A stretch of DNA of 64,000 bases, from assembly GCA_035700105.1 (NCBI GenBank), contig DASSOZ010000029.1:13605-77604 (forward strand), read 5' to 3'. This document shows positions 1 to 64,000 of the stretch, piece after piece. The number at the start of each line of letters is the position of its first letter. Within the stretch, counting starts at the first letter, position 1. The position numbers and the translations under genes were made by a program. This DNA comes from Acidimicrobiales bacterium. Its GTDB lineage: Bacteria; Actinomycetota; Acidimicrobiia; Acidimicrobiales; DASSOZ01. The notes under the pieces were generated by a model, which had not been told where the DNA came from, ran no database searches, and worked only from the letters and a program-made list of their open reading frames with translations.

Positions 1-31
1 CTGCTGGTCCTCCGTCTCGGCGAGGAAGGTG

Positions 32-49
32 CCTGACACGGGCGTCAGG
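32..49. promoter_or_regulatory. 18-bp palindrome CCTGAC-ACGGGC-GTCAGG (operator candidate)
   Basis: Perfect arms. Lies 50 nt upstream of usp ATG 100, and the TATCGT -10-like box at 63-68 follows it. Confidence 0.6.
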
Positions 50-99
50 GTAGCGGGAGCGATATCGTCGCATCGCGACCGACCACGGGGGGTGGGGTC

Positions 100-543
100 A
101 TGTTCCGGAACATCGTCGTCGGCTTCGACGGCACGCCGACTTCGACCGAGGCGCTCAACCGGGCGGCCGATCTCGCGGCGCTGGCGGGTGCGCATCTCCA
201 CATCGTCTCGGCGTACGCGCCCGGCACGAAGGTCAGCGACGTCGGTCGGGGCGACAACGGCTGGCTGGTCGGTACGCACACGGCGAAGCACGCCAACGGC
301 GCCCGCCGCATCGTCAAGAACGCCGCGGCGGCGCTCGTGGCCGAGCGGGCGCTCGGCGTCACGACGCACACGGCGCAGGGCGAGCCCGCGGACGTGCTCG
401 TGCGCATCGCCGCCGAGGCCCAGGCCGACCTGATCATCGTCGGCAACAAGGGCATGCGCGGCGCCCGCCGCGTCCTCGGCAGTGTCCCGAACCGGGTGGC
501 GCACAAGGCGCCGTGCGGGGTGATGATCGTCCAGACCACCTGA
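100..543 (+). CDS. universal stress protein (UspA family)
   Basis: 147-aa ORF with N-terminal IVVGFDGT and C-terminal LIIVGNKGMRG...GSVPNRVAHKAPCGVMIV, typical of the Usp ATP-binding fold. A G-rich SD (GGGGGGTGGGG) lies just upstream of ATG 100. Confidence 0.85.
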   Translation: MFRNIVVGFDGTPTSTEALNRAADLAALAGAHLHIVSAYAPGTKVSDVGRGDNGWLVGTHTAKHANGARRIVKNAAAALVAERALGVTTHTAQGEPADVLVRIAAEAQADLIIVGNKGMRGARRVLGSVPNRVAHKAPCGVMIVQTT

Positions 544-547
544 CTAC

Positions 548-565
548 TCTGACGCCCGTGTCAGG
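548..565. promoter_or_regulatory. 18-bp palindrome TCTGAC-GCCCGT-GTCAGG (operator candidate)
   Basis: Lies in the usp/fadD-like gap, 28 nt upstream of ATG 594. Its reverse complement matches the 32-49 copy at 17 of 18 positions. Confidence 0.6.
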
Positions 566-593
566 GAACGTCCCCGCGCCCGGCGAGGCGCCG

Positions 594-2261
594 ATGCCGG
601 CCGCCAACGCGGCCGCGCTGCTGCGCCGGAACGCGTCGGATCCGTCGATCGCCGGCCGGGTCGCGGTGCGCGCCGGCGACGAGACCTGGACGCACGGCGC
701 GTACGTCGACGAGTGCTGCCGCTGGGCCCAACTGTTCCTGTCACGCCGAACGGACGACGCGCCCTTTCACGTCGGGGTCCTGCTGGACAACGTGCCGGAG
801 TACCTGTTCGCGCTCGGCGGTGCGGCGCTCGCCGGTGCAACGGTCGTCGGCCTGAACCCGACGCGCGTCGGTGAGCACCTGGTGCGCGACGCGACCCACA
901 CCGATGTCGCGTTCGTCGTGACGGAGCCGCGGCACGAGTCGACCGTCGAGCCGCTGTCGTCGTCGATGGAGGTGCTCGTCGCCGGGTCGTCGCTCGACAA
1001 GGCGCTGGCATCGGTGCCGGAAGGAGACCCCGGCATCGAACCGGACGCGTCGACGCCGTGGGCGCTGATCTTCACGTCGGGCACGTCGGGCGCGCCGAAG
1101 GCGGTGATCTGCTCGCAGCGCCGCATCATGGTGACGGGCACGCGGATGGGCATCATCCTCGGTGTCGGACCCGACGACGTCGGCTACGTCTGCATGCCGC
1201 TGTTCCACTCGAACGCAGTCATGGTCGGGTGGGCGCCGTCGCTCGTCTACGGGTGCTCGGTCGCGCTGGCGCGGCGGTTCAGCGCGTCGGGGTGGCTGCC
1301 CGACGTCCGCCGCTACGGCGCGACGTACTGGAACTACACGGGCAAGCCGCTGGCGTACCTGCTGGCGACGCCCCAGCACGCCGACGATGCGAAGAACCCG
1401 CTGCGCGTCGCGTACGGCAACGAGGGCGCGCCGCGGTTGGTCGAGGCGTTCGCCCGGCGCTTCGACGTGCAGGTGATCGACGCCTTCGGTGCGACGGAGG
1501 GCGGCGTCGCGGTGCAGCGGGTGGACGGCATGCCCGACGGCGCGGTCGGCCTGGCGGGCGAGCACGTGCGGGTCGTCGACGCGGAAACGGGTGCGGAACG
1601 TCCGCGGGCGCGTTTCGGTGCCGACGGCACGCTCGAGAACCCGACCGAGTGCGTCGGCGAGATCGTGAACACCGGCGGCGTCGGCCCGTTCGAGGGCTAC
1701 TACAACAACGACGAGGCCAACGCCCGCACGATGCGCAACGGGTGGTACTGGTCCGGCGACCTCGGCTACCTCGACGCCGACGGGTACCTGTTCTTCGCCG
1801 GGCGCAACGCCGACTGGATCCGGGTCGACGGCGAGAACTTCCCGGCGGGTCCGATCGAGAACGCGGTGCTCCGGCACCCGGACGTGCTGGCGGGCGCGGT
1901 GTACGGCGTGCCCGACGCGCAAGCCGGTGATCAGGTCATGGCGTCGCTGGTGCTGCGCGACGGCGCGTCGTTCGACGGCGCTGCGTTCGCGTCGTTCGTC
2001 GACGGGCTCGCCGACGTCGGTCCCAAGTGGCGGCCGCGTTACGTGCGGGTGTGCCGCGAGCTGCCGCGCACGCCGACGAACAAGGTCCTCGCGCGCGTCC
2101 TGGTCCACGAGAAGTTCCGACTCGACCGCGTGGGCCCCGGCGATGCCGTCTGGGTGCGCGGTCGCGACGATGCGTCCTACCGGCCGTTCGACGCTGGCGC
2201 GGAGGCCGCGCTGCGCGACGAGTTCGCCGCGAACGGCCGCGCCCGGTTCTGGGACCTGTGA
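594..2261 (+). CDS. acyl-CoA synthetase / AMP-dependent ligase (FadD-like)
   Basis: AMP-binding signature IFTSGTSGAPKAV, then GDLGYLDADGYLFFAGR and C-terminal PRTPTNKV. The ORF-track start at 513 overlaps usp, so I chose in-frame ATG 594, preceded by GGCGAGG. The start is uncertain. Confidence 0.85.
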   Translation: MPAANAAALLRRNASDPSIAGRVAVRAGDETWTHGAYVDECCRWAQLFLSRRTDDAPFHVGVLLDNVPEYLFALGGAALAGATVVGLNPTRVGEHLVRDATHTDVAFVVTEPRHESTVEPLSSSMEVLVAGSSLDKALASVPEGDPGIEPDASTPWALIFTSGTSGAPKAVICSQRRIMVTGTRMGIILGVGPDDVGYVCMPLFHSNAVMVGWAPSLVYGCSVALARRFSASGWLPDVRRYGATYWNYTGKPLAYLLATPQHADDAKNPLRVAYGNEGAPRLVEAFARRFDVQVIDAFGATEGGVAVQRVDGMPDGAVGLAGEHVRVVDAETGAERPRARFGADGTLENPTECVGEIVNTGGVGPFEGYYNNDEANARTMRNGWYWSGDLGYLDADGYLFFAGRNADWIRVDGENFPAGPIENAVLRHPDVLAGAVYGVPDAQAGDQVMASLVLRDGASFDGAAFASFVDGLADVGPKWRPRYVRVCRELPRTPTNKVLARVLVHEKFRLDRVGPGDAVWVRGRDDASYRPFDAGAEAALRDEFAANGRARFWDL

Positions 2262-2267
2262 GCTGAC

Positions 2268-3401
2268 GTGGACCTGCGACTGACCGACGAGGAGGAGGCG
2301 TTCGCGCTCGACGTGCGGACGTGGCTGGCTGACAACCTCGACGCGCCGCCGTCGTTCTCGTCGATGGACGACGAGGTGGCGTGGGGGCGCGAGTGGCAGC
2401 GGCGTTTGGCTCGCGACCGGTGGGTCGGCATCCACTGGCCGTACGAGTACGGCGGCCGCGGCGCCCCGCCGGTGCAGGTCGCCATCTTCAACGCCGAGTA
2501 CGCCCGGGCCGGCGCGCCGCAACCGGTCAACCGGGTGGGCATCAACCTCGCCGGCCCGACGCTGCTCGCCCACGGCACGGACGAGCAGAAGGCGCGGTGG
2601 CTGCCGTCGATCCTCACCGCCGAGGAGATCTGGTGCCAGCTGTTCAGCGAGCCCGAGGCCGGGTCGGACCTCGCGTCGCTGCGAACGACGGCGACACCGG
2701 TCGGCGACGGGTGGGTGCTCAACGGGCAGAAGGTGTGGACGTCGTACGCGCAGTACGCGCGGTGGGGCATCTGCCTCGCCCGCACCGACGTCGACGCGCC
2801 CAAGCACCGCGGCATCTCCTTCCTCGTCGTCGACATGGACGCGCCGGGCATCGAGGTCCGCCCGCTCGTGCAGATCACCGGCGAGGCAGAGTTCAACGAG
2901 GTGTTCTTCGACGAGGTGTTCGTGCCGTCGTCGCACCTCGTCGGCGGTCTGAACCAGGGGTGGGCGGTGGCGTCGACGACATTGGCGCACGAGCGGGGGA
3001 CGGCGTTCCCGTTCAAGGAGCAGGTCGTCCACGAGGTGTACCTCGACGAGCTGTTCCGCTCCGCTCGCGATCGTGGGCTGCTCGACGACGTCGAGGCGCG
3101 CGACGGGCTGGCGCAGTCGTTCGTCGAGCTGCGGGTGTTGCGCCTGCTGAACTGGCGCACGCTGTCGCGGCTGTCGCGCGGCGAGCAGCCGGGCGCCGAG
3201 TCGTCGATCACGAAGCTCGTGTGGTCGGACATGACGCAGCACCTGTCGTCGGTTGCGCTCGCGCTGGAGGGCCCGGCGTCCCCGCTGTGGGGCCGTTGGG
3301 AACGTCAGTGGCTGTGGTCGAAGGCGGCGTCGATCGCCGGCGGGACCTCCGAGGTGCAGCGGACGATCATCGGTGAGCGGCTGCTGGGGCTGCCGCGCTG
3401 A
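2268..3401 (+). CDS. acyl-CoA dehydrogenase
   Basis: 377 aa with ACAD motifs: WCQLFSEPEAGSDLASL, WTSYAQYARWG, and C-terminal IAGGTSEVQRTIIGERLLGLP. GTG start lies 6 nt after the fadD-like stop. Confidence 0.9.
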   Translation: MDLRLTDEEEAFALDVRTWLADNLDAPPSFSSMDDEVAWGREWQRRLARDRWVGIHWPYEYGGRGAPPVQVAIFNAEYARAGAPQPVNRVGINLAGPTLLAHGTDEQKARWLPSILTAEEIWCQLFSEPEAGSDLASLRTTATPVGDGWVLNGQKVWTSYAQYARWGICLARTDVDAPKHRGISFLVVDMDAPGIEVRPLVQITGEAEFNEVFFDEVFVPSSHLVGGLNQGWAVASTTLAHERGTAFPFKEQVVHEVYLDELFRSARDRGLLDDVEARDGLAQSFVELRVLRLLNWRTLSRLSRGEQPGAESSITKLVWSDMTQHLSSVALALEGPASPLWGRWERQWLWSKAASIAGGTSEVQRTIIGERLLGLPR

Positions 3402-3423
3402 GCGACCGGGCACAACCCGTCAC

Positions 3424-3597
3424 ATGAGCGATCAGCAGAACGTCGACGACCGCGACCAGAAGGACCCGTTCCCCGCCGACCAGCAGTTCGGCGCCAAGGC
3501 GGCCGCCGACGCCGAGAAGGCCGACCGTGGCGAGACGCCCGAGCGCAGCGAGGGCGAGGGCGAGGGCGAGGGCCCGAGGGCCGGCAACAAGGCCTGA
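3424..3597 (+). CDS. hypothetical small acidic low-complexity protein (57 aa)
   Basis: ATG 3424 is in frame within ORF 3253..3597. GC3-rich codons. Sequence MSDQQNVDDRDQKD...EGEGEGEG. No family recognised. Followed immediately by a 51-nt palindromic repeat. Confidence 0.4.
   Translation: MSDQQNVDDRDQKDPFPADQQFGAKAAADAEKADRGETPERSEGEGEGEGPRAGNKA
3550..3573 (+). repeat. (GAGGGC)x4 hexanucleotide microsatellite, coding for EGEGEGEG
   Basis: Four exact tandem GAGGGC units read directly in the sequence, inside the small ORF. Confidence 0.9.
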
Positions 3598-3606
3598 CCC
3601 AAAGAC

Positions 3607-3657
3607 CGAACTGGGCGTAGATCCGTACCGCAGAGGTACAGATCTACGCCGAGTTCG
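3607..3657. repeat. 51-nt palindromic repeat, family 1 copy A (probable bidirectional terminator)
   Basis: CGAACTGGGCGTAGATCCGTACC-GCAGA-GGTACAGATCTACGCCGAGTTCG: 23-nt arms with 2 mismatches and a 5-nt loop. Near-identical to 18843..18893. The right arm encodes the last codons and stop of the convergent hyuA. Confidence 0.8.
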
Positions 3658-5725
3658 TTGCGGTTCTCAGGTCGTACGTCCCGGCGGCGTCGAGCGTGCA
3701 CGTCCAGCCGGGGGCGACGACGACGACCGTGAACGGCTCCTCGACGAGTGCGGGGCCGTCGACCGACGCGCCGGGCGCGAGGGCGGCGCCGTCGTAGACC
3801 GGCGTGTCGACCCAGCCGTCGCCGAACCACACCGGACGCGCGCCGGTGCGGGCCTGCGACGCGTCCGTGACGGTGCCGACAACCGCGAGCGCGTCGGGCT
3901 TCGGGGTGCGCCCCGACGCGGCGAGTCGCACGCCCCTCAGCAGCGGCTGCTGGTTGCGGAACGCGAACCCGCGGTCGGCCTCGTGCAGGTCGTGGAACCG
4001 GCCGGCGAGGTCGAACAGACCCGGCTCGTCGAGGCCGGCGCCGCCGTCCGGCACCGGGACGCTCATGTCCCAGTTCTGGCCCGGATAGCACATGAGCGCG
4101 TACGCGCTGCGGGTCACGTCGTCCGGCGACAGGTTGGCCGGCGCGAGCTCGTGGTCGGCCTCGTCGGCGAGCTCGGCGAACAGCTTCTTCACGCGGGCGA
4201 CGTCCACCCGCGACAGGGGGGTGACGTAGGCCCGCGTCAGGTCGATCACGTAGTCGGCGACGAGCAGGCCCAGTGCCGAGAACGCCGGCGCCGCCTTCGG
4301 CACCAGCACCCTCGAGATGCCGAGCTCGGGCGCCTGCGCCCACGCATGCACGGCGCCGTTGCCGCCGTAGGCGATCATCGCCAGATCTCGCGGGTCGGCG
4401 CCGTACTGGGCGACGACCCTGCGGACTGCGTTCGCCATGTTGGCGTTGACGATGCGCTCGATCCCCCACGCGGCGTCGACGGCGTCGAGACCGAGCGGTT
4501 CGCCGACGTCACGGGCGATCGCGGCACGGGCGGCGTCGACGTCCAGGCGCATGCGGCCGCCGGCGAACGTGTCGCCGGCCGGCAGATACCCGAGCACGGC
4601 GTCGGCGTCGGTCACCGTCGCGCGGCGACCACCCCGCCCGTAGCAGACGGGACCGGGTTGGGCGCCGGCGGACTCGGGCCCGACGAGCAGTGCGCCCTGC
4701 CGTACGGACGCGATCGACCCGCCGCCGGCCCCGACGGACTCGACGTCGACCATCGGGATCCCGATGTAGTAGCGGTACCGCCAGTTGTCGTCGGTCTTCA
4801 GCACCGGCTGCCCGTCGCGCACCAGGCAGACGTCGTACGACGTGCCGCCCATGTCGACGGCCACGAAGTCGGGCGCCCCGCTGCGGGCCGCGGCGACGGT
4901 CGAACCCATCACGCCGCCGGTCGGACCCGATGCCAGCAGCGACACCGCCCGCTTGCTGACGTACTCGGGCGGCATCACGCCACCGGTCGACTGCATGATC
5001 AGCATCTGCCCGCCGAACCCGGCGTCGCGCAGCTTGCCGGTGAGCCGCTGCGTGTACGACGCGATCCGGGGCGCGACGTACGCGTTGACGAGCGTCGTCG
5101 ACGTCCGCTCGAACTCCGGCGCCTTCGGCATCACCTCGTGTGACAGCGAGATGTGCGCGACGTCGGGGTACTCCTCGACGATCAGCTCGCGCGCCCGCAG
5201 CTCGTGCGCGGGGTTCGTGAACGAGTGCAGGAAGACGACGGCGATGGAGGTGCAGCCGAGCTTCCGCAGTCGCTGCACCCCGGCGCGCACCGCCGCCTCG
5301 TCGAGCGGCAGGACGACGTTGCCGTCGACGTCGAGGCGCTCGGGGATCGGGATGCGGGCACGCCGCCGGGCGATCGGCGGGGGAGCGGGATACGACGGGT
5401 CCCAGATCTCCTCCTTGTGCACCCGCCGCATCTCGATCTCGTCGCGGTGGCCTTCGGTGACGAGCAGCCCGGTGGGTGCACCGTCCATCTCGATCATCGT
5501 GTTGTCCGCGGTCGTCGTCCCGTGCACGAGCGCGTCGAGCTGCGCGCAGAAGTCGGACAACGAACACCCGACGTGCGTCGCCAGCAGCTCGAGCCCGTTC
5601 ATCACCCCGGCGGACTGGTCGTCGGGCGTAGTGGGCGTCTTGTCGAGGATCACCTCGCCCGACGGCGTGACGCAGATCAGGTCGGTGAACGTCCCGCCGA
5701 CATCGATGCCGACGCGAAATCCCAT
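3644..5725 (-). CDS. hyuA: hydantoinase/oxoprolinase A subunit (N-methylhydantoinase A-like)
   Basis: True start MGFRVGIDVGGTFTDL lies inside the 998-aa ORF-track entry, giving 693 aa. ATGA start/stop overlap with the upstream B subunit at 5725. Hydantoinase_A-type ATPase motifs are present (DMGGTSYDV). Confidence 0.9.
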   Translation of the reverse strand: MGFRVGIDVGGTFTDLICVTPSGEVILDKTPTTPDDQSAGVMNGLELLATHVGCSLSDFCAQLDALVHGTTTADNTMIEMDGAPTGLLVTEGHRDEIEMRRVHKEEIWDPSYPAPPPIARRRARIPIPERLDVDGNVVLPLDEAAVRAGVQRLRKLGCTSIAVVFLHSFTNPAHELRARELIVEEYPDVAHISLSHEVMPKAPEFERTSTTLVNAYVAPRIASYTQRLTGKLRDAGFGGQMLIMQSTGGVMPPEYVSKRAVSLLASGPTGGVMGSTVAAARSGAPDFVAVDMGGTSYDVCLVRDGQPVLKTDDNWRYRYYIGIPMVDVESVGAGGGSIASVRQGALLVGPESAGAQPGPVCYGRGGRRATVTDADAVLGYLPAGDTFAGGRMRLDVDAARAAIARDVGEPLGLDAVDAAWGIERIVNANMANAVRRVVAQYGADPRDLAMIAYGGNGAVHAWAQAPELGISRVLVPKAAPAFSALGLLVADYVIDLTRAYVTPLSRVDVARVKKLFAELADEADHELAPANLSPDDVTRSAYALMCYPGQNWDMSVPVPDGGAGLDEPGLFDLAGRFHDLHEADRGFAFRNQQPLLRGVRLAASGRTPKPDALAVVGTVTDASQARTGARPVWFGDGWVDTPVYDGAALAPGASVDGPALVEEPFTVVVVAPGWTCTLDAAGTYDLRTATNSA

Positions 5726-7536
5726 CAGGCCGCCGACCGGCGCTCGGCCCGCAGCGCGACGGTCGCGTCGACGTCGACGTCGAGCGTCAGGTCCTCGAGC
5801 GAGCCGGTGAGCACGACGCCGTAATCGCGCCGCGCGCCCTCGACCGAGACGTACTCGTCGAGGACGTCGTCCAACACTGCCTGCGGGTCGCGGTCGAGCG
5901 GGTCGCCCCAACCGCCGCCGCCGCCGTAGTCGTAGCAGAGGCGCTCGCCCGCCTCGTGCGGCACCCAGTTGGCGGTGTGGGCGACGACGTCCTCGTGGTC
6001 GGACCCGTAGTGCAGCGTCAACCGGTTCGGTGCGCCGGGGGCGCCACCGGCGATGCCCGGCATCGGGTACTTCATGCCGACGACGTAGGTGTAGAGCTTG
6101 AACGGGACGAGCACCTGCTTCACCCAGTGGCTGCCGCACAGCCCGCGCCACTGCCCGGGACCCCCGCTGTCGGTGCGGTAGTCGCGGCCCCACTGGATGT
6201 GGGGGAAGATCGACTCGTTGATCTCGGCGGTCGCCTTCCAGAGGTTGCCGAACGACGCGGCCTGCGCGCCCCACGCGTCCATGCCGCGCGCGGCGTTGCA
6301 CCAGCCGGCGTAGACCTCCGTCGACGGGTCGACGAACTGTTGCCCGGTGCGCGGGTCGACACCGGTGATCGTCGTCGGGATGCCCGTCTTGTACGTCTGC
6401 GGGACGGCCTTGTCCGGCAGCACGTGCTCGAACGCCTTGGCGATGACCTCGCCGATGTCGGCGCCGGGGTGGTGCGTGCCCGCGCTGACGGGCTTGCCGT
6501 TGCGGGGGTTGAGGACGCAACCGAGTGGCGCGACGAGCTCGATCGACTCGAAGAAGCCCTCGTTCTTCGGGATCGCCGGGTCCATCATCGAGGCGATCTG
6601 GGCGATCGTGTAGCCGCGCGTGTTGCCGTACGTCGACCACGCCTGGATCTCGTCGCGCGTGTCGGACCCCGTGTAGTCGATGCGGAGGTGGTCACCGTCG
6701 ACGGTGATCTTCACGTGGATGTGGATGTCGGGGTTGCCGAGCGGGTCGTGGTCGACGTACGCGTCGGCCTCGTACGTGCCGTCGGGCCACGCGCTGACCT
6801 CTTCGCGGAAACGCCGCGACGCGTAGTCGATCATGTAGTCGACGCTGCTCTTCACGGCGTCGGCGCCGTAGCGCTCGACGATCTCGGTGAGGCGGCGGGC
6901 GGCGAGCTGCGCGGCGCCGATCTGCGCGCGCAGGTCGCCGAGGTAACCGGGCAGGCGGTTGTTCGTCTGCAGCGCGTAGAGGACGTCGCGCCGCTCCTCG
7001 CCGCGGTCGATCACCTTGACGACCGGCCAGCGCACGCCCTCGCCCCAGATGTCGTTGGCCGTGACGTTGTACCCGCCGGGGACCGCGCCGCCGGTGTCGC
7101 CGTGATGGCACTGGATCGAGGGGATCAGCAGCAGTTCGCCGGTCGCCGGGTCGTGCACGGGGGCGAACACGTTGTAGTCGGGGAGGTGCCCACCGCCGTG
7201 GTAGGGGTCGTTGGCGACGAACACGTCGCCCGGACGGAACTCGCCGGCGCCGAGGTACTCGAGCGCGAACCGGATGGGCAGCGCGCTCGACAGCATGAAC
7301 TGCGGGATGCCGACGCTGAGCGCGGCGAGCCTGCCGGAGGCGTCGAGGATCGACCCGTTGCGCTCGTTCGACTGGTTCAGGATGGGCGTCGTCGCCGTGC
7401 GGGAGACGTAGGTCGCCATCTCCCAGCAGACGGTCTCCATCGCGCCGCGCACGACCTCGGCCGTGACCGGGTCGACGTCCGACGTGCCGCCCAGTTGCCC
7501 GCGCTGGCCGGCGAGCTGGACCAGGTCGACGTCCAT
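5725..7536 (-). CDS. hyuB: hydantoinase B / oxoprolinase family subunit
   Basis: 603 aa with DPVTAEVVRGAMETV and YHGGGHLPDYNVFAPV, typical of the Hydantoinase_B family. SD GGGAGC lies 8 nt upstream of ATG 7536. Confidence 0.9.
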   Translation of the reverse strand: MDVDLVQLAGQRGQLGGTSDVDPVTAEVVRGAMETVCWEMATYVSRTATTPILNQSNERNGSILDASGRLAALSVGIPQFMLSSALPIRFALEYLGAGEFRPGDVFVANDPYHGGGHLPDYNVFAPVHDPATGELLLIPSIQCHHGDTGGAVPGGYNVTANDIWGEGVRWPVVKVIDRGEERRDVLYALQTNNRLPGYLGDLRAQIGAAQLAARRLTEIVERYGADAVKSSVDYMIDYASRRFREEVSAWPDGTYEADAYVDHDPLGNPDIHIHVKITVDGDHLRIDYTGSDTRDEIQAWSTYGNTRGYTIAQIASMMDPAIPKNEGFFESIELVAPLGCVLNPRNGKPVSAGTHHPGADIGEVIAKAFEHVLPDKAVPQTYKTGIPTTITGVDPRTGQQFVDPSTEVYAGWCNAARGMDAWGAQAASFGNLWKATAEINESIFPHIQWGRDYRTDSGGPGQWRGLCGSHWVKQVLVPFKLYTYVVGMKYPMPGIAGGAPGAPNRLTLHYGSDHEDVVAHTANWVPHEAGERLCYDYGGGGGWGDPLDRDPQAVLDDVLDEYVSVEGARRDYGVVLTGSLEDLTLDVDVDATVALRAERRSAA

Positions 7537-7554
7537 CAGCTGCGCTCCCAGATC

Positions 7555-7572
7555 CCTGACATGAGCGTCAGG
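7555..7572. promoter_or_regulatory. 18-bp palindrome CCTGAC-ATGAGC-GTCAGG (operator candidate)
   Basis: Perfect 6-bp arms. Lies 18 nt upstream of the hyuB start, in the 48-bp gap after the LLM oxidoreductase stop. Confidence 0.6.
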
Positions 7573-7584
7573 AATCCTACTGCG

Positions 7585-8433
7585 CTATGTGAGCGCGGCG
7601 GCCAGCTCCCGCCACGTCGCCGCGGGCACCGGGGCGCGCGGATCCTCGCTGATCACCTGGATGCAGACATGGTCGGCGCCCGCGTCGCGGTGGGCGGCGA
7701 CGCGGGCGGCGATCGTGTCGATGTCGCCGCACACGATCAGCGCGTCGACCAGACGATCGCTGACCTGCTCGATGTCGTCGTCCGTGAACCCGCTGCGGCG
7801 CCAGTTGTTCGCGTAGTTGGGCAGCTGCGCGTACCCCTGCACGTTCCTCCGGGCGACCTCGCGTGCCCGGGCGACGTCGGCGTCGAGGATCACGCCCTGC
7901 TCGGGCGCGAGCAGCGCGTCCGGCCCGAGGATCTCGCGCGCCCGGGCGGTGTGGTCCGGTGTGGCGAGGTACGGGTGGGCACCGGCGGTGCGATCGCGGG
8001 CGAGCTCGAGCATCTTCGGGCCGAGCGCGGCGAGACAGCGTGACGCGGGCGGCACCGCGTCGGCGCCGTCGAGCGCGTCGAGGTAGTCGCGCACGACCGA
8101 CAGTGGACGGCGCCACGTCTCGCCGATGAGCGCGGCGTGGCTCGCGCCGAGCCCGAGCAGGACGCGCCTGCGGGTGGCGTCGTCGTGCAGTCCCGTCCAC
8201 CACGACGCGGTGTCGGTCGCGTCGTGCATCCACACGTTGAGGATGCCGGTCGCGATCGTGACCGTCGACGTCGCGGCGAGGAGCCGGTCGAGCGCGGGGA
8301 AGAGGTCGCCGCCGACATCGGGCACCCAGAGCGCGGAGAAGCCGAGCGATTCCAACTCGGCCGCGAGTTCGGTGACGCGCGCGGCGTCGCCGTAGCGCAG
8401 CTCGGGTGACCAGACGCCTGTTCCGTTCAGCAC
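7585..8433 (-). CDS. LLM-class (luciferase-like) F420-dependent oxidoreductase
   Basis: C-terminal part of ORF 7585..8964. Contains GFSALWVPD, LLGLGASH and PYLATPDHTARAREILG, a luciferase-like TIM-barrel pattern. Start set at GTG 8433, just after the upstream gene's stop. The start is uncertain. Confidence 0.7.
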   Translation of the reverse strand: MLNGTGVWSPELRYGDAARVTELAAELESLGFSALWVPDVGGDLFPALDRLLAATSTVTIATGILNVWMHDATDTASWWTGLHDDATRRRVLLGLGASHAALIGETWRRPLSVVRDYLDALDGADAVPPASRCLAALGPKMLELARDRTAGAHPYLATPDHTARAREILGPDALLAPEQGVILDADVARAREVARRNVQGYAQLPNYANNWRRSGFTDDDIEQVSDRLVDALIVCGDIDTIAARVAAHRDAGADHVCIQVISEDPRAPVPAATWRELAAALT

Positions 8434-8446
8434 CGCGGTGACGCTG

Positions 8447-9694
8447 TCACACCCGATCGAGTTCGAGCATCTTGATGGCGTTGCCCCGCAGCACCTTGTA
8501 CGCGACGTCGTCGTCGAAGCCGGCGAGCATCTTCTCGACGTAGGCCTTCGAGTCGGGCCACGTCGTGTCGGTGTGCGGGTAGTCGGTCTCGAAGCAGATG
8601 TTGTCGACGCCGACGGCGTCGAGCGACGCCAGGCCGTGGTGGTCGGCGGTGAAGCAGCCGAAGATGCGGCCGTAGTAGTAGGTCGACGGCGGCTCGGGGA
8701 CAAGCTCCTTGGAGTGCTGCCAGCTGTCGTGCTGCTCCCAGACGGTGTCGGCCCGCTCGAGCGCGTACGGGATCCAGCCGATCTGACCCTCGCTGTACGC
8801 CAGCTTGAGCTGCGGGAAGCGGATGAGGTTGCCGCTGAACAGCCAGTCGGCGAGCGACGCCATCGAGTTGTTGAACGCCAGCGTGCCGCCGACGCCGCCG
8901 GGCGCGTCGGGGCTGGCGGCCGGGTTCGTCGACGACGACCCGATGTGCATGCACAGCGTGACACCCCAGTCGTTGCACACCTGGAACAGCGGGTCCCAGT
9001 AGCCGGTGTGGATCGTCGGCAGCTTCAGGTGGTGGGGGAGCTCGCTGAAGCAGATGGCGCGCACACCGCGCTGCGCGTTGCGGAGCGTCTCGGCGGCGGC
9101 GAGCTCGACGTCCCACAGCGGGATGAGGCAGAGCGGGAGGTTGTAGCCCCGTGACGGGCCGCACCACTCCTCGACCATCCAGTCGTTGTAGGCCTTGACG
9201 CACGCGAGCCCGAGCTCCTTGTCGGCGCCCTCGTGGAACGTCTGGCCGCAGAAGCGCGGGAACGTCGGGAACGGCAGCGACCCGTCCGTCCAGTTGCGTT
9301 CGAGGTCCTCGACGCGGGCGTCGCGGTCCCAGCAGCCCTTGCGCATCTCGTCGTAGGTCACCGCGGTCATCTGCATCTGGCTGCGGTCGAAGTCGATGCC
9401 GCCGTCGCCGTCGCCCCGCTCGGTCGTCGCCGACTGCGGGATGGCGACGAACCGCTTGTGCACGTAGATGAGGCGGCCGTCGTAGTACCAGGCGTCGCCC
9501 CACATCCCGTCGGGGTCCTCGTTCATGACGTAGCGGGCGCCGGGCTGGTGCTGGAACGGACCCCACCGCTTGCGCTCGACCTTCGGCCCGCGCTCGCGGT
9601 GCTTGGCCGGCAGCCACGTCTGCCACACGTGCGCCGGCTCGACGACGTGGTCGTCGACGCTGATGATCTTGGGGAGCTCGCGCAGCGGCGCCAC
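8447..9694 (-). CDS. amidohydrolase family 2 protein (ACMSD-like metal-dependent hydrolase/decarboxylase)
   Basis: IISVDDHVVEP near the N-terminus, CMHIGSS, and C-terminal ICFETDYPHTD. Start GTG 9694 is preceded by TAACCT plus 8 nt, a leaderless-type arrangement. The ORF-track 954-aa entry is an artefactual upstream extension. Confidence 0.8.
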   Translation of the reverse strand: MAPLRELPKIISVDDHVVEPAHVWQTWLPAKHRERGPKVERKRWGPFQHQPGARYVMNEDPDGMWGDAWYYDGRLIYVHKRFVAIPQSATTERGDGDGGIDFDRSQMQMTAVTYDEMRKGCWDRDARVEDLERNWTDGSLPFPTFPRFCGQTFHEGADKELGLACVKAYNDWMVEEWCGPSRGYNLPLCLIPLWDVELAAAETLRNAQRGVRAICFSELPHHLKLPTIHTGYWDPLFQVCNDWGVTLCMHIGSSSTNPAASPDAPGGVGGTLAFNNSMASLADWLFSGNLIRFPQLKLAYSEGQIGWIPYALERADTVWEQHDSWQHSKELVPEPPSTYYYGRIFGCFTADHHGLASLDAVGVDNICFETDYPHTDTTWPDSKAYVEKMLAGFDDDVAYKVLRGNAIKMLELDRV

Positions 9695-9702
9695 GGCCCG
9701 GC

Positions 9703-9708
9703 AGGTTA
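9703..9708 (-). promoter_or_regulatory. -10-like hexamer TAACCT, 8 nt upstream of GTG 9694 (leaderless arrangement)
   Basis: Read on the minus strand. No SD lies between the hexamer and the start. The palindrome begins 7 nt further upstream. Confidence 0.45.
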
Positions 9709-9715
9709 CGCCGAC

Positions 9716-9733
9716 CCTGACACGCGTGTCAGA
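9716..9733. promoter_or_regulatory. 18-bp palindrome CCTGAC-ACGCGT-GTCAGA (core is a perfect 16-mer CTGACACGCGTGTCAG)
   Basis: Centred in the 48-bp divergent gap between the amidohydrolase start (9694) and the thiolase start (9743). Confidence 0.65.
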
Positions 9734-9742
9734 CTCCCGGCC

Positions 9743-10930
9743 GTGGCAGACATCCGTGAGGCGGTCATCGTCGACACCGTCCGCACCGCGTTCGGCAAGC
9801 GCGGTGGGGCGCTGGCGAACTGGCACCCGAGCGACCTGCTCGGGTTCACGCTGACCAACCTCCTCGAGCGCAACGACGTCGACCCGAACCTCGTCGACGA
9901 CGTCGTCGGTGGGTGCGTCACCCAGTCGGGCGAGCAGGGCTGCAACGTCACCCGCAACGCGTGGGTCGCCGCCGGGCTGCCGCAACGGGTGCCGGCGACG
10001 TCGGTCGACCGGCAGTGCGGCTCGTCGCAGCAGGCTATGCACTTCGTCGCCGCGTCGGTGATGGCCGGCGTCTACGACCTGGCGATCGCGTGCGGTGTCG
10101 AGTCGATGAGCCGGGCGCCGATGGCGTCGAACGCCCGTGGCGGGACGGGACCGTTCTCGCCGTCGTACCTCGACGCGATCGACGGCCAGCTCTGGGCGCA
10201 GTTCCGGGTCGCCCAGGTGCTCGCCGAGCGGTCGAAGATCACGCGTGAGGACATGGACGAGTACGCCCTCGAGTCGCACCGGCGTGCGGCGGCGGCGACC
10301 GACAGCGGCCACTTCGCCCGCGAGATCCTGCCGGTCCCGCTCAAGGACGAGCACGGCGACCTCACCGGCGACGTGCTGTCCGCCGACGAGGGCATCCGGC
10401 GGGGCGGGACGATGGAGTCCATGGCGAAGCTGCCACCGGCGCAGTCGTGGGAGCCGGAGACGGCGCCGGACATCACCGCCGGCAACTCGTCGCAGATGAC
10501 CGACGGCGCCGCAGCGATGCTCGTCGCGTCCTCCGACACCGCCGAGCGCCTCGGGCTGCCCGTCCGGGCCCGCGTCGCGGCGATGTCGGTCGAGGCCGAC
10601 GACGCGGTGCTCGTGCTGAGCGCCCCGAACCCCGTCACCCGCAAGCTGTTCGGGCGCTACGGCTACACCACCGACGACTTCGACGCCGTGGAGTGCAACG
10701 AGGCGTTCGCCGCCATTGCGCTCATGTGGGCGCGCGAGTTCCTCCCGGACATGGAGCGGTTCAACCCCCGCGGCGGCGCCATCGCCATCGGCCACCCGCT
10801 CGGCGCGTCGGGCGTGCGCATCACGACGACGCTGCTCAACCACCTCGAGGCCACCGGTGGCCGGCGCGGCTTCCAGACGATGTGCGAGGGCGGCGGCCAG
10901 GCGAACGCGACCGTGATCGAACGCGTGTAG
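9743..10930 (+). CDS. acetyl-CoA acetyltransferase / thiolase
   Basis: 395 aa from GTG 9743 (VADIREAVIVDTVRTAFGKRGG). Active-site context VDRQCGSSQQA, then NEAFAA, GGAIAIGHPLGASG and CEGGGQANA. Confidence 0.85.
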   Translation: MADIREAVIVDTVRTAFGKRGGALANWHPSDLLGFTLTNLLERNDVDPNLVDDVVGGCVTQSGEQGCNVTRNAWVAAGLPQRVPATSVDRQCGSSQQAMHFVAASVMAGVYDLAIACGVESMSRAPMASNARGGTGPFSPSYLDAIDGQLWAQFRVAQVLAERSKITREDMDEYALESHRRAAAATDSGHFAREILPVPLKDEHGDLTGDVLSADEGIRRGGTMESMAKLPPAQSWEPETAPDITAGNSSQMTDGAAAMLVASSDTAERLGLPVRARVAAMSVEADDAVLVLSAPNPVTRKLFGRYGYTTDDFDAVECNEAFAAIALMWAREFLPDMERFNPRGGAIAIGHPLGASGVRITTTLLNHLEATGGRRGFQTMCEGGGQANATVIERV

Positions 10931-10960
10931 CGCGGGGCTCGGTATGTCACCCTTTACGTA

Positions 10961-13900
10961 GTGGAGGGCAAAGGGGGCGTCCTCGGCACCGTGTCGGTGC
11001 TGTTCACCGATCTCGTCGGGTCGACGGAGCAGCGCGTCCGCCTCGGCGAGGACGCGGCCGACGCCCTCCGTCGCGTCCACGACGAACTCGTCGGCGCCGC
11101 CGTCGTCGGCTCGGGCGGAACCGTGGTGAAGCGTCTGGGCGACGGGGTGATGGCGACGTTCCCCGCCGCCGCCGACGCGGTCGCCGCTGCCGTCGCGATC
11201 CAGCAGGCGATCGCCCGGCACGGCGCGGCGGTGACCGACCCCGGCCGGCGACTCGCCGTGCGGATCGGCCTGTCGACCGGCGACGTCATGGTCGAGGGTG
11301 ACGACGTCCACGGCACGCCCGTCGTCGAAGCGGCCCGCCTGTGCGCGAGCGCGCTGGGTGGGGAGATCCTCGCCGCCGAGCTCGTCCGCATGCTCGCCCG
11401 CTCACGCGGCGTCGCGACGTTCGAGCCGATCGGCGACGTCGAGCTCAAGGGCCTGCCCGAGCCGGTCGCGACGTGCCGCGTGCTGTGGGAGCCGGAGGCG
11501 GACGCGGGCGGCGCTCGGCCGCCGCTGCCGCCGCTCCTCGTGGGCACCCCGGCGACGGGGTACGTCGGGCGCGACGGGCTGCGGGCGACGCTCGCGGATG
11601 CGTGGCGTGGCGTCGCCGCGGGCGGGTGCCGCGCCGTCCTGCTCGCCGGCGAGCCGGGCGTGGGCAAGACCCGGACGGCCGCCGAGCTCGCCCGGCTCGC
11701 GTACGACGAGGGCGCGGTCGTGCTCTACGGCCGCTGCGACGAGGACCTCGGCGCGCCGTACCAGCCGTTCGTCGAGGCGCTCACCGCGTACGCGATGGAC
11801 GCGCCACCCGACGGGGTGCACCTCGGTCGCCTGCCGGGCGAGCTGACCCGCCTCGTCCCCGAGCTCTCCGAGATGGTCACCGGGGTGGGCGCGCCCGTGG
11901 CGTCCGATCCGCGCTCGGAGGAGTACCGCCTGTTCGAGGCGACGGCGTCGTGGCTCGTCGACGCCGGCCGGGCGAGTGGGCTGGTGCTGGTCGTCGACGA
12001 CCTCCACTGGGCGGCTCGCCCGACGCTGCAGCTGCTGCTGCACGCGCTTCGGGCCGCATCGGCGGAGCGCGACGCCCGCGTGCTGGTGGTGGGGACGTAC
12101 CGCGACACCGACATCGACCGGTCCCACCCGCTGTCGGACGTGCTCGCCGAGCTCCGGCGCCTCCCGCTCGTGTCGCGCCTCTCCGTCGACGGGCTCACCG
12201 AGGACGAGGTCGTGGCGTTCGCCGAGGTCGCGGCCGGGCACGAGCTCGACGACACCATCCGCGCCCTTGCCCGCACGGTGCACGCGGAGACCGACGGCAA
12301 CGCCTTCTTCGTCGGCGAGGTGCTGCGACACCTCGTCGAGGTCGGCGCCGTCCGCCGCGACGGCGACCGCTGGGTCGTCGCCGCGGGCGCCGTCGACGTG
12401 CCGGAGGGTGTCCGCGATGTCGTCGGCCGGCGCGTGTCGCGCCTGTCCACCGACGCCAACACCGTCCTCTCCGTCGCGGCCGTGGTCGGGCGCGAGGGCG
12501 ACCTCGACGTGGTCGCCGAGGTGGTGGACCTGCCCGAGGGCGCAGTGCTCGACGCGTTCGACGAGGGCGTGCGCGCCAGGCTGCTCGAGGAGAGCGACGT
12601 CGACCGGTACCGCTTCGCCCACGCGCTCGTGCGGACGACGCTGTACGACGAGCTGTCGGCGACCCGGCGGCGCCGGCTGCATCGACGCATCGCGGAGACG
12701 CTGGAGAAGCTGCATCGCGACGACGTGGTCGCGCTGGCCTATCACTCGTTGCAGGCGGGTCCCGACGGTGGCGACGCGACGCGCGCCGCTCGGTACTCGA
12801 TGGCTGCGGGCGACCAGGCGTTGGCGCAGCGGGCCCTGGCCGACGCCGAGGTTCGGTACCGCACCGCGCTGGAGCTCGTCGACGACAGCGGCATCGTCGA
12901 CGAGGACGTCCGGCTGCGCGCCATGTGCGGGCTGGGCGAGGCCCTGCGTGACCAGGCCCGCCCCGAATACCGCGAAACGCTCCTGCGCGCCGCCCGCGAC
13001 GCGCGGACGGCCGGCCTCACGGACCTGCTCGTGCGGGCCGTGCTGTCGAACGACCGCGGCTACGCGTCGATGATCGGGCGCGTCGACGACGAGCGGGTCG
13101 AGATGATCGAAGCCGCGCTTGCCGCCGTCGGCGACGCGCCGACCGCGGAACGCATCCGACTCGTCGCGCTGCTGTCGCAGGAGCTGTTCTTCGGGCCGCA
13201 GCGCGACCGCGCCCGCCGGCTCGGTGCCGAGGCAGAAGCACTGGCACGCGACGTCGACGACGACCGGCTCCGCTGCGAGGTCGTCATCCGCTGCGGCCTC
13301 TCGAGGATCCACCAGATCCCCTTCCCGGAGTACCTGGTACGGATCGAAGAGGGCGCGGCGATCGCCGAGCGGCTCGGCGATCCGGCCCTTCGCGTTGTCA
13401 CCGGGTTGTTCCTGTCGTCGGCACGGCTGACCGTCGGCGACGTCGACGGCGGCCGGGCCGCGGACGCGGCCAACGTTGCGGGCGCGTCGGATGGCTCGCC
13501 GTCACTCGTGTGGACGGCGAGGTCACACGCGATGAAGTGGGCGGTGGCGTGCGACCCGATCCCGGTGTCGACGGCGGCGAACGACGAGTGCCGCGACATG
13601 GGCGAGCGCGCGGGCGAGCCCGACCATCTCAACTGGTGGGCGGCGACGTTCGGCGCGATCGACATGATGCGTGCCGGCGACGTCGCCGCGCTGGCCGACG
13701 TCGCCGGCGCCTACGCGGCCGAGTACCCGGGCGCGCCCACGTGGCGGATGTTGCAGGCGCTCGCACTCGCCGACGCAGGCCGGGTCGACGAGTGCGACGC
13801 GCTGATATCGCGCCACGGCCTCGACCCCCGCCGGCTCATCGACGAGCCGTTCCCGTTCGTCGCCGCCGCGGGATGGGCACGACTCGCGCACCGCCTACGG

Positions 13901-14254
13901 CGGCCCGACATGGCGCGGGACGCCGCCGAACTGCTCACGCCGCATTCGGGGCTCTGGACGCACTTCTTCCTCGCGACCTGGGGTCCGGTCGACTACGACC
14001 TCGCGCTCTGCGCGTCGTTGCTCGGCGAGCACGACCGTGCCGTCGAGCTCGCCACCGGTGCGCTCGCGATCGTCGCCGACGCCGGGATGGTCACGCTGCG
14101 CGACCACCTGTCGCTCGGTGTCGCCGACGTACTGCGTGGCGCGGGGCACGGCGACCGCGCCCGCACGCTGCTGCGCGAGGTCGTCGACAGCACCGCGGTG
14201 ACCGGTGCCGACGGCGTGCGCGCACGGGCGCTGGCGATGCTCGGGGAGGTCTGA
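10961..14254 (+). CDS. class III adenylate/guanylate-cyclase-homology domain + P-loop STAND/AAA ATPase + TPR-like helical repeats; no DNA-binding domain seen
   Basis: N-terminus VSVLFTDLVGST...VKRLGDGVMATF (cyclase homology). Walker A LLAGEPGVGKTRTA, then VLVVDDLHWA. The long C-terminal alpha-repeat region ends without a LuxR-type HTH. Confidence 0.8.
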   Translation: MEGKGGVLGTVSVLFTDLVGSTEQRVRLGEDAADALRRVHDELVGAAVVGSGGTVVKRLGDGVMATFPAAADAVAAAVAIQQAIARHGAAVTDPGRRLAVRIGLSTGDVMVEGDDVHGTPVVEAARLCASALGGEILAAELVRMLARSRGVATFEPIGDVELKGLPEPVATCRVLWEPEADAGGARPPLPPLLVGTPATGYVGRDGLRATLADAWRGVAAGGCRAVLLAGEPGVGKTRTAAELARLAYDEGAVVLYGRCDEDLGAPYQPFVEALTAYAMDAPPDGVHLGRLPGELTRLVPELSEMVTGVGAPVASDPRSEEYRLFEATASWLVDAGRASGLVLVVDDLHWAARPTLQLLLHALRAASAERDARVLVVGTYRDTDIDRSHPLSDVLAELRRLPLVSRLSVDGLTEDEVVAFAEVAAGHELDDTIRALARTVHAETDGNAFFVGEVLRHLVEVGAVRRDGDRWVVAAGAVDVPEGVRDVVGRRVSRLSTDANTVLSVAAVVGREGDLDVVAEVVDLPEGAVLDAFDEGVRARLLEESDVDRYRFAHALVRTTLYDELSATRRRRLHRRIAETLEKLHRDDVVALAYHSLQAGPDGGDATRAARYSMAAGDQALAQRALADAEVRYRTALELVDDSGIVDEDVRLRAMCGLGEALRDQARPEYRETLLRAARDARTAGLTDLLVRAVLSNDRGYASMIGRVDDERVEMIEAALAAVGDAPTAERIRLVALLSQELFFGPQRDRARRLGAEAEALARDVDDDRLRCEVVIRCGLSRIHQIPFPEYLVRIEEGAAIAERLGDPALRVVTGLFLSSARLTVGDVDGGRAADAANVAGASDGSPSLVWTARSHAMKWAVACDPIPVSTAANDECRDMGERAGEPDHLNWWAATFGAIDMMRAGDVAALADVAGAYAAEYPGAPTWRMLQALALADAGRVDECDALISRHGLDPRRLIDEPFPFVAAAGWARLAHRLRRPDMARDAAELLTPHSGLWTHFFLATWGPVDYDLALCASLLGEHDRAVELATGALAIVADAGMVTLRDHLSLGVADVLRGAGHGDRARTLLREVVDSTAVTGADGVRARALAMLGEV

Positions 14255-15411
14255 TGTCGATCGTCGACGAGCCCGATCCGTACGAGCTGTGGCGCGAGGC
14301 GCGCGCGAGTTGCCCGGTCGGCAAGGTGGCCGACGAGGACGTGTCCGGCGGGCGCGAGGTCTGGTGGGTCACGCGGTTCGCCGACGTCGAGCACGTGCTG
14401 CGAGACGGCGACACGTTCTCGTCGCGGATCAACGACGAGACGATGGGCCCGGTGATGGGCACGACGCTCATCGCCATGGACGGCGCCGAGCACCGGCGTC
14501 ACCGCGACCTCGTCGCCAAGGCGTTCCGCCCGTCGGCGGTCGAACGGTGGGGTGAGGAGCTGATCCGCCCGACGACCGTCGCGCTGCTCGAACGGATCGC
14601 TCGCCGGGGCGACCGGCGGGCCGACCTCGTCGCCGACCTCACGCACCGCTATCCGGTGCAGATCATCGCCGCCATCCTCGGCGTGCCAGTCGAGGACCAC
14701 GAGCTGTTCCAGGAGTGGGCCGAGGGCATCAACCACGGTCCCACCGACCTGTCGAGGTCACTGCCGGCGTCGAAGGCGATGACGGAGTACCTGCGCCCGA
14801 TCGTCGAGGCGCGACGGGCTGCGCCGACCGACGACCTGCTCAGCGACCTCGTCACCGCCGAGGTCGACGGCCACACGCTCGACGAGGAGCACCTGTACGG
14901 CTTCCTCCGCCTCCTGCTGCCGGCCGGGGCCGAGACGACGTACCGCATGCTCGGGTCGTTGCTGCACTCGCTCCTGACGCACCCCGACGCGCTCGAGGAG
15001 GTGCGGGTCGACCGCACGCTCGTCGGCGCGGCGATCGAGGAGACGCTGCGGTTCGAGACGTCGGTGACGATCGTCAACCGTGAGCCGCTCGACGACGCCG
15101 ATGTCGGCGGCTGCATCGTTCCCGCCGGTGTGTCGCTGCTCGTCGCCACCGGCAGCGCCAACCACGACGAGTCGCGCTACGCGCGACCCGACGAGTGGGA
15201 CCTCCACCGGCCCCCTACGCCGCACCTCGCCTTCGGCACCGGCCGGCACCAGTGCCTCGGGATGCACCTCGCCCGCCTCGAGCTGCGCATCGCGCTCGAG
15301 GAGGTGCTCGACCGGTTGCCGGGGCTGCGGCTCGACCCGGACGACCCGGTCCCACCGATCACCGGCTTCGCCTTCCGGTCGCCGGCCCGCCTCCCCGTCG
15401 TCTTCGACTGA
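14254..15411 (+). CDS. cytochrome P450
   Basis: 385 aa. I-helix AGAETT, ExxR (ETLRFE) and heme-Cys loop FGTGRHQCLGMHLA. Its ATG overlaps the upstream TGA (TGATG). Confidence 0.9.
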   Translation: MSIVDEPDPYELWREARASCPVGKVADEDVSGGREVWWVTRFADVEHVLRDGDTFSSRINDETMGPVMGTTLIAMDGAEHRRHRDLVAKAFRPSAVERWGEELIRPTTVALLERIARRGDRRADLVADLTHRYPVQIIAAILGVPVEDHELFQEWAEGINHGPTDLSRSLPASKAMTEYLRPIVEARRAAPTDDLLSDLVTAEVDGHTLDEEHLYGFLRLLLPAGAETTYRMLGSLLHSLLTHPDALEEVRVDRTLVGAAIEETLRFETSVTIVNREPLDDADVGGCIVPAGVSLLVATGSANHDESRYARPDEWDLHRPPTPHLAFGTGRHQCLGMHLARLELRIALEEVLDRLPGLRLDPDDPVPPITGFAFRSPARLPVVFD

Positions 15412-15435
15412 CGCCCCCGGCGACGCGATCGGTCC

Positions 15436-16113
15436 CTAGCCCAGCCTGGGGAGGCGGCGGTTGCAGGCGTCGAGCACGGCCCGCGCCACCGCGTCGGCCA
15501 CACCGGCCCCACCTGGGTCGCGCACGACCGCCGACCCGCACACCGTCTCCTCGAACGGCGGTACGGCGAACACGACGCTCGCGAGGGCGGCGTCGCGGTT
15601 GCCCGCCCGCACGACCGTCGCCATCTCCACGTCGGCGCAGTCGGCGGCCGGGAACAGGCGCCGCAGCGCCTCGAGCGTCGCCTGGGCCACGAGGCGGGGC
15701 TGCGCCGACGTCGCGACCGATCCCTCGGACTCGGCGCTCGCGACCTCGCCGCCCTGACCGAGCGTCACCTGCACGCGCGTCCGGACGCCGTGCGACGCGA
15801 GGTCGATGCGCTCGATCGTGACGCGGTTCCGCGTCGGGGCGTCGGCCGACGCCATGACGGCGGCGTCGTCGCCGGGCCCGCCCTCGAGCTGCACGACCGA
15901 GATGATGCGGCGGTCGAGATCGAGCCCGAACGTCGCCATGGCGACGGACTGGATGTCGCGCACGATCTGCTTGGCGTGCTTCTCCAGCGTCGCGAGGACG
16001 TGCACCTCGATCGGCCGCCCGATCTCGTCGTCGACGATCCGCACGGCACTGACTGCCGGGATGCGGCACAGCGCCTCTTCCACCTCGCACACGGCGAGTG
16101 TCCCGATGTCCAT
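15436..16113 (-). CDS. hypothetical cytoplasmic protein, apparently two domains, family not recognised
   Basis: 225-aa ORF with coding-type GC3 bias and no TM segment or signal peptide. It is the last gene on the same strand after the SDR and ADH genes. Confidence 0.55.
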   Translation of the reverse strand: MDIGTLAVCEVEEALCRIPAVSAVRIVDDEIGRPIEVHVLATLEKHAKQIVRDIQSVAMATFGLDLDRRIISVVQLEGGPGDDAAVMASADAPTRNRVTIERIDLASHGVRTRVQVTLGQGGEVASAESEGSVATSAQPRLVAQATLEALRRLFPAADCADVEMATVVRAGNRDAALASVVFAVPPFEETVCGSAVVRDPGGAGVADAVARAVLDACNRRLPRLG

Positions 16114-16186
16114 CCCGTTCGCGTCGGCACCGGACGGTTCGCAGCGATCCGTCGACCGGCGGACTACCGCGCGGTAACGGGGTTGG

Positions 16187-17437
16187 TCACCGCTGGTCGA
16201 TCGTGACCTTGACCGCGCCCGTGCGGCCCTGGTCGGCGATGCACACCATCGCGTCGCGCCACTCGTCCAACCGGAACGAGTGCGTCAGCATCGGCGTGAG
16301 GTCGATGCGGCCGGCGGCGACGAGATCGAGGTGGTGCTGGATGCCGTGCCGGCGCACGCCCTCGATCTCCTCGATGCCGAACGCGTTGGAGCCGACCCAA
16401 CTGATCTCCTTGAAGTACAGGGGGCTCCACTCCCAGCGACCCGAACCGTGGAAGCCGCTCTTCACGAGCGTGCCCCGCGCCTTCAGCAGGCGTACCCCCA
16501 CCTCGAACGTCTCCGGCTTGCCCACGGTGTCGTAGACGACGTCGATGCCACCGGGGTGCGCCATCGGCAACCCCTGCATCGGCTGGCGCAACCGCCCGCC
16601 GGACCACGCGGCGAGCTCCTCGACGATGCGCAGCCGGTCGTCCGACGGCAAGACGATCGACGCGCCCAGCTTCTCGGCCAGGCGCTGCTGCGCGTCGAAC
16701 CGGGCGACGACGGCGACCTCGACCGACGGGTACAGCGCCCGCAGGATCGCGACGGCGCAGGTGCCGAGCGACCCGGCGCCGTAGACCAGCACGCGCCCGC
16801 CCTCGGGCGGTGGGTGGCGGGTGATCGAGTGCAGCGACACGGCGAACGGGTCGGCGGTGACGGCCTGCTCGTCGCTGAGCGACGCCGGAACCGGGAACAG
16901 CATCGACGGGTGCGCGGGCATGCGCTCGGCGTAGCCACCCGTCGCGTCCGCCGACACGCCGGAGTGGATGCCGACCGAGATCGACCCTTCGGCGAACGAC
17001 CAGCACAGGCTGTAGTCACCGGCCTCGCACGCCGGGCACACGGGGTCGATGCCGCGGGGCACGCACGACAGCCACGGGTTCAGCACGACCCGCTGTCCGA
17101 CGTCGATGCCCCAACGGTCGGCTTCGGGGCCGAGCTCGACGACCTCGCCGACGACCTCGTGCCCGAGCACCTGCGGGAACGAGCAGAACGCCGACATCGC
17201 GTTGTCGGCCTCGTCGTCGCCGAAGTCCAGCAGTATCTGCTTGGCGTCGCTTCCGCAGATGCCGACGAGGCGCGGCGCGACGACGACCCAGTCGGGGCGC
17301 AGGGGCCGGGCGTCGGGGACGTCGCGCAGCGCGACCGGCGTCGCCGCGAGGTTCTGCACGAGTCGGTTGTCCTCGAGTCCCGCCGGCGGGGTCCACGAGT
17401 CGGCCGGACCGTCGCCGAGGAAGACGAGCGCCTTCAC
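16187..17437 (-). CDS. zinc-dependent alcohol dehydrogenase (MDR family)
   Basis: GICGSDAKQ, GHEVVGEVVELG, the CPACEAGDYSLC structural-Zn loop, and a VYGAGSLG Rossmann motif. Confidence 0.85.
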   Translation of the reverse strand: MKALVFLGDGPADSWTPPAGLEDNRLVQNLAATPVALRDVPDARPLRPDWVVVAPRLVGICGSDAKQILLDFGDDEADNAMSAFCSFPQVLGHEVVGEVVELGPEADRWGIDVGQRVVLNPWLSCVPRGIDPVCPACEAGDYSLCWSFAEGSISVGIHSGVSADATGGYAERMPAHPSMLFPVPASLSDEQAVTADPFAVSLHSITRHPPPEGGRVLVYGAGSLGTCAVAILRALYPSVEVAVVARFDAQQRLAEKLGASIVLPSDDRLRIVEELAAWSGGRLRQPMQGLPMAHPGGIDVVYDTVGKPETFEVGVRLLKARGTLVKSGFHGSGRWEWSPLYFKEISWVGSNAFGIEEIEGVRRHGIQHHLDLVAAGRIDLTPMLTHSFRLDEWRDAMVCIADQGRTGAVKVTIDQR

Positions 17438-18228
17438 GCCGACGTCCCCTGCGTTCTGCCCATCTGGGCGACGCCGGCGAGGTAACCGTCGACGTCGGCG
17501 GTCTTGCCCTCGACGATCGCGCCGAGGTCGGGCACGTACGTCTCGAACCGGTCGCCGCCGATGGCGGCGACGATGCCGGCAGCGACGTCCTCGGGCGGGA
17601 ACTTCGGCCCGTCGTACACCGGGTCGTCGCTGCCGGGGTGGTCCCAGATCTCGGTGTCGATCGGACCGGGCTGCACGAGGCGGACGTCAACGCCGGTGTC
17701 CCAGAGGTCGATCGCCATCGCCTCGCTCCAGCCGGACAGGGCGAACTTCGACGCGCAGTACGCGGCCTCGTGGACGATGCCGAGCCGGCCGCCCATCGAC
17801 GCGACGTTCACGATCACGCCCTCGCCCCGCTCGAGCATGCGGGGGAGGGCGGCGAGGATCATCCGCACCGGCGACGTGAAGTTGACCGTCATCACCTCGT
17901 CGACCTCGGCGGGCGTGAGCTGCTCGACGCGCCGGCGCTTCGGCATCGCCGCGTTGTTCACGAGTACGTCGAGGTGACCGAACGCCCGCCACGCGTCGTC
18001 GACGGTCCGGGCTGCGGCGTCGGGGTCGGCGAGGTCGGCGACCCACATGCGGCTGCCCGTCGCGCCGGCGGCGTGGCAGTCGTCGAGGACCTCCTTCAGG
18101 CGGTCCTCTCGCCGGGCGACGAGCCCGACGGTCGCGCCGTCGGACGCGAGCCTCCGTGCCAGCGCGGCGCCGATTCCCGAGGACGCGCCGGTGACGAGCA
18201 CGTTGCGACCGGCGACGTCGATTCCCAT
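17434..18228 (-). CDS. short-chain dehydrogenase/reductase (SDR)
   Basis: VLVTGASSGIGAA, NNAA and YCASKFAL. Its stop overlaps the ADH start by 4 nt. TAGCGT plus 8 nt lies upstream of ATG 18228. Confidence 0.9.
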   Translation of the reverse strand: MGIDVAGRNVLVTGASSGIGAALARRLASDGATVGLVARREDRLKEVLDDCHAAGATGSRMWVADLADPDAAARTVDDAWRAFGHLDVLVNNAAMPKRRRVEQLTPAEVDEVMTVNFTSPVRMILAALPRMLERGEGVIVNVASMGGRLGIVHEAAYCASKFALSGWSEAMAIDLWDTGVDVRLVQPGPIDTEIWDHPGSDDPVYDGPKFPPEDVAAGIVAAIGGDRFETYVPDLGAIVEGKTADVDGYLAGVAQMGRTQGTSA

Positions 18229-18236
18229 GGCCGCGG

Positions 18237-18242
18237 ACGCTA
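18237..18242 (-). promoter_or_regulatory. -10-like hexamer TAGCGT, 8 nt upstream of ATG 18228 (leaderless arrangement)
   Basis: Read on the minus strand. The palindrome starts 7 nt further upstream. Confidence 0.45.
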
Positions 18243-18249
18243 CTTCGAC

Positions 18250-18267
18250 CCTGACATCGGCGTCAGG
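18250..18267. promoter_or_regulatory. 18-bp palindrome CCTGAC-ATCGGC-GTCAGG (operator candidate)
   Basis: Perfect arms. Lies in the divergent gap between the SDR-ADH operon (start 18228) and the Asp/His-rich protein gene (start 18330). Confidence 0.6.
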
Positions 18268-18329
18268 GTCGTGGTCGTAGCACCATCGACCGATGGTCGT
18301 TGCGACGTGTGCGGGCGGACGATCACCAC

Positions 18330-18806
18330 ATGCGCAAGCCGATCATCTCGTGGACCATCGGAGCCGTCGCCGTCGCCATGCTCGGCGCCGGCCTCCTCAC
18401 GGCCGCCCGGGCGGTCGACACCAGCCCGGACCCGCAGGTGGTGCTGACGAACAGCCGTCATGGCGGCACCGACGACGGTGCGCCGTCGAGCTCGTCCACG
18501 TCGACGTCGACCTCGTCGGTCCCCACGTCCGTGCCGGGCTCGGTGCCGTCCTCGACCGTGACCTCGATCGACGACCACGGCCGCAACCGCGGGCCCGGTG
18601 GCGGTGGGGACGACGACCCGGCGACCCACGACGTCGGCGACGACCACGGCGGCGACGACGACACCACCGTGTCCACGACGGCGTCGACGACGGCGACCAC
18701 CACCATCGACGACCACGGCGGCCACCGTGCCGACGACGACCCGGCGACCCACGACGTCGGCGACGACCACGGCGGCACCAGCGGCGGCCACGGCGCCGAC
18801 GACTGA
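18330..18806 (+). CDS. secreted Asp/His/Thr-rich repeat protein (hypothetical; possible metal-binding)
   Basis: MRKPIISWTIGAVAVAMLGAGLLTAARA is a signal/anchor-like N-terminus. An S/T-rich linker follows, then the duplicated module IDDHG...DDDPATHDVGDDHGG. An alternative upstream start exists at 18300. Confidence 0.6.
   Translation: MRKPIISWTIGAVAVAMLGAGLLTAARAVDTSPDPQVVLTNSRHGGTDDGAPSSSSTSTSTSSVPTSVPGSVPSSTVTSIDDHGRNRGPGGGGDDDPATHDVGDDHGGDDDTTVSTTASTTATTTIDDHGGHRADDDPATHDVGDDHGGTSGGHGADD
18609..18653 (+). repeat. 45-bp exact direct repeat, copy 1 (intragenic)
   Basis: GACGACGACCCGGCGACCCACGACGTCGGCGACGACCACGGCGGC is identical to 18732..18776. The 123-bp offset equals 41 codons. Confidence 0.9.
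18732..18776 (+). repeat. 45-bp exact direct repeat, copy 2 (intragenic)
   Basis: Identical to 18609..18653. Encodes DDDPATHDVGDDHGG. Confidence 0.9.
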
Positions 18807-18842
18807 CGCCCCCGCCGGCCGCACGCGACCGGCCCCCGTCCC

Positions 18843-18893
18843 CGAACTCGGCGTAGATCTGTACCGCAGAGGTACGGATCTACGCCGAGTTCG
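18843..18893. repeat. 51-nt palindromic repeat, family 1 copy B (probable bidirectional terminator)
   Basis: CGAACTCGGCGTAGATCTGTACC-GCAGA-GGTACGGATCTACGCCGAGTTCG. It ends 1 nt before the stop codon of the convergent response regulator. Confidence 0.8.
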
Positions 18894-19505
18894 TCAGTGG
18901 GACAGGTTGTCGCGGGCCCAGAGGGCGGCCTGGGTCCGGTCGGTCACGCCGAGCTGCTGGAAGATGTTCGTGAGGTGCGCCTTGACCGTGCGCTCGGTGA
19001 TCGAGAGGCGGCGGGCGATCTGCTTGTTCGCCAGACCCTCGGCCACCAGCGCCAGCACCTCCCGCTCGCGGTCGCTCAGGCGTCGCGCCGGCCCGCCGAC
19101 CCGCCGGCGCTCGAGCAGCACCCGTGCGGCCTTCGGGTCGAGCGGCACGTCGCCCGCCGCCGCGGCCCGGACGGCCGCCAGCACCTCGTCGGGCGTCGCG
19201 TCCTTGAGGATGTAGCCGCACGCGCCGGCGTCGAGCGCGTCGACGATGCGGCGTTCGTCGGCGAACGACGTCAGCACGACGACCCGGGCACCTTCGCCGA
19301 TGCGGCGCGTCGCTTCCACCCCGTCGACGCCGGGCATGGACAGGTCCATGAGGACGACGTCGGGTGCCGTCGACGTGACCAGCTCGACGGCCTCGTCGCC
19401 GTCACCGGCGGTGCCGACGACGTCGACGTCGTCGGCGCTCCCGAGGAGCTGCGCCAGTCCCTGCCGGACGACGGCGTGGTCGTCCACGACGAGAACCCGG
19501 ATCAC
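18894..19505 (-). CDS. NarL/LuxR-family two-component response regulator
   Basis: Receiver motifs VLVVDDHAVVRQGL and DVVLMDLSMPGVDG. C-terminal LuxR HTH LSDREREVLALVAEGLANKQIARRLSITERTVKAH. Confidence 0.9.
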   Translation of the reverse strand: MIRVLVVDDHAVVRQGLAQLLGSADDVDVVGTAGDGDEAVELVTSTAPDVVLMDLSMPGVDGVEATRRIGEGARVVVLTSFADERRIVDALDAGACGYILKDATPDEVLAAVRAAAAGDVPLDPKAARVLLERRRVGGPARRLSDREREVLALVAEGLANKQIARRLSITERTVKAHLTNIFQQLGVTDRTQAALWARDNLSH

Positions 19506-20833
19506 GACAGCGGCACCTCCATCCGCACGAGCGTCCCTCGACCGGGCGCGGCGTCGACCGTCAGCGTCGCGCCCGCGTCACGGGCGAGGCCGGCGAGTCC
19601 CCGCAGGCCGAGGTGCCCGGACGACGCCGCCGACGCGGCGTCCTCGGGGGAGAAGCCGGCCCCGTCGTCGGTCACGGACACGCATGCCCGCTCGGCGTCG
19701 CTCTCGGCGACGACCGCCACGGACGTCGCGCCGGCGTGGGCGGCGACGTTGCGGAGCGCCTCGCGGGCGGTGCGGTAGAGCAGCGCACGCGCCGACGCCG
19801 GCAGCTCGTCGGACGCCAGACGCTCGGTGTCGAGTGACACCGACACGCCGGTCGCGGCGACGCCGTCGGCCAGGTCGGCGAGCGCGGCCGCCACGCCGCC
19901 GGGGCCGTCGAGGTCGGCCGGGTAGATGTCGACGAGCATCGAGCGCAGTTCGGTGATCGTCGACCGGATCGATCCGGCCGCGGAGTCGAGCAGCGTCGAC
20001 GCCGGTGTTCCCGCCACGGACGCGTCCCGCGCCGCGCCCGCCAGGCTGAACGCGACGCCGGCCAGCGCCTGCACCGGTCCGTCGTGGAGATCGGACGCGA
20101 CGCGGCGGCGCTCGATGTCGGACGCGTCGAGCGCCCGCCGCAGCAGCGCTTCCTGGACGCGCTGGCGGTGCTGGAGCCGCCGGGCCAGCGACCACGCCAG
20201 CGGGATCTGGAGCACCTCGAGCAGGACGAGCGCGCCGAGCGAGATCGGGGCGAAGCTGCGCCAGATCCTCGATCCCGAGGCCGCGACCGTGTCGTAGCGG
20301 TAGTACGCCTCGAACAGCAGGCGGTCGCCGCCGGGCGTCACGATCGGCAGGTACACCTCGAGCAGCTTCCCGAACGAACGCTCGAACCGGTTCTCGGGCT
20401 TGGTGAGGTCGCTGACCTCGGCTTCGATGAGGCCACCCCGCAGCGCGGCGAGCTCGTCGTCGCCCAGCGCGTAGCGCGCACCGACGAGGCGACGTTCGTC
20501 GGAGTAGACGATCTCGCCGGTGGACGTCCAGATCTTCACCCGCACGAGCGAGTCGTCGAGGACGTCGCGCTCGACGACGTCGCCGACGCTTCGCACGGCG
20601 TCCGGGTCGCGCGCGACGAGCCCGTCGGTGATGACGGGCTCGACACGACCCTGGGCTTTCACGAGCGTCGTCGTGCGTGCATCGGTGATCGCCTCGCGCT
20701 CGCCGACGCGCCGGCTGGCGACCGACGTGGCGGCGCCGACGAGGGCGACGGCGGCGAGCCCGATGAGCGTGAACTGCACGACGGGCCGGGCGACGACCCA
20801 TCGCAACGACGACGGTGTGCTCGCCCCGGTCAT
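19502..20833 (-). CDS. sensor histidine kinase (HisKA_3 / NarX-DesK type) with extracytoplasmic sensor domain
   Basis: N-terminal TM segment, then a ~170-aa loop and a second TM segment. H-box RRRVASDLHDGPVQ. ATPase region GFSPEDAA...GHLGLRGL. 4-nt overlap with the response regulator gene. Confidence 0.85.
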   Translation of the reverse strand: MTGASTPSSLRWVVARPVVQFTLIGLAAVALVGAATSVASRRVGEREAITDARTTTLVKAQGRVEPVITDGLVARDPDAVRSVGDVVERDVLDDSLVRVKIWTSTGEIVYSDERRLVGARYALGDDELAALRGGLIEAEVSDLTKPENRFERSFGKLLEVYLPIVTPGGDRLLFEAYYRYDTVAASGSRIWRSFAPISLGALVLLEVLQIPLAWSLARRLQHRQRVQEALLRRALDASDIERRRVASDLHDGPVQALAGVAFSLAGAARDASVAGTPASTLLDSAAGSIRSTITELRSMLVDIYPADLDGPGGVAAALADLADGVAATGVSVSLDTERLASDELPASARALLYRTAREALRNVAAHAGATSVAVVAESDAERACVSVTDDGAGFSPEDAASAASSGHLGLRGLAGLARDAGATLTVDAAPGRGTLVRMEVPLS

Positions 20834-20852
20834 CGGGGGAGCAGGTTAGGGA

Positions 20853-21209
20853 TCAGCGGATGACCGTCTTGCCGGGCTCGTAGCGGAAGTCGAACTTCTC
20901 GCCGGTGTCCCGGTTCTCGAACCGGATCTCGACACGGTTCTTGTCGCTGGCGGAGGTGCCGCCGGCGGACTTCACCTGGTACGTCCAGCCGGGTTGCACG
21001 TTCGTGACGGCGACGAGGCGGATGCCGACGGACGTGTCGAGCACGACGCAGGCGACACCGTCCAGCGGGTAGTTCCACGGGTTGGTCGACATGTCCCAGC
21101 TGCACGGCAGCTCCGCGGACGCGGGTGCGGCGGTGGCGAGCGGCACGCCGGCGACGGCGGCCGCGATCGTGACGGAGGCGAGGGTGCGACGGATGCGGTG
21201 TCGGTTCAT
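20853..21209 (-). CDS. small secreted protein (118 aa), hypothetical
   Basis: ATG 21209 gives MNRHRIRRTLASVTIAAAVAGVPLATAAPASA, a signal peptide. The mature part has 2 Cys. It lies immediately upstream of, and co-oriented with, the kinase gene. Confidence 0.6.
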   Translation of the reverse strand: MNRHRIRRTLASVTIAAAVAGVPLATAAPASAELPCSWDMSTNPWNYPLDGVACVVLDTSVGIRLVAVTNVQPGWTYQVKSAGGTSASDKNRVEIRFENRDTGEKFDFRYEPGKTVIR

Positions 21210-21259
21210 GCCGGCGACTGTGCGGTCCACCCGGTCGGGCCGGCCAGTGTCCGATGGTG

Positions 21260-23281
21260 CTACGACCTCATCGGCCGGAGGTCGAGCCGGCGGAGCAGCT
21301 GGGCGTTCAGCGCGACGACGATCGTCGACAGGCTCATGAGCACGGCGCCGACCGCGGGCGGCAGCGTGAAGCCCGCCCACGCGAGCGCGCCGGCGGCGAG
21401 CGGGATGGCGACGACGTTGTAGCCGGCGGCCCAGCCGAGGTTCTGCAGCATCTTGCGGTAGCTCGCCTGGCTGAGGCGGATCACCGACACGACCGCGCGG
21501 GGGTCGGAGCTGGCGAGGATGACGCCGGCCGACTCGATGGCGACGTCGGTGCCAGCGCCGATGGCGAGGCCGACGTCGGCCCGCGCCAGCGCGGGCGCGT
21601 CGTTGACGCCGTCGCCGACCATCGCCACCTTCAGGCCACGTCGCTGCAGCTCGGCGACCTTGGCGTCCTTGTCCTCGGGCAGGACCTCGGCCATCACCTC
21701 GTCGACGCCGAGATCGGCACCGACCGCGTCGGCGACCTGCCGTGCGTCACCGGTGATCATCACGACGCGCCGGCCCATCGCCCGCAGGTCGTGGACGGCC
21801 TGACGCGCCTCGGGACGGACCTCGTCCTCGAGCTCGAACGCGGCGACGACATCGTCGCCACGGACGAGGTAGAGGACGGCCGCACCTCGCTTTCGCCACA
21901 CGTCGGCGTCGGCGGTGAGGGCGGCCGGTTCGTCGAGCCCGCGTTCGCGCAGCAGCGCGGGCCCGCCGACGGCGTGGCGCGTGCCGTCGATCGTCGCCTC
22001 GACACCGCGGCCGGTGATCGACCGGAAGTCGGACGCCGAGGGAGCCGCGGTCGCGGACGTCACCGCGCTGGCGCGCACGATGGCGCGCGCCAGCGGGTGC
22101 TCGGAGTCGGCCTCGACGGCGGCGGCGAGGTGGAGCGCGTCGTCAGTCGTCAGCGCACCGGTCGTGGCCACACCGGTGACGGCGTGCTCACCCTTCGTCA
22201 GGGTGCCGGTCTTGTCGAACAGCACGGTGTCGACAGTGCGCATGCGCTCGAGCGCGAGGCGGTCCTTCACCAGGATGCCGGCGCGGGCGCCGATCGCCGA
22301 CGACAGCGACACCACGAGCGGGATGGCGAGGCCGAGCGCGTGCGGGCAGCTGATGACGAGGACGCCGACGGTGAGCAGCACCGCCCGGTCGGCGTCGCCC
22401 GCCGCCAGCCACGCGACGAGCGTGATGACCGCGGCGCCGGCGGCGACGTAGAAGAGCAGCGCGGCGGCGCGGTCGGCAAGCGCCTGGGCGCGGCTGCGGC
22501 TCTCCTGGGCCTGGGTCACGAGACGCTGGATGCCGGCGAGCGCGGTGTCCTCGCCGACGGCGTCGACACGGACGCGGATCGCCGAGTCGGTCGACACCGT
22601 GCCGGCGACGACGCGATCGCCCGTGGTCTTGGCGACCGGGCGCGACTCGCCGGTGATCATCGACTCGTCGAGCTCGGCGCGCCCGTCGACGATCTCGCCG
22701 TCGGCCGGGACCCGGCCGCCGCTACGGACGAGGACCGTGTCACCGGCGCGCAGGTCGTTGAGCGCGACGGTCTCGGTCGTCCCGTCGGAGGCCAGGCGCT
22801 CGGCCTCGTCAGGGAGCAGCGCGGCGAGCGCGCCGAGCGCGTCCTGCGCCTGGCCGAGCGCCTTCATCTCCTGCCAGTGCCCGAGCAGCATGATCGTCAC
22901 CAGTGCGGCGAGCTCCCACCAGAACTCCTGGTCGAACCAGTCGAGCGAGTTGGCGAGCGACGCGCCGTACGCCACGGTCAGGGCCATCGCGATCAGCAGC
23001 ATCATGCCGGGCCGTCGCGTGCGGGCCTCGTCGACGCCACCGGTGAGGAACGGCCAGCCCGCCCACAGGAACACGACGGTGCCGAGCACCGGCCCGACCC
23101 ACTCGATGCCGGCGAAGTCGAGCTCGTAGCCGAGCCAGTCCATGACCATCTCGCTCGTGACGACGATCGGGACGGTGAGCAGCAGGCTCCACCAGAAGCG
23201 CGTCCGGAACACCGCGGCGTGGTCGGCGTGCCCGTGATGGCCGTGGTGCCCGTGATCGTGATCGTGCCCGTCGTGTTCCAT
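21260..23281 (-). CDS. heavy-metal (copper) P1B-type ATPase, CopB-like
   Basis: TGES, the CPH transmembrane metal motif (ISCPHALG), DKTGTLT and GDGVNDAP. His-rich N-terminus MEHDGHDHDHGHHGHHGHADH replaces an HMA domain. Confidence 0.9.
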   Translation of the reverse strand: MEHDGHDHDHGHHGHHGHADHAAVFRTRFWWSLLLTVPIVVTSEMVMDWLGYELDFAGIEWVGPVLGTVVFLWAGWPFLTGGVDEARTRRPGMMLLIAMALTVAYGASLANSLDWFDQEFWWELAALVTIMLLGHWQEMKALGQAQDALGALAALLPDEAERLASDGTTETVALNDLRAGDTVLVRSGGRVPADGEIVDGRAELDESMITGESRPVAKTTGDRVVAGTVSTDSAIRVRVDAVGEDTALAGIQRLVTQAQESRSRAQALADRAAALLFYVAAGAAVITLVAWLAAGDADRAVLLTVGVLVISCPHALGLAIPLVVSLSSAIGARAGILVKDRLALERMRTVDTVLFDKTGTLTKGEHAVTGVATTGALTTDDALHLAAAVEADSEHPLARAIVRASAVTSATAAPSASDFRSITGRGVEATIDGTRHAVGGPALLRERGLDEPAALTADADVWRKRGAAVLYLVRGDDVVAAFELEDEVRPEARQAVHDLRAMGRRVVMITGDARQVADAVGADLGVDEVMAEVLPEDKDAKVAELQRRGLKVAMVGDGVNDAPALARADVGLAIGAGTDVAIESAGVILASSDPRAVVSVIRLSQASYRKMLQNLGWAAGYNVVAIPLAAGALAWAGFTLPPAVGAVLMSLSTIVVALNAQLLRRLDLRPMRS

Positions 23282-23298
23282 CGGGACGACTCTATACT

Positions 23299-23315
23299 AT
23301 ACCCCCCCAGGGTAT
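23299..23315. promoter_or_regulatory. G/C-tract palindrome ATACCC-CCCCA-GGGTAT (CsoR-type operator-like), overlapping a TATAGT -10-like box
   Basis: Sits in the 33-bp gap directly upstream of the ATPase start. On the minus strand the sequence reads GATACCCTGGGGGGGTATAGTATAGAGTCGTCCCG-ATG. Confidence 0.5.
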
Positions 23316-23686
23316 CAAGCGGGGGAGGGTCGGAGGCGGCGGCGGCGCGACGGCGGCACGTCGACCGTCTCGTGCACCCGCGTCACGCCACGGGTCGCCC
23401 GCGCCAGGTCGACGGCGGCGTCGCGGGCCGCGGCCGGCGCCGTGCCCGTCAACCGGGCGACGCCGTCCACGACGGATACGGCGAGCGTCGCGGCCCGCGT
23501 TCGCGTGTCCGCCGCCAGCGACGCCCGTAGCCGGAGCTCCGCCCGTGCGTCGTCGAGCGACCCGCCCCGCACGAGCGACGACGCCGACCGCCCGGCGAAG
23601 TGCGCCCAGTCGGCGATCGACGCACGGTTGCGCCACGCCCACATGGCGAGGCCGAGGCGGGAAAGGGGGAGCAGGCGACGGAGCAT
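23315..23686 (-). CDS. BON-domain protein
   Basis: 123 aa with an N-terminal hydrophobic segment and the BON-like pattern LAVSVVDGVARLTGTAPAAARDAAVDLARATRGVTRVHETVDV. Confidence 0.55.
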   Translation of the reverse strand: MLRRLLPLSRLGLAMWAWRNRASIADWAHFAGRSASSLVRGGSLDDARAELRLRASLAADTRTRAATLAVSVVDGVARLTGTAPAAARDAAVDLARATRGVTRVHETVDVPPSRRRRLRPSPA

Positions 23687-23704
23687 GTGACCGCCTGTTC
23701 CCTC

Positions 23705-23710
23705 TACGGT
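23705..23710 (+). promoter_or_regulatory. -10-like hexamer TACGGT, 8 nt upstream of ATG 23719 (leaderless arrangement)
   Basis: Read directly in the sequence. No SD lies in the 8-nt gap. Confidence 0.4.
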
Positions 23711-23718
23711 CTGCGGCC

Positions 23719-24144
23719 ATGCCGCTCGAGCTCGTACCGCTGGCCACGATCCGCGCCCCGCTGACGGCGCAGCACGTCATCGCCAAGGGACCGCTCGGCA
23801 CCCGCGTGATCGCCGACGTGACCGACGCGACGATCGACGGCGACCGCATCCACGCCAAGCAGCTCGGCACCGCCGGCGCCGACTGGGCGACGATCGACGA
23901 CAACGGCGTCTGCACGCTCGACGTGCGCATGACGATGCAGACCGACGACGGCGCCACGCTGTTGGTGACGTACCGCGGCCGGCTCCTGCTCGACACCGGC
24001 GACATCTACAGCGCGCCGCTGTTCGAGACCGGCGACGAGCGCTACCAGTGGCTCAACCGCATCCAGGCCGTGGGCAAGGGCCGCATCCAGGCGTCCGACG
24101 ACGGTGCCCAGTCGGTCGTCTACGAGGTGTTCGAGCTGCGCTGA
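23719..24144 (+). CDS. DUF3237-family protein
   Basis: 141 aa. The pattern GPLGTRVIADVTDATIDGDRI...GADWATIDDNGVCTLDVRMTMQTDDGATLLVTYRG matches the DUF3237 beta-barrel family as I remember it. Confidence 0.65.
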   Translation: MPLELVPLATIRAPLTAQHVIAKGPLGTRVIADVTDATIDGDRIHAKQLGTAGADWATIDDNGVCTLDVRMTMQTDDGATLLVTYRGRLLLDTGDIYSAPLFETGDERYQWLNRIQAVGKGRIQASDDGAQSVVYEVFELR

Positions 24145-24158
24145 CGCACGACCGAATC

Positions 24159-24209
24159 CTTTTGGTACCCGGAGCGGGGCCAGTTGGGCGCCGCTCCGGG
24201 TACCAAAAG
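24159..24209. terminator. perfect 19-bp stem / 13-nt loop hairpin between convergent genes
   Basis: CTTTTGGTACCCGGAGCGG-GGCCAGTTGGGCG-CCGCTCCGGGTACCAAAAG. The T/A runs at the stem base give a U-tract on either strand. Confidence 0.75.
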
Positions 24210-24229
24210 CGGGTGAAGCGGGCGGCGCG

Positions 24230-25429
24230 TTACCGCTTCGGCAGGCGGATGGCGCGGTCGGCGATGATGTTCTTCTGCACCTCGGTCGTGCCGGCGCCGA
24301 TCGACGTGTAGCGCTGCCAGGTGTACTGGTGCGTCCAGTGCCCGCCGTCGACCGCGTCGGGACCGCCCTTGGCGAGCACGCCGGCGGGACCGAGCAGGTC
24401 GACGCCGAGCTCGGCGAGCGTCTGGCTGAGGTGTGACCACTGCAGCTTGGCGAACGGCACCTCGGGCCAGTTCTTCTCACCCTTGAGGATCTTCGACAGC
24501 GCCCGGTAGTTGAGCAACTGCGTCAGCCGGATCTGCGTCCACGCCTCGGCGATGCGGGCGCGCAGCAGCGGGTCGGCGAGCGCGGACGGGTTGTGCTTCC
24601 GCGCGGTGTCGATCATCTGTTGCAGTTCGATCTTGAGCGTGATCGACAGGCCCGACGTCCCGACGCGCTCGTGGCCGAGCGTGCCCATCGCGACCTGCCA
24701 CCCGGCACCCTCGTCGCCGAGGCGGTACCTCACCGGGACGCGTGCGTCGGTGAAGAACACCTCGTTGAACATCGCGTCGCCGGTGATCTCACGGATGGGG
24801 CGGCACTCGATGCCATCGGCGTGCATGTCGACGATGAGCGCGGTGATGCCGTCGTGCTTGCGGCCGTCGGCCAGTGCGGACGGATCCGTCCGCACGAGGA
24901 ACAGGCCCCAGTCGGCGATGTGCGCGGTGGAGATCCAGATCTTCTGCCCGTTGACGACGTAGTCGTCGCCGTCGCGGACCGCGACCGTCCGCAGGTTGGC
25001 GAGGTCGCTCCCGGCCTCGGGTTCGGTGAAGCCCTGACACCAGTGCTCGTCGGCGTTGAGGATCTTCGGCAGCCACCGCTGCTGCTGCTCGGCGGTGCCC
25101 CAGCGCACGATCATGGGGCCGATCTGCCAGATGCCGTTGGCGTTGTAGATGCCCGGCGTCTTCGCCCGCGCCATCTCCTCTGAGTAGATGACGTTCTGCA
25201 TGACGGTGGCCTCGCGGCCGCCCCACTCCTTCGGCCAGTTGATCGCCGCCCAGTTGCCGGTGTTGAGCTCGCGCTGCCACGCCTTGCGCCGCTCCATCGT
25301 GCGCAGCAGGCCCGTGGACGTGCCGTCGCCGATCTCGCCCTGCTCGTTGAACGCCGGCAGGTGCTCGTCGAGCCACGAGCGCAGTTCCGCCCGGAACGCC
25401 TCGTCTTCCGGCGTGAAGGAGAAGTCCAT
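24230..25429 (-). CDS. acyl-CoA dehydrogenase
   Basis: 399 aa with WCQGFTEPEAGSDLANL, WISTAHIADWG and C-terminal IGAGTTEVQKNIIADRAIRLP. Confidence 0.9.
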   Translation of the reverse strand: MDFSFTPEDEAFRAELRSWLDEHLPAFNEQGEIGDGTSTGLLRTMERRKAWQRELNTGNWAAINWPKEWGGREATVMQNVIYSEEMARAKTPGIYNANGIWQIGPMIVRWGTAEQQQRWLPKILNADEHWCQGFTEPEAGSDLANLRTVAVRDGDDYVVNGQKIWISTAHIADWGLFLVRTDPSALADGRKHDGITALIVDMHADGIECRPIREITGDAMFNEVFFTDARVPVRYRLGDEGAGWQVAMGTLGHERVGTSGLSITLKIELQQMIDTARKHNPSALADPLLRARIAEAWTQIRLTQLLNYRALSKILKGEKNWPEVPFAKLQWSHLSQTLAELGVDLLGPAGVLAKGGPDAVDGGHWTHQYTWQRYTSIGAGTTEVQKNIIADRAIRLPKR

Positions 25430-25434
25430 CGTTT

Positions 25435-25452
25435 GCTGACGCTAGCGTCAGG
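25435..25452. promoter_or_regulatory. 18-bp palindrome GCTGAC-GCTAGC-GTCAGG containing two divergent TAGCGT -10-like boxes
   Basis: Fills the centre of a 28-bp gap between the divergent ACAD starts at 25429 and 25458. TAGCGT occupies 25443-25448 on the plus strand and 25444-25439 on the minus strand, each 9 nt from its ATG. Confidence 0.65.
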
Positions 25453-25457
25453 GTCGT

Positions 25458-26573
25458 ATGGACTTCACGTTCTCGCCGGAGCAGGAGGACCTCCGCGCCG
25501 CCGTCCGTCAGACGCTCGAGCGAGAGGCGGGTCCTGCCTACGTGCGCCGCATGATGGACGACGATCGCGGTGTCGACGAGGGCCTGTGGCGGACGTTCGC
25601 CGACCTCGGTTGGCTCGGTGTGCTCGTACCCGCCGAACACGGCGGACTCGGGCTCGGTCTCGTCGACGCCGTGGTGGTGCAGCAGGAGATGGGACGGCTG
25701 CCGCTGCCCGGTCCGTACTTCTCGTCGGCCGTGCTCGCCACACTGGCGGCTCGCGCGCTGGGCGCCGACGCGTTGCTGGGGGGCCTCGCGTCAGGCGCCC
25801 GCCGCGGGACGCTCGCGGTGGAGGAATGGGGGAGCGGCGACCCGCTCGACGCCGTGGCCACGACGGCGACGCGTTCGTCGTCGGGCGACACATGGGTCCT
25901 GGACGGCCTCAAGCCCCTCGTCCTGGACGCGCACGTCGCCGACTGGGCGATCGTCGTCGCCCGCGACACGTCCGTCGACGGCGACGGCGGGCTCGCCGGG
26001 TTCCTCGTGGAGTCACCGGCGGCGCATGCGACCGTCGTTCCCGCGCTCGACGTCACCCGCAAGACGTGCCGGCTCGAGCTCGACGGTGTGACGGCGACGC
26101 GCCTCGGTCCGCCGGGCGACCAGCGCGCGCTGTGGCGCCGCGTGCTCGACGATGCAGCGATCGCGCTGTGCGCGGAGACACTCGGCGCGTGCGAGGCGGC
26201 GCAGGCGATGGCCGTCGACTACGCCACGCACCGCGTGCAGTTCGACCGCCCGATCGGGTCGTTCCAGGTCATCCGACACAAGCTCGTCGACATGCTCCAC
26301 GAGATCACGCTCGCCCAGGTCGGCGTGCACTGGGCGGCGTGGGCGTCCGACGTCGACGACCCCGAGCGGGAGCACGCGGCGGCGATGTGCAAGTCGTTCG
26401 TCGGCGCGGCGTCGGTGTTCGTCACGGCCGAGAACATCCAGGTGCACGGCGGCGTCGGATTCACATGGGACGTCGACGCCCACCTCTACTACCGGCGCGT
26501 GAAGCAGAACGACGCGCTCCTCGGTCCGACCGGCTGGCAGCGGGCGCGTCTCGCCGACCTCGTTCTTGACTAG
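25458..26573 (+). CDS. acyl-CoA dehydrogenase family protein
   Basis: 371 aa with MDFTFSPEQEDLR and YATHRVQFDRPIGSFQVIRHKL. The C-terminal-domain pattern includes IQVHGGVGFTWD. Confidence 0.85.
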   Translation: MDFTFSPEQEDLRAAVRQTLEREAGPAYVRRMMDDDRGVDEGLWRTFADLGWLGVLVPAEHGGLGLGLVDAVVVQQEMGRLPLPGPYFSSAVLATLAARALGADALLGGLASGARRGTLAVEEWGSGDPLDAVATTATRSSSGDTWVLDGLKPLVLDAHVADWAIVVARDTSVDGDGGLAGFLVESPAAHATVVPALDVTRKTCRLELDGVTATRLGPPGDQRALWRRVLDDAAIALCAETLGACEAAQAMAVDYATHRVQFDRPIGSFQVIRHKLVDMLHEITLAQVGVHWAAWASDVDDPEREHAAAMCKSFVGAASVFVTAENIQVHGGVGFTWDVDAHLYYRRVKQNDALLGPTGWQRARLADLVLD

Positions 26574-26612
26574 CTCCGTACGCTGACCCCTGCAGGGAAC
26601 AAGGGGGGCGAC

Positions 26613-27779
26613 ATGGGGACGAACCACCTTCTCGACGCGGCGCGCAAGCTCGCGCCGGAGCTGAGCGAGCGGGCGCTCGAGGCGGAGCAGCAGCGCACGC
26701 TGCCGATCGATCTGGTCGACCGGGCGCGGGGGGCCGGCCTGTTCCACCTGGCGATGCCCGCGGCGCTCGGCGGCCACGAGAGCGACCCGATCACGATCTT
26801 CGAGGTGATCGAGGAGCTGTCCCGCGCCGACGGGTCGGCCGGCTGGACGGTCTTCATCGGCAACTCGACGGCGTTCGTCGCCTGGCTCGAACCGGAGGTC
26901 GCCAAGGAGATCGTCGCGTCGCGCCCCGACTTCATCACGACCGGCGTCTTCGCGCCGACCGGCACGGCGCGGCCGTCCGGCGACAGCGACGGCGCCTACG
27001 TCGTCGACGGCCGGTGGACGTTCAACAGCGGCTGCCCGCACGCCGACTGGTTCATGAACGGCGTCGTCGTCATGGACGGCGACGCGCCGCGCATGGTCGG
27101 TGACCGACCCGACTGGCGGTTCGCGTTCTACCCGGCGTCCGACGGCGAGATCATCGACACGTGGCACGTCGCCGGCCTGCGCGGGACCGGCAGCCACGAC
27201 ACGACCGCAGCCGGTGTTCGCGTGCCGATCGAGCGGACGATCGCCCCGTTCTTCGAGCCCGCGAAGTTCGACGGGCCGCTGTACCGCGTGCCGTTCGCGT
27301 CGATGCTCACGACGTTCCTCGCGGCGTTCCCGCTCGGCGTCGCCCGTCGCGCGCTCGACGAGTTCGCGGCACTGTCGCTGACGAAGGCGCGCATCGCCGG
27401 GCCCGGTGCCGTCATGGCGGAGGACGAGGCGGTGCAGGTCGAGCTGGCGCGCGCCGAGGCGACGGTCCGATCGGCTCGCGCGTACGTGATCGACGCCCTC
27501 GGCGACGCGTACGACACTGCTGTCGCCGGTGGCGAGGTGTCGATGCAGCAGCGTGCGGCGACCCTGATGGCGACCATGCACGCCGCACGGTCGGCCCGGA
27601 CCGCGACAGATTCCGTCTTCGCCATGAGCGGCGGAGGGGCGCTCTACGACTCGAGCCCGCTGCAGCGCTGCATGCGGGATCTCGTCGCCGGGACGCAGCA
27701 CCTCTTCTACAACATCAACCGGTGGAAGACGATCGCCCGCGTCCAGCTCGGGATGGACCCGGCGACGTTCATGATCTGA
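26613..27779 (+). CDS. acyl-CoA dehydrogenase type-2 / flavin-dependent monooxygenase-like protein (HsaA/DszC-like)
   Basis: 388 aa with LPIDLVDRARGAGLFHLAMPAALGG, SRADGSAGWTV and WTFNSGCPHADWF. SD AAGGGGGG lies upstream of the ATG. Confidence 0.7.
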   Translation: MGTNHLLDAARKLAPELSERALEAEQQRTLPIDLVDRARGAGLFHLAMPAALGGHESDPITIFEVIEELSRADGSAGWTVFIGNSTAFVAWLEPEVAKEIVASRPDFITTGVFAPTGTARPSGDSDGAYVVDGRWTFNSGCPHADWFMNGVVVMDGDAPRMVGDRPDWRFAFYPASDGEIIDTWHVAGLRGTGSHDTTAAGVRVPIERTIAPFFEPAKFDGPLYRVPFASMLTTFLAAFPLGVARRALDEFAALSLTKARIAGPGAVMAEDEAVQVELARAEATVRSARAYVIDALGDAYDTAVAGGEVSMQQRAATLMATMHAARSARTATDSVFAMSGGGALYDSSPLQRCMRDLVAGTQHLFYNINRWKTIARVQLGMDPATFMI

Positions 27780-27783
27780 TCCG

Positions 27784-28158
27784 TCACTGGGTGTCGGTCC
27801 CGAACCCGGGCAGCGTCGCGTCGGGTCCGAGGCAGGACTTCAGTTGCGCCTCGATGCGCTGGCGGGCGTCGGTGCCGGTGCGCGTCGGCGACGAGACGAT
27901 GGCGACGAGCGCCTCGCTGCAGTCGGCGTCGTGCGCGGTGTCGCGGGCGATCGAGCGGAGTTGGACGGCGAGGGCGACGATCGCGATCGCGGCGACGACG
28001 GCGAGAGCGACGAGGAACCGGTCACGCACCGTCGTCGGGTGCCCGCTCGTCGGTGCCGCCGTCGTCGCGCCAGCGGCGTCTCCGGCGCGTGGTGGCGGGG
28101 CGAGCGGCGGACCGCCGGCCAGCGGGATCGGCTCGAGGTCGTCGTCGGCGTTCCGCAC
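27784..28158 (-). CDS. hypothetical single-pass membrane protein
   Basis: 124 aa with a Pro/Ala-rich N-terminus, TM segment FLVALAVVAAIAIVALAV, and 2 Cys in the C-terminal part. Confidence 0.4.
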   Translation of the reverse strand: MRNADDDLEPIPLAGGPPLAPPPRAGDAAGATTAAPTSGHPTTVRDRFLVALAVVAAIAIVALAVQLRSIARDTAHDADCSEALVAIVSSPTRTGTDARQRIEAQLKSCLGPDATLPGFGTDTQ

Positions 28159-28199
28159 GGCAGCGAACCCTACGGGCGCCGCGTCCGTAACAACGGAAC

Positions 28200-28472
28200 A
28201 TGACGATCAACGTGCGTTCACTCCGCCGTCTCGCCGCCGCCGGGGCCGTCGCTGCCGGGGTCCTGGTCCCCGCCGCCCCGGCGTTCGCCTTCCACCACAC
28301 GTTCGTGCCCGCGTCGGACTGCGGCCAGAGCGACTTCGCCGGCGGGTTCAACCCGACCGCCGTCGCCGCCCTGCGCGCCAGCGGGAACCACACGCTTCCT
28401 CTGCCGCCGGCCGGCACGCCTTCCAACGCCGACGAGACCCCGGCGCCGGGCAACTGCGCGCTCGGCGACTAG
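28200..28472 (+). CDS. hypothetical small secreted protein (90 aa)
   Basis: Signal peptide MTINVRSLRRLAAAGAVAAGVLVPAAPAFA. The mature part has 2 Cys. No family recognised. Confidence 0.45.
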   Translation: MTINVRSLRRLAAAGAVAAGVLVPAAPAFAFHHTFVPASDCGQSDFAGGFNPTAVAALRASGNHTLPLPPAGTPSNADETPAPGNCALGD

Positions 28473-28493
28473 GTGTAGCCGGCCCCAGGGCTC

Positions 28494-28628
28494 TCAGGGT
28501 GATGCCGTAGACCCACCGCAGCGGTGGTCTGCGGCATCACCCTCGATGAAGGCGCCGCACTCGTCGCAGACGCGGTCGAGCCAGCAGGCGGGGTCGCCGC
28601 CTTCGTCGACGGGCTCGTCGGTCGTCAC
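28494..28628 (-). CDS. hypothetical 44-aa Cys-rich (zinc-ribbon-like) peptide
   Basis: The GTG start overlaps the upstream ACAD-like stop (GTGA). Sequence VTTDEPVDEGGDPACWLDRVCDECGAFIEGDAADHRCGGSTASP. Its last 16 codons lie inside hairpin repeat family 2. Confidence 0.35.
   Translation of the reverse strand: MTTDEPVDEGGDPACWLDRVCDECGAFIEGDAADHRCGGSTASP
28496..28543. repeat. 48-nt palindromic hairpin repeat, family 2 copy A
   Basis: AGGGTGATGCCGTAGACC-CACCGCAGCGGT-GGTCTGCGGCATCACCCT: 18-nt arms with 1 G-U-type mismatch. Same architecture and a GATGCCGT.GACC core as 41277..41324. Confidence 0.75.
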
Positions 28629-29503
28629 GCGAACAGCATCTCGCCGAGGCGGTCGTGGTGCCACTTCGACGAACCGGCGAGGAACTCGCTCGTGTACGCC
28701 CGGCGGATGAACAGGTGCAGGTCGTGCTCCCACGTGAAGCCGATCCCACCGTGGATCTGGACCGCGTCCTTGGCCGCCCGCCGCGCCGCGACGCCGGCCG
28801 CCGCCTTGGCCACGTGCGCGGCCCGGGCCGCGTCGGGGTCGCCGGCGTCGACGCACATGGCCGCGTAGAACACCGCCGCCTCGGCGCGCTCGCGGTCGAG
28901 TGCGACGTCGGCGAGCTTGTGCTGCACCGCCTGGAACGACCCGATCGGCCGGTCGAACTGCACGCGCTCGCGGGCGTACGACACGGTCATCTCCAGCAGC
29001 GTGCGGACGGTGCCCATCAGCTCCGCGGCGACCAGCACGTACGCGCGCGTCGCCAGGTCGCCCTCGCCCCGCTCGGCGCCGTCGACGTCGAACAGCCGGC
29101 GCGACGAGTCGACGACGTCGACGGGCCGCGCGGTCACGGACGACGCGTCGACGACGCGGCCGTCGGCGAACAAAACACGCTCCACGAGGTCGACGTCGGG
29201 CACCAGCGAACCGGCCAGCGCCAGCGTCCCGAGCGCGTCGTACCGGGTCACCGGCGCGGCGAGCGCGTCGGCCAGGAACGGTCCGGGCGCGCACACCGCA
29301 CCGAGCTCGACGAGCACGAGGCACGTGTCGACGACGGATGTGCGCGACACCTCGGTCCACGACGACAGGTGCGACCACAGCGACTCGTGTGCCGACCGGT
29401 CGGTCATGTGCGCCCGGACGAGCGACGTCGGGCACTCGCGCGCCAGCAGCGAGCGCATGGCGGCGACCATCGCGGCCTGCTCGTCGGAGAGTGTGAAGTC
29501 CAC
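28625..29503 (-). CDS. acyl-CoA dehydrogenase-like protein, short form (possible non-catalytic/beta partner)
   Basis: 292 aa with MDFTLSDEQAAMV, YARERVQFDRPIGSFQAVQHKL and IQIHGGIGFTWE. The N-terminal and middle domains are truncated relative to canonical ~380-aa ACADs. Confidence 0.75.
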   Translation of the reverse strand: MDFTLSDEQAAMVAAMRSLLARECPTSLVRAHMTDRSAHESLWSHLSSWTEVSRTSVVDTCLVLVELGAVCAPGPFLADALAAPVTRYDALGTLALAGSLVPDVDLVERVLFADGRVVDASSVTARPVDVVDSSRRLFDVDGAERGEGDLATRAYVLVAAELMGTVRTLLEMTVSYARERVQFDRPIGSFQAVQHKLADVALDRERAEAAVFYAAMCVDAGDPDAARAAHVAKAAAGVAARRAAKDAVQIHGGIGFTWEHDLHLFIRRAYTSEFLAGSSKWHHDRLGEMLFA

Positions 29504-29507
29504 GGGC

Positions 29508-30662
29508 TCAGTCCCGCCCGAGCAGCAAGGTCGACGCCGACGAGAACCAGCCGCCGGTCCCGTTCACGCACGCCACCCGTGCATCGGGCACCTGGCGCTC
29601 GCCGCACTCGCCGCGCAGCTGCCGCGCGGCCTCGACGAGCAGGAACATCCCGCGCATGCCGGGGTGGCAGTGCGACAGCCCGCCGCCATCGGTGTTCGTC
29701 GGCAGCGCGCCGCCGACGCGCAGACGACCGTCGGCGACGAACGGTCCGCCCTCGCCCTTCTTGCAGAAACCCAGCCCCTCGACGGTCAACAGGAGCATCG
29801 ACGTGAAGGCGTCGTACAGCTCGCACACGTCGACGTCGTCGGGCGTCAAGCCGGCCCGCTCGAACGCCAGCCGTCCCGACCGCTCGCACGGCGACGACGT
29901 GAAGTCGTGCCACTCGCTCATCGTGACGTGCGACACCGCCTCGCCGGACCCGAGCACCCACACCGGCGCCTTGGCGCAGTCGACCGCACGGTCGGCCGAG
30001 GTCAGCACGACCGCACCGCCGCCGTCGGAGCGCAGGCAGCACTGCAGCTTCGTGAACGGGTCGGCCATCATCCGCGACGACAGCACGTCGTCGATGGTGA
30101 TCGGGTCGCGGTAGAACGCGTCCGGGTTGCGCGACGCGTTGTAGCGGGCGGACACAGCGATCTCGGCGAGCTGCTCGATCGTCGTGCCGAACTCGTGCAT
30201 GTGCCGGCGCGCCGTCATCGCGTACTTCGAGATGAGCGTGTGCCCCCACGGCGCGTCGAACTGCGACGGGCCCTTGTTGGAGTACGCGAGGTTCGCGGTG
30301 CGGTAGCGGCGCTTGAGGTCTGCACGCGCCGTCGAGCCGTACGCCAACACCACGACGTCCGTCAGGCCCGCCGCGATCGCGGCGAGGGCGTGCTCGACGT
30401 AGAACTCCCACGACGCGCCGCCGACCTGCGTCGAGTCGACCCAGTTCAGTTGCGGCGACAGGCCCATGTACTCGGCGATGTCGACCGGCAGGAACGTGCC
30501 CGCGCCACACGACATGAAGCCGGTGACGTCGTCCTTCGTGAGCCCGGCGTCGGCCAGCGCCCGCACGGTGGCCTGGTGGCACAGCTCGTAGTCGGTCCGG
30601 TCGTCGACGCGCCCGATGTCACTCAGCGCCGCACCGACGATGGCGACGCGTCGCTCGGTCAC
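29508..30662 (-). CDS. SCP-x/Ltp-type thiolase (lipid-transfer protein family)
   Basis: 384 aa with VAIVGAALSDIGR, RRHMHEFGTTIEQLA, LQCCLRSDGGGAVVL, YDAFT and TDGGGLSHCHPG. Confidence 0.85.
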   Translation of the reverse strand: MTERRVAIVGAALSDIGRVDDRTDYELCHQATVRALADAGLTKDDVTGFMSCGAGTFLPVDIAEYMGLSPQLNWVDSTQVGGASWEFYVEHALAAIAAGLTDVVVLAYGSTARADLKRRYRTANLAYSNKGPSQFDAPWGHTLISKYAMTARRHMHEFGTTIEQLAEIAVSARYNASRNPDAFYRDPITIDDVLSSRMMADPFTKLQCCLRSDGGGAVVLTSADRAVDCAKAPVWVLGSGEAVSHVTMSEWHDFTSSPCERSGRLAFERAGLTPDDVDVCELYDAFTSMLLLTVEGLGFCKKGEGGPFVADGRLRVGGALPTNTDGGGLSHCHPGMRGMFLLVEAARQLRGECGERQVPDARVACVNGTGGWFSSASTLLLGRD

Positions 30663-30675
30663 GTGGACGCGCCCC

Positions 30676-31818
30676 TCACGCGCCCCTCGGGAGCCCGAGG
30701 ACCCGCTCGGCGATGATGTTGCGCTGGATCTCCGACGTGCCGCCGGCGATCGTCGAGGCGAAGCTGACGAAGAAGCTGTGCGACCAGCGGCCGGACTCGG
30801 CGCCGTGGGGACCGAGCAGGTCCATGCCCAGCTCGAAGAGCTCCTTGCCGAGCTCGGACGTCGCCAGCTTCAGGTACGACTCGCTCGCACCGCCGCGGTA
30901 GCCGAGCGCCCGCAGCGACCGCACCCGCTCGTCCATCTCGCCGAGCTGACGCCGTACCACCGCGTCACCGGAGAGGCCACGCGAACGCGCGAGCGCGCAC
31001 AGGTCGGCGAACGCGTGCTCGCACGTCGCGACGCCCTGCACCCAGAGGCCGCCGCGCTCGTGGGCGAGCGATCCCATCGTGATCCGCCACCCGGCGTTCA
31101 GCTCACCGACGAGGTTCGTCACCGGCACCGACACGTCGTCGAAGAACACCTCGGCGAACTCGGCGGCGCCGGTGATGTGGCGCAGCGGGCGGACGTCGAT
31201 GCCCGGCGCGTCCATGTCGACGATCAGCACGGAGATGCCGCGGTGCTTCGGCACCTCCGCCGAGATCGGGGTCGTGCGGACGTAGCAGAAGCACGTGTCG
31301 GCGACGGTGGCGTACGACGTCCACACCTTCTGGCCGTTGACGACGAACCGGTCGCCGTCGAGCACGGCACGCGTCGACAGCGAGGCGAGGTCGGACCCCG
31401 CGCCCGGCTCGCTCATCCCGACGCACCACACGGTGTCGCCTCGGATCGCCGCCGGGGCGAGGGCCTTCTGCGCGTCGGTGCCGTACTCGAGCAGCGACGG
31501 GCCCACGATGGCGTACCCGGGGAAGTGCACCGACCGCGGTATGCCGCGCGCCGCGAGCTCCTCCATGTAGACGAGCGTCTGCACCGGCGTGGCGTTGCGC
31601 CCGCCGAGCTCGGGCGGATAGCCCGGCACCATCCACCCGTGGTCGAACAGCGTCGCCTGCCACTCGCGCGCCCACGCGGGCAGCAGGTCGCCGCCGTCGT
31701 CGGCCTCGGCCGTCACCCAGTCGCGACCGGTCTTCGCCTCCGGTGGCGCGTGGGCCTCGAGGAACGCGACGAGCTCGGCTCGGAACGCGTCTTCCTCGGG
31801 GCCCCACGCCAACCGCAT
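30676..31818 (-). CDS. acyl-CoA dehydrogenase
   Basis: 380 aa with WCVGMSEPGAGSDLASL, WTSYATVADT and IAGGTSEIQRNIIAERVLGLP. Confidence 0.9.
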   Translation of the reverse strand: MRLAWGPEEDAFRAELVAFLEAHAPPEAKTGRDWVTAEADDGGDLLPAWAREWQATLFDHGWMVPGYPPELGGRNATPVQTLVYMEELAARGIPRSVHFPGYAIVGPSLLEYGTDAQKALAPAAIRGDTVWCVGMSEPGAGSDLASLSTRAVLDGDRFVVNGQKVWTSYATVADTCFCYVRTTPISAEVPKHRGISVLIVDMDAPGIDVRPLRHITGAAEFAEVFFDDVSVPVTNLVGELNAGWRITMGSLAHERGGLWVQGVATCEHAFADLCALARSRGLSGDAVVRRQLGEMDERVRSLRALGYRGGASESYLKLATSELGKELFELGMDLLGPHGAESGRWSHSFFVSFASTIAGGTSEIQRNIIAERVLGLPRGA

Positions 31819-31821
31819 CGA

Positions 31822-32733
31822 CTACTGGCTGATGATGAACGGCGGGACGCCCGGCTGCTCTTCGGCGAACAGCGCGTCCTTCTGCTTGGCGATGTCGTCG
31901 ACGGTCCACGGGATGAGGTCGCTGCGGATCGGCTCGAGCGGGCGCCAGCCGCGCACCACCTGGGCGATGCCGCCGGCGACCTTGATGACCTGGCCGCTGA
32001 CGCCCTCGGACAGGTCCGACGCCAGCCAGCACACCATGGCCGCCACGTTCTCCGGCGCCAATCGCTCCTTCTGCGCCTCGTCGAGGATCCCGCCGCCCAT
32101 GAGGTCCTCGGTCATGCGCGTCAGCGCGACCGGTGCGATGGCGTTCACCCGCACGCCGAAGCGCTCGCACTCGCGGGCCAGCACGATCGTCATCGCCGCG
32201 ATGCCCGCCTTCGCCGCCGCGTAGTTCAGCTGGCCGGCGTTGCCGTAGAGGCCCGACTCCGACGCGGTGTTGACGATCTTCGCGTTGACGGGGTTGCCGG
32301 TGTCCTTCGCCTTCTGCCGCCAGTAGGCGACGGCGAAGCGCGACGGGACGAAGTGGCCCTTCATGTGGACGTTGACGACCGAGTCCCAGTCGGCCTCGTC
32401 CATGTTGAAGCTCATCTTGTCCCGGAGGATGCCGGCGTTGTTGACGAGGATGTCGAGGGTCCCGAACGTCTCGACGGCCTGGTTGATCAGGTTCTGGCCG
32501 CCCTGCCAGTCGGCGACGTTGTCCGTGTTGGCGACCGCCTCGCCACCGTTGGCCTTGATCTCGTCCACGACCTCCTGCGCGGGGCCGGCGTCGCTGCCCT
32601 CACCGGTGCGGGCGCCGCCGAGGTCGTTGACCACGACCTTCGCGCCCTGCGCCGCCAGCTCGAGCGCCTCGGTGCGGCCGATGCCGCGACCTGCCCCGGT
32701 GACGATCGCCACCTTTCCGTCGACTGCACCCAC
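31822..32733 (-). CDS. short-chain dehydrogenase/reductase (FabG-like)
   Basis: GTG 32733 is preceded by GAGGAG. Motifs VAIVTGAGRGIGR, NNAG and YAAAKAGI. The ORF-track 476-aa entry is an upstream over-extension. Confidence 0.85.
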   Translation of the reverse strand: MGAVDGKVAIVTGAGRGIGRTEALELAAQGAKVVVNDLGGARTGEGSDAGPAQEVVDEIKANGGEAVANTDNVADWQGGQNLINQAVETFGTLDILVNNAGILRDKMSFNMDEADWDSVVNVHMKGHFVPSRFAVAYWRQKAKDTGNPVNAKIVNTASESGLYGNAGQLNYAAAKAGIAAMTIVLARECERFGVRVNAIAPVALTRMTEDLMGGGILDEAQKERLAPENVAAMVCWLASDLSEGVSGQVIKVAGGIAQVVRGWRPLEPIRSDLIPWTVDDIAKQKDALFAEEQPGVPPFIISQ

Positions 32734-32752
32734 TGTGTTCGTCTCCTCGTTT

Positions 32753-32770
32753 TCTGACGTTCGTGTCAGT
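32753..32770. promoter_or_regulatory. 18-bp palindrome TCTGAC-GTTCGT-GTCAGT (operator candidate)
   Basis: Lies in the 63-bp divergent gap between the SDR-ACAD-Ltp operon (start 32733) and the OYE-type reductase (start 32797). Confidence 0.6.
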
Positions 32771-32783
32771 CTAGAAGTGGACC

Positions 32784-32789
32784 TAGCGT
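32784..32789 (+). promoter_or_regulatory. -10-like hexamer TAGCGT, 7 nt upstream of ATG 32797 (leaderless arrangement)
   Basis: Read directly in the sequence. No SD lies in the gap. Confidence 0.45.
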
Positions 32790-32796
32790 CGGGACG

Positions 32797-34080
32797 ATGT
32801 CGCAGGTGGCAACGCCGTTGCGAATCGGCGGGACCACCGTCGTGCGGAACCGGCTGTACCGCGCACCGGTGCTCGAGGGAGCCGGGTCCGGTCCCGACGC
32901 CGCCGAGAACTACGCCAAGGCATTCGTGCCCAACGCCGAGGCCGGCGTGGGTCTGATCGTCCAGGGCAACTCGTGCCTGTTCGAGGAGGGGCGGACGTCC
33001 CCGGGCATGACGCTCGTGCACACCCGCGACCGGGTCATGGCGCTGGCGCCGATGGTGTCCGCGGTGCACGAGGCCGGCGCCGCGATCTGGCTGCAGGTCG
33101 GTCACGGCGGCCTCTACGCGATGGAGGTGTGGCACGAGCCGTACGCCTCCCGGCGGCGGGGCCCGGTCCTCGCACCGTCGCCGGTGCCGCTCGCGCTGCG
33201 CCCGTCGTTCCGCGGTGTGCCGGTCCACGTGATGACGACGGACGACGTCCACGCGATGGCGCGCAAGTACGGCGACGTCGCCGCGTGGGCGCGCGAGGCG
33301 GGCTACGACGGCATCCAGCTCGCGTCGGCGAACGCCAAGCTGCTCGATCAGTTCCTGTCGCCGTTCTACAACCGGCGCACCGACGAGTTCGGCGGGTCGG
33401 CCGAGCGGCGGGCGTCGCTGCTGCGCGTCATCCGCGACGCGATCGGCGAGCGCGCCGGGTGGGACTTCACGTGCACGGTGAAGGTCCCGGTCGAGAAGGC
33501 GCCGCCGCTCATGCCGCGCACGACGTTCGACGAGGCGATGCGCGTGTGCGAGCTCGCGCAGGAGTGGGGCTTCGACAGCGTCACGCCGGTGGAGGTGTCG
33601 GTGCTGCCGGACACGACGCTCTCGCGCGGCGGGATCCCGACGTCGGTGTGGCGCAACAAGTCGATGCGGACGCGCCTCGAGCGCGCCGCGCCGTCGCGTG
33701 TGAAGCGGGCGACGCTCGTCGCCGGCTACGTCGCCGGTGGCGCACTGGCACCGTTCCGGCCCGTGTGGAACCGCCGGCTGTTCACCGCCGCGAAGGCCCG
33801 CCTGTCGTCGATCCCCGTGCTCGCCGTCGGTGGTATTCGCACGGCCGACGAGGTGCGGTCGATCGTCGACGGGGGAGAAGCCGACCTCGTCGGTATCGGG
33901 CGACCGTTCTACGCCGAGCCCGACCTCGCCGCCCGCGTGCTCGACGGCGACCCGGGACCGCGCCTGTGCCGCAACTCCAACCTGTGCGTGCCCGCGCAGA
34001 TGCTCGGGATGAAGGGCGTGTGTTACAACCCGGAGGTCACGCGGTCGCGGGCGGGCCGATCGTCCGCTCGAGGAACCTGA
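32797..34080 (+). CDS. NADH:flavin oxidoreductase, Old-Yellow-Enzyme / 2,4-dienoyl-CoA-reductase-like TIM barrel
   Basis: 427 aa with LRIGGTTVVRNRLYRAP, WLQVGHGG, GYDGIQLASANAKLLDQFLSPFYNRRTDEFGGS and ADLVGIGRPFYAEPDL. Confidence 0.8.
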   Translation: MSQVATPLRIGGTTVVRNRLYRAPVLEGAGSGPDAAENYAKAFVPNAEAGVGLIVQGNSCLFEEGRTSPGMTLVHTRDRVMALAPMVSAVHEAGAAIWLQVGHGGLYAMEVWHEPYASRRRGPVLAPSPVPLALRPSFRGVPVHVMTTDDVHAMARKYGDVAAWAREAGYDGIQLASANAKLLDQFLSPFYNRRTDEFGGSAERRASLLRVIRDAIGERAGWDFTCTVKVPVEKAPPLMPRTTFDEAMRVCELAQEWGFDSVTPVEVSVLPDTTLSRGGIPTSVWRNKSMRTRLERAAPSRVKRATLVAGYVAGGALAPFRPVWNRRLFTAAKARLSSIPVLAVGGIRTADEVRSIVDGGEADLVGIGRPFYAEPDLAARVLDGDPGPRLCRNSNLCVPAQMLGMKGVCYNPEVTRSRAGRSSARGT

Positions 34081-34861
34081 CCGTCGCCGGCCAGATCACC
34101 GCGCCGTACTGCGTCGAATGCTTCGTGCCGTCGATGACGCGCAGGTCGACGTCGACGCCCCGCTCGCGGGCCCGCCGAACGAACGCCGTCGCCTGGGCGA
34201 GCGGGATCATCTCGTGGGTCGAGTTGGCGACGAGCATCGGCGGTGCGCCGTCGCGCAACTGCGCGAGCGGTGACGCGGCGCGGGCGTTCGCCGCGCACGT
34301 CGCGGCGCGGCAGCCGAGGTAGTCGCGTACGAGCGGCGAGAGCGTCCGTCCTCCGAGCGACGTGAGGTCCGTGGGTGGGGACCACGCGACGACGCCGCGC
34401 ACGCCAGCGACGCCCGTCGTGCCTGCCAGCAGCGCGAGGTTGCCGCCGGCGCTGCCGCCGACGAGCGCGATGCGATCCGGGTCGACGCCCAGTTCCGGTG
34501 CATGCGCCCGAACCCAGGCGACGGCGGCGCGCACGTCGTCGAGCGCGGCGGGGAACGGGTGCGCGGGCGCCAGCCGGTAGTCGATCGACGCCGCCACCCA
34601 GCCGTGGGTCGCGGCCTTGCGTCCCTGCGCCCGGTACCAGGTGCGGTTGCCGCTGCTCCACCCGCCCCCGTGGACGAAGATCACCGCCCCCGTCGGCGCT
34701 GCGTGCGGCGCCGGCCGGTACACGTCGAGCCGCTGCCCGGGCGAATACTGCACCGTTTCGGTGAGTTGGGTACCGCCTGGCGAGCGCAACTCACCGAAAG
34801 CCGCTGGGGTGAGGGTGAGCGCGGCAACCAGACCGATCGCCGCTGCCAGCCGCCGTCCCAC
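34037..34861 (-). CDS. secreted alpha/beta hydrolase (esterase/lipase, HSL-like)
   Basis: Signal peptide MGRRLAAAIGLVAALTLTPAAFG. Oxyanion HGGG (VIFVHGGGWSSG) and nucleophile elbow GGSAGG. Confidence 0.8.
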   Translation of the reverse strand: MGRRLAAAIGLVAALTLTPAAFGELRSPGGTQLTETVQYSPGQRLDVYRPAPHAAPTGAVIFVHGGGWSSGNRTWYRAQGRKAATHGWVAASIDYRLAPAHPFPAALDDVRAAVAWVRAHAPELGVDPDRIALVGGSAGGNLALLAGTTGVAGVRGVVAWSPPTDLTSLGGRTLSPLVRDYLGCRAATCAANARAASPLAQLRDGAPPMLVANSTHEMIPLAQATAFVRRARERGVDVDLRVIDGTKHSTQYGAVIWPATVRFLERTIGPPATA

Positions 34862-34897
34862 AGGTTTCAGATCGGCAGGACGGGTACGAGCGTGAGG

Positions 34898-35998
34898 GTG
34901 TCAGGCGGAACCCGGGGTTCCCGGCTGGTCGGGCTCGACCGACTGCGGGGTGCGGCGCTGCTGTTCATGCTCGTCCAGCACTTCACGGACTGGCTCGCCG
35001 GCGACGCCCGGCGGATCCTGCCGGGGTGGCGGTGGTTCGTCCTCACCGACCTCGCCGCGCCCGCCTTCGCCGTCGCCGCCGGCGCGTCGCTCCAGCTGTT
35101 CGTGGCCAAGCGGCGGGCGCAGGGTGTCGACGGCGCGCCGCTGCACACCGACGTGCTGCGCCGTTACGGCCTGCTGATGCCCATCGGCGCCGCGCTCGGC
35201 CTCGTCGTGTTCCGCAACCCGTGGGGTTTCGGTGTGCTCGAGGCGCTCGGTGCCGGCACGCTCGTCGCCTACGTCGCCGGGCGGCGCCTCTCCCCGGTGT
35301 CGGTCGGGGCGATCGCGGTGGCGTTCCTGCTCGCCGACAACGTCGTCGGCCACCTCGTGACCGGGTGGGACCGTCACACCTACGCCTACCACGTCCTCCA
35401 CGGGACGTTCCCGGTCACGACGTACACCGGCTTCGTCCTCGTCGGTTTCGTCGGCGCCGCCGCACTGCGCGGGCGCGACCGGCCGAAGGCGGCGCTCGTC
35501 GGCGGGCTGGCGCTCGCGGCGACGACGTGTTTCATGGCGGCCGCGGGCGCGGTGCCCGACCGCTACCCGGCGACGCCTGCGTTCGTCGTCCCGGCGCTCA
35601 GCGGGACGCTGTTGCTGTACGCGCTCGTCGCCCGGTGGTCACCCGGCCGCCTCGTCGAGGCGGCGTCGACGCACACGCTCGGCGTGTTCCTGGGCCATTA
35701 CGCCGTGCTCCTCGCGGCGCGGTGGTGGCTGCCCGAACTCCCGACGGGCGTCGGGCTCCTCGTCGCGCTCGCGCTCACCGTCGCGTTCGCGCTCGCCGCG
35801 CCGCTGATGCCGACCCTGCCGTGGTCGCTGCGAAAGGGCCGGACGCGGAAGACGCCGACGCGGACGGTGACTCAGCCGGCGGCGGCCGCGGCCTTGGTGA
35901 GCTCGTCGAGCGCGTCACCCAGGCCGTGGGCGATGTCCCACACACCGGGCACCGTCTCGCGGCAGGCGACGAGGCCGAAGTCCATCGACCCCATGTAG
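34898..35998 (+). CDS. polytopic membrane protein, DUF1624 / acyltransferase-like
   Basis: LDRLRGAALLFMLVQHF near the N-terminus, followed by multiple TM segments. The GTG start is ambiguous (34892 or 34898). The 3' tail overlaps the convergent WS/DGAT gene by 127 nt. Confidence 0.55.
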   Translation: MSGGTRGSRLVGLDRLRGAALLFMLVQHFTDWLAGDARRILPGWRWFVLTDLAAPAFAVAAGASLQLFVAKRRAQGVDGAPLHTDVLRRYGLLMPIGAALGLVVFRNPWGFGVLEALGAGTLVAYVAGRRLSPVSVGAIAVAFLLADNVVGHLVTGWDRHTYAYHVLHGTFPVTTYTGFVLVGFVGAAALRGRDRPKAALVGGLALAATTCFMAAAGAVPDRYPATPAFVVPALSGTLLLYALVARWSPGRLVEAASTHTLGVFLGHYAVLLAARWWLPELPTGVGLLVALALTVAFALAAPLMPTLPWSLRKGRTRKTPTRTVTQPAAAAALVSSSSASPRPWAMSHTPGTVSRQATRPKSIDPM

Positions 35999-37278
35999 CT
36001 CATCACGGTGATGTTGAGCCCGCCGCCCTCGACGATCGGGCCGTGCGGGTAGTACGCGAGCAACCGGGCGCCGGCGGAGTAGAGCGGGAACGACGGGCCG
36101 GGGACGTTCGAGATCGTCACGTTGAACACCGGGCGGTGACGGTCGGCCATGTTCGTCCGCGAGTAGAGGCGGGCGGCGCGCGCCGCCAGCGCCGGTGCGG
36201 CGAACTCGGCCCAGTCGGTGAGCGTGTCGGCGCCGATCGCGTCCTGCTGCTCCTTCGCGCTGCACGTGATCTCGTTGATCGCCCGCAGCCGCGCAACCGG
36301 GTCGTCGATGTTCGTCGCGAGCGACGTGAACATGCCGGCGACGCGGTTGCCCATCGCGCCCTTCTCGTTCTCTGCCCGCACGGAGATCGGGACGAACGCG
36401 ACCAGGGGATCGTCGGGCAGTTCGCCGCGCTCGTCGAGGTAGCGGCGGAGCGCGCCGGCGCACACCGCCATGACGACGTCGTTCACCGTCGTGCCGAACG
36501 TGTTCTTCACGTGCTTCACGTCGTCGAGCGACACCGACGTGAGCGCGACGCGCCGGTGCGCGGTGATCGAGCCGTTGAGGGACGTGCGGGGCGCGGCGAA
36601 CGGCGCAGGCGGTGTGATCGTCCCCGGTGCACGGTTGCGGCGGCGGATGTTGAGCGCCGCCTCCGCCGTGCGTCGCGCCGCCCGTGCAGCGCGGAACGGC
36701 TGGCGGGCGAGGCTCGCCCACGCGTACGCGAGCCGCTCGAGCTCGCCGGGCACCCGGTCGGGACGCCACTCCTGCTCGGGTGGGTCGACCTCGCGCGGCT
36801 CGGCGGTGAAGTCGAGCAGGTTGACCATGAGCTCGGCGCCCGACACACCGTCGATGGCCGCGTGATGCACCTTCGAGAGCATCGCGATGTTGTCGTGCTC
36901 GAGGTTCTCGACGACGACCATCTCCCACAGCGGCCGGTTGCGGTCGAGCGGCCGGGCCATGAAGTCGCCGGCGAGCTCGGCCAGCTCGTCGAGGCCTCCC
37001 GGCTTCGGCAACCCGGCGCGGCGGACGTGGTAGTCGAGGTCGAAGTCGGGGTCCTCGATCCACAGCGGGTGGTGCAGCTCGAACGGGATCGAGACCAGGC
37101 GGCGGCGGAACGGCGGCAGCAGGTGCAACCGCTCGGCGATGACGTCCTTCACCTTCTGGAACGAGTAGCCGCCGGGCACGGTCGTCGGATCGAAGATCGC
37201 CGTCGATCCGACGTGCATGTGGTTGCTCGGCGTCTCCATGTACAGGAACACCGCGTCCAGTCCGGTGAGTCGGCGCAT
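35872..37278 (-). CDS. wax ester synthase / acyl-CoA:diacylglycerol acyltransferase (WS/DGAT)
   Basis: 468 aa with the catalytic HHAAIDGVSG (HHxxxDG) motif, plus NDVVMAVCAGALR and NVPGP. SD GGGGGGAAG lies upstream. Confidence 0.9.
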   Translation of the reverse strand: MRRLTGLDAVFLYMETPSNHMHVGSTAIFDPTTVPGGYSFQKVKDVIAERLHLLPPFRRRLVSIPFELHHPLWIEDPDFDLDYHVRRAGLPKPGGLDELAELAGDFMARPLDRNRPLWEMVVVENLEHDNIAMLSKVHHAAIDGVSGAELMVNLLDFTAEPREVDPPEQEWRPDRVPGELERLAYAWASLARQPFRAARAARRTAEAALNIRRRNRAPGTITPPAPFAAPRTSLNGSITAHRRVALTSVSLDDVKHVKNTFGTTVNDVVMAVCAGALRRYLDERGELPDDPLVAFVPISVRAENEKGAMGNRVAGMFTSLATNIDDPVARLRAINEITCSAKEQQDAIGADTLTDWAEFAAPALAARAARLYSRTNMADRHRPVFNVTISNVPGPSFPLYSAGARLLAYYPHGPIVEGGGLNITVMSYMGSMDFGLVACRETVPGVWDIAHGLGDALDELTKAAAAAG

Positions 37279-37304
37279 CGTCGAAGTCTTCCCCCCACTT
37301 GAAA

Positions 37305-37322
37305 CCTGACGTACACGTCACA
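37305..37322. promoter_or_regulatory. 18-bp palindrome CCTGAC-GTACAC-GTCACA (right arm degenerate)
   Basis: Lies in the 59-bp divergent gap between WS/DGAT (start 37278) and MaoC (start 37338). It sits between the TTGAAA -35-like box (37299-37304) and the TATGGT -10-like box (37324-37329). Confidence 0.55.
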
Positions 37323-37323
37323 C

Positions 37324-37329
37324 TATGGT
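37324..37329 (+). promoter_or_regulatory. -10-like hexamer TATGGT, 8 nt upstream of ATG 37338 (leaderless arrangement)
   Basis: Read directly in the sequence. TTGAAA lies 19 nt upstream. Confidence 0.45.
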
Positions 37330-37337
37330 CCCGCGCC

Positions 37338-37829
37338 ATGGCCGTGGACACGAGCGTCATCGGGAAGAAGATGCCGACCTCGCGGGTCGTGCTCGAGCGG
37401 GGGCCGGTGAGCAACTTCGCCGCCGCCACCACCGACGACAAGCCCATCTACCGCGACCCGGAGGTCGCCAGGGCGGCGGGGTTCGACAACATCCCGGCGG
37501 CACCGACGTACTCGTTCGCGTGGCAGCACTTCGGCGCCTTCCCCGAGCTCCAGCCGGAGGACGCGTCCGGCCCGAACCCGATGTTCGAGATCATGGGCCA
37601 GCTGCGGGGCAGCGGTGGGCTGATCCTCCACGGGGAGCAGGAGTTCATCTACCACCGCACGCCGCAGGTCGGCGACGACCTCGTCGGCGAGGGCCGCATC
37701 AAGGACCTCTACGAGAAGGAGTCGAAGGGCAAGACGATGACCTTCATCGTCACCGAGACGGTCTGGAAGGACGCGAAGAGCGGTGAGCCCGTCGTCACCG
37801 CGCTCTTCAACCTGATCCACCGGGCGTAG
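37338..37829 (+). CDS. MaoC-like (R)-hydratase/dehydratase, N-terminal hot-dog type
   Basis: 163 aa with VIGKKMPTSRVVLERGPVSNFAAATTDDKPIY and LHGEQEFIYHR. I chose ATG 37338 over the ORF-track TTG 37299. Confidence 0.75.
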   Translation: MAVDTSVIGKKMPTSRVVLERGPVSNFAAATTDDKPIYRDPEVARAAGFDNIPAAPTYSFAWQHFGAFPELQPEDASGPNPMFEIMGQLRGSGGLILHGEQEFIYHRTPQVGDDLVGEGRIKDLYEKESKGKTMTFIVTETVWKDAKSGEPVVTALFNLIHRA

Positions 37830-37870
37830 CCGAGGCAGGACATCCCGCACGCGCGGGCGAACACCCGTAC

Positions 37871-40800
37871 GTGCGTCGGAAGGTCGTGCCCTATCTCGTC
37901 GCGCTCGTCGCCCTGGCGACGGCCGCGCCGCTCGTCGTCGTCGCCCGCGCCACGACGACGTCCACGCCCGCCAGCGCGGCGACGAAGATCGCGCCAGCGC
38001 TGCGACAGCTCCTCGCCGACGGCTACGGCGACGTCGACATCGCCTCGATGGTGCCCGGCTACGTCGCCGGTCACGTCGAGTACCTCGCGAAGATGACGTC
38101 GATCGACCCCGTCACCCGCACCGCGCTCCGCGCCGCCGGTGCGAGCGTCCGGCACGAGTTCCCCGAGATCGGTTGGGTCGCGCTCGACTCCGCGCCCGAC
38201 GCTGTCGCCGCTGTCGCCGCCCTCCCGCAGGTGACCGAGCTGCGTGTCGACGACGTCAAGCACGTGCTCGACCTCGATGTCCGCTACGTCGATGCCGCCA
38301 CCGCCGCAGCCAGCGGCTATCTCGACCAGACCAAGCGCGGGACGCACGACGTCGGCGCCGACACGCTCTGGGCGAACGGCGTCACCGGCAAGGGCGTCGT
38401 CGTCGGCGTCGCCGACAGCGGCATCGATCAGAGCCACCCCGACCTCGCCGACAAGATCACGCAGTTCGTCGACTGCAGCGCCGTCCTGCCGAACCTGGCG
38501 GCGAGCGACGACAGCGACAGCGGTGTCGGCGATTGCATCGCGCACTTCGGCATCGACGACAACGGCCACGGCACGCACGTGTCGGGCATCGCCGCCGGCG
38601 GCGCCAACGGGGGGACGCCCGACCAGAAGGGCAAGCTGCCCGGCATGGCGCCCGGCGCGAGCCTCGCGGGCGCCAAGGTCTGCACGCCGGCGGGCACGTG
38701 CCTCAACTCCTCGGTGATGGCCGGCTTCCGCTGGCTCGCCACCGACGTGAAGGACGGCGGCGCCGGTGCCGACGTCGTCAACATGAGCCTCGGCGGCGGG
38801 CGGACGTACGGCTCGCCGGTGTTCGGTGCCGAGCAGGTGACCGACACCGATCCCGAGGCGCAGCTCGTCAACCAGCTCGCCGACAAGTACAACGTCGTCT
38901 TCACGATCTCGGCCGGCAACAGCGGCCCGACGTTCCAGAGCGTGGGCAACCCGTCGGTCGCCGCGCAGGCGATCTCGGTCGGCGCGTCGATCGCCGACTT
39001 CGACCTGGACCACCCGGTCGACCAGACCGAGCACGGCGAGTTCGGCGACATCCGCCCCGATGCGGTGAAGGCGCACGCCACCGCGATCGCGTCGTTCTCG
39101 TCGCGCGGTCCGTCGGGCGACCGCCAGATCAAGCCCGAGCTGACCGCGCCCGGCAGCTACGTCGTCGCCGCGCAGTCGAAGGAGGGCGGCGAGGTCGGCG
39201 CCGCCGACGCCGCCCACATGAACCACTACAGCCAGGACCTGAACTACGCGGTCCTGTCCGGCACGTCGATGTCGTCGCCGGCGGCCGCCGGCGTCGCCGC
39301 GCTGCTCGTCGACGGCTTCCGCCAGGCGACGGGCGGCACGTCGCCGCAGTACTTCCACGTGAAGGCGGCCATGGCGAACACCGCCGGCACGCACGCGTTC
39401 GAGGGCCCGGTGGCCGGCCTGCTCGGCACGATCAGGTCGCGCACCGGTCTGCCCGGTCAGACGCCGGCCGAGCTGTACCCCAACCGCAACGACGGGTACG
39501 TCGGCGTCGGCGGCGAGGGCGCCGGCCGGGTGAACGCGGTCGACGCGCTCCTCGCGCTCACGAAGGGCGTGATCGCGTACACGCCGCGTTCGGAGGACGG
39601 GAAGCTCGACGACAAGCGCGAGCAGCAGCCGAACTGGGCGCTTGACGACGTCGCGCCCGGGGAGAGTCGCGACCAGCGCTTCATGTTCCACCCCGCGCCC
39701 GGCCGCACGACGCCGGCGAGGGCGACGTTCCACGTCGACAGCGGCACGGAGCCGGCGGGCATCCACGCCATCCCGGCATCGTGGTTCGCGCTGCCGAAGT
39801 CCGTCACGATCAACCCGCGGACGCCGGACCGCTGGGACACCGGCTTCTACCTCCACGTGCGCGTGCCCGCGAACGCGGCGCCCGGCCAGTGGAACGCCAC
39901 CGTGGTCGCCGACGTCGCGCTCGGCGGCGGCGTCACCCAGCACGTCCGCATCCCGGTGCAGCTGTTCGTCCCCCTGCCGGCGGCACCGACGGTGTCGATC
40001 GAGGGCCCGGTCTGGGCGTCACAGAGCACCGACTGGTCGGTCGTCGGCGCCGAGAACCCCGAGGGCGACGTCTACACGGACTGGATCTCGTTCCCCCTGC
40101 GACTCACCAAGGACACGAAGGAGGTCGACCTCTCCGTCTACGACGCCAAGGCCGACGGCGCCGACCACATGGACGTGTTCGTGTTCGACGACAAGGGGGT
40201 CGAGATCGACTCGACCGTCACGAACTCGACCGACCACGTCGTGCCCGAGGCGCTCGCGCTGACGCCGACGACGAAGGACGCACCCGCGACCGTGTCGCTG
40301 CTCGACGGCGACGACCTGACCGACGTCGTGCTGCCGACGACGGTGTGGGTCATGGTCGCCGACAGCGGCCGCACGAGCGGGGCACCCGGGTTCCGAGACT
40401 TCCACCTCGACGTGACGACGACCGGTGGCGGCACCGGCGGGACGACACCCGCCGACCGCATCCACTCGGGCGAGCACGCGTGGTGGAGCGGGTCGGGCGA
40501 CGGCATGACGAGCACGCTCACCCGCTCGATCGCGGTCCCCGCCGGCGCGACGTCGTTGTCGTTCTGGACGTGGTACCAGCTCGAGGACGGCTACGACTGG
40601 GCGTACGCGCTCGTGTCGACCGACAACGGCGGCACCTGGACGAGCCTGGCGGCGTCGAGTCCCGACGACGGCAGCGGGACGACCGACCAGGACCCTCTCG
40701 GTCTCGTCGGGAACGCGCTCGGCGGGTCGAAGGCGTATCCGAACGGGTTCACGGGCGACTCCGGGTCGCCGGCGACGTTCACCGGTCAGAACCTGTTCGG

Positions 40801-41035
40801 CGGGGTGCTGTCGCACCAGGTCGCGGACGTGTCGGCGTACGCGGGCAAGACCGTGCTCCTGCGGTTCGCAGCGACGTCGGACGGCGGCACGAGCCTCGAC
40901 GGGTTCTACGTCGACGACCTCGCGCTGACCGGCCCGGGCGGCGCGACGGTGTGGTCCGACCCGGTCGACGCGCCGACCGGCTGGACTTCGGGCGGCCAGC
41001 CCGGGTTCGGCTTCGTCACGAAGGCCGCGGGCTAG
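37871..41035 (+). CDS. secreted subtilisin-like S8 serine peptidase with large C-terminal extension
   Basis: Signal peptide, then catalytic triad contexts VGVADSGID (Asp), DDNGHGTHVSG (His) and LSGTSMSSPAAAG (Ser). The C-terminal ~200 aa (SLSFWTWYQLEDGYDWAYALVSTDNGGTW) resemble the immune-inhibitor-A-type beta-sandwich tail. Confidence 0.85.
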   Translation: MRRKVVPYLVALVALATAAPLVVVARATTTSTPASAATKIAPALRQLLADGYGDVDIASMVPGYVAGHVEYLAKMTSIDPVTRTALRAAGASVRHEFPEIGWVALDSAPDAVAAVAALPQVTELRVDDVKHVLDLDVRYVDAATAAASGYLDQTKRGTHDVGADTLWANGVTGKGVVVGVADSGIDQSHPDLADKITQFVDCSAVLPNLAASDDSDSGVGDCIAHFGIDDNGHGTHVSGIAAGGANGGTPDQKGKLPGMAPGASLAGAKVCTPAGTCLNSSVMAGFRWLATDVKDGGAGADVVNMSLGGGRTYGSPVFGAEQVTDTDPEAQLVNQLADKYNVVFTISAGNSGPTFQSVGNPSVAAQAISVGASIADFDLDHPVDQTEHGEFGDIRPDAVKAHATAIASFSSRGPSGDRQIKPELTAPGSYVVAAQSKEGGEVGAADAAHMNHYSQDLNYAVLSGTSMSSPAAAGVAALLVDGFRQATGGTSPQYFHVKAAMANTAGTHAFEGPVAGLLGTIRSRTGLPGQTPAELYPNRNDGYVGVGGEGAGRVNAVDALLALTKGVIAYTPRSEDGKLDDKREQQPNWALDDVAPGESRDQRFMFHPAPGRTTPARATFHVDSGTEPAGIHAIPASWFALPKSVTINPRTPDRWDTGFYLHVRVPANAAPGQWNATVVADVALGGGVTQHVRIPVQLFVPLPAAPTVSIEGPVWASQSTDWSVVGAENPEGDVYTDWISFPLRLTKDTKEVDLSVYDAKADGADHMDVFVFDDKGVEIDSTVTNSTDHVVPEALALTPTTKDAPATVSLLDGDDLTDVVLPTTVWVMVADSGRTSGAPGFRDFHLDVTTTGGGTGGTTPADRIHSGEHAWWSGSGDGMTSTLTRSIAVPAGATSLSFWTWYQLEDGYDWAYALVSTDNGGTWTSLAASSPDDGSGTTDQDPLGLVGNALGGSKAYPNGFTGDSGSPATFTGQNLFGGVLSHQVADVSAYAGKTVLLRFAATSDGGTSLDGFYVDDLALTGPGGATVWSDPVDAPTGWTSGGQPGFGFVTKAAG

Positions 41036-41045
41036 GAGCTCTGGC

Positions 41046-41083
41046 GGTGACCGATGTCACCGTCCTCCGACGAGGAGTTTGTG
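41046..41083 (+). terminator. two short hairpins plus T-rich tail after the S8 gene
   Basis: GGTGAC-CGAT-GTCACC (41046-41061), then TCCTC-CGAC-GAGGA followed by GTTTGTG. Weak stems. This begins a locally AT-richer stretch. Confidence 0.35.
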
Positions 41084-41118
41084 AATCGGTTCTCGTACTC
41101 TGGAGTAGTTACTCCACA

Positions 41119-41265
41119 ATGAGGAGCCGACCCGCCGTGACCGATACGAACGCCGCCGCCGCCCGCCGCTGGATCGCCGAGCGCCTGCTCTGGGAGCGCT
41201 TCCTCGAGCAGACGGTTCGCGCCGCCGACGGCGCCGAGCCCGTCGAGCAGCGCCCCGCCGCCTGA
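41119..41265 (+). CDS. hypothetical 48-aa protein
   Basis: MRSRPAVTDTNAAAARRWIAERLLWERFLEQTVRAADGAEPVEQRPAA. Preceded by palindrome TGGAGTA-GT-TACTCCA (41101-41116) and followed by hairpin family 2 copy B. No homology recognised. Confidence 0.3.
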   Translation: MRSRPAVTDTNAAAARRWIAERLLWERFLEQTVRAADGAEPVEQRPAA

Positions 41266-41276
41266 CACCCCCGTTC

Positions 41277-41324
41277 GAGGTTGATGCCGTGGACCCCCGT
41301 GAGCGGTGGTCCACGGCATCAACC
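41277..41324. repeat. 48-nt palindromic hairpin repeat, family 2 copy B
   Basis: AGGTTGATGCCGTGGACC-CCCGTGAGCGGT-GGTCCACGGCATCAACCT: perfect 18-bp stem and 12-nt loop, which ends in AGCGGT as in copy A. Confidence 0.8.
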
Positions 41325-41348
41325 TGGATGGGATGAACCGGTCCAAAC

Positions 41349-41366
41349 CCTGACACGACCGTCAGG
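41349..41366. promoter_or_regulatory. 18-bp palindrome CCTGAC-ACGACC-GTCAGG (operator candidate)
   Basis: Perfect arms. Lies 44 nt upstream of GTG 41411. Confidence 0.6.
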
Positions 41367-41410
41367 GAAACGGACAGGGTTGCCCCGGCCACCCGTCGAA
41401 CAGTGACGGG

Positions 41411-42826
41411 GTGCGAGTCGTCCGGGGCGTCCGCCGCTGCTGCTTCGGCGTTGCCGCCGTCCTGGCCGCCTCCGCGCTGCTCGCGCCGGCCGCGCAGGGG
41501 GACACGAGCGAACGTCCGGGGACCTGGGCGAGCCGGGCGTCGGCGACCGCCGTCGGAGTGATGTTCAACACCGTCCCGCAGCAGGTCGTGCCCGAGATCC
41601 TCAACGTCGCGTTCCCCGACAGCGACACGGAGTTCAGCCCGTCGATCGGCAAGGCACGCGCCTCGACCGTGTATCCGGGCCTGCTCGTCACCCAGGGCGC
41701 CAACCTCACGTGCCAGTTCTCGTGCGCGCCGGTGCCTCCGTACCCCCTCACCGCGTATGCCGACGGGCAGACGCCGGACGCGAAGATCGCCACCGGGCAG
41801 TCGGTGCCGGTCGGACCGGGCGGCCTCGAGGCGGGCACCGCGGTCGCCCACGTCGGCGACGACGGCACGACGGCGAAGGCGGTCAACGGACGCTTCGACC
41901 TCTCCGGCAGCGCGACGTCGGCGGCGGCCGCGCTCGCCTTGCGAAGGCAGATCACGGCGATCGTGAAGGGACCCATCGCGGCGGCGAGCGTCAAGCCGAC
42001 CGCCGACGACGCGTCCCTGGTCCACGTCGACTCCTCGGTGTCGGAGACGACGAACACGTTCAAGGGCGGGACGCTCGTCGTGACCGCGACCTCCACGCTG
42101 AAGGGCGTGCACCTCCTGGGCGGCACGATCGACATCGACTCGATCGTCAGCACGGCGTCGTCGACCAGCGACGGCCAGGCCGCCAAGGTGAACCGGTCAC
42201 TGACGATCGCCGGCGTGACCGTCGCCGGGCAGCCCGCGCACCTCGACGACAAGGGACTCGCCATCGGACCGAGCGGCTCGCAGGGCGGGGACGGCTTCGA
42301 CGCTCTCAACGACGCGCTGAAGAGCGCGCTCGGCGCCGCCGGTGTCGACATCCACGCGCTCACCGGTTCACAGGACGTGCAGGGCTCGTCGGGCAACGCC
42401 AGCATCGAGGGCGTCCTCGTCTCGGGCAAGAGCGACGGGGTCGCCGGCAACGGCGCGATCGCCAGCGTGCTGTTCGGCAGGGCCGGTGTCGAGAACTCGG
42501 CGTCGCCGTTCGAGGCGCTCGGTGATGACCTCGGCGACGTCGGCGGGATCACCGGCGACGCCGGCGCCATCACCGACACGGGCGGGCTCGGCGACGTCTC
42601 GCTGCCGTCGGTGTCCGGCGGGTCGGCCGCGCTGCCGTCGGCGTCCTCCGGTAGCCGCGGCACGGCGCAGCCGGCGGCGCCAGCAGCCGCCGGCTCGCAG
42701 CGCGCGAACGCCCGGAACGTCGCGTTCGTCGATCCTGCCGCCGGACGGCTGCACTCGCTGTACCTCGCGCTCGCCCTCGCCGCCGTCGGCGTCGCCCTCG
42801 GGTGGCGGCGCATCCTCCCGACGTGA
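41411..42826 (+). CDS. cell-surface protein with signal peptide and C-terminal TM anchor, family not recognised
   Basis: 471 aa. N-terminus CCFGVAAVLAASALLAPAAQG. A G/S/T/D-rich body contains the LLGGTIDIDSIVSTASSTSDG segment. C-terminus LHSLYLALALAAVGVALGWRRILPT. Confidence 0.65.
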   Translation: MRVVRGVRRCCFGVAAVLAASALLAPAAQGDTSERPGTWASRASATAVGVMFNTVPQQVVPEILNVAFPDSDTEFSPSIGKARASTVYPGLLVTQGANLTCQFSCAPVPPYPLTAYADGQTPDAKIATGQSVPVGPGGLEAGTAVAHVGDDGTTAKAVNGRFDLSGSATSAAAALALRRQITAIVKGPIAAASVKPTADDASLVHVDSSVSETTNTFKGGTLVVTATSTLKGVHLLGGTIDIDSIVSTASSTSDGQAAKVNRSLTIAGVTVAGQPAHLDDKGLAIGPSGSQGGDGFDALNDALKSALGAAGVDIHALTGSQDVQGSSGNASIEGVLVSGKSDGVAGNGAIASVLFGRAGVENSASPFEALGDDLGDVGGITGDAGAITDTGGLGDVSLPSVSGGSAALPSASSGSRGTAQPAAPAAAGSQRANARNVAFVDPAAGRLHSLYLALALAAVGVALGWRRILPT

Positions 42827-42852
42827 CGACCACGAACCAGGAGCCGCACCGC

Positions 42853-43446
42853 ATGGCCACGCACACCGACGACCTGCCCGACCCCGCGCTGTTCTGGCGA
42901 TGGGTCGGCCGGGCGACCCGACCGGTCGTGGGCTGGGTCCTCACCGGCATCGGCGCGCTCGCGCTGCTGATCGGCTACCTCGGCATCAGCCGCGAAGCCA
43001 TCGTCGCCAAGCAGATCCCGTACCTCATCTCCGGCGGGATCGGCGGCCTGGCGCTGCTGATCATCGGTGCGGTGTTCCTCGGGACGGAGGACGTGCGTCG
43101 CGACGCCGCCCGCCTCGACCGGCTCGAGACCATGGTCGAGCAGTTGCACGCCGCGCTGCTGGTCGCCGACCCGTCGACGCCGCCGCTCGCGTCCGACCTC
43201 ACCGACTTCTCGTCGCCATCCCGACCCGAGCGGCCCGACGCCGTCGAGAGCTCCGTCGAGGGGGCCGTGTCGACGAACGGGGCCGGCACCGGCGTCGTCG
43301 TCCTGCCGCAGGGGCGCAGCTTCCACCGCGCCGACTGCCCCATGGTCGAGGGCAAGCCGAAGGCGCAGGCGGTCCCGGCGGACCGGGCGACCTCACGCGG
43401 CCTCGTGCCGTGCCGGTTGTGCGAGCCGCACGTCGCCGGCGTCTAG
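42853..43446 (+). CDS. two-TM membrane protein with C-terminal Ada-like zinc-binding motif
   Basis: 197 aa. AGGAG SD lies 10 nt upstream. Two TM helices (VVGWVLTGIGALALLIGYL and ISGGIGGLALLIIGAVFL), a coiled segment, then FHRADC-x24-PCRLCEP. Confidence 0.6.
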   Translation: MATHTDDLPDPALFWRWVGRATRPVVGWVLTGIGALALLIGYLGISREAIVAKQIPYLISGGIGGLALLIIGAVFLGTEDVRRDAARLDRLETMVEQLHAALLVADPSTPPLASDLTDFSSPSRPERPDAVESSVEGAVSTNGAGTGVVVLPQGRSFHRADCPMVEGKPKAQAVPADRATSRGLVPCRLCEPHVAGV

Positions 43447-43481
43447 TGGCCCGTCTCGCACGTTCCAGTGGCGTCTCGCCG

Positions 43482-43570
43482 GCTGTCGACGCCGATGGCT
43501 GCGTTCCGACTCCTCGCGGTGGGGCAAGGCCAGCGCGTCGTCGCCGCGCCTTGCCCTCGACGCCGACAGC
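43482..43570 (+). other. structured leader candidate upstream of the LIV permease gene
   Basis: Inner perfect 9-bp stem GGGCAAGGC-N17-GCCTTGCCC (43522-43556), enclosed by 12/14 pairing of GCTGTCGACGCCGA (43482-43495) with TCGACGCCGACAGC (43557-43570). Confidence 0.35.
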
Positions 43571-43612
43571 CCGGCGATCCATCCACATGACGTACGAAAC
43601 GGACCACTCGTC

Positions 43613-45622
43613 GTGTTCTACCTGCAGCTGATCCTCGCCGGCATCGCCACCGGCTGCATCTACTCGCTCGCCGGCATGGGCGTCGTGTTGACGTACAACG
43701 CCACGGGCGTGTTCAACTTCGCCCACGGCGCCATCGCCACGTTCGTCGCCTACACGCTGTGGCAGCTGAACGCCGGGTGGGGCGTGCCGCTCGCGATCGC
43801 CGCGCCGATCAGCCTCGTCGTCATCGGCCCCGGCCTGGGCTTCCTGCTCGAGCGTGTCGTGTTCCGCCCGCTCGCCCGACGGGGCGCGGGGACGTCGGAG
43901 AAACTCGTCGCCACACTCGGCATCTTCGTCCTGCTCCTCGGCGTCACGTACGTGATCTGGACCGGCAACGTCCGCCAGGGGCCGCGCCTCATCAGCAGCC
44001 GCCCGCTCGAGCTCGCCAGCGGGTTGCGCATCGGACTCGACCAGCTCGTCGTCGTTCTCCTCGCCGTCGTCCTCTCGGTGCTCGTGTGGTGGCTGTTCCG
44101 CCGCACCCGCCTCGGATGTGACATCCGCGCCGTGGTCGACCGCCGCGAGCTCGCGGAGCTCGCCGCCGTCGACTCCGACCGCGTCGCCGCCATCGCGTGG
44201 GCGATCGGATGCGGCTTCGCCGGGCTGACCGGCGTGCTCTTCGCGCAGAACGGCCTCGATCCGTACCACCTGACGCTGCTCGTGGTGGAGACGTTCTCGA
44301 TCGCCGTCGTCGCCCGGCTCACCTCGCTGCCGATGGCGCTCGCCGCCGGCGTGCTGCTGCTCGGTGTCGGCCACAGCCTGCTCACGCAGTTCAACCCGTT
44401 CGCCGGCAGCACGGCCGGGCGCATCGTCGCCGAGCTCAAGCCGAACCTCTCGGTCGTCATCCTGTTCGCCGCGCTCGTGCTGTACCGGCGCCTCGACGTC
44501 GTCGGCGAGGACGGTGACGGCGGGCTCGGGCGCATCGGGCGCGGACGTCGCTCGCGCCGGCGCAGCCCGTCGGGTGCGTCGCCGGCCACCGGCGCGCGGG
44601 CCGTCGTGCCGGCCCTCGTGGCGTTCGGATTCGTGGTCCTGCCGTTCTTCCTCAGCCGCACGACGTGGGCCTACGGTCACCGCCTGCCGGCGCTGGTGAT
44701 CGTGTTCGCGTCGATCGTCGCCGTGACCGGCTTCAGCGGGCAGATCAGCCTCGGGCAGGCGGCGTTCGCCGGCTTCGGCGCCTTCCTTTCCGCCCGGCTG
44801 TCGAACACGTACGGGCTGCCGGTGGTGCTGACGATGCTGCTCGGCGGGCTCGGCGCGATCGTCCTCGGGTTGATCGCCGGGCTGCCGGCCGTCAAGCGGC
44901 GGGGGCTGTTCCTCGCGCTGACGACGCTCGCGCTCGGCCTGCTCGTCTACAGCCTGGTGTTCCAGTCGACGGTCTTCGCCGGCGGCGTCAACGGGCTGCG
45001 GGTGACGCGGCCGTCGCTGTTCGGCTGGTCGCTCGACGGGTCGTACGCGTTCTACTACTTCGAGCTCGCCGTGATGAGCGTCATGCTGCTGCTGGCGCGC
45101 AACCTGCGCAGCGGACGCCTCGGCCGCATCCTCGCCGCCATCCGTGACTCGGAGACGGCGGCGAAGTCGGTCGGCATCGACCTGCGCACGTACAAGCTCT
45201 TCATCTTCGCCGCGTCCGCGTTCATCGCCGGGATCGGCGGTGCGCTGCTGACGATGCAGTCCAAGGCGTTCTCGGCGTTCCAGTTCGAGCCGCTGCAGTC
45301 GTCGCTGCTGTGGTTCATGGTCGTGATCGTCGCCGGCGTCGACTCGATCGGCGGCGCCGTGCTCGGCGCGGGACTGTTCGTCATGCTCGACGTCGTCGTG
45401 AAGCAGGACGGCGTGTCGCAGCTCGTCATCGGTGCGATCGCGCTCACGCTCGGGCGTCTCCCCGGCGGGAACCTGCTCGGTCTGCTGCGGTCGATCGGCG
45501 ACGGCGCGGTGCGGCGGCTCGAGCGGGTGTTCGTCGACGCGGCCGGGTCGCGAGAACGCGCGCCGGCGCCGACCTTCCGGCCCAGTCCGCTCGCGCTCGA
45601 CCTCATGGAGCGATCCCGATGA
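43613..45622 (+). CDS. branched-chain-amino-acid-type ABC transporter, fused LivH-LivM permease
   Basis: One uninterrupted frame. The N-terminal half is LivH-like ([38 protein letters not shown]). An Arg-rich linker follows, then a LivM-like C-terminal half ([16 protein letters not shown]). GTG 43613 is the chosen start and is uncertain. Confidence 0.8.
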
Positions 45623-46377
45623 CGGTCCTCGAAGCGGTCGGGATCACGAAGCGCTTCGGTGGGCTGATCGCCGTGAGCGACGTCGCACTGCGCGTCCCCG
45701 GCGGCGAGATCACCTCGCTGATCGGGCCGAACGGCGCCGGCAAGACGACGACGTTCAACTGCCTGACGGGTCTGCTGTCGCCCGACGGCGGTCGGGTCCT
45801 GCTCGACGGGACCGACCTCGCCGGGCTCGACACGCACGAACGGGCGCGGCTCGGCATCGGGCGCACGTTCCAGCGCCTCGAGGTCTTCACCGGGATGACC
45901 GTGTTCGAGAACCTGCAGGTCGCGGCCGAGGCCGCGAACCCCGGAAAGGTGTTCGCCGGCGTGTTCCGGCTGCGCCATCCCGACGAGCCCGCCGTGGTGT
46001 CGCAGGTCGACGCCGTCCTCGACCGCCTCGGTCTCGCGTGGGCGCGTGACGAGGTCGCCGGCGACCTGCCGACGGGCGTGCTACGGCTGGTGGAGCTCGG
46101 CCGGGCGCTGTGCACGCGGCCGAAGGTGCTGCTGCTCGACGAGCCGGGCTCGGGGTTGGACTCCCGCGAGACCGAGCACTTCCAGCGGCTGCTGCTCGAC
46201 GTCGCCGGTGACGGTGTCGCGGTGTTGCTGATCGAGCACGACGTCGACCTCGTGATGGCGGTGTCGTCACGGATCTACGTCATGGACTTCGGCCGCTTGA
46301 TCGCCGAGGGCACGCCGTCGCAGATCGCGCGCGATGCCGCCGTGCGCGCTGCGTACCTCGGGTCGGAGGTGGCGTAG
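45619..46377 (+). CDS. livG: branched-chain-amino-acid-type ABC transporter ATP-binding protein
   Basis: Walker [10 protein letters not shown], the LivG-type [16 protein letters not shown], signature [15 protein letters not shown] and Walker B LLLDEP. ATGA overlap with the permease stop. Confidence 0.9.
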
Positions 46378-47112
46378 GTGGCGTCGGCGCACGCGCTCGA
46401 GCTGTCGAGCGTCACCGCGGGCTACGGGAAGGTCGAGGTGCTGCACGACCTCTCGCTGTCGGTGCCGGCCGGGTCGGTCGTCGCGCTGATCGGTCCGAAC
46501 GGCGCGGGCAAGACGACCACGCTGCGGGCGCTCGCCGGGACCCTGCCGGTGTGGCGGGGGTCGATCTCGCTGGCCGGTCAGCGCATCGACGGGCTGCGTC
46601 CCGTCGACCGGGCACGGCGCGGGCTGACGCTGATCCCGGAAGGGCGCGGCATCTTCCCGGGCCTGTCGGTGCGGGACAACCTCGACCTGTCCGTGCGGGC
46701 CGACCGCTCCGCCCGTGAGTCGGTGCGCCGGGCGCGACTCGACGACGTCCTCGAGACGTTCCCCCGCCTGCGCGAGCGCCTCGACCAGCGGGCAGGGACG
46801 CTGTCCGGCGGCGAGCAGCAGATGCTCGCACTCAGCCGGGCGCTGCTCGCCGATCCGAAGGTCCTGCTGATGGACGAGCTGTCGATGGGGCTGGCGCCCA
46901 AGATCGTCGAGCAACTCTTCGAGACCGTCGGCGCGCTCAAGGCCCGCGGCCTCACGATCCTGCTGGTCGAGCAGTACCTGACGTACGCGCTGCGCTACGC
47001 CGACATCTGCTACGTGCTGTCGAAGGGCCGGGTGTCGTTCGTCGGCGAGCCCGCCGAGCTGCGCGACTCCGACGAGCTGTCGAGCAGTTACCTCGGCGCG
47101 TCGGCCGGCTGA
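46378..47112 (+). CDS. livF: branched-chain-amino-acid-type ABC transporter ATP-binding protein
   Basis: Walker [10 protein letters not shown], signature LSGGEQQMLA and Walker B LLMDELS. Starts directly after the livG stop. Confidence 0.9.
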   Translation: MASAHALELSSVTAGYGKVEVLHDLSLSVPAGSVVALIGPNGAGKTTTLRALAGTLPVWRGSISLAGQRIDGLRPVDRARRGLTLIPEGRGIFPGLSVRDNLDLSVRADRSARESVRRARLDDVLETFPRLRERLDQRAGTLSGGEQQMLALSRALLADPKVLLMDELSMGLAPKIVEQLFETVGALKARGLTILLVEQYLTYALRYADICYVLSKGRVSFVGEPAELRDSDELSSSYLGASAG

Positions 47113-47570
47113 GCGAGGCCGTCGACCACCTCGGCTCCCGGCAGGGCCGCGAGCGCGGTCGGCGCGACACGGATCTTCAGCGACCGGCTGCCGCCGCCGA
47201 CGACCACCGTCGGTCTCGACATGACGGCGGCGTCGATCCACAGCGGAAGGTCGTCGGGGAGCGCGAACGGCGTGACGCCGCCGATCATCATGCCGGTGAG
47301 GGCGGTCGTCTCGTCGGCAGACGCGAACGACGCCTTCTTCACGTCGAGACGGCGCCGGACGGCGCCGTTGACGTCGAGGCGCGTGGTCGCGAGCACGACG
47401 CACGCGACGTAGCGCCGCGGGTCGGTCTTGCCGACGACGACGATCGTGTTCGCCGAGTCGTCGGGCGCGACGCCGTAGCGCTCGCAGAACGCGGCGGTGT
47501 CGGCGAAGTCGGGATCGCAGTCGATGAGCTCGTGCTCGACGCCGGCGAGCGCGTCGACGACGGACTTCAT
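47088..47570 (-). CDS. YbaK/prolyl-tRNA-synthetase-associated editing-domain protein
   Basis: 160 aa from ATG 47570, with an ATGA overlap on the upstream gene. Contains the TGMMIGGVTPFALP motif. The ORF-track 260-aa entry is an over-extension. Confidence 0.75.
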   Translation of the reverse strand: MKSVVDALAGVEHELIDCDPDFADTAAFCERYGVAPDDSANTIVVVGKTDPRRYVACVVLATTRLDVNGAVRRRLDVKKASFASADETTALTGMMIGGVTPFALPDDLPLWIDAAVMSRPTVVVGGGSRSLKIRVAPTALAALPGAEVVDGLAQPADAPR

Positions 47571-48043
47571 CGGACGAGGTCGAGGAGGGGTTCGAGCTGG
47601 TCGGCGGGGACGAGGAACACGCGCGGGTCTCCCTTGCGCTGGACGTAGTAGCCGTGGCCGTCGAAGTTCACCTTGCCCACCAGGATCGTGCGGACACGGT
47701 TCGTGCCGCGGTAGGTGATCGTCGCCGCCGGCGCGTCGAGGCCGTACGACGCCAGCGGCTCCGGTGAGTCGAACAGCCGGCCGGTGAGCAGCGGCGACGC
47801 CTTCGAGAACATCGTCGTCGGGACCTCGGCGCGGCGCCCGTCCGCGCTCGTGACCGTGATCGACGTCCACGCCGACGCCCGCTCAGGCACCACGTTCGGC
47901 GGCACGGTGTCGCGCGTCGCCGCCGACCCGTCGCCTCCGGAACCGCATGCCGCCAGCACGACGGCGAGTGCGACGGCGAGTGCGACGGCGAGTGCGACGG
48001 CGGCGGCGCCCCCTCCGTGCTTTGTGTCAGTTCGGCCCGCCAT
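47567..48043 (-). CDS. DUF4340-like lipoprotein (fourth gene of the GldG/ABC-2 operon)
   Basis: Signal/lipobox region (VALA)n VVLAAC. The C-terminal LVGKVNFDGHGYYVQRKGDPRVFLV resembles DUF4340. I chose ATG 48043; GTG 48061 is the alternative. Confidence 0.6.
   Translation of the reverse strand: MAGRTDTKHGGGAAAVALAVALAVALAVVLAACGSGGDGSAATRDTVPPNVVPERASAWTSITVTSADGRRAEVPTTMFSKASPLLTGRLFDSPEPLASYGLDAPAATITYRGTNRVRTILVGKVNFDGHGYYVQRKGDPRVFLVPADQLEPLLDLVR
47961..47996 (-). repeat. 12-bp tandem repeat (ACGGCGAGTGCG)x3, coding for (VALA)n in the signal peptide
   Basis: Three exact tandem units read on the plus strand, with a degenerate fourth. Confidence 0.85.
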
Positions 48044-48068
48044 ACGCCCCCCAACTGACACAAAGCAC
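48017..48068 (-). other. perfect 16-bp stem with 20-nt loop containing the SD-like G6 run and the ATG of the DUF4340-like gene
   Basis: mRNA sense reads GUGCUUUGUGUCAGUU-GGGGGGCGUAUGGCGGGCCG-AACUGACACAAAGCAC. The arms were read as exact reverse complements (48017-48032 and 48053-48068). Confidence 0.7.
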
Positions 48069-48085
48069 CGGAGGGAGGGAGCCGG

Positions 48086-49453
48086 TCATGCGGGTTGGCG
48101 GCGGCGGCGCCAGACGAACGAGGCGACGCCGGCGAGCACGACGAGGCCGGGGACGAGCCCGACGGTCACGAACAGGGTCTCGCGCTGACGCTCGGCCGTC
48201 CACGGCAGCGGGCGCGACCCGGGCAGCCGGGTCGCGACGGTGAGCAGCTCCTCCTCCTGCGTGAGCCACGCCAGCGACCCGACCAGCAGCCGCCGGTTGC
48301 CGAGCCGGTCGAGCAACTGGTTCGTCGGCCACTCCGCCGAACCGGTGGCGACGACGCGCGTGCGGACGATCCCCGGGCGCGGCGTGCCCGACCCGACGCG
48401 CCGCTCGGCGCCCGCCTCGACGCGGCTGTCGTCGGCCGCCGCGGCCAGCACGACGGGGCCGGGAACGTCGCCCGCGTCACGGGAGAACCCGGCGTCGGGG
48501 GTCGACTCGATCCACGCCGCGGCGCTCGACACCGCCAGGCGCGACACCGTGAGACCCGACGGCGTCTCGTCCGCCGGCTGCGTGAGGAACCCGCCCGTCA
48601 CCGGCAGCTGGAGGCGGGGGATCCCGTCCATCACCGGGTTGGCGGTGGGGAAGTCCTCGGCGACGACGTCGGTCGGGTCCACCGACGCCGACCGGTCCGG
48701 GTCGGCCACCACCCCACCGAGGAACGTCATCCCGTACGGCTCGAGGAGCGGGTTGACGTTCGCCTCCGACAACGGCGACGCGAGCACGAGCACCTTCCCG
48801 GCCGCCCTCTCGTAGCGGACGAGCGCGTCGGTCTCGGCCGGCGTGAACGCCACCCGCGGGCCGGCGACCCATACGACCTCGCAGGACGACGGGACGTCGC
48901 CGCCGCGGGCCAGGTCGAGCGTCGCCGCCCTGTACGCGTTCTGCTCGAGCAGCGTCGCCACCTTCGACAGCCCGCTCGGCCCGTCGTCGTCGAGCGACGC
49001 CTCACCATGTCCTGTGGTGACGCAGACCGTCGGCGTGCGGGCCCGGAGCAACCGCAGGATGGCGGTCGCCAGGTCGGGCTCGGTGACCTGCGGCGCGTCC
49101 GCCCGGCGTCCCCGGTACTGCACGACGACGGTGGCGTACGAGGTGATGCCGAAGCGCCGCGCCTCGGACGGGCGCTCGTCGGGATCGACGATCTCGTAGT
49201 CGATGTGACGGTTGAGCTCGTGGAACCGGGCGAGCAGGAAGCGGGCGTCGCGCGCCGACCCGCCGGTGTCGTTCATGAACGCGGTGACCTTCAGGTGCTG
49301 GCGCACCGCCTTCACGACGGCTCGCGTCTCGGGCGACAGTGAGAACCGGCGGTTGGCGGACAGGTCGACCTGCGCCCGCGTCGACGCGGCGGCGACGTTG
49401 GCGACGACCAGCACCAACGCGATCACGGCACCGACGACCAGGCGACGCGTCAC
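48086..49453 (-). CDS. GldG-like ABC-type uncharacterized transport system auxiliary protein
   Basis: 455 aa with N- and C-terminal TM anchors and a large exported domain. Sits after an ABC-2 permease, as in gldA/F/G-type operons. Confidence 0.7.
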   Translation of the reverse strand: MTRRLVVGAVIALVLVVANVAAASTRAQVDLSANRRFSLSPETRAVVKAVRQHLKVTAFMNDTGGSARDARFLLARFHELNRHIDYEIVDPDERPSEARRFGITSYATVVVQYRGRRADAPQVTEPDLATAILRLLRARTPTVCVTTGHGEASLDDDGPSGLSKVATLLEQNAYRAATLDLARGGDVPSSCEVVWVAGPRVAFTPAETDALVRYERAAGKVLVLASPLSEANVNPLLEPYGMTFLGGVVADPDRSASVDPTDVVAEDFPTANPVMDGIPRLQLPVTGGFLTQPADETPSGLTVSRLAVSSAAAWIESTPDAGFSRDAGDVPGPVVLAAAADDSRVEAGAERRVGSGTPRPGIVRTRVVATGSAEWPTNQLLDRLGNRRLLVGSLAWLTQEEELLTVATRLPGSRPLPWTAERQRETLFVTVGLVPGLVVLAGVASFVWRRRRQPA

Positions 49454-50139
49454 CTGCGCGCCTCCACGATCGCGACGGCGGCGTACACGCCGACGACCGC
49501 GAGCGACACGAAGTACGCGACGTCACCGGCGGCGAGGGTCCCGCGCAGGAAGCCCGTGACGTGCGTCGAAGGTGACAGGTACCGCAGCACGGTCCGCACG
49601 GCACCGTCACCGAGCCCGTCGGCGATGCCCGCGCCGAACCAGAGCGCGAGCAGCAATCCCGCCGAGGCGGCCGCGGCGACGAGCTGGTTCGCAGTCGCCG
49701 CCGACGCGGCGAGTCCCACCGACAGGAACGCGACGCCGACCAGCACCAGGCCGACGTAGCCGGTGACGATCGGCCCCGCGTCCGGGTTGCCCATCCTCGC
49801 GACGAGCCACGGACAGACCAGCGTCCCGATGACGAGCAGCACGAACAGCGATACGACACCGAGCAACTTTCCGCCGACGACCTCTGCCGTCCGGACCGGC
49901 GACGTCAGCAAGAGCTCGAGGCTGCCGGCCCGCTCCTCGTCGGCCAGCGTCCGCATCGCCAGCAGCGGCGCGAGCACGCCGGTGGCGATGAACAGCCAGG
50001 CGAACCAGTCGTCGAGACGCGCCGCGCCGGCGCGCAGCGCGAGGACGAGCAACAGCCCGGCGAACGCGAGGAAGCCGGCGACGAGCCCGAAGCCGAACGC
50101 GGTCCCGAAGGCCGACCGCAGCTCCCGCCCGGCGATCAC
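49450..50139 (-). CDS. ABC-2 type transporter permease
   Basis: About six hydrophobic segments. The motif EERAGSLELLLTSPV is typical of GldF/ABC-2 permeases. Start GTG 50139 is uncertain. Confidence 0.7.
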   Translation of the reverse strand: MIAGRELRSAFGTAFGFGLVAGFLAFAGLLLVLALRAGAARLDDWFAWLFIATGVLAPLLAMRTLADEERAGSLELLLTSPVRTAEVVGGKLLGVVSLFVLLVIGTLVCPWLVARMGNPDAGPIVTGYVGLVLVGVAFLSVGLAASAATANQLVAAAASAGLLLALWFGAGIADGLGDGAVRTVLRYLSPSTHVTGFLRGTLAAGDVAYFVSLAVVGVYAAVAIVEARR

Positions 50140-50168
50140 CGCGACCCGGCGTGTCGACGCGAGCAGCG

Positions 50169-50894
50169 TCAGCCCCGCACGAGTTTCAGGTACGCCTCTT
50201 CGAGGCTGCCGGTACGCGTCGCGTCGGTGAGCGCGGCGATGTCGTCGACGGCGAGCACGCGGCCGTGGTCGAGCACGACGACCCGCCTGCACAGCTGCGT
50301 CACCTCGTTGAGCAGGTGGCTCGACAGCAGCACGGTCCGTGTCTTCGCCAGGCGGCCGATGAGCTTGCGCGTCTCGACGACCTGCTCGGGGTCGAGCCCC
50401 GCGGTCGGCTCGTCGAGCACGAGGACGGGCGGGTCGTGCACGAGCGCCTGCGCGAGTGCGACGCGCTGGCGGTACCCGCGCGACAGCGCGCCGACGAGTT
50501 GGTGCTCGACACCGCGCAATCCGGCCTGCGTGACGACGCGCTCGACACGATCGCTGCGGCCGTCGCGAGCGACGCCTCGCAGCTGCGCCCAGAACCGCAG
50601 GAACCGGTCGACGCGCATGTCCCGGTACAGCGCGCTCGCCTCCGGCACGTACCCGCACAGTCGCTTCGCGCCCACCGGATCGACCGAGGGGTCGACGTCG
50701 CCCACCAGCACCCGGCCCGACGTCGCCCGCAGGTAGCCCGTGAGCACCCGCATCGTCGTCGTCTTGCCGGCGCCGTTCGGACCGAGCAGACCGAGCACCT
50801 CGCCGGGCCGCACGTCGAACGTCACGTCCTCGATCGCCACCGCCCGCCCGAACCGCCGGGTGACGCCCTCGAGTTGGACGGCGACGCCGCTCAT
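50169..50894 (-). CDS. ABC transporter ATP-binding protein
   Basis: Walker [10 protein letters not shown], signature LSRGYRQRVALA and Walker B LVLDEPTAGLD. I chose ATG 50894; GTG 50936 is the alternative. Confidence 0.9.
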   Translation of the reverse strand: MSGVAVQLEGVTRRFGRAVAIEDVTFDVRPGEVLGLLGPNGAGKTTTMRVLTGYLRATSGRVLVGDVDPSVDPVGAKRLCGYVPEASALYRDMRVDRFLRFWAQLRGVARDGRSDRVERVVTQAGLRGVEHQLVGALSRGYRQRVALAQALVHDPPVLVLDEPTAGLDPEQVVETRKLIGRLAKTRTVLLSSHLLNEVTQLCRRVVVLDHGRVLAVDDIAALTDATRTGSLEEAYLKLVRG

Positions 50895-51093
50895 CGCGCC
50901 GAAGGGTAGGCCGCAGCCCTCGCGACCGAACGGCACGTGCGAGGTGCGACGAACTCGGTCGCTCGCGCGCGCGAGGGGGTGAGACGGTCCGCGGCCCCGT
51001 CGGTCGGGAGGGCCCCGCCGCCCGGAGCGCAGCGCAGGGTGGTGGGAGGGACCCGAGCCGACACCGTGGCGAAGGGCCGTCCGGGGGACCGCC

Positions 51094-52632
51094 CTAGCTC
51101 CCGTCGTCTTGGGGCGTGTACGGGAACCAGTCGGTCGGGTGGCAGTCGAGCGGCGTCCGTGTCACCCAGCCGCCGGCGGAGTCCTGCCACTGGTGCATCG
51201 CGTAGCAGTTCGTGCCCGGCTTCGAGTGGTCGATCGGCTTCCACGAGATGTTGCGGAAGAGACCGACCGCGGCGTACGGGTCCGGCCGCGCGTTCAGCCA
51301 GTCGACGAGACCCTTGCGCGTCGGGCCGGCGCCCATCGACGCGACGCCGTCGGTGAAGATCTTGCCGGCGGCCCACCCCTCCAGCGCCCACTGGTGCAGC
51401 CGGAAGCCGGGGTCGAACTTCTTCATCGCCGAACGGAACTCGGCGACGGCGGGGTCGCCGGTGTCGGTGTACGACTTCGACTCGGTGTCGACCCAGATCG
51501 AGTTGCGGCACGGCGCCGAGAAGTCCTTCAGCTTGTCGCCCATGCCCTGGATCGTCGACACGTTCGCCTTGACCGTGAACGCGTAGCGGTCCATCGCCTG
51601 GCACAGCTTCTGGAAGCCGGCGATGTCGATCGAGTTCCAGATGGCGTCGACGCCGCGGTTGCGCATCTGGATGACGTCGGTGTCGAACGTCGGCGCTGCA
51701 GGGTTCATCCCGGCCTCGCTGCCGCCGCCGTAGTAGGTGACGTCGATGCCGGCGCGCGTGGCGCCGTCCGCCATCATCAGCCCGGCGGTGCGCGAGATCG
51801 GGATGAAGTAGAAGAACACCGCCGCCTTCGAGACGCCGACCTTCTGCTTGTAATACGTGTAGAGGTTCGTCGCCCGGTAGAGCTTCCCGTTGTCGCCGAT
51901 GCTCTTGCCGTCGCGAGGCGTGTCGGCACCGATGATCGAGAAGAGGTGCGGATACTTGTAGTAGGCGTTGCCGATCGGCTGGCCGCCGACGTCGGGCACG
52001 CCCTTCGAGTCGACGTAGCGCGCTGACGCGTACGTGTCGGTCGAGTTGGCGACGAGGGCGAACACCTTCTGGTTCTCGACGAGATTCTGCGCGCAGGCGT
52101 TGTCGCGGTCGGACGATTCACGGTCGTCGCACGTCGAGAACCGGATCTTTCGACCGTTGACGCCACCGCGCTCGTTCAGCGCCTGGAAGTACGCCTGGGC
52201 GCCGTGGAGCATCCCGCTGAAGATGTCGGGTCCAAGCGGGCCGCCGACCGCGGTGATGTTCCCGACCTTGATCTCGCTCGCCGTCACCCCGACGTCGGAC
52301 GCGGTGTTGGCGCCGCCGCCGCCGCCGCCCCCGTTCGCATCCTCCAACACACTCGCGTTTCCGGGCCCGTTCGCGGCCGCAGAACGCGAGTCTGTTGGAG
52401 AATGCGCGTCGGGCGCGGGCCCGGTGGCTGTCTCGCCGCCGGAGCCGCCGTCGTCGTTCGTGCCGTCGGCGCCTGGCGCGCCGGCGCCGGCGCGGCGGCC
52501 GGAGGCGTCGGCACCGGTGCCGGAGCCGGACGCGGTGAACGCGTCGTCGGGCAGGCGCGTCCCGCAGCCGGCCACCACGGCGGCGACGAGGACGAGCGTG
52601 AGGAAGAGGAGCGTTGTGCGAGCGCGCAGCAT
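51094..52632 (-). CDS. LIV-type (periplasmic-binding-protein type 1) ABC substrate-binding lipoprotein, paralog 2
   Basis: Lipobox LVLVAAVVAGCG, then a ~100-aa G/A/D-rich linker and a PBP1 body (IKVGNITAVGGPLGPDIFSG...). Tandem paralog of 52707..54272. Confidence 0.85.
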   Translation of the reverse strand: MLRARTTLLFLTLVLVAAVVAGCGTRLPDDAFTASGSGTGADASGRRAGAGAPGADGTNDDGGSGGETATGPAPDAHSPTDSRSAAANGPGNASVLEDANGGGGGGGANTASDVGVTASEIKVGNITAVGGPLGPDIFSGMLHGAQAYFQALNERGGVNGRKIRFSTCDDRESSDRDNACAQNLVENQKVFALVANSTDTYASARYVDSKGVPDVGGQPIGNAYYKYPHLFSIIGADTPRDGKSIGDNGKLYRATNLYTYYKQKVGVSKAAVFFYFIPISRTAGLMMADGATRAGIDVTYYGGGSEAGMNPAAPTFDTDVIQMRNRGVDAIWNSIDIAGFQKLCQAMDRYAFTVKANVSTIQGMGDKLKDFSAPCRNSIWVDTESKSYTDTGDPAVAEFRSAMKKFDPGFRLHQWALEGWAAGKIFTDGVASMGAGPTRKGLVDWLNARPDPYAAVGLFRNISWKPIDHSKPGTNCYAMHQWQDSAGGWVTRTPLDCHPTDWFPYTPQDDGS

Positions 52633-52650
52633 CGAGGGGGGCGAACGTGG

Positions 52651-52668
52651 AATGACGTGCGTGTCAGG
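52651..52668. promoter_or_regulatory. 18-bp palindrome AATGAC-GTGCGT-GTCAGG (left arm degenerate)
   Basis: Lies 18 nt upstream of ATG 52632 of SBP paralog 2. Confidence 0.5.
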
Positions 52669-52706
52669 TTTCGCCGCCGCCCCGCCCCGCCCCTGCTGCC
52701 TCGGGG

Positions 52707-54272
52707 CTACGAACCGTCGTCGGTGGGGGTGTACGGGTAGTACGGCATGTCGCCGCACTGCTTCGCCCGCGTCACGAACGTCCCGGCCGAGTCCTGCCAC
52801 TGGTGCAGGTCGAAGCAGTCGCTGTGCGGCTTCGAGTGGTCGAGCGGCTGCCACGAGACCGGGTCGTCCATCAGTCCGGCGATCGTGTAGTCCGCGTCGT
52901 CGCCGATCGAGTTGAGCCAGTCGACGAGGCCCTTGCGCGTCGGCGACGCGCCCATCTTCGCCACACCCTCGGTGAACAGCTTCCCGGCCGCCCACCCCTC
53001 GAGCGCCCACTGGTGGAGCCGGAAGCCCGGGTCGAACTTCTTCATCGCCGCCCGGAACTCGGCGACCGGCGCGCTCGTGGTCTCGGCGTACGACTTCGAG
53101 TCGGTCTGGGCCCACACGTCGTTGCGGCACGGCGCGCTGAAGTCCTGCCCGACCTTCTGGCTCATGCCCTGGATCGTGGAGACGTTGGCCTTCACGCGGA
53201 AGCTGTAGCGGTCCATCGCCTGGCACAGCTTCTGGAAGCCGGCGATGTCGATCGCGTTCCAGATGCCCTGCACGCCCCTGTTGCGCATCTGGATGACGTC
53301 GGTGTCGAACGTCGGCGCCGCCGGGTTCATGCCGGCGTCGCTGCCGCCGCCGTAGTAGACGGGCTCGATGCCCTGCTGGCGCAGGCCGTCGGCGATGAAC
53401 ATGCCCGCGGTGCGCGAGATCGGGATGAAGTAGAAGAAGACGGCGGCCTTGTCGATCTTCACCTGCTGCTTGAAGTACCGGTACGCGCCGCCCTGCGCGT
53501 AGAGCTTGCCCTTGTCGCCGACGCTCTTGCCGTCGCGCGGCGTGTCGACGCCGAGGATCGAGAACAGGTGGGGGTACTTGTAGTAGGCGTTGCCGATCGG
53601 CTGGCCGCCGATGTCGGGCACGCCCTTCGAGTCGATGTACTTCCCGGCGGCGAACGTGTCCGTCGACCCGGCGACGAGGGCGAACACCTTCTGGTTCTCG
53701 ACGAGGTTCTGCGCGCAGGCGAGGTCGCGGTCGGACGACTCGCGGTCGTCGCACGTCGAGAACTTCACCTTGCGGCCGTTGACGCCGCCTCGCTCGTTGA
53801 GCGCCTGGAAGAACGCCTGGGCGCCATGGAGCATCCCGCTGAACGCCTCTGGGCCGATGGGGCCGCCGACCGCGGTGATGTTGCCGACCTTGATCTCGCT
53901 CGCCGTCACGCCGACGTCCGACGCCGTGTTCGTCGCGCTCGCACCGGTCCGCGTCGGTTCGCCGGCGCCGGCACCACCACCGTCCCCACCCGCACCGCCG
54001 TTCTCCGACGCAGTCGGAGTCTGCGCCCCGTTCTGGGCCCCGGGATCCGATCCTGTTGGAGCACCCGGGGACGCGGTGCTCGTGTCGAGGGCGTCGTCGC
54101 CGGCGGCCTGATCGCCGCCCGAGGCAGCTGCGGTGCGACCACCCGGGCGAACCTCGCCCCCCGTGCCGGCGGCGGTCTGGAAGGCCTCGTCGGGCAGCCG
54201 CGTCCCGCACGACGCCGCGAGCAAGCCCACCGCCGCCATGACGACCCAGACCGGTCGGACGCGTCGACGCAC
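52707..54272 (-). CDS. LIV-type (PBP type 1) ABC substrate-binding lipoprotein, paralog 1
   Basis: GTG start with a G6 SD. Lipobox LLAASCG and a long low-complexity linker. The body is collinear with paralog 2, and the C-termini match (PYYPYTPTDDGS versus WFPYTPQDDGS). Confidence 0.85.
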   Translation of the reverse strand: MRRRVRPVWVVMAAVGLLAASCGTRLPDEAFQTAAGTGGEVRPGGRTAAASGGDQAAGDDALDTSTASPGAPTGSDPGAQNGAQTPTASENGGAGGDGGGAGAGEPTRTGASATNTASDVGVTASEIKVGNITAVGGPIGPEAFSGMLHGAQAFFQALNERGGVNGRKVKFSTCDDRESSDRDLACAQNLVENQKVFALVAGSTDTFAAGKYIDSKGVPDIGGQPIGNAYYKYPHLFSILGVDTPRDGKSVGDKGKLYAQGGAYRYFKQQVKIDKAAVFFYFIPISRTAGMFIADGLRQQGIEPVYYGGGSDAGMNPAAPTFDTDVIQMRNRGVQGIWNAIDIAGFQKLCQAMDRYSFRVKANVSTIQGMSQKVGQDFSAPCRNDVWAQTDSKSYAETTSAPVAEFRAAMKKFDPGFRLHQWALEGWAAGKLFTEGVAKMGASPTRKGLVDWLNSIGDDADYTIAGLMDDPVSWQPLDHSKPHSDCFDLHQWQDSAGTFVTRAKQCGDMPYYPYTPTDDGS

Positions 54273-54289
54273 GGAACCCCCCAGTAAGT

Positions 54290-54307
54290 CCTGACGTCCG
54301 TGTCAGG
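54290..54307. promoter_or_regulatory. 18-bp palindrome CCTGAC-GTCCGT-GTCAGG (operator candidate)
   Basis: Perfect arms. Lies 17 nt upstream of GTG 54272. The right arm contains the stop codon of the upstream MFS gene. Confidence 0.6.
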
Positions 54308-55664
54308 GTTCGACCAGCGCCTCCGCCTGACCTGCCCGGACGCGGCGGGACTCGGCGACGACGAACGCGACGTCGGCGGGGTAGTGGCGGGCGGCGCCGA
54401 GCATGATCACGCCGCCGACGGCGTACACCGGCGTCATCGCCACGAGCGCCCCGCGCAGCCCCATCGCGTCCGCGAGCAGCCCGACGACGAGGGGTCCGAC
54501 CGCCGACAGCGCACGGACCGTCGAGCGCACCGTCGCCGCCCGCCCGCGGAGCTCGGCGACGACGACGTCGGAGACGAGCGCCTCGGCCGGCGCGACCGGG
54601 AGCGTCAAAAGGATGCCGCCGACGAGCAGCAGGGGCGCGGTCACCCAGAGGACCGTCGACGCGAACGCGGGCGCGAGGACGAGCGTCGCCGCGATCGACC
54701 CGTAGGCGACGACGTGGACGCGCGCGTTCACCCTCCCGCGGGCGAGGAGGCGGTCGGCGAGGAAGCCCCCGGCCAGGATGCCGACGACGGCGCCGAGGCC
54801 GAACAGCGCGGTGACCGCGCCGGCGGCGGCGGCGCCGAGGTGGTGGACGCGCTTGAAGTACTCGACGCCCCAGAACTGCAGCGCGTTCAGCAGGAGCTGC
54901 GACACGGTGAGGGCCAGTACGCCGAACCACATGCTGGGGATGCGCAGCAGCTCCCGCCCGACCTCGCGGGTCGTGCAGTTCGAGTAGTCGAGCGTGCCCT
55001 CGCGCCGCGGGGCCGGCAGCACGAGCGGCATCGTCGCCAGGTCGACGGTGTCGACGGGCGCGCCGAGCTCGTCGTGGAACGCAGCGTCCTGGTCGCCGCG
55101 GACCGGCTCGGGCTGGCGGGCGAGGTAGAGCGCGCCGGCGACGCCGAACGGGATCCACATGGCGAACGCCCACCGCCACCCACCCACGCCCACGGCGATG
55201 CCGCCGACGACGAGTCCGACGATCGCGCCGACGAGCGCGCCCGACTGGTACAGGCCCATGACCCGGGCGCGGTCGCGCACCGGGTAGTAGTCGCTCAGCA
55301 GCGAAACGGCGGCGGGCCCGTTGGCTTCGACGGCGCCGACGCCGATGCGCCCGACGAACAGCAGCGCGTACGTGCCGGCGAGCGCGTTGGCGCCCATGCA
55401 CACGGTCCACAGGACGACAGCGCCGGCGAGCAGGAGGGTGCGACGAGCGCGGTCGGCGAGGATGCCGATCGGGAACGCGCCCAGCACACCGACGATCGCC
55501 ATCGCGAACGGCAGGAAGCCGAGCGCGGCGTCGGTGACGTGGAAGTCGTGTTGGATCCCGTGCACGGCCTGCGACAGCGACTGGCGCTCGCCGCTCTCGA
55601 GGGCGGTCGTGACGGCGACGGCGACGAGCGGCGCCCACCCGTAGCGGCGCACCCCCGTGCCCAT
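54303..55664 (-). CDS. MFS transporter
   Basis: 453 aa with ~12 predicted hydrophobic segments. The loop motif ILADRARRT sits between TM2 and TM3 (MFS signature-like). Confidence 0.85.
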   Translation of the reverse strand: MGTGVRRYGWAPLVAVAVTTALESGERQSLSQAVHGIQHDFHVTDAALGFLPFAMAIVGVLGAFPIGILADRARRTLLLAGAVVLWTVCMGANALAGTYALLFVGRIGVGAVEANGPAAVSLLSDYYPVRDRARVMGLYQSGALVGAIVGLVVGGIAVGVGGWRWAFAMWIPFGVAGALYLARQPEPVRGDQDAAFHDELGAPVDTVDLATMPLVLPAPRREGTLDYSNCTTREVGRELLRIPSMWFGVLALTVSQLLLNALQFWGVEYFKRVHHLGAAAAGAVTALFGLGAVVGILAGGFLADRLLARGRVNARVHVVAYGSIAATLVLAPAFASTVLWVTAPLLLVGGILLTLPVAPAEALVSDVVVAELRGRAATVRSTVRALSAVGPLVVGLLADAMGLRGALVAMTPVYAVGGVIMLGAARHYPADVAFVVAESRRVRAGQAEALVEP

Positions 55665-55702
55665 GACGCGTGACGTTCGACGCCGGGGCGCGGCGCGCCT
55701 CC

Positions 55703-55720
55703 CCCGTGGTTCGCCACGGG
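55703..55720. promoter_or_regulatory. palindrome CCCGTGG-TTCG-CCACGGG in a divergent promoter region
   Basis: 7-bp perfect arms, in the 75-bp gap between the MFS start (55664) and the YfhO-like start (55740). Confidence 0.3.
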
Positions 55721-55739
55721 AGCCGGCGCTCGGACACAG

Positions 55740-58127
55740 TTGGCATCTCCTATGCGCGACCGGGTGCGCGGCCTGGCCGCCGACGTCGGGGTGGCGGCGA
55801 TCCTCGCCGCGGTGACCGTCGTGCTGCTCTGGGACTCGCTACGTCCGGGGCGGACGTTGGTGCCCGCCGACGTGCTCACCGCGGTGACGCCGTACCGGTT
55901 GCTGTCGGGTGGCTCCCACCCCCAGAACGCGGTGGTGTCCGACGCCGCGATCCAGTTCTTCCCGTGGTTGCACTGGCTCGGGTCGGCGCTGCGGTCCGGC
56001 GGTGGCGCCGGTCCCTTCGGTCTGCCGGGCTGGAACCCGCTCCTTCTGGGCGGGCTGCCGGCGAACCCGAACGGTTTCGTGAGCGTGTGGTACCCGGCCT
56101 TCTGGCTCGTCCGGTTCCTCGACCCGTTCGACGCGTACGGTGTCTTCGTCGCGCTCCACCTGTGGTGGGCGGCACTCGGGATGTACGTGCTGTGCCGGTG
56201 TGTCGGCGTGCGGCGCCGCTCGTGCGCGCTCGTCGTCGCGGCGTCGACGCTGCTCGCGGGGACGTGGCTGCACTGGTCGCTGCACCTCGTGCACCTCGTC
56301 GGCATGGTGTGGCTGCCGTGGGCGCTCGTGTGCGTCGAGCGACTCGTGGTGCGGCCTCGCCTGTCGCGCGTCGTGCCGCTGGCCATCGTCATCGGACTGT
56401 GGTGGCTGGGGGGCAACCCGCAGTACGCGTACTTCGGGATGCTCGCGACGGGTGCGTGTGCGCTCGGACGGATGGTGCAGCTCCGCTCGTTCGTCCGCCC
56501 GGCGCTGGCGTCGGCCGGTGCGCTGGCGATCGGCGCGTTGCTCGCCGCGCCCGTGCTCGTGCCGTCGTGGCGGATCGGCTCGTCGATCCTGCGCGTCCAC
56601 GAACCGGTGTCGTCGACCGCGTCGAACGTGGAGACGCCGGACCACCTCGTGCGCCTCGTGGTGCCCGACGCGCGCGGCAACTACGCCGACGACACGCTGT
56701 TCCGCACGAACACCGAGTACCAGATGGACTCACCCTTCGTCGGTGTCGCCGTGCTGGTGCTGGTCGGCGCGGGAGTCGCCGCCCGTCGACGGGACCGGTC
56801 GCGGGCTACGGAGCCGGCGCCGTGGCTGCTGGCCGGCATCGGCGTGGCGGTGGTCCTCCTGTCGGTGTGGGGGTTGCCGCACCACGCGCTGCACGCGCTG
56901 CTGCCCGGCTACGACCGTTTCCGGGTGGGGGCGCGCTGGCTGTCCGTGCTACCGGTGTGCGCGCTGCCGCTTGCCGCGCTCGGGCTCGATGCGCTCGTCG
57001 ATGGCGACCGCCGCGCCCGGTGGGGCGCGCTCGGCGTCGCCGCGGCGGCCGGCGCCGTCGTCCTCGCGTGGTGGATCTGGCAGTCGTCGGTGCGGGGCGC
57101 GCCCCACGACTACTTCGGTGTGCGTGCCGCAGTTGCCGGCGCGTTGCTCGTCGCGTCCGCAGCGGCTGCGTGGCTGGCGATGCGGCGGCCGCGCATCGCC
57201 GTTGCCGTGGTCGCCGCTTGCGTCGCGTTCGAGCTCGCGTTCCACGTGCCGCGGTGGTACCCGAGCGTGGTCGAGCGGTCGGCGTATCCGTCGGTGTCGG
57301 TGTCGCGGCTGGCGTCGGCGCGTGACGGTCGGGTGCTGCGGGCGGGTCGGGGGAAGTCGCTCGTCTCCACGTTCACCGCCGACGTCCCGATGGCGTACGG
57401 CATCGCCGACGCGCAGGGCCAGACCGTGCTCTTCCCGCGTGACTACGACCGGTACCTGCGGTCGATCGACGACTACGGCGACTGGGCGGCGGCGACGAAC
57501 GTGGCCCCTGACGTCCTGCGTCCCGCCCGGTTGACGTCGCCGCTCCTCGACCTGCTCGACGTGCGGACCATCGTGGCCGAGAGCAACGTGCGCGGGATCC
57601 CGCCGTCGCTGCCGGTCCTGGACGCGACGGGCGAGCCGCGGGTGTACGCGAACCCGGGCGCGGTCGCCGCGGTCGTCGTCCGCCGGGCGGTGCCGTCGAC
57701 GGTGCCGGCGATGTGGTCGTCGCTGGCCCAGCTGCGCGACGTGTCCTCGGTCGCGCACGTCGTCGGTCTGACCCGGGTGGTCGACGGTCGTGGGGGGACG
57801 GTGTCGGGTGGTTCCGACGGCGTCGACCACGAGCGCTGGACCGTCGACGCCCCCGCCGGCGGGGTGCTACGGGTGAGCGGCCGGTGGGCGGACGGGTGGA
57901 CCGCGCGCGTCGACGGGCGGCGCGCGCCCGTGTACCGCGCCGACGGCATCTTCCGTGCGGTCGTGGTGCCGGCGGGCCGTCACACGGTGACCTTCACGTA
58001 CACGAACCCGGACGAGCGCACCGGTGTCCGTCTCGCCGCATTCGGGCTGCTCGTGCTCGTCGCGCTCTTGTTCGCCGACCGCGTACGGCGCGACAGTCGC
58101 CCCGATGAGGACGAACGGGGAGGCTGA
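55740..58127 (+). CDS. large polytopic membrane protein, YfhO-like (putative glycosyl/lipid-linked transferase)
   Basis: 795 aa. The N-terminal two-thirds carry many TM helices, the large C-terminal domain is exported, and there is a final TM segment. TTG 55740 or ATG 55752 could be the start. Confidence 0.6.
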   Translation: MASPMRDRVRGLAADVGVAAILAAVTVVLLWDSLRPGRTLVPADVLTAVTPYRLLSGGSHPQNAVVSDAAIQFFPWLHWLGSALRSGGGAGPFGLPGWNPLLLGGLPANPNGFVSVWYPAFWLVRFLDPFDAYGVFVALHLWWAALGMYVLCRCVGVRRRSCALVVAASTLLAGTWLHWSLHLVHLVGMVWLPWALVCVERLVVRPRLSRVVPLAIVIGLWWLGGNPQYAYFGMLATGACALGRMVQLRSFVRPALASAGALAIGALLAAPVLVPSWRIGSSILRVHEPVSSTASNVETPDHLVRLVVPDARGNYADDTLFRTNTEYQMDSPFVGVAVLVLVGAGVAARRRDRSRATEPAPWLLAGIGVAVVLLSVWGLPHHALHALLPGYDRFRVGARWLSVLPVCALPLAALGLDALVDGDRRARWGALGVAAAAGAVVLAWWIWQSSVRGAPHDYFGVRAAVAGALLVASAAAAWLAMRRPRIAVAVVAACVAFELAFHVPRWYPSVVERSAYPSVSVSRLASARDGRVLRAGRGKSLVSTFTADVPMAYGIADAQGQTVLFPRDYDRYLRSIDDYGDWAAATNVAPDVLRPARLTSPLLDLLDVRTIVAESNVRGIPPSLPVLDATGEPRVYANPGAVAAVVVRRAVPSTVPAMWSSLAQLRDVSSVAHVVGLTRVVDGRGGTVSGGSDGVDHERWTVDAPAGGVLRVSGRWADGWTARVDGRRAPVYRADGIFRAVVVPAGRHTVTFTYTNPDERTGVRLAAFGLLVLVALLFADRVRRDSRPDEDERGG

Positions 58128-58998
58128 CGGGCAGGTCACCGCGTTCGTGCTCGGGGGTGGCGGGAACCTCGGCGCCGTCCAGCTCGGCATGCTGCGTGCC
58201 GCGCTCGAGCACGACCTCGTGCCGGACGTCGTCGTCGGGTGCTCCGTCGGTGCGATCAACGGCGCCGCGCTGGCCGGTGACCCCACCGTGGAGGGTGTCG
58301 AGCGGATGGCCGCGATGTGGCTGGCGCTCGACGACGACTCGCTGTTCCCGTCCGGGCGGTTGTCGCAGATGCGACTGCTGTCGCGGCGGTCGACGGGCAT
58401 CGCCTCGTCCGCCGGGTTGCGCTCCGTGATCGAGCGGGGTCTCGCGTACCGGCGGTTCGAGGACTCGAAGGTGCCACTGCACGTCGTCGCCACGTCGCTC
58501 GCGACGGGGCGTGAGGTGTGGTTCTCGCGCGGCCCACTGATCGAGCCGGTGCTGGCGTCGGCGGCGCTGCCGGCGGTGCTCCCGCCCGTGAACATCGGCG
58601 GTGAGTGGCTCATCGACGGCGGGGTCGTCGACAACGTCCCGGTCTGGCGCGCGATCGACCTCGGTGCGACGCGCGTCGTCGTGTTCCACGTAGGGAACTT
58701 CGACAAGCCGAGGCCGATGCCGCGCCGGCCTCTCGACGTGCTGCTGCAGTCGTTCTCGATCGCCCGTAACCACCGCTTCGTGCGCGACCTCGACATCGTC
58801 CCGCCGCACGTCGAGCTCACCGTTCTGCCGGGCGTCGACCCCGGGTCGCTGCGCTACAACGACTTCCACCGCTCCGCCGAGCTCATCGAGCGGGGCTACG
58901 AGTCGTCGTCCGCCGCGCTCGACGAGCTGGCAATCACGGCGGCGAGCCGTGCTGACGCCAGTACGGCCGATCTGGGCGCCGCTTCTCGACGAGGATGA
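58105..58998 (+). CDS. patatin-like phospholipase
   Basis: Oxyanion FVLGGGGNLG, nucleophile GCSVG (GxSxG) and catalytic Asp in DGGVVDNVP. ATG 58105 overlaps the YfhO-like 3' end by 23 nt. Confidence 0.85.
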   Translation: MRTNGEADGQVTAFVLGGGGNLGAVQLGMLRAALEHDLVPDVVVGCSVGAINGAALAGDPTVEGVERMAAMWLALDDDSLFPSGRLSQMRLLSRRSTGIASSAGLRSVIERGLAYRRFEDSKVPLHVVATSLATGREVWFSRGPLIEPVLASAALPAVLPPVNIGGEWLIDGGVVDNVPVWRAIDLGATRVVVFHVGNFDKPRPMPRRPLDVLLQSFSIARNHRFVRDLDIVPPHVELTVLPGVDPGSLRYNDFHRSAELIERGYESSSAALDELAITAASRADASTADLGAASRRG

Positions 58999-59434
58999 CG
59001 ACGTTGCCCCACGGGTCGGCGAGCCACGTGGTGCGCACGCCGGCGACGTCGGCGACATCGCTCGTCAGGAAGGTCACGCCTGCGGCTCGGAGCCGATCGC
59101 GCGTCGCGACGATGTCGTCGCACGTCAGACCGAGGTGACTCAACCCGGGCTCGACCACCGGGCGGGGGACCGGCGCACCTTCGTCGCCACGTTCGACATT
59201 CGGGTACTCGAGGAGCTCGAGCACGTGGTCGTCGTCGCCGACGCCGACGATCGCCGCCTTCACGACCACGGGTGACGGCACGAGCTCGCCCATGTCCCGT
59301 TCGATCGCGTTGCCGGCCATGCGGTACGGCGGCGACAGGAGACGCAGGCCGAGCACCTCGGTGTACCAGCGCACCGCGGCATCGACGTCCTCGACGCACA
59401 CCCCGGTGTGCGCGACGCCGGTGATCTCGCTCAC
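58934..59434 (-). CDS. VOC / glyoxalase-family protein
   Basis: 166 aa from GTG 59434, with a GTGA overlap on the upstream stop. Contains ITGVAHTGVCVEDVDAAVRWYTEVLG and GLSHLGLTCDD. Confidence 0.8.
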   Translation of the reverse strand: MSEITGVAHTGVCVEDVDAAVRWYTEVLGLRLLSPPYRMAGNAIERDMGELVPSPVVVKAAIVGVGDDDHVLELLEYPNVERGDEGAPVPRPVVEPGLSHLGLTCDDIVATRDRLRAAGVTFLTSDVADVAGVRTTWLADPWGNVVILVEKRRPDRPYWRQHGSPP

Positions 59435-61161
59435 GCCGAGCCGGCGAGCGCCGCAGCTGCCCGCAACGCCAGCGCGACCAACGTCAGCGTCGGCCCGTAG
59501 CCGGCGCTGGTCACGAACACCGACGAGTCGGCGACGACGAGGTTCGGCACGGACCACACGCGCTGCAGCGGGTCCACGACCGACGTCGACGGGTCCGACC
59601 CCATGCGCGCCGTCCCCATCACGTGCTTGCTCACCGGCCACGCCGAGATGTCGCCGGGCGCGGTCGCGGTGACGGTCCATTCCGCGCCCGCCTCGCGCAG
59701 CGCCCGGTCCAGCAACACCGAGTGGTGCGCGGACGCGGCCTGCTCGTGGACGTGCGGCGAGTACGTCACCCGCGCCACCGGTACACCGCGGATGTCACGC
59801 ACCGACGGCGAGAGGTCGATGCGGTTCGACGTCTGTGGCAGGTCCTCGCCCTGCATGCAGAACCCCCACATCCGCTCGCGCATCGCCGAGTCGCGCATCG
59901 CCGCCACGTGCGCGGCGCCCCACGGGTAGAGCTTCGCCTCCTGGATCGGGTGCGCCGGGCCGGCGTGCTCGACCATGCCGCCGCGCAGCCACGGCAATCC
60001 CGCCGACTTCGCCGCCGCCCGGGCGTCGGCGTCGACCACCACGTGGTCGTCGTGGACGTGGGTCACCGCCCGCCCGCGGTGGGCGTGCAGTCGCTGCGCC
60101 AGCGAGCCCATCACGAACGTCTGGAAGTGGCACATCAGGTGCCGCCCGATCAGCGGGTGATCGAGTCCGCTCAGCAGCAGCAGGCGCGGAGTCTCCATCG
60201 CGCCGCCCGCGACGACGACGGCGCGAGTGGCGCCCTCGAACCGCACGACGCCGTCGAAGGACTGCCACTCGACACCGACGGCGACCCCGTCACGCACCAC
60301 GACCCGGGACACGAACGAGTCCGGGCGCAGTTCGCACCGCCCTGTCAGGAGTGACCGTTGCAGCATCGCCACCGGGTCGCCCTTGGCGTGCACCGGGCAC
60401 CCGTAGAACGCGCAGAACCCGCAGTTGATGCACGCGGGCCGCCCGCCGTACGGCATCGAGTTCGCTGCGGTCGGCGCCGCGTAGGGATGCAGCCCGACCC
60501 GCTCGCACGCCGACGCGGTGATCGTCGACGCGTACATCGGCGGGCCCGGTGGCATCGGGTAGGGGCCCGACCGCCACGATGCGAACGGGTTGGCGGCGGC
60601 GTCGCCGGCCACGCCCACGCCGATCTCCGCCGCGGTGTACCACGGCTCCAGCTCGTCGTAGCTCACCGGCCAGTCGTCGACCGACGCGCCGTCGATCGGC
60701 CCCAACAGCGACCGCAGCCGGAAGTCGTCCTCGCGAAATCGCGGGACCTTCCCGTCGGCGTGCACGCCCCCGCCGCCCACCGTGGCCGGCAGGTCGTTGA
60801 CCTCACCCACGTGCTCGTGGTCGACGTCACCGTCGGCCGACCGCCGGAACGTGCGCGGCTCGACGAGCGGATCGGGCCCGAGGAAGTGGCGCTCGGTGAA
60901 CTTCAGCTCGTCGTTGGTGAAGTGGTCGAGGAGCCGGTGCGGGTCGTCGAGGTCGATCAGGTGGTTACGGCCCCGTTCGAAGATGCACACCGACCACCCC
61001 GCCGCGGTCAACACGTCCGCGGCGGCCGCGCCGCCGGGCCCCGACCCGACGACGATGGCGTCGAAGTCGTGCGTCCCGCCGGCACCGGTCAGGGGAGCGC
61101 CACCTCGTCGTCCGAGTAGCCACGGGGAGCGACGTCGCCCTCGAACCCGATCGTCCGCCAC
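59431..61161 (-). CDS. GMC-family FAD-dependent oxidoreductase
   Basis: FAD motif DFDAIVVGSGPGGAAAA, and C-terminal-domain H in the VSKHVMGTARMG context. GTG 61161 would overlap the upstream gene by 73 nt, so the start is uncertain. Confidence 0.85.
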   Translation of the reverse strand: MADDRVRGRRRSPWLLGRRGGAPLTGAGGTHDFDAIVVGSGPGGAAAADVLTAAGWSVCIFERGRNHLIDLDDPHRLLDHFTNDELKFTERHFLGPDPLVEPRTFRRSADGDVDHEHVGEVNDLPATVGGGGVHADGKVPRFREDDFRLRSLLGPIDGASVDDWPVSYDELEPWYTAAEIGVGVAGDAAANPFASWRSGPYPMPPGPPMYASTITASACERVGLHPYAAPTAANSMPYGGRPACINCGFCAFYGCPVHAKGDPVAMLQRSLLTGRCELRPDSFVSRVVVRDGVAVGVEWQSFDGVVRFEGATRAVVVAGGAMETPRLLLLSGLDHPLIGRHLMCHFQTFVMGSLAQRLHAHRGRAVTHVHDDHVVVDADARAAAKSAGLPWLRGGMVEHAGPAHPIQEAKLYPWGAAHVAAMRDSAMRERMWGFCMQGEDLPQTSNRIDLSPSVRDIRGVPVARVTYSPHVHEQAASAHHSVLLDRALREAGAEWTVTATAPGDISAWPVSKHVMGTARMGSDPSTSVVDPLQRVWSVPNLVVADSSVFVTSAGYGPTLTLVALALRAAAALAGSA

Positions 61162-61556
61162 CCGACGAGATCCCGGTTGCCGCCGTACGCGGGCGCGCCG
61201 TACATCCCCTCGCAGGCGTGCTCGTACAGCAGCGACGTCAGCGCCGGTTGCGCCCGCAACCGCGCGTCCTGCTCGTCATCCGACGCCGCCGCGAAGTCGT
61301 CGCCCAGCAGCGGCAGCTCGGCGTCGTACCGCGCCTGCCAGTCACCGATGCGCCGCCGCCACGCGACCTCCTCGAACGGCGACAGCTCGTGGAAGGCCGA
61401 CCCTCGCGGCGTGACCGCCCACACGCGTGGGGGCGACACGTCGAACGCCCCCAGGAGTCCCTCGATGTAGTCGACGACGCCGGCCGCGACCGACCCGGGG
61501 ATGAGCCGCCCGCACGCAGCGGTCACGATCGAGCGGTGCAGCGGGGACAGGCTCAC
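61089..61556 (-). CDS. gluconate 2-dehydrogenase subunit-3-like small subunit
   Basis: 155 aa. LIPGSVAAGVVDYIEGLL and YGAPAYGGNRDLVGW are typical of this small-subunit family that pairs with GMC dehydrogenases. GTGA overlap with the upstream SDR stop. Confidence 0.65.
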   Translation of the reverse strand: MSLSPLHRSIVTAACGRLIPGSVAAGVVDYIEGLLGAFDVSPPRVWAVTPRGSAFHELSPFEEVAWRRRIGDWQARYDAELPLLGDDFAAASDDEQDARLRAQPALTSLLYEHACEGMYGAPAYGGNRDLVGWRTIGFEGDVAPRGYSDDEVALP

Positions 61557-62344
61557 CGGTGGCTCTTCGGCACCGCGAACCGACCGGCGACGTCCATCGC
61601 CTCCCGCACGCCGACGAGTGACGCCAGCCGGGCGACGCCGAGCACGCGGGGCACGGCCGCGACACGCGGCCACGGCGAGGTCAGGCAGCGCTCGATCTGG
61701 CGCGCCACCGCGCCCGCCGACACCCCGGTCGCGTCGCGCTGCTCGGTCGATCCGGGCGTCGGGTCGAAGCCCTTCGCTCGCGGCGCCCACTCCGTCTTCA
61801 CCGGGCCGGGGTTGATCTGGTGGACCTTCACCCCGCGGTGCCACATCTCGCGGCGGAGCCCCTCGGTGAAGCCGTTCACGGCGAACTTCGTCGACGAGTA
61901 CACCGTGTTGGGCGGGAGGGCCACGTAGCCCGCGACCGATGACACGTTGACGATGTGGCCGCGGCGGCGAGCGAGCATGTCCGGCAGCACGAGGCGGCAC
62001 AGGTCGATCAGTCCGACGACGTTCACGTCGTACAGGTACTCGATGCGCTCGGCGGGCATCTCCTCGAACGAGCCCATCCACCCGAGACCGGCGTTGTTGA
62101 CCAGCGCATCGACACGCCCGTGCACCTGCAAGGTGTGCGCGACCAGTCCGGCCCGGTCCTCGGGTGACGCGACGTCGCAGCGCACGGCGTCGATGCCGTC
62201 CACCTGCTGCAGCCGGTCGACGTCACGGGCAGCGCCGACGACGACGGCACCGTGGTCGCGCAGCCGCGTCGCCGTGTCGCGGCCGATGCCGGCACTGGCG
62301 CCCGTCACGATGACGACCCGGCCCGCCACCTTCGACGACGCCAT
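61553..62344 (-). CDS. short-chain dehydrogenase/reductase (SDR)
   Basis: ATG 62344 is preceded by GGGAGG. Motifs VVIVTGASAGIGR, NNAG and YSSTKFAV. Confidence 0.85.
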   Translation of the reverse strand: MASSKVAGRVVIVTGASAGIGRDTATRLRDHGAVVVGAARDVDRLQQVDGIDAVRCDVASPEDRAGLVAHTLQVHGRVDALVNNAGLGWMGSFEEMPAERIEYLYDVNVVGLIDLCRLVLPDMLARRRGHIVNVSSVAGYVALPPNTVYSSTKFAVNGFTEGLRREMWHRGVKVHQINPGPVKTEWAPRAKGFDPTPGSTEQRDATGVSAGAVARQIERCLTSPWPRVAAVPRVLGVARLASLVGVREAMDVAGRFAVPKSHR

Positions 62345-62352
62345 CGCTGTCA

Positions 62353-63141
62353 CTACCTCCCGCTGAAGTTCGGGTCGCGCTTCTCGCGGAACGCGGCCAT
62401 TCCCTCGACGAGGTCGGCGCTCGCCGTCGCCAGCGACTGGTACGCGCCCTCGAGCTCGAGCGACGTGGTCAGGTCCGTCTCGAACGTGCGGTTCAGCAGT
62501 TGCTTCGACAGGCCGAGGCTGCGCGTCGGGCCGCCGGCCAGGCGCGACGCCAGTGCACGCGCCTCGCCGTCGACGTCGTCGACGCACTTGTACGCCAGTC
62601 CCTCACGGACGGCGTCCTCGCCCGATCGGACGCCATCGCCCAGCAGCACCATCGCCTTCGCGCGTGGCAGGCCGACGAGGCGGGGGAGCAGGTACGCACC
62701 CGCGGCATCGACGACCAGTCCCCACTTCGCGAAGGACCACAGGAACCGCGCCGCCGGGGACACGACCACGACGTCGCACGCCAGCGCGAGGTGCGCACCC
62801 GGGCCGACCGCGGCACCGCCCACCGCGGCGACGGTCGGCTTGTCGAGCTCCCAGAGCTCTCGCACGAGCGTCTGCACACCGATGCGCAGTGCCTCGGCCG
62901 TCGAGCGGGGATCGAAGCCGGGTGTGCCCGCCTTCGTCACCGTCGACTCGCGCAGGTCCATGCCCGCGCAGAACGACGCGCCCTCGGCCCGCAGCAGCAC
63001 GCAGCGCGTGTCGGGGTCTCGCCGCGCCTCGCGCACTTCGCGCACGAGGTCGTCGCGCATCTCGACCGTGAGCGCGTTTCCCGCGTCCGGGCGCTGGAGG
63101 GTGAGGGTCCGGACGCCGTCCGCCAGCTCGCTGAAGATCAC
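62353..63141 (-). CDS. enoyl-CoA hydratase/isomerase (crotonase family)
   Basis: 262 aa with FCAGMDL and AAVGGAAVGPGAHLALACD. The C-terminus carries a EGMAAFREKR motif. Confidence 0.9.
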   Translation of the reverse strand: MIFSELADGVRTLTLQRPDAGNALTVEMRDDLVREVREARRDPDTRCVLLRAEGASFCAGMDLRESTVTKAGTPGFDPRSTAEALRIGVQTLVRELWELDKPTVAAVGGAAVGPGAHLALACDVVVVSPAARFLWSFAKWGLVVDAAGAYLLPRLVGLPRAKAMVLLGDGVRSGEDAVREGLAYKCVDDVDGEARALASRLAGGPTRSLGLSKQLLNRTFETDLTTSLELEGAYQSLATASADLVEGMAAFREKRDPNFSGR

Positions 63142-63211
63142 GGTCGTCCCCCCGGATTCTCGTCACGCCGAACAACGACAGTTGTGGCCGGCCGTGACAA
63201 GAAGCGGAGGT

Positions 63212-64000
63212 TCACGCGTTCCTCGTGAGGATGTTGACGACGCTGACGCCGGAGCCCCGGCCGCCGACGTTGTGCTGGAGCACGTTGCCGTGGCGGATCT
63301 CGACCTGGCGCTCGTCGGCCTGCTCCCGCAGCTGCCACCAGCACTCGGTGAGCTGGGCGACACCGGTGGCGCCGATCGGGTGCCCCTTCGCCAGCAGCCC
63401 GCCCGAGGTGTTGACCGGGATGCGGCCGGTCAACGACGTCTCGCCCTCGAGCGACGCCACGCCGCCCTTGCCCTTGTCGACGAAACCGAGGTCCTCGATG
63501 TCGAGGATCTCGGTGATCGTGAAGCAGTCGTGCACCTCGGCCATGTCGATGTCGGACGGGCCGACGCCGGCCATGTCGTACGCCCGCCGCGCGGCCGCCG
63601 TCGTCGCCGCCAGCCCGACGTACGACGACTTCTCGTGCATCCACGGGTGGTCGGTGGCGACGCCGAACCCGGCGACGTACACGGGCCGGTCGGTGAACTC
63701 GTGTGCACGATCAGCCGGCACGAGCAGGGCGGCCGCGGCGCCGTCGGTCTGCGGGCAGCAGTCGAGCAGGTGCAGCGGGTGGCACACGGGCGGCCCGTCG
63801 AGCACCTGCTCGATCGTCACCTCGCTCTGGAAGTGGGCGTACGGGTCGAGCGCGCCGTTGTGGTGGTTCTTCACCGCGACGCTGGCGAGCATCTCGCGTG
63901 TCGTGCCGAACTCGTGCATGTGGCGGGTGGCGAACGGTGCGAACAGCGCCGGCGCCGATTCGCCGCGCGTGTAGATCGGGTGGCCGCTGGCGGCCCGGCT
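63212..64000 (-). CDS. thiolase-like protein (SCP-x / archaeal-type acetyl-CoA acetyltransferase), 5' end outside window
   Basis: Motifs RHMHEFGTTREMLA, LLDCCPQTDGAAAALL, HDCFT and SGGLLAKGHPIGATG. The reading frame continues to the window edge. Confidence 0.8.
   Translation of the reverse strand, partial: SRAASGHPIYTRGESAPALFAPFATRHMHEFGTTREMLASVAVKNHHNGALDPYAHFQSEVTIEQVLDGPPVCHPLHLLDCCPQTDGAAAALLVPADRAHEFTDRPVYVAGFGVATDHPWMHEKSSYVGLAATTAAARRAYDMAGVGPSDIDMAEVHDCFTITEILDIEDLGFVDKGKGGVASLEGETSLTGRIPVNTSGGLLAKGHPIGATGVAQLTECWWQLREQADERQVEIRHGNVLQHNVGGRGSGVSVVNILTRNA

Follow-up and report, generated by a model that had tools for sequence, protein, structure and literature searches.

KstR and KstR2 are known regulators of lipid genes. 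The 18-bp palindromes described here match neither the KstR motif nor the KstR2 motif, and no published account of them was found in the literature searched. They recur in a 64-kb stretch of DNA (the window) from an uncultured soil Acidimicrobiia bacterium, whose genome is 72% G+C. From their sequence, placement and conservation, the palindromes are most likely binding sites at which one repressor would switch off fat-degrading genes.

Distribution of the palindromes in the window

A preliminary description of this DNA had read 11 palindromes, and the coordinates and sequences of all of them proved correct. The exact core, CTGAC-N6-GTCAG, occurs nine times in the window, compared with 0.09 expected from shuffles. 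When one mismatch is allowed, 12 copies are found versus 3.5 expected, these being the 11 palindromes and one further match at 58124–58139. The latter was rejected as a twelfth operator and is regarded as a chance match: it is located within coding sequence, does not show the R-Y pattern and stays below 10 bits. When the 11 window sites were combined into a symmetrised matrix, it scored 11 hits in the window at 19.1–25.9 bits, and the interval from 10 to 19 bits stayed empty.

Gene calls for the window and for the related loci discussed below were home-made and GC3-based. With 93% of the window called as coding, all 11 sites are intergenic (naive chance, about 1e-13), which bears out the earlier observation that no complete copy falls within coding sequence. 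Sites occupy five of the eight divergent gaps and 5 of the 35 co-directional gaps; the site at the left edge (32–49) is a further divergent case. A similar density at 3′ ends, which had been named as evidence against an operator, is not seen in the window, where no site lies in a 3′-only gap and none of the nine convergent gaps is occupied. The sites are promoter-proximal, as described, although the range of 5–62 nt from a start codon becomes 5–50 nt with refined start codons.

Site 1 (32–49, CCTGACACGGGCGTCAGG, 24.1 bits) has the usp start 50 nt downstream and, on the gene map of contig L001, a divergent operon of acyl-CoA dehydrogenase (ACAD) and AMP-ligase genes immediately beyond the window's left edge. 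Site 2 (548–565, TCTGACGCCCGTGTCAGG, 23.7 bits) heads the ligase-ACAD operon (594–3401, + strand), 28 nt 5′ of the acyl-CoA ligase ATG at 594, and site 3 (7555–7572, CCTGACATGAGCGTCAGG, 25.9 bits) heads the hyuB-hyuA operon (3644–7536, − strand), 18 nt 5′ of the hyuB start at 7536. Site 9 (41349–41366, CCTGACACGACCGTCAGG, 22.2 bits) is located 44 nt 5′ of a gene for a secreted protein of unknown function (41411, + strand); downstream of that gene, ABC permease and ATPase genes of the branched-chain type extend to 47112. Two genes for solute-binding lipoproteins on the − strand are preceded by site 10 (52651–52668, AATGACGTGCGTGTCAGG, 21.9 bits; 18 nt 5′ of the gene at 51094–52632) and site 11 (54290–54307, CCTGACGTCCGTGTCAGG, 24.5 bits; 17 nt 5′ of the gene at 52707–54272, or 50 nt under the shorter JGI gene call). 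Site 11 also shares bases with the stop codon of the MFS gene that precedes it.

The remaining sites lie in divergent gaps. Site 4 (9716–9733, CCTGACACGCGTGTCAGA, 25.9 bits) sits in a 48-nt gap, with the amidohydrolase_2 gene starting 21 nt away on one side (9694, −) and the thiolase GTG 9 nt away on the other (9743, +). Site 5 (18250–18267, CCTGACATCGGCGTCAGG, 23.5 bits) separates an SDR-ADH operon (16187–18228), whose SDR start (18228, −) is 21 nt away, from a gene encoding an Asp/His-rich secreted protein, 32 nt away (18300, +). Site 6 (25435–25452, GCTGACGCTAGCGTCAGG, 21.3 bits) fills the 28 nt that separate two divergent ACAD genes, which start at 25429 (−) and 25458 (+); the site is kept in the orthologous gap of many related genomes. 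Site 7 (32753–32770, TCTGACGTTCGTGTCAGT, 24.2 bits) lies between an OYE reductase gene, which starts 26 nt away (32797, +), and an operon encoding SDR, ACAD, Ltp thiolase and ACAD-C (28625–32733), whose SDR start (32733, −) is 19 nt away. Site 8 (37305–37322, CCTGACGTACACGTCACA), at 19.1 bits the weakest of the 11, is flanked by the WS/DGAT gene, starting 26 nt away (37278, −), and by a MaoC-like hydratase gene with its ATG at a distance of ~15 nt (37338, +), a start that has a homologous counterpart in the related locus L094.

Motif architecture

The R-Y steps noted earlier at positions 7–8 and 11–12 hold in the window sites and also in 137 oriented sites from related loci. The motif extends beyond the 18 bp, to a 22-bp palindrome of the form W-n-CCTGAC-RY-nn-RY-GTCAGG-n-W. 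Despite the high G+C content of the genome (72%), A or T is found two bases outside the left arm in 9/11 and outside the right arm in 11/11 window sites, and the same symmetric A/T preference is present at positions −1 and 20 of the 137 related sites. The 18-mers are the cores of this putative 22-bp palindromic operator.

Conservation and content of the predicted regulon

Orthologues of the window's ACAD, 65–77% identical, are found in Acidimicrobiia metagenome-assembled genomes. Across 80 related genomes, the site is conserved upstream of orthologous ACAD, thiolase/ETF, amidohydrolase, acyl-CoA ligase and SDR genes, as the preliminary description would predict; orthologous sites in different genomes are not independent observations. 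In a thiolase/ETF gap, CCTGACATGGTAGTCAGG is kept even in a genome of 55% G+C. At a threshold of at least 16 bits, 1.37 Mb of related loci, 82% of which is called coding, contains 85 intergenic and 22 "coding" hits. Several of these 22 strong hits have visibly miscalled starts. The background density is about one site per 12 kb, or roughly 1% per 150-nt upstream region.

Genes downstream of sites in the related loci encode mainly ACADs (53), amidohydrolase_2 proteins (18), 2-hydroxyacid dehydrogenases (14) and FGGY kinases (10), followed by thiolases (9), DoxX (8), acyl-CoA ligases (5) and SDRs (5); MaoC, P450 and ETF genes are also included. Scanning metagenomes by the motif alone returned a similar mix.

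A candidate regulator

The absence of TetR, GntR, IclR or MarR genes from the window was confirmed by Pfam scans of its 53 called genes, and the adjoining 7.8 kb on the left has no TetR gene either. Related loci supply a candidate: an uncharacterised group of EthR-like helix-turn-helix (HTH) proteins of the TetR family, whose genes have the site in their own promoter or belong to a motif-headed operon in about 22 loci. A site lies directly 5′ of the TetR gene in L007 (27 nt), L094 (30 nt), L189 (86 nt), L114, L108 (47 nt) and L205 (105 nt), while L139 has a TetR gene with a weak 10-bit site. In 12 ACAD-centred loci, the TetR gene ends an operon that is headed by a site (site-ACAD-ECH-CoA transferase-dehydrogenase-TetR), as it also does in L208, L210 and L215. 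L094, L189, L114, L108 and L139 were chosen by the motif alone, and L205, L208, L210 and L215 by TetR homology alone.

The group is widespread in Acidimicrobiales, and all homologues with source-given names are from this order. Its members are only 36–70% identical overall, with an invariant recognition-helix segment (SHGTFYLYF) in the HTH. This group, encoded outside the window, most likely provides the regulator; the genome studied here is assumed to carry the gene elsewhere. The TetR protein could be the binder or simply a regulated member of the regulon.

Alternative explanations

Every copy can be folded into a 5–11-bp hairpin (−8 to −20 kcal/mol), and four of them (548, 7555, 52651 and 54290) lie just 3′ of a co-directional gene, as might be expected of 5′-UTR hairpins, intercistronic processing or terminator hairpins, or REP-like elements. 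We consider such a structural role highly improbable. Complementarity is no higher than under independence (0.32 vs 0.46 for pair 7/12, 0.40 vs 0.45 for 8/11 and 0.62 vs 0.65 for 2/17), and pair 2/17 has 23 C/T breaks with zero compensating changes. The arms are invariant across genomes of 55–75% G+C and one-sided changes go uncompensated, in keeping with the earlier claim that the arm sequence itself, and not merely its pairing, is conserved. Moreover, both orientations are used, divergent gaps without any 3′ end are occupied, most fold z-scores are unexceptional (7/8 between −1.3 and −3.3), and no Rfam match is present in the window. A part of the promoter, or a site for an activator or alternative sigma factor, for example a bidirectional core element of back-to-back leaderless genes, is somewhat less remote but still quite unlikely. 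CTGACA agrees with the −35 box TTGACA at 5/6 bases; the tightest divergent gaps have a TANNNT centre on both strands (TAGCGT at 25443–25448, TAGTGT in L011 and TAATGT in L006); some sites contain the start codon (GTCATG); and a sigma-70 consensus scan of 20 kb located no independent promoters. However, the distance to the start varies between about −24 and 119 nt among the 137 oriented sites, with neither a −10 nor a −35 signal at any fixed offset, in agreement with the variable spacing reported initially. The centres of most sites are rich in G+C and do not resemble a −10 box, perfect symmetry over 22 bp with A/T on either side is what dimeric HTH proteins rather than sigma factors typically recognise, and the linked regulator belongs to the TetR family, which acts mainly by repression. 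Variable positions that do not covary, together with the lack of a fixed-offset promoter box, thus indicate a protein operator rather than an RNA hairpin or a core promoter element.

The protein could instead be an Acidimicrobiia homologue of MerR, a NarL/LuxR regulator or a CRP-like factor, TetR being a mere member of the regulon; we regard this as unlikely, though the least so of the alternatives, since TetR as the binder is itself a prediction. Metal/redox-type MerR promoters contain an almost identical palindrome, CCTGACA-N4-TGTCAGG, located 17–42 nt 5′ of homologous MerR genes on five independent metagenome contigs (L090, L092, L121, L148 and L157), and the MerR gene of L148 runs divergently from a thiolase gene. 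Sequence alone therefore does not identify the protein family. These contigs, however, are not Acidimicrobiia-like, and by score the MerR proteins they encode are CueR/ZntR/MerR/SoxR-like sensors of metals or redox state. Four of the five sites have the canonical MerR layout (TTGACC over the left arm, a 19-nt spacer and a −10 box; L157 lacks TTGACC), unlike the 137 Acidimicrobiia sites, and neither the window nor the 80 Acidimicrobiia loci contain a MerR homologue. The look-alike, judged by these features, is a separate system of unrelated lineages. LuxR-type boxes share CTG-N10-CAG with the palindrome, and a NarL/LuxR-type response regulator gene (18894–19505), overlooked in the preliminary description, adjoins site 5 at a distance of ~630 nt together with a HisKA_3 kinase gene; a two-component candidate is therefore present in the window. 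It was rejected as the binder, as across 2.2 Mb of loci the only homologue close to a site is one 45% hit on a contig whose pattern match falls in coding sequence. A CRP-like protein would suit the 5-6-5 geometry, but no CRP-family gene lies beside the sites.

Proposed mechanism

The preferred reading, to which we assign a probability of about 0.7, is that the 22-bp operator is bound by a dimeric HTH factor, likeliest the EthR-like TetR protein, for co-ordinate repression of an Acidimicrobiia regulon. The initial proposal of a dimeric protein, probably a repressor, controlling a lipid-catabolism regulon that is KstR-like with another sequence agrees with every computational test that was run. 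Physical binding, the sign of regulation and the effector are what we infer from these comparisons. Since the sites lie 5–50 nt from start codons, often in divergent gaps of 22–70 nt, a bound dimer would be expected to overlap the −10/transcription-start region, an expectation based on these distances and gap sizes. One dimer, or a pair of them, may thereby keep RNA polymerase off either promoter or both. If the repressor behaves like FadR, KstR2 and PsrA, its release by an acyl-CoA or a related lipid ligand would induce all operons together, along with the gene of the repressor itself. The regulon would span fatty-acid and lipid catabolism, uptake and storage. Such control would be of the same kind as in the KstR, KstR2 and FadR-type lipid regulons, with a motif and a candidate regulator that are new.

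Operator-like sites in the window

Eleven copies of a promoter-proximal palindrome, lying between 32–49 and 54290–54307, had been read from the sequence in the preliminary description, and both the number and the placement are borne out by counting. Exact CTGAC-N6-GTCAG cores occur nine times in the 64-kb window (G+C 72%), compared to 0.09 expected from dinucleotide-preserving shuffles. When one mismatch is allowed, 12 matches are found versus 3.5 expected, and both imperfect sites of that description, at 37305 and 52651, are recovered. The remaining extra match, at 58124, is of chance level: it falls inside a coding region and shows no R-Y pattern. The 11 sites score 19.1–25.9 bits on a symmetrised weight matrix built from them, and the set is cleanly bimodal, since no other match in the window exceeds 10 bits.

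All 11 sites are intergenic, although 93% of the window is coding according to our own calls (53 genes, called with a codon-position G+C model and annotated by Pfam). Once start codons are refined using the sequence together with public gene calls for near-identical contigs, every site is located 5–50 nt from a start codon. Sites are present in 5/8 divergent, 5/35 co-directional and 0/9 convergent gaps. The left-edge site represents a sixth divergent case, as the flanking contig L001 carries a divergent operon of acyl-CoA dehydrogenase (ACAD) and ligase genes just beyond the window edge. The window thus contains a repeated, short, palindromic operator-like dyad at promoter regions, as is found in TetR regulons. 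A scan for E. coli-type promoters returned none in 20 kb and is uninformative for this genome.

Anatomy of the motif

We aligned 137 sites from the window and related loci, oriented towards the downstream genes. Positions 3, 5, 6, 13 and 14 are invariant, positions 4, 15 and 16 are nearly so, and the R-Y step at positions 7–8 recurs at 11–12. A symmetric A/T preference is observed two bases beyond each arm (left A in 89/137; right T in 84/137); in the window, the flanking positions are A/T in 9/11 sites on the left and 11/11 on the right, versus 28% A+T overall. With these flanks included, the dyad measures 22 bp. No column outside it carries information, which indicates that neither a −35 nor a −10 box accompanies the dyad at a constant distance; site-to-start distances range from −24 to 119 nt.

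Two further features of the sites were observed. Half-sites are often mixed, with CTGACA in one arm and CTGACG in the other, in 63 of 102 unique sites from the window and 80 related Acidimicrobiia loci (L005–L084) versus ∼49 expected, a count inflated by orthologous sites; this hints at a preferred asymmetric operator. In one Acidimicrobiales subgroup (L025:1351–1368, L015:725–742 and similar loci), the right arm reads GTCATG and the called ATG start of the ACAD gene falls inside the predicted operator, which suggests very short or absent leaders.

Conservation in related genomes

Near-identical contigs of the window come from soil metagenomes, and orthologues of the ACAD at 24230–25429 are 65–77% identical in metagenome-assembled genomes (MAGs) labelled Acidimicrobiales, Acidimicrobiia or Microthrixaceae, which places the source of the window among uncultured Acidimicrobiia. 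Scanning the 80 related loci (1.37 Mb, 82% coding by our own caller) with the matrix gave 85 intergenic and 22 "coding" matches of at least 16 bits, where several of the latter are visibly miscalled starts and orthologous sites are not independent observations. The intergenic excess anticipated for an operator is thus present, as is conservation upstream of orthologues: the divergent ACAD gap holds a site in many genomes (around position 9950–9980 of the loci), and CCTGACATGGTAGTCAGG is retained in the thiolase/ETF gap of nine loci, one of them from a 55% G+C genome. Genes downstream of the related sites encode ACAD, amidohydrolase_2, 2-hydroxyacid dehydrogenase, FGGY kinase, thiolase, DoxX, acyl-CoA ligase, SDR, MaoC-like, P450 and ETF proteins. 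A metagenome scan with the pattern CCTGACACNNNNGTCAGG alone yielded chance matches in low-G+C contigs and the same gene families in high-G+C contigs.

The highly conserved site CCTGACATGGTAGTCAGG is also shared by a gene divergent from the thiolase gene that encodes a conserved protein of 122–148 residues (L047:15598–16044, + strand; also in L027 and L045). This protein (MP..EHDH..DTGKS...) has only a weak match to DUF4363, and in other genomes the place of its gene is taken by an ETF beta gene.

A candidate TetR-family regulator

Pfam scans of the 53 called genes detected no TetR, GntR, IclR or MarR gene in the window, confirming what had been stated from the sequence. The left flank (L001) contributes just two-component genes, one ACAD and one ligase, and the right-flank contigs that were found end at the same thiolase. 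A regulator with a TetR_N domain and a site at its own gene or operon was encountered instead in related genomes, at ∼22 loci, which answers the suggestion in the preliminary description to look for a helix-turn-helix (HTH) regulator carrying the site in its own promoter.

One TetR orthologous group forms the last gene of an operon in 12 ACAD-centred loci, in the order site, ACAD, enoyl-CoA hydratase, CoA transferase, dehydrogenase, TetR. In L007, the TetR gene is divergent from an acyl-CoA ligase gene, with the site 27 nt upstream. The group was met five times among contigs chosen by motif alone: the site is 30 nt upstream of the TetR gene in L094, 86 nt in L189, about 25–35 nt in L114 and 47 nt in L108, and a weak 10-bit site is located 25 nt upstream in L139. 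Loci picked without reference to the motif gave the same picture, with a site 105 nt upstream in L205, and with the TetR gene at the end of a P450/ligase operon whose divergent promoter gap holds a 20–23-bit site in L208, L210 and L215. The TetR-linked sites all lie in fatty-acid gene clusters centred on the divergent ACAD pair that the window also has. With one strong site per roughly 12 kb of these loci, the association is far beyond chance.

A protein search returned more than 2,900 homologues of the TetR protein at E≤1e-10; the best 120 of these are at least 63% identical, and those with an organism name are labelled Acidimicrobiales. Homologues in a plasmid collection are distant, the closest actinomycete ones reaching no more than 32% identity. 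Among members 36–70% identical overall, the HTH segment RGYHAARVDDIV...SHGTFYLYF..KEDL is invariant, which fits a conserved operator. Of the solved structures matched in a profile search, EthR (1.7e-18) and Bacillus FadR (about 1e-15) rank among the best. EthR is the best full-length match, and some homologues carry the Pfam domain EthR_C (PF21313). The group scores far below the cutoffs of the NCBIfam equivalogs KstR, FadR, FasR, MftR and PsrA.

Alternative explanations for the sites

A palindrome repeated between genes could also be a structured RNA or a REP-like hairpin, and this would be expected to show in the pattern of substitutions. Complementarity is instead no higher than expected from independence at pair 7/12 (0.32 observed, 0.46 expected), pair 8/11 (0.40, 0.45) and pair 2/17 (0.62, 0.65), and one-sided arm changes such as GTCAT and GTTAG are never compensated. 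The predicted hairpins at the sites are modest, an Rfam search of the window gave no match, and gaps flanked only by 3′ ends hold no site. An RNA or REP-like element is thus excluded for practical purposes, and covariation, which had been named at the outset as the sign that would speak against a protein-binding site, is not found.

The MerR family was one candidate for binding such a dyad. Canonical MerR promoters place a dyad inside a 19–20-bp −35/−10 spacer, and two RegPrecise-type papers assign LiuR, which represses branched-chain and fatty-acid genes, to this family. In five metagenome contigs, homologous Cys-containing MerR-family genes carry in their promoters the palindrome CCTGACA-N4-TGTCAGG, an almost identical 18-bp dyad (L090:7604–7621, L092:548–565, L121:123–140, L148:4400–4417 and L157:2174–2191). 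These contigs are not Acidimicrobiia-like, however, and the proteins resemble metal or redox sensors of the CueR/ZntR/MerR/SoxR type. At four of the five sites (all but L157, which has no TTGACC), TTGACC is fused to the left arm, and a −10-like box comes after a 19-nt spacer, whereas the 137 window and Acidimicrobiia sites have no fixed promoter geometry and no associated MerR gene; no MerR homologue was found in the window or the 80 related loci. Contig taxonomy, promoter architecture and family type led us to reject MerR as the Acidimicrobiia factor and to treat its dyad as a separate system with a look-alike operator. The MerR genes of the five contigs look like an autoregulated metal/redox subfamily whose predicted operator resembles the one studied here by coincidence. 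The window has a NarL/LuxR response regulator and kinase adjoining the site at 18250, and this regulator was rejected because none of the related and motif-selected loci (2.2 Mb) has a homologue of it close to a site. A 1097-residue protein combining a class III nucleotide cyclase with an AAA_16 (STAND-like) ATPase (10961–14254, + strand) was rejected as well, as no HTH was detected in it, the C-terminal region included. It resembles the mycobacterial cyclase-ATPase-LuxR proteins; its gene lies between the site-controlled thiolase and a P450 gene, with gaps of 30 and −1 nt. The CRP/FNR operator TGTGA-N6-TCACA has the 5-6-5 geometry in common with the sites and differs in sequence. The sites are variable in position relative to start codons and too close to them for class I or II activation by a CRP-type protein, and no CRP-family gene was seen beside them.

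Comparison with known regulons

The TetR group remains the candidate. Among the nearest described counterparts of the system are the KstR and KstR2 regulons, which govern cholesterol/lipid catabolism in Mycobacterium and Rhodococcus. These also have a TetR-type repressor, whose gene carries its own operator, and a short palindrome in divergent catabolic gaps, tens of bp from the starts; their targets likewise include ACAD, thiolase/Ltp, MaoC-like hydratase, SDR and acyl-CoA ligase genes. The KstR operator, TnnAACnnGTTnnA as given in the preliminary description, is unlike the site consensus CCTGAC-N6-GTCAGG, and the candidate TetR reaches just 24.9 bits with NF033703, the KstR model of NCBIfam (cutoff 280), so that it is not an orthologue. 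The KstR2 operator is the 14-bp AnCAAGnnCTTGnT, with motif-to-start distances of 22–82 bp (PMC3068626), and shares neither the sequence nor the length of the 22-bp W-n-CCTGAC-N6-GTCAGG-n-W found here. The parallel with the KstR regulon under a different sequence, drawn in the preliminary description, therefore stands and extends to KstR2. The host also differs, belonging here to the class Acidimicrobiia. Fatty acids or lipids are the likelier substrate, because steroid-ring degradation genes were not seen.

A single TetR protein likewise governs many fad-like operons (ACAD, thiolase, ETF, ligase) in the case of FadR of Bacillus (YsiA) and Thermus and of PsrA/FadP of proteobacteria, which repress beta-oxidation and respond to acyl-CoA. 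Bacillus FadR resembles the candidate at the level of fold and HTH only; the candidate reaches 37.9–48.7 bits on NF053878 versus a cutoff of 200, and the two are set apart on this protein score. FdmR, a TetR-family repressor of fatty-acid and sterol side-chain degradation in M. marinum and M. neoaurum, was compared on gene content, which is similar and includes ltp-type thiolases. The predicted system works like the KstR/KstR2 and TetR-type FadR regulons, yet it falls outside them on operator sequence (KstR, KstR2) and on protein orthology (KstR, FadR). In the literature that could be searched, neither the motif nor any Acidimicrobiia regulon is described.

Other features near the sites

Operator site 5 (18250–18267) lies in a divergent gap shared with the gene of a secreted Asp/His-rich protein (18300–18806, + strand; 168 residues) with repeated DDHGG/DDPATHDVGDDHGG motifs. 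Its neighborhood (18894–20833 and 21260–23281, both − strand) includes a NarL/HisKA_3 two-component system, a P-type ATPase and a small secreted protein, and the whole looks like a metal-handling module. An inverted repeat at 41275–41328, with 25-nt arms that are 92% complementary and a 4-nt loop, follows a subtilase gene and lies 20 nt upstream of site 9 (41349–41366); a terminator-like hairpin that lacks a T-tract is the probable identity. In the otherwise 93%-coding window, no gene could be called with confidence in two unusually long regions, 27780–28624 (845 nt) and 23282–23718 (437 nt), and their ORFs have no Pfam match.

Proposed mechanism and implications

Divergent gaps are as short as 22–28 nt and operators lie 5–50 nt from start codons, so the promoters of the site-carrying genes must overlap the dyad, whose center reads TANNNT on both strands in the tightest gaps. 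This arrangement supports a model in which a bound TetR dimer would occlude the promoter, and the site at the regulator's own gene suggests that TetR may repress itself. By analogy with FadR, KstR2 and PsrA, an acyl-CoA-type ligand may induce the regulon.

Taken to its full extent, this reading would make a single EthR-like TetR protein the class-wide master switch of Acidimicrobiia, controlling well over a hundred genes. It would cover beta-oxidation, Liv-type ABC uptake with two binding proteins, WS/DGAT wax-ester/triacylglycerol synthesis, hydantoinase-like carboxylases and a universal stress protein. In the 22–28-nt gaps, two leaderless promoters standing back to back would have overlapping −10 elements inside the operator, and one dimer would silence both divergent genes from a shared 22-bp core. 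We regard the conjunction of all these parts as speculative, with a probability of roughly one in four.

Soils, waters and wastewater or activated sludge are all rich in Acidimicrobiia, among them lipid-accumulating Microthrix relatives. To our knowledge, the class is almost unstudied genetically and has essentially no characterised transcription factors. The findings extend known biology and do not change it, since the KstR/FadR theme is repeated. The operator and the TetR protein form a directly testable candidate protein-DNA pair. The shared site offers a functional hint for the poorly annotated amidohydrolase_2, hyuAB-like and DoxX proteins, the Liv-type transporter and the unknown 148-residue protein. 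With the predicted operator and its candidate repressor, the lipid-catabolic regulon would be predictable in any Acidimicrobiia MAG by a motif scan.

Follow-up and report, generated by a model that had tools for sequence, protein, structure and literature searches.

Two convergent gene junctions in a 64,000-nt stretch of DNA (hereafter the window), part of the metagenome-assembled genome of an uncultured Acidimicrobiales bacterium from soil, carry nearly the same 51-nt palindrome. This raises the questions of what kind of element the palindrome is, how it came to stand at both junctions, and what it might do at the ends of the genes that meet there.

Copy A occupies positions 3607-3657 and copy B positions 18843-18893, neither being assigned a strand. 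In copy A, two 23-nt arms with two imperfect pairs enclose a 5-nt loop that reads GCAGA on the plus strand, and copy B is a palindrome of the same length with the same loop. The 51-mer quoted in the first-pass annotation is exact at 3607-3657, and its report of a second copy with equal length and loop and few substitutions is borne out: the copies differ at three positions (7, 18 and 34) and are identical at 48 of 51. A repeat search of the window also pairs them, at 92%. They are direct repeats, 15 kb apart. The outermost 11 nt of each arm form the stem base. Its halves read CGAACTCGGCG (18843-18853) and CGCCGAGTTCG (18883-18893) in copy B, the latter adjoining the response-regulator stop at 18894-18896, and CGAACTGGGCG (3607-3617) and CGCCGAGTTCG (3647-3657) in copy A, where, in an alignment of six variants with pair counts, a single G in the left half replaces the family's C.

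With 10-nt flanks included, both copies are predicted to form RNA hairpins on either strand, with folding energies of -40.6 to -52 kcal/mol and z-scores of -6.4 to -9.6. The same two elements were found again in the independent metagenome assemblies L014, L002 and L039, which excludes an assembly artefact. Rfam, searched at the gathering threshold and by E-value, gave no matching family, with generic long-hairpin (miRNA precursor) models matching below threshold only, in keeping with the earlier remark that the element has no family name.

One explanation would be that independent terminators converged by chance, or that the copies are the remnant of a larger segmental duplication. Other gaps in the window do hold long hairpins of unrelated sequence (24159-24209 and 41275-41328), which counts in favor of such an explanation. 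However, the core or single-arm pattern, with up to three mismatches, occurs at two places only in the 64 kb, which are copies A and B, and 100 dinucleotide-preserving shuffles gave an expectation of 0.00 matches against the 48 of 51 identical positions seen. The same 22 stem-base nucleotides also recur in four further variants from other lineages, described below. With regard to duplication, BLASTN of 1.5 kb on either side of the two copies found no significant similarity outside the element, and an inverted-orientation extension of the A/B match by 28 nt scores below the element by itself. We rejected segmental duplication and regard this whole explanation as close to negligible. The view taken in the first-pass annotation, that the copies are homologous members of one repeat family without similar flanks, thus stands.

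The other long hairpins and repeats of the window are recorded here in their own right. The hairpin at 24159-24209 (CTTTTGGTACCCGGAGCGGGGCC-agttg-...) is perfect, unrelated in sequence and of the same geometry (51 nt, 23-bp stem, 5-nt loop). It lies between convergent DUF3237 and acyl-CoA dehydrogenase genes where the sister lineage has only a 15-nt gap, and it too has therefore been gained or lost in one of the lineages. Downstream of a 1054-aa subtilase gene, the 54-nt hairpin at 41275-41328 (25-bp stem, 4-nt loop, about -44 kcal/mol) is likewise unrelated to the family. Between 51154 and 53798, blocks that are 77-88% identical recur at a 1.6-kb offset, the second copy falling in a Peripla_BP_6 solute-binding gene (52707-54272) and suggesting two tandem paralogues. 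Inverted-repeat matches of 72-82% between 2574-2963 and both 24715-25099 and 31087-31428 lie in acyl-CoA dehydrogenase paralogues and reflect a large paralogous set of fatty-acid or CoA metabolism genes in the window.

At copy A, the convergent minus-strand gene is hyuA (3644-5725), which encodes a 693-aa hydantoinase/oxoprolinase A with Pfam domains Hydant_A_N, Hydantoinase_A and Hydant_A_C. Its reading frame enters the element by 14 nt: read on the minus strand, the right arm at 3644-3657 supplies the N-S-A codons and the TAG stop, giving a HyuA C-terminus of ...YDLRTATNSA*. On the plus strand, a 57-aa acidic ORF with an EG repeat (3424-3597; annotated as HET7652020.1, hypothetical protein) ends 9 nt before the element, with an acyl-CoA dehydrogenase gene just upstream. 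The (EG)n tract of this ORF is polymorphic in length among strains (55-57 aa), and in a protein collection the ORF falls in a 90% cluster with unrelated proteins of 370-460 aa, apparently a clustering artefact.

At copy B, a NarL/LuxR-type response-regulator gene (18894-19505, minus strand) directly adjoins the element with its TGA stop and is followed by its histidine kinase and then a P-type ATPase. On the plus strand, a 168-aa ORF for an Asp/His-rich protein with DDPATHDVGDDHGG repeats (18300-18806) ends 36 nt before the element; the ATG at 18330 is its likely start, and a hydrophobic N-terminal stretch would point to secretion. Both copies thus follow plus-strand small-protein genes and meet the stop of a convergent minus-strand gene, with the final NSA-stop codons of hyuA inside the right arm of copy A, as had been described. 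The gene sets around them are unrelated in function, with hydantoinase and acyl-CoA dehydrogenase at copy A versus a two-component system and a His-rich protein at copy B.

The Asp/His-rich protein has no Pfam match, and the number of its DDPATHD(V/A)GDDHGG-type repeats differs by lineage. It measures 168 aa in the window (18330-18806), and 187, 163 and 175 aa in the relatives L022 (2099-2662), L025 (2475-2966) and L040 (5040-5567), respectively. The block from 18300 to 23281, which comprises the genes for this protein, the response regulator, the histidine kinase and the P-type ATPase, does not occur here in the sister lineage, which instead has a BON-domain gene between the SDR and DUF3237 genes. 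The block looks like an accessory metal-handling module.

The same two junctions were retrieved from relatives by exact-protein look-ups, in lineages whose coding DNA is about 90% identical to that of the window. At the hyuA junction, a 51-nt palindrome directly follows the TGA of the gene in the sister lineage (L015-L021); this palindrome shares the outer 11 nt of each arm and has an unrelated interior. In L035, a third lineage, the version at this junction is 50 nt long and has a different interior again. At the response-regulator junction, a 52-nt version (L022 and L023) and a 51-nt version (L024) contribute two further interiors. Across these six variants and two loci, the 11-bp stem base CGAACTCGGCG/CGCCGAGTTCG is unchanged except for the one substitution in copy A, which creates a mismatch. 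The element is 50-52 nt in total, with 28-30 nt between the 11-mers, and it begins 0-9 nt past a stop codon, or overlaps the stop, between tightly convergent genes. The elements are orthologous and stable across these lineages.

The variable interior keeps its pairing. When the six distinct variants are aligned, both partners have changed in 8 of the 12 pairs that lie inward of the invariant base, and 89.8% of alignment cells are paired, whereas sliding the 3′ partners by 1-3 columns lowers this share to 22-41%; the covariation score was reached by none of 500 shuffles. Every variant is predicted to fold on both strands as a single continuous stem (-34 to -45 kcal/mol). Between lineages, identity is 61-70% in the intergenic flanks and 42-63% in the interiors, while the 22 base nucleotides are the same bar the copy A substitution. 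The interior thus diverges at about the rate of flanking non-coding DNA, with length and pairing kept. Since the base is unchanged while flanks and interiors diverge, the stem base is constrained in sequence; the rest of the element is constrained only in length and pairing.

Such a pattern bears on whether the element works as double-stranded or cruciform DNA, with the inverted 11-mers bound by a site-specific recombinase, a nucleoid-associated protein or a regulator and the ability of the interior to form a hairpin being incidental. Conservation of the 11-bp ends beyond what pairing needs, and their constant spacing of 28-30 nt, would fit a binding site of this kind. Against it, the interior maintains complementarity through two-sided changes, which a spacer between half-sites does not need. 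Both sites lie between convergent 3′ ends and not in promoter regions, the neighboring gene sets are functionally unrelated, and no recombinase gene is nearby. Among specific sites of this type, an operator for the adjacent LuxR-type regulator was rejected: the position is one between 3′ ends, and the other copy stands at a locus unrelated to this one. An integron attC site was rejected as well. The attC consensus has R″/R′ core sites RYYYAAC...GTTRRRY, in tandem cassette arrays served by an IntI integrase, whereas the ends here, (G/A)ACGAAC ... GTTCG(G/T), break the consensus on both sides, and the elements stand singly between conserved core genes with no cassette array and no integrase among the window ORFs scanned. 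We judge a DNA-site role very improbable.

How did the two copies in the window come to be so alike? The interiors of window copies A and B are 93% identical, and the interior at the hyuA junction of L035 is 83% identical to that at the response-regulator junction of L024, in the same orientation relative to the adjoining gene. Interiors at the same locus are only 42-63% identical when compared between lineages, so that interiors group partly by lineage and not by locus. Interiors that are alike across loci and unlike across lineages indicate that the near-identity of A and B arose from recent non-reciprocal copying between the loci. Such copying probably occurred in more than one lineage, if L035 and L024, which are short contigs from different samples, are taken as one lineage. 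With A and B repeated in direct orientation at a distance of 15 kb, gene conversion would be the simplest mechanism; counting against it, 51 nt is a short repeat length for recombination of the RecA type. A master copy that re-inserts would be a less simple route to the near-identity. The window interior is closest to that of L022 at the response-regulator locus (about 60%), which weakly suggests copying from B to A in the window lineage.

The overlap of hyuA with copy A has a simple history. Most HyuA orthologs end 1-4 residues past a conserved ...YDI motif, and in the sister lineage the protein ends ...YDLRTT (RTT-TGA), with the TGA adjoining the element. In the window and L035 lineages, this TGA has been lost through a common 2-nt deletion, and translation continues to the TAG of the element (...TATNSA in one and ...TTTNSA in the other). 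The element does, as first proposed, provide hyuA with its final codons and its stop; by comparison with the sister lineage, this is a derived state, a recent accident and not a designed overlap. A SECIS element, which a hairpin right after a UGA might suggest, was rejected, as the apex varies, the longer reading frame shows no conservation, and that frame would enter the convergent gene.

The small plus-strand genes do not follow the element. The 57-aa ORF is found in the window and L035 lineages, where the first 29 residues are unchanged and the differences are synonymous only, and the sister lineage keeps the element without it. L025, in turn, keeps the His-rich protein gene without the hairpin. 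Since element and small ORFs occur apart in these two cases, the association with small acidic proteins put forward in the first-pass annotation is coincidental, and the small ORF as part of a cassette was discarded.

More distant relatives lack the element at both junctions. In the outgroup L036 (HyuA 82% identical in amino acid sequence), the two stop codons are 4 nt apart with no element between them. In L025 (response-regulator gene 84% identical in nucleotide sequence), only CGAACTCG is present, without a palindrome or strong hairpin. In L040 (response regulator 75% identical in amino acid sequence), an unrelated hairpin with a 14-bp stem begins at the same stop codon; a hairpin recurs at this junction with a different sequence. 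Taken together, the family appears to be young and to occur only in a single narrow clade of uncultured Acidimicrobiales from soil.

A covariance model, R1, built from the six variants scores copy A at 69.7/61.1 bits and copy B at 73.4/69.7 bits. Matches range from 61 to 73 bits in the window and from 53 to 70 bits in relatives, and the next best, at 26 bits, is an unrelated hairpin. Searching the 64-kb window (filters off) and the related contigs with R1 revealed no copy beyond the two known loci. The 11-mer has one other exact occurrence in the window, a singleton without a paired copy. An interior pattern, GTAGATCNGTACC...GGTACNGATCTAC, which represents the variable part of the element, was searched in 185,579 species-representative genomes; the window-type interior is absent from them, and the sole match is an unrelated palindrome in a Peribacteria genome. 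A looser interior pattern, again of the variable part, gave 11 palindromes in metagenome contigs, all unrelated. In viral contigs, CGAACTCGGCG-N(20-40)-CGCCGAGTTCG gave two matches, coding, non-palindromic and due to chance, and BLASTN against plasmids and phages returned nothing relevant. The element had been called dispersed, a term that gains no support from a family seen at two loci only in the window and related contigs, with its window-type interior in none of the 185,579 genomes.

Occupancy of two unrelated loci, with outgroups empty at both, requires at least one insertion or copy event, and this is the starting point for reading the family as a REPIN-like non-autonomous mobile element. 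A single-copy HUH/Y1 (RAYT-like) transposase encoded elsewhere in the genome would recognize the invariant ends in folded single-stranded DNA and copy the hairpin to new extragenic sites, with effects on transcripts being secondary. No target-site duplication surrounds the element, and IS200/IS605-type single-strand transposition leaves none. Interiors are uniform within a lineage and different between lineages, L025 keeps 8 nt of one invariant end, much as REPIN excision products leave about 6 bp, and the architecture fits the published description of REPINs (PMC3116915). Several observations stand against mobility. The family is confined to two loci in the window and the related contigs searched, the extra 11-mer is a lone singleton with no further paired copy found, and the invariant end by itself does not form a small REP palindrome. 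A Pfam scan of window ORFs found no transposase, integrase, IS or Y1/HUH gene among those scanned. The elements are stably orthologous at about 90% coding identity, and plain gene conversion explains the same-orientation likeness of A and B with no need for a transposase. We consider a REPIN-like mobile element unlikely, if a serious contender.

Two related identities were rejected. The label MITE-like, also applied in the first-pass annotation, has to be dropped: no direct repeat flanks any of the six variants, and no IS or transposase gene is among the window ORFs scanned. An uptake-signal-like motif, a model prompted by the inverted DUS pairs that occur in Neisseria, does not apply as singletons of the 11-mer are rare.

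Overall, we lean, if only slightly, towards a clade-restricted hairpin family that has been converted between loci and acts at the 3′ ends of convergent transcripts. The transcript of either strand would fold into a hairpin of about -35 to -45 kcal/mol at the 3′ end of the message. This hairpin may serve as a terminator that lacks a U-tract ('I-shaped' or factor-assisted), as a barrier to 3′-to-5′ exonucleases, or as both; it would define and stabilize the 3′ termini of the two converging transcripts and reduce transcription that continues into the opposing gene. The position 0-9 nt from a stop codon, the predicted stability on both strands, the pairing kept across variants and the recurring hairpin in L040 favor these roles. 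By its structure and placement, the bidirectional terminator put forward in the first-pass annotation is plausible.

A canonical (L-shaped) intrinsic terminator was rejected, as no U-rich tract follows the hairpin. On both strands of copies A and B, there is no U-tract after the stem (tails GTTGCGGTTC/GTCTTTGGGT at copy A and TCAGTGGGAC/GGGACGGGGG at copy B), and a terminator consensus scan was silent at both elements. Mycobacterial RNA polymerase needs a U-tract in vitro, which counts against the transcript-end reading. Speaking for that reading, no U-tract is present at 353 of the 535 highly structured 3′ ends of transcripts in Streptomyces clavuligerus (PMC8269248). Against it, in M. tuberculosis few 3′ ends mapped by Term-seq overlap predictions of TRIT (bioRxiv 10.1101/2022.06.01.494293), the palindrome that is compared with the element below.

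A plain hairpin terminator needs no invariant stem base, so something else constrains the base. In the transcript-end reading, a trans-acting factor might recognize the base, a proposal already made for TRIT. A bolder version, which we regard as a long shot, holds that the stem base is the recognition site of a dedicated trans-acting factor, which would make the family one of two firsts: a TRIT-like factor-dependent terminator class found outside Mycobacterium, or a REPIN/RAYT-type hairpin replicator described from Acidimicrobiia. If that were true, the freely evolving apex and the homogenized loci would be the signature of that system.

Why two short palindromes merit attention follows from the setting. 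How transcripts end in high-GC actinobacteria is still unclear, canonical U-tract terminators are scarce there, and TRIT, the one sequence-conserved candidate, has no established mechanism. The six variants amount to a small natural experiment in which the base is fixed and the remainder needs only to pair. The family is also a clean case of concerted evolution between two very short repeats, and hyuA is a gene that borrows its stop codon from a repeat. Should there be only two copies and no effect on RNA, the element would be a minor curiosity.

In comparison with known systems, the element resembles a miniature REPIN, or a TRIT-type palindrome at gene 3′ ends, and is a demonstrated member of neither. 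An invariant stem base with a varying tip is the one unusual trait of an otherwise ordinary kind of bacterial repeat. REPINs are REP doublets that form hairpins and are mobilized by RAYT transposases (Bertels & Rainey 2011, PMC3116915). Like them, the element is an extragenic, symmetrical hairpin with invariant left and right ends and a less conserved spacer of fixed length in which compensatory changes keep the pairing (11 + 11 conserved positions in 50-52 nt). The lineage-specific sequence type, the lack of a target-site duplication and a possible excision footprint that keeps a few bases of one end, in L025, are further points of likeness. Unlike REPINs, whose invariant 16-mers are spaced 71 bp apart (PMC3116915), the element is only 51 nt long, about half the size. 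Its ends do not each contain a REP: CGAACTCGGCG has no internal self-complementarity, and a single continuous stem is predicted. The window and related contigs hold two loci and not a dense population of tens to hundreds of copies, and a Pfam scan of window ORFs revealed no RAYT gene, which in REPIN systems mostly has the repeats on either side. A literature search for REPIN/RAYT systems in the actinobacterial class of the host found no report.

TRIT, the 'Tuberculosis Rho-independent terminator' of Mycobacterium, is presented in Gardner et al. 2011 (PMC3152330) as a sequence-conserved palindrome, mostly bidirectional and centered near -8 from the stop codon. The likeness extends to a high-GC actinobacterial host, a hairpin conserved in both sequence and structure, a tight tie to gene ends, the lack of a canonical U-tract, and sequence conservation that suggests a trans-acting factor. 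TRIT typically overlaps the stop (about -8), as copy A does, and across the family a conserved palindromic hairpin lies 0-9 nt past a stop or contains it and is predicted to fold on both strands. Unlike the present family, which conserves only the stem base, TRIT has 147 copies per genome and is reported only from Mycobacterium (PMC3152330). Compared with the description of TRIT, and with Acidimicrobiales as host, the element would be at most an analog.

With the HS-U-lack 3′ ends of Streptomyces clavuligerus (PMC8269248), the element has in common a very stable GC-rich stem-loop at the gene end and no U-tract, and it is placed, like I-shaped terminators, between convergent genes where it could be used on both strands. 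Unlike I-shaped terminators, which are normally unique in sequence, it has an 11-bp base that is common to two loci and invariant across lineages.

Follow-up and report, generated by a model that had tools for sequence, protein, structure and literature searches.

A STAND-TPR protein with a class III cyclase-homology domain, encoded beside a cytochrome P450 in Acidimicrobiales

The 1097-residue protein encoded just upstream of a cytochrome P450 in the window (the whole 64,000-nucleotide stretch of Acidimicrobiales DNA that was analysed) belongs to a very large family of cyclase-STAND-TPR signalling proteins and is typical of it. On balance we think it likely that the protein is an active member of that family, and that its gene came to lie against the P450 gene by a recent insertion, with no functional tie between the two. 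By analogy with other STAND proteins, its most likely function would be that of a ligand-gated adenylyl cyclase activated by oligomerization.

Architecture and family of the STAND protein

The features of the gene and its surroundings are as follows, in window coordinates, with strand and basis of assignment.

9743..10930, +, thiolase, the conserved upstream partner of the P450 in related genomes (Pfam; identity to the thiolase of contig L083)
10961..14254, +, cyclase-STAND-TPR gene, 1097 aa (ORF, GC3, NCBI identity, Pfam, AlphaFold2 pLDDT 88.5)
10979..11485, +, class III (IIIc-like) cyclase-homology domain, residues ~7-175 (PF00211, phmmer, Foldseek)
11312..11341, +, motif GTPVVEAARL, residues 118-127 (alignments to 3mr7 and Ma1120; family column counts)
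11564..12190, +, STAND nucleotide-binding domain, AAA_16 (Pfam, 97 bits; invariant residues)
11648-11671, +, Walker A, GEPGVGKT, residues 230-237 (motif coordinates)
11981-12001, +, Walker B, LVLVVDD, residues 341-347 (motif coordinates)
12191..12760, +, helical and winged-helix domains of the STAND core, residues ~411-600 (AlphaFold2 secondary structure; Foldseek match to 6mfv)
12761..14251, +, TPR-like helical-repeat sensor region, residues ~601-1097 (AlphaFold2; TPR_12 in relatives; per-domain identities)
14252..14256, +, TGATG stop/start overlap of the STAND and P450 genes (junction shared with L001, L002 and L086)
14254..15411, +, cytochrome P450, 385 aa, complete (Pfam p450, 115 bits; motifs)
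15436..16113, -, 225-aa ORF (orf225), second lineage-specific gene of the block (in L001 and L002, not in L086 or L083)
16187-17437, -, Zn-ADH, conserved flank of the ancestral block (Pfam; 81% to the L083 gene)
17434-18228, -, SDR, conserved flank of the ancestral block (Pfam; 76% to the L083 gene)

The 1097-codon reading frame begins with GTG. It is a real gene, given its GC3 of 0.93 and an NCBI protein of 100% identity (P0001, 'AAA family ATPase', from an Acidimicrobiales MAG). Pfam places Guanylate_cyc at residues 9-164 (30.4 bits, cut-off 21.9) and AAA_16 at residues 202-377, and in the AlphaFold2 model (pTM 0.75) helical hairpin repeats span residues ~607 to 1096. An earlier, sequence-only reading of this DNA had proposed just this succession of class III cyclase domain, STAND ATPase and helical repeats. 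It also held that there is no LuxR helix-turn-helix, and indeed Pfam finds neither GerE nor another HTH in the protein at E<=0.01, while the GerE domain of the response regulator encoded in the window has no counterpart in the last 200 residues.

The nucleotide-binding domain is a P-loop NOD of the AAA_16 / MalT-AfsR clade of STAND NTPases, with G230, E231, P232, G233, G235, K236, T237, D346 and D347 invariant among homologues. As expected of that clade, helical and winged-helix domains and then a C-terminal repeat sensor follow, as judged from AlphaFold2, Foldseek and TPR_12, the last detected in 16 of 39 relatives. Within the protein, evolution is fastest in the TPR region, where identities are 53-77% against 87-92% for the core.

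How unusual is this architecture? Cluster representatives matching the protein at E<=1e-30 number 14,655, and the best 150 of these are mostly ~1090-1110 aa long and align from end to end. Its members come chiefly from Acidimicrobiia, Thermoleophilia and Solirubrobacterales. Lack of an HTH is the family norm and no anomaly: GerE occurs in none of the 120 closest homologues and in none of 39 diverse representatives. Those relatives that do bind DNA have SARP domains at the N-terminus instead of LuxR; the SARP module (Trans_reg_C plus BTAD) is present in nine of the 39, eight matching both models and one BTAD only. In a census of 53 neighbouring genes, 92 Pfam families were matched, none by more than three genes, and no recurrent effector gene was seen beside family members.

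The cyclase-homology domain and its missing Asn

The cyclase-homology fold (PF00211) is recognized by Pfam, phmmer and Foldseek alike. The best matches in both sequence and structure are Ma1120 of M. avium and Rv1900c (LipJ), with a phmmer E of 1.4e-22 against Ma1120 and, against its ligand-bound structure, a Foldseek TM of 0.93 and rmsd of 1.5 Å. The motifs FTDLVGST (residues 15-22), LGDGVMATF (59-67) and GTPVVEAARL (118-127) are all found, with the metal-binding Asp residues, as the sequence-only reading had quoted them. That reading had also reported the conserved Asn to be absent, and alignment agrees. Val122 occupies the canonical position (G+4) and Pro120 the position two residues before it, where Ma1120 carries Asn, so that the residue is absent in either register. 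Arg126 is retained, leaving the transition-state Asn-Arg pair incomplete.

Does the missing Asn mark a degenerate, perhaps regulatory, domain, as had been suggested? Scoring of the catalytic residues, a check proposed along with that suggestion, came out with Arg126 and the metal and substrate residues present and the Asn missing. Of the six canonical catalytic residues, five (D17, D61, K57, D115, R126) are kept among homologues of ~50% overall identity. D61 and R126 are found in 118 of 118, and D17 in 116, the remaining two being alignment gaps; K57 and D115, the substrate pair, which align with K101 and D157 of Ma1120, are likewise each found in 116. Moreover, the Asn-less motif is itself conserved. 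P120 with V122 or I122 occurs in 99 of the 118 homologues, and the canonical A/T120 with N122 in eight, all among the most distant members. Among 142 additional representatives of 50% clusters, 91 have G-x-P-x-[VI], and the motif G-x-P-V-[VI]-E-A-x-R-L characterizes most of the cyclase-STAND family.

The transition-state Asn is not universal in class III, since two active enzymes do without it. Ma1120, which has Ala (A164) at the Asn site and keeps R168, is active as an adenylyl cyclase, and its A164N mutant has lowered activity (PMC4215837); Rv1900c is active with His at that site (PMC4886424). The Ma1120 precedent is inexact, because Pro120/Val122 here stand against Asn162/Ala164 there. Both enzymes nevertheless argue against degeneracy, and the absence of the Asn is a family trait, common to active Ma1120, and no mark of decay. 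Judging from these residues the domain is probably not degenerate and is predicted to be active, and the Lys57/Asp115 pair suggests ATP as its substrate.

The P450 junction and the history of the gene block

The P450 is complete, with the motifs AGAETT at residue 224, ETLR at 263 and FGTGRHQCLG at 327. No ferredoxin or reductase adjoins it, the neighbours being the thiolase, the 225-aa ORF, the ADH and the SDR, and a redox partner is equally absent beside the P450 in the orthologous blocks of L083 and L084. The TGA of the STAND gene (14252-14254) and the ATG of the P450 (14254-14256) have their A in common. On all three points, completeness, the lack of a redox partner and the overlap, the sequence-only reading was right. 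The thiolase, STAND and P450 genes form a same-strand run with a 30-nt gap and then the 1-nt overlap. Since neither promoter nor terminator is detectable, operon structure is taken from spacing. All four linked contigs (the window, L001, L002 and L086) retain the TGATG junction, and its persistence while the TPR region diverged to 53-77% would be in keeping with selection for co-expression. Stop/start overlaps of this short kind are common in the window, occurring in 3 of 23 same-strand neighbour pairs of a rough gene list, a caveat on the weight that the junction can bear.

Is the pairing with the P450 old? Contig L083 has, in the same order as the window, HydB (93% identical), thiolase (90%), P450 (78%), ADH (81%), SDR (76%) and two ACADs (88% and 73%). 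There the STAND gene is absent, and 7 nt separate the thiolase stop from the P450 start. The true start of the window's thiolase lies near 9743-9752, where there is a start-codon candidate and from where (9752 on) the 90% identity to the L083 thiolase runs. L084/L085 are arranged as L083 is, with thiolase directly before P450 and no STAND gene. The P450s of these STAND-less syntenic blocks are 78% and 68% identical to that of the window, and the orthologues in L083, L084, L088 and L089 are all without a STAND gene. Because thiolase is directly followed by P450 in L083 and L084, the STAND gene appears to have entered a thiolase-P450-ADH-SDR block older than itself.

The STAND-P450 pair is found only in near relatives, with STAND proteins at least 77% identical (L001, L002 and L086/L087). 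Flanking genes of the linked contigs are 85-95% identical, and as all are close relatives we count them as one event. None of 80 genome loci of more distant family members has a P450 adjoining the STAND gene, and none of the 53 neighbours in the family census is a P450. Beyond the linked clade, the nearest STAND protein (P0005, 57% identical) is encoded between opposite-strand neighbours, with no P450. The databases hold no relatives between 77% and 57% identity to the linked clade, and for want of such intermediates the age and direction of the event rest on parsimony, with two outgroup blocks, and on the short P450 N-terminus: compared with unlinked orthologues, the STAND-linked P450s are 12-15 residues shorter at that end. 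From these comparisons the pairing appears to be lineage-specific, the product of a recent insertion rather than a conserved partnership, and we infer no functional tie between STAND protein and P450. The STAND gene would have entered between the thiolase and P450 of a lipid-catabolic block in one narrow lineage, creating the TGATG junction and shortening the P450 N-terminus.

The block has seen other lineage-specific gains. The 225-aa ORF, present in L001 and L002 and missing from L086 and L083, has no match in Pfam, NCBIfam or PADLOC, and a two-component system with a P-type ATPase replaces an AMP-binding gene.

Proposed mechanism, known systems and alternative readings

How might the protein work? 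We picture a soluble signalling protein in which the N-terminal class III cyclase domain would be the output; behind it lie the STAND (AAA_16) switch, then winged-helix and helical domains, and last an extended TPR-like sensor. At rest the TPR arm would keep the ADP-bound switch closed, by analogy with MalT, AfsR and PH0952-type proteins. A ligand or partner held by the fast-evolving TPR region would open the switch, ATP would bind, and the protein would oligomerize. Class III cyclases need head-to-tail dimers, and the oligomer would bring the cyclase domains into such dimers, turning on cAMP synthesis. Catalytic activity and this gating are both predictions.

Related systems include the mycobacterial regulators Rv0386, Rv1358 and Rv2488c, of ~1085-1160 aa, with a class IIIc cyclase, MalT/AAA_16-type ATPase and TPR-like helices (10.1101/2024.03.06.583649). 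The present protein shares their cyclase-ATPase-TPR order and length, and lacks the C-terminal LuxR/GerE HTH of Rv0386-type regulators. In 2005 Castro and colleagues reportedly found Gln/Asn substrate residues in Rv0386, with the Asn kept; here, by contrast, the substrate pair is Lys/Asp and the Asn is missing. In its Lys/Asp pair, metal-binding Asp pair and Arg the domain resembles Ma1120 instead, and lack of the canonical Asn is common to it, Ma1120 and Rv1900c. Ma1120 stands alone, however, and the fusion partner in Rv1900c is a hydrolase domain; a STAND module is present in neither. Large SARP regulators of AfsR type (SARP + NOD + TPR) have a homologous STAND core and TPR arm, and a family profile run against the PDB found AfsR (8k60, 8jke; E 8e-8) as the only STAND-type regulator in the best 60 of 141 matches. 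AfsR has an N-terminal DNA-binding SARP, whereas our protein has neither the OmpR-type DNA-binding domain nor BTAD, and carries the cyclase domain in their place, which suggests a second-messenger output rather than direct activation of transcription. The best whole-chain Foldseek match is PDB 6mfv (E 2.8e-12, 761 aligned columns), a PH0952-type STAND-TPR protein that, like MalT, has the same NOD, winged-helix, TPR order, at 13% sequence identity and with a different effector domain. The TOMM kinase/cyclase fusions (TIGR03903) were considered and rejected: cyclase, AAA_16 and helical region fit model positions 314-917 (E 2.2e-44), but with a score of 151.7 the cut-off of 705.75 is missed by a wide margin, the alignment begins past the kinase region, and neither a kinase domain nor a TOMM gene neighbourhood is present.

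Might the cyclase domain instead be a pseudo-enzyme, binding ATP and metal or dimerizing as the regulatory or scaffolding head of a STAND oligomer? Val in place of the Asn, with Pro two residues before, would fit, as would a Pfam score of just 30 bits, and because eight distant family members retain the Asn, the P-V-V form is derived. Pseudo-enzymes usually lose catalytic residues, however, and here they are nearly invariant; with two Asn-less enzymes active and the fold superposing closely on ligand-bound Ma1120, we regard this possibility as unlikely. Still less probable, in our estimation, is that STAND protein and P450 form a functional module, the sensing unit envisaged in the sequence-only reading, in which the TPR region would sense a molecule made or destroyed by the P450 or by the thiolase/ADH/SDR pathway, and translational coupling would set stoichiometry or co-expression. 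The shared TGATG overlap and the compact same-strand run are what one would expect of such a module, and the window and L002 have almost the same 30-nt leader 5' of the STAND gene. Yet the co-occurrence survey recommended with that reading shows no STAND-P450 pair across independent lineages: the linked contigs count as a single event, the 80 more distant loci and the neighbour census are without the pair, P450 orthologues do without the STAND gene, the same block has gained other genes, and stop/start overlaps are frequent in the window.

An Avs-like conflict or anti-phage receptor, whose cyclase would generate the signal as its effector, much as in Pycsar, seems to us very improbable. The layout of STAND, effector and repeat sensor recalls such receptors, as do the rapid evolution of the sensor, a patchy, insertion-like distribution, a tandem duplicate in L006, and a weak PADLOC match to PycC (31.6 bits), made through the generic cyclase fold. 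Against it, the PADLOC STAND and Avs models are unmatched, family members have no conserved effector gene beside them, the surroundings are housekeeping catabolic genes, GC content agrees with that of the genome around it, and the nearest DNA-binding relatives, the AfsR-like SARP regulators, are a signalling lineage.

The STAND gene, the P450 and their junction

The genes at issue lie in DNA of 72% G+C and are arranged as follows.

Upstream of the STAND gene: thiolase
10961..14254, + strand: STAND gene, GTG start, 1097 aa
14254..15411, + strand: cytochrome P450, 385 aa, with I-helix AGAETT, ETLR motif and haem loop FGTGRHQCLG
15436-16113, - strand: orf225, a 225-aa ORF downstream of the P450 and on the opposite strand
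Beyond orf225, on the strand opposite to the P450: ADH, then SDR

The ORF at 10961..14254 is a real gene, with a GC3 of 0.93 and a product identical to P0001, a protein annotated 'AAA family ATPase' in an Acidimicrobiales metagenome-assembled genome. Its TGA (14252-14254) overlaps the P450 ATG by one base, and neither a ferredoxin nor a reductase adjoins the P450 among the neighbouring genes. The ORF, its Pfam domains, the TGATG overlap, and the P450 motifs and neighbours were all seen, so that everything the sequence-only reading had described (the ORF, its domains and lack of an HTH, the overlap, a complete P450, no adjacent redox partner) is present where it was placed. The TGATG junction by itself weighs little, because 3 of the 23 same-strand gene pairs in the window have short stop/start overlaps likewise. 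A promoter/terminator scan of 9000-16300 returned zero sites and is therefore uninformative on operon structure. The STAND protein, the P450 and orf225 all score below every family's cut-off in NCBIfam.

A 30-nt spacer (10931-10960), GCGGGGCTCGGTATGTCACCCTTTACGTA, separates the thiolase from the STAND gene and is near-identical in the related locus L002 (about 633-663) despite STAND proteins only 77% identical; it may contain a regulatory or translation-initiation element. Spurious long ORFs lie over the real genes at 8447-11311 (- strand, 954 aa) and at 13510-15411 (+ strand, 633 aa, the P450 frame extended upstream). Such overlaps are typical of DNA of this G+C content, and ORF length alone is a poor guide in the window.

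History of the P450 adjacency

Is the STAND-P450 pair a functional unit? The pair recurs, with the same overlap, in the following relatives.

L001: STAND 85%, P450 88% identity
L002: STAND 77%, P450 92% identity
L086/L087: STAND 78% (L086, a partial ORF), P450 86% identity

The genes flanking the pair in these loci are 85-95% identical to those of the window, and the loci therefore represent one lineage rather than independent evidence. In 80 genome loci where the relative is at most 52% identical, a P450 never adjoins the STAND gene, and only five of the loci have a P450-like match within 8 kb. The closest outgroup STAND protein, P0005 (57% identical), has no P450, its neighbours both being on the opposite strand. 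A census of 53 genes flanking family members found 92 Pfam families, each in at most 3 genes, with no P450 and no conserved partner gene. The check for co-occurrence that the sequence-only reading had proposed thus came out negative, both in the 80 loci and in the 53 flanking genes.

L083, a contig collinear with the window, shows the arrangement lacking the STAND gene. Identities of its genes to those of the window are as follows.

HydA-like: 86%
HydB: 92-93%
Thiolase: 90%
P450: 78%
ADH: 81%
SDR: 76%
Acyl-CoA dehydrogenase 1: 88%
Acyl-CoA dehydrogenase 2: 72-73%

Here the P450 start follows the thiolase stop at a distance of 7 nt, and the STAND gene and orf225 are both absent. In L084/L085, where the P450 is 68% identical, the thiolase is likewise followed directly by the P450. 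All unlinked orthologues have an N-terminal stretch of 12-15 residues that is missing from the STAND-linked P450s. The most economical account is that the STAND gene was inserted once into an already existing thiolase-P450 operon, reshaping the 5' end of the P450 gene. Two further P450s at 69% identity, P0135 and P0129, were set aside as evidence on the thiolase link; they sit beside aldolase II and CoA-transferase genes and are probable paralogues.

The gene orf225 has high GC3, is conserved at 81-91% in L001 and L002, and has no match in Pfam, NCBIfam or PADLOC. Present in L001 and L002 and absent from L086 and L083, it is therefore a second lineage-specific gene beside the P450. Between the SDR and acyl-CoA dehydrogenase genes (18300-24230), the window has a NarL-type two-component system (18894-20833, - strand) and a P-type ATPase (21260-23281, - strand); the same interval of L083 (9252-10694) has an AMP-binding, acyl-CoA synthetase-like gene instead. 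This block is a gene-turnover hotspot. The interest lies more in the family than in the locus, which is one copy among thousands with a P450 made adjacent by local rearrangement; we rate the locus itself of low interest and the family as a whole of moderate interest.

An abundant family, typically without an HTH

More than 6000 homologues of the STAND protein came up in a word-indexed search. The best 120 of these have cyclase and/or AAA_16 Pfam domains, with or without TPR, except for one truncated match with no recorded domain; most are about 1100 aa, and GerE occurs in none. When 1.84 billion cluster representatives were searched exhaustively, 14,655 (50%-identity clusters) matched at E<=1e-30; of the 150 best, the majority are about 1090-1110 aa long and align over their full length. 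Pfam domains were counted in 39 diverse representatives, as follows.

AAA_16: 39/39
Guanylate_cyc: 34/39
TPR_12: 16/39
BTAD (SARP module): 9/39
Trans_reg_C (SARP module): 8/39
GerE: 0/39

The absence of GerE from all 39 representatives and from the best 120 homologues means that the HTH-less form is the family norm. An N-terminal SARP module is present in nine longer close relatives of 1185-1399 aa (P0252, P0278, P0300, P0303, P0315, P0330, P0350, P0356 and P0376), eight with Trans_reg_C plus BTAD and one with BTAD only. Some have the SARP in place of the cyclase head; about four have it ahead of a retained cyclase domain, in what appears to be a SARP-cyclase-STAND-TPR architecture. Judged by domain content, the DNA-binding cousins of the family are AfsR-like, not LuxR-like. 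The lack of an HTH separates the STAND protein itself from the Rv0386-type LuxR regulators, the lack of a SARP module separates it from the AfsR SARPs, and a score of 151.7 (cut-off 705.75) together with a missing kinase places it outside TIGR03903. It is a member of a known, annotated and so far unstudied architecture: the family is abundant in soil Actinomycetota, its members appear unstudied, and our literature search for a characterised HTH-less cyclase-AAA_16-TPR protein found only mycobacterial proteins of the LuxR type and papers on cyclases in general.

The Pfam matches within the STAND protein are Guanylate_cyc (residues 9-164, 30.4 bits) and AAA_16 (residues 202-377, 97 bits), with no HTH; the last 200 residues bear no resemblance to the GerE domain of the response regulator encoded in the window. 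An AlphaFold2 model built from 49 homologues is confident (pLDDT 88.5, pTM 0.75) and has this layout.

Residues 7-175: cyclase fold
Residues about 176-204: unstructured linker between cyclase fold and nucleotide-binding domain (NOD)
Residues 205-410: P-loop NOD
Residues about 411-600: helical and winged-helix (WH) domains
Residues about 607-1096: unbroken helical hairpins

With Foldseek against the PDB, the top whole-chain match is 6mfv, a PH0952-type STAND-TPR structure (E 2.8e-12), and the cyclase head fits onto Ma1120 with a TM of 0.93 and 1.5 A. A PDB sequence search with residues 191-1097 alone gave zero matches; the family profile matched AfsR weakly, along with generic TPR and PPR proteins, AfsR being the only STAND-type regulator among the 60 of 141 matches listed. 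Walker A and Walker B of the NOD are both intact. The TPR arm is the fastest-evolving portion of the protein, with 53-81% identity among close relatives versus 85-92% for the NOD/WH core.

The cyclase head and a putative STAND switch

With Gly118 counted as 0, the canonical G-D-x-V-N-x-A-x-R-L motif puts Asn at +4 and Arg at +8; the STAND protein has Val122 and Arg126, a register confirmed by alignment to 3mr7 (GDAVNVAARL). The predicted structure bore out a cyclase fold, and the alignment shows Arg126 kept and Val at the Asn site. Does this mean a degenerate domain, as had been proposed? Of 118 full-length homologues, every one has D61 and R126, and D17, K57 and D115 are each found in 116. 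Pro120 is combined with Val122 or Ile122 in 99, and the canonical G-T-A-V-N-E-A-A-R-L is found in only 8, all among the most distant (47-49% identity). A further 142 50%-cluster representatives include 91 with G-x-P-x-[VI] and 10 with the canonical Asn. The Asn-less site, being shared by most homologues, is therefore an old conserved family signature and not decay of this gene. Ma1120 aligns Ala164 with the canonical Asn site; its sequence, GRNVAMAAR, places its own Asn opposite Pro120. Published results agree with this reading of the site: Ma1120 is an active adenylyl cyclase, and A164N cuts its activity sharply (PMC4215837); Rv1900c has His at the site (PMC4886424). Since five of the six catalytic residues are conserved, plus an intact Lys/Asp pair, the parsimonious reading is that the head is a working, ATP-utilising enzyme, as predicted from sequence. 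The family lends further weight to what Ma1120 and Rv1900c indicate: the 'essential' class III Asn is dispensable in the IIIc lineage.

In function the STAND protein resembles a STAND switch of the MalT/AfsR type whose output is a class IIIc cyclase like Ma1120. By analogy with MalT, AfsR and PH0952-type proteins, the sensor would hold an ADP-bound switch shut until a ligand or partner let it go; ATP-driven oligomerisation would then set the cyclase heads side by side as the dimers needed for class III catalysis, and the paired heads would make cAMP. We think this scheme probable. The family would then be a clear example of a STAND switch controlling a second-messenger cyclase. A head that binds without catalysis would fit the lost Asn and is a minority prospect given the retained residues and the activity of Ma1120. 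The P450-linked sensing module of the sequence-only reading has the overlapping junction in its favour and is doubtful, with the pair confined to one lineage and L083 and L084/L085 having no STAND gene between thiolase and P450. Thus the observation behind that reading is confirmed, and its two functional proposals are not supported. A defence-type STAND is very improbable; PADLOC gave the protein only a generic cyclase-type match (PycC, 31.6 bits).

A bolder reading is that the 'G-x-P-V-[VI]-E-A-x-R-L' head could be a distinct catalytic subclass, with another product or a strict dependence on oligomerisation, and that in this lineage its capture into the thiolase-P450 operon may have been selected through a TPR sensor reading a pathway intermediate. 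This seems to us a long shot; if true, a metabolite-gated cAMP signal would be wired to a catabolic P450 operon.

Several loci have further copies or cyclase-related genes. L006 has tandem full-length paralogues (7980-11273 and 11270-14566, 4-nt overlap); a C1/C2-like heterodimer with complementary active sites was considered and rejected, both holding the same complete residue set. The supposed 'second copy' in L027 proved not to be homologous. The mycobacterial relatives recovered are giant ORFs, about 2475-3370 aa in length and starting near 8000 in most cases; they occur in Mycobacterium and Mycolicibacterium loci (L045, L052, L055, L056, L058, L061, L063, L064, L067, L070, L074-L076) and have a canonical class III cyclase first (LTDIEGST ... 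GRAVNRAARLR, Asn kept), then AAA_16; representatives of 2050-3257 aa are also among the exhaustive-search matches. Two of the 53 flanking genes (L003-L082) encode cNMP_binding plus Patatin domains and might be cyclic-nucleotide effectors; neither turned up when candidate neighbours were scanned again. In L024 the gene upstream of the family member is a LipJ-like hydrolase-cyclase fusion.
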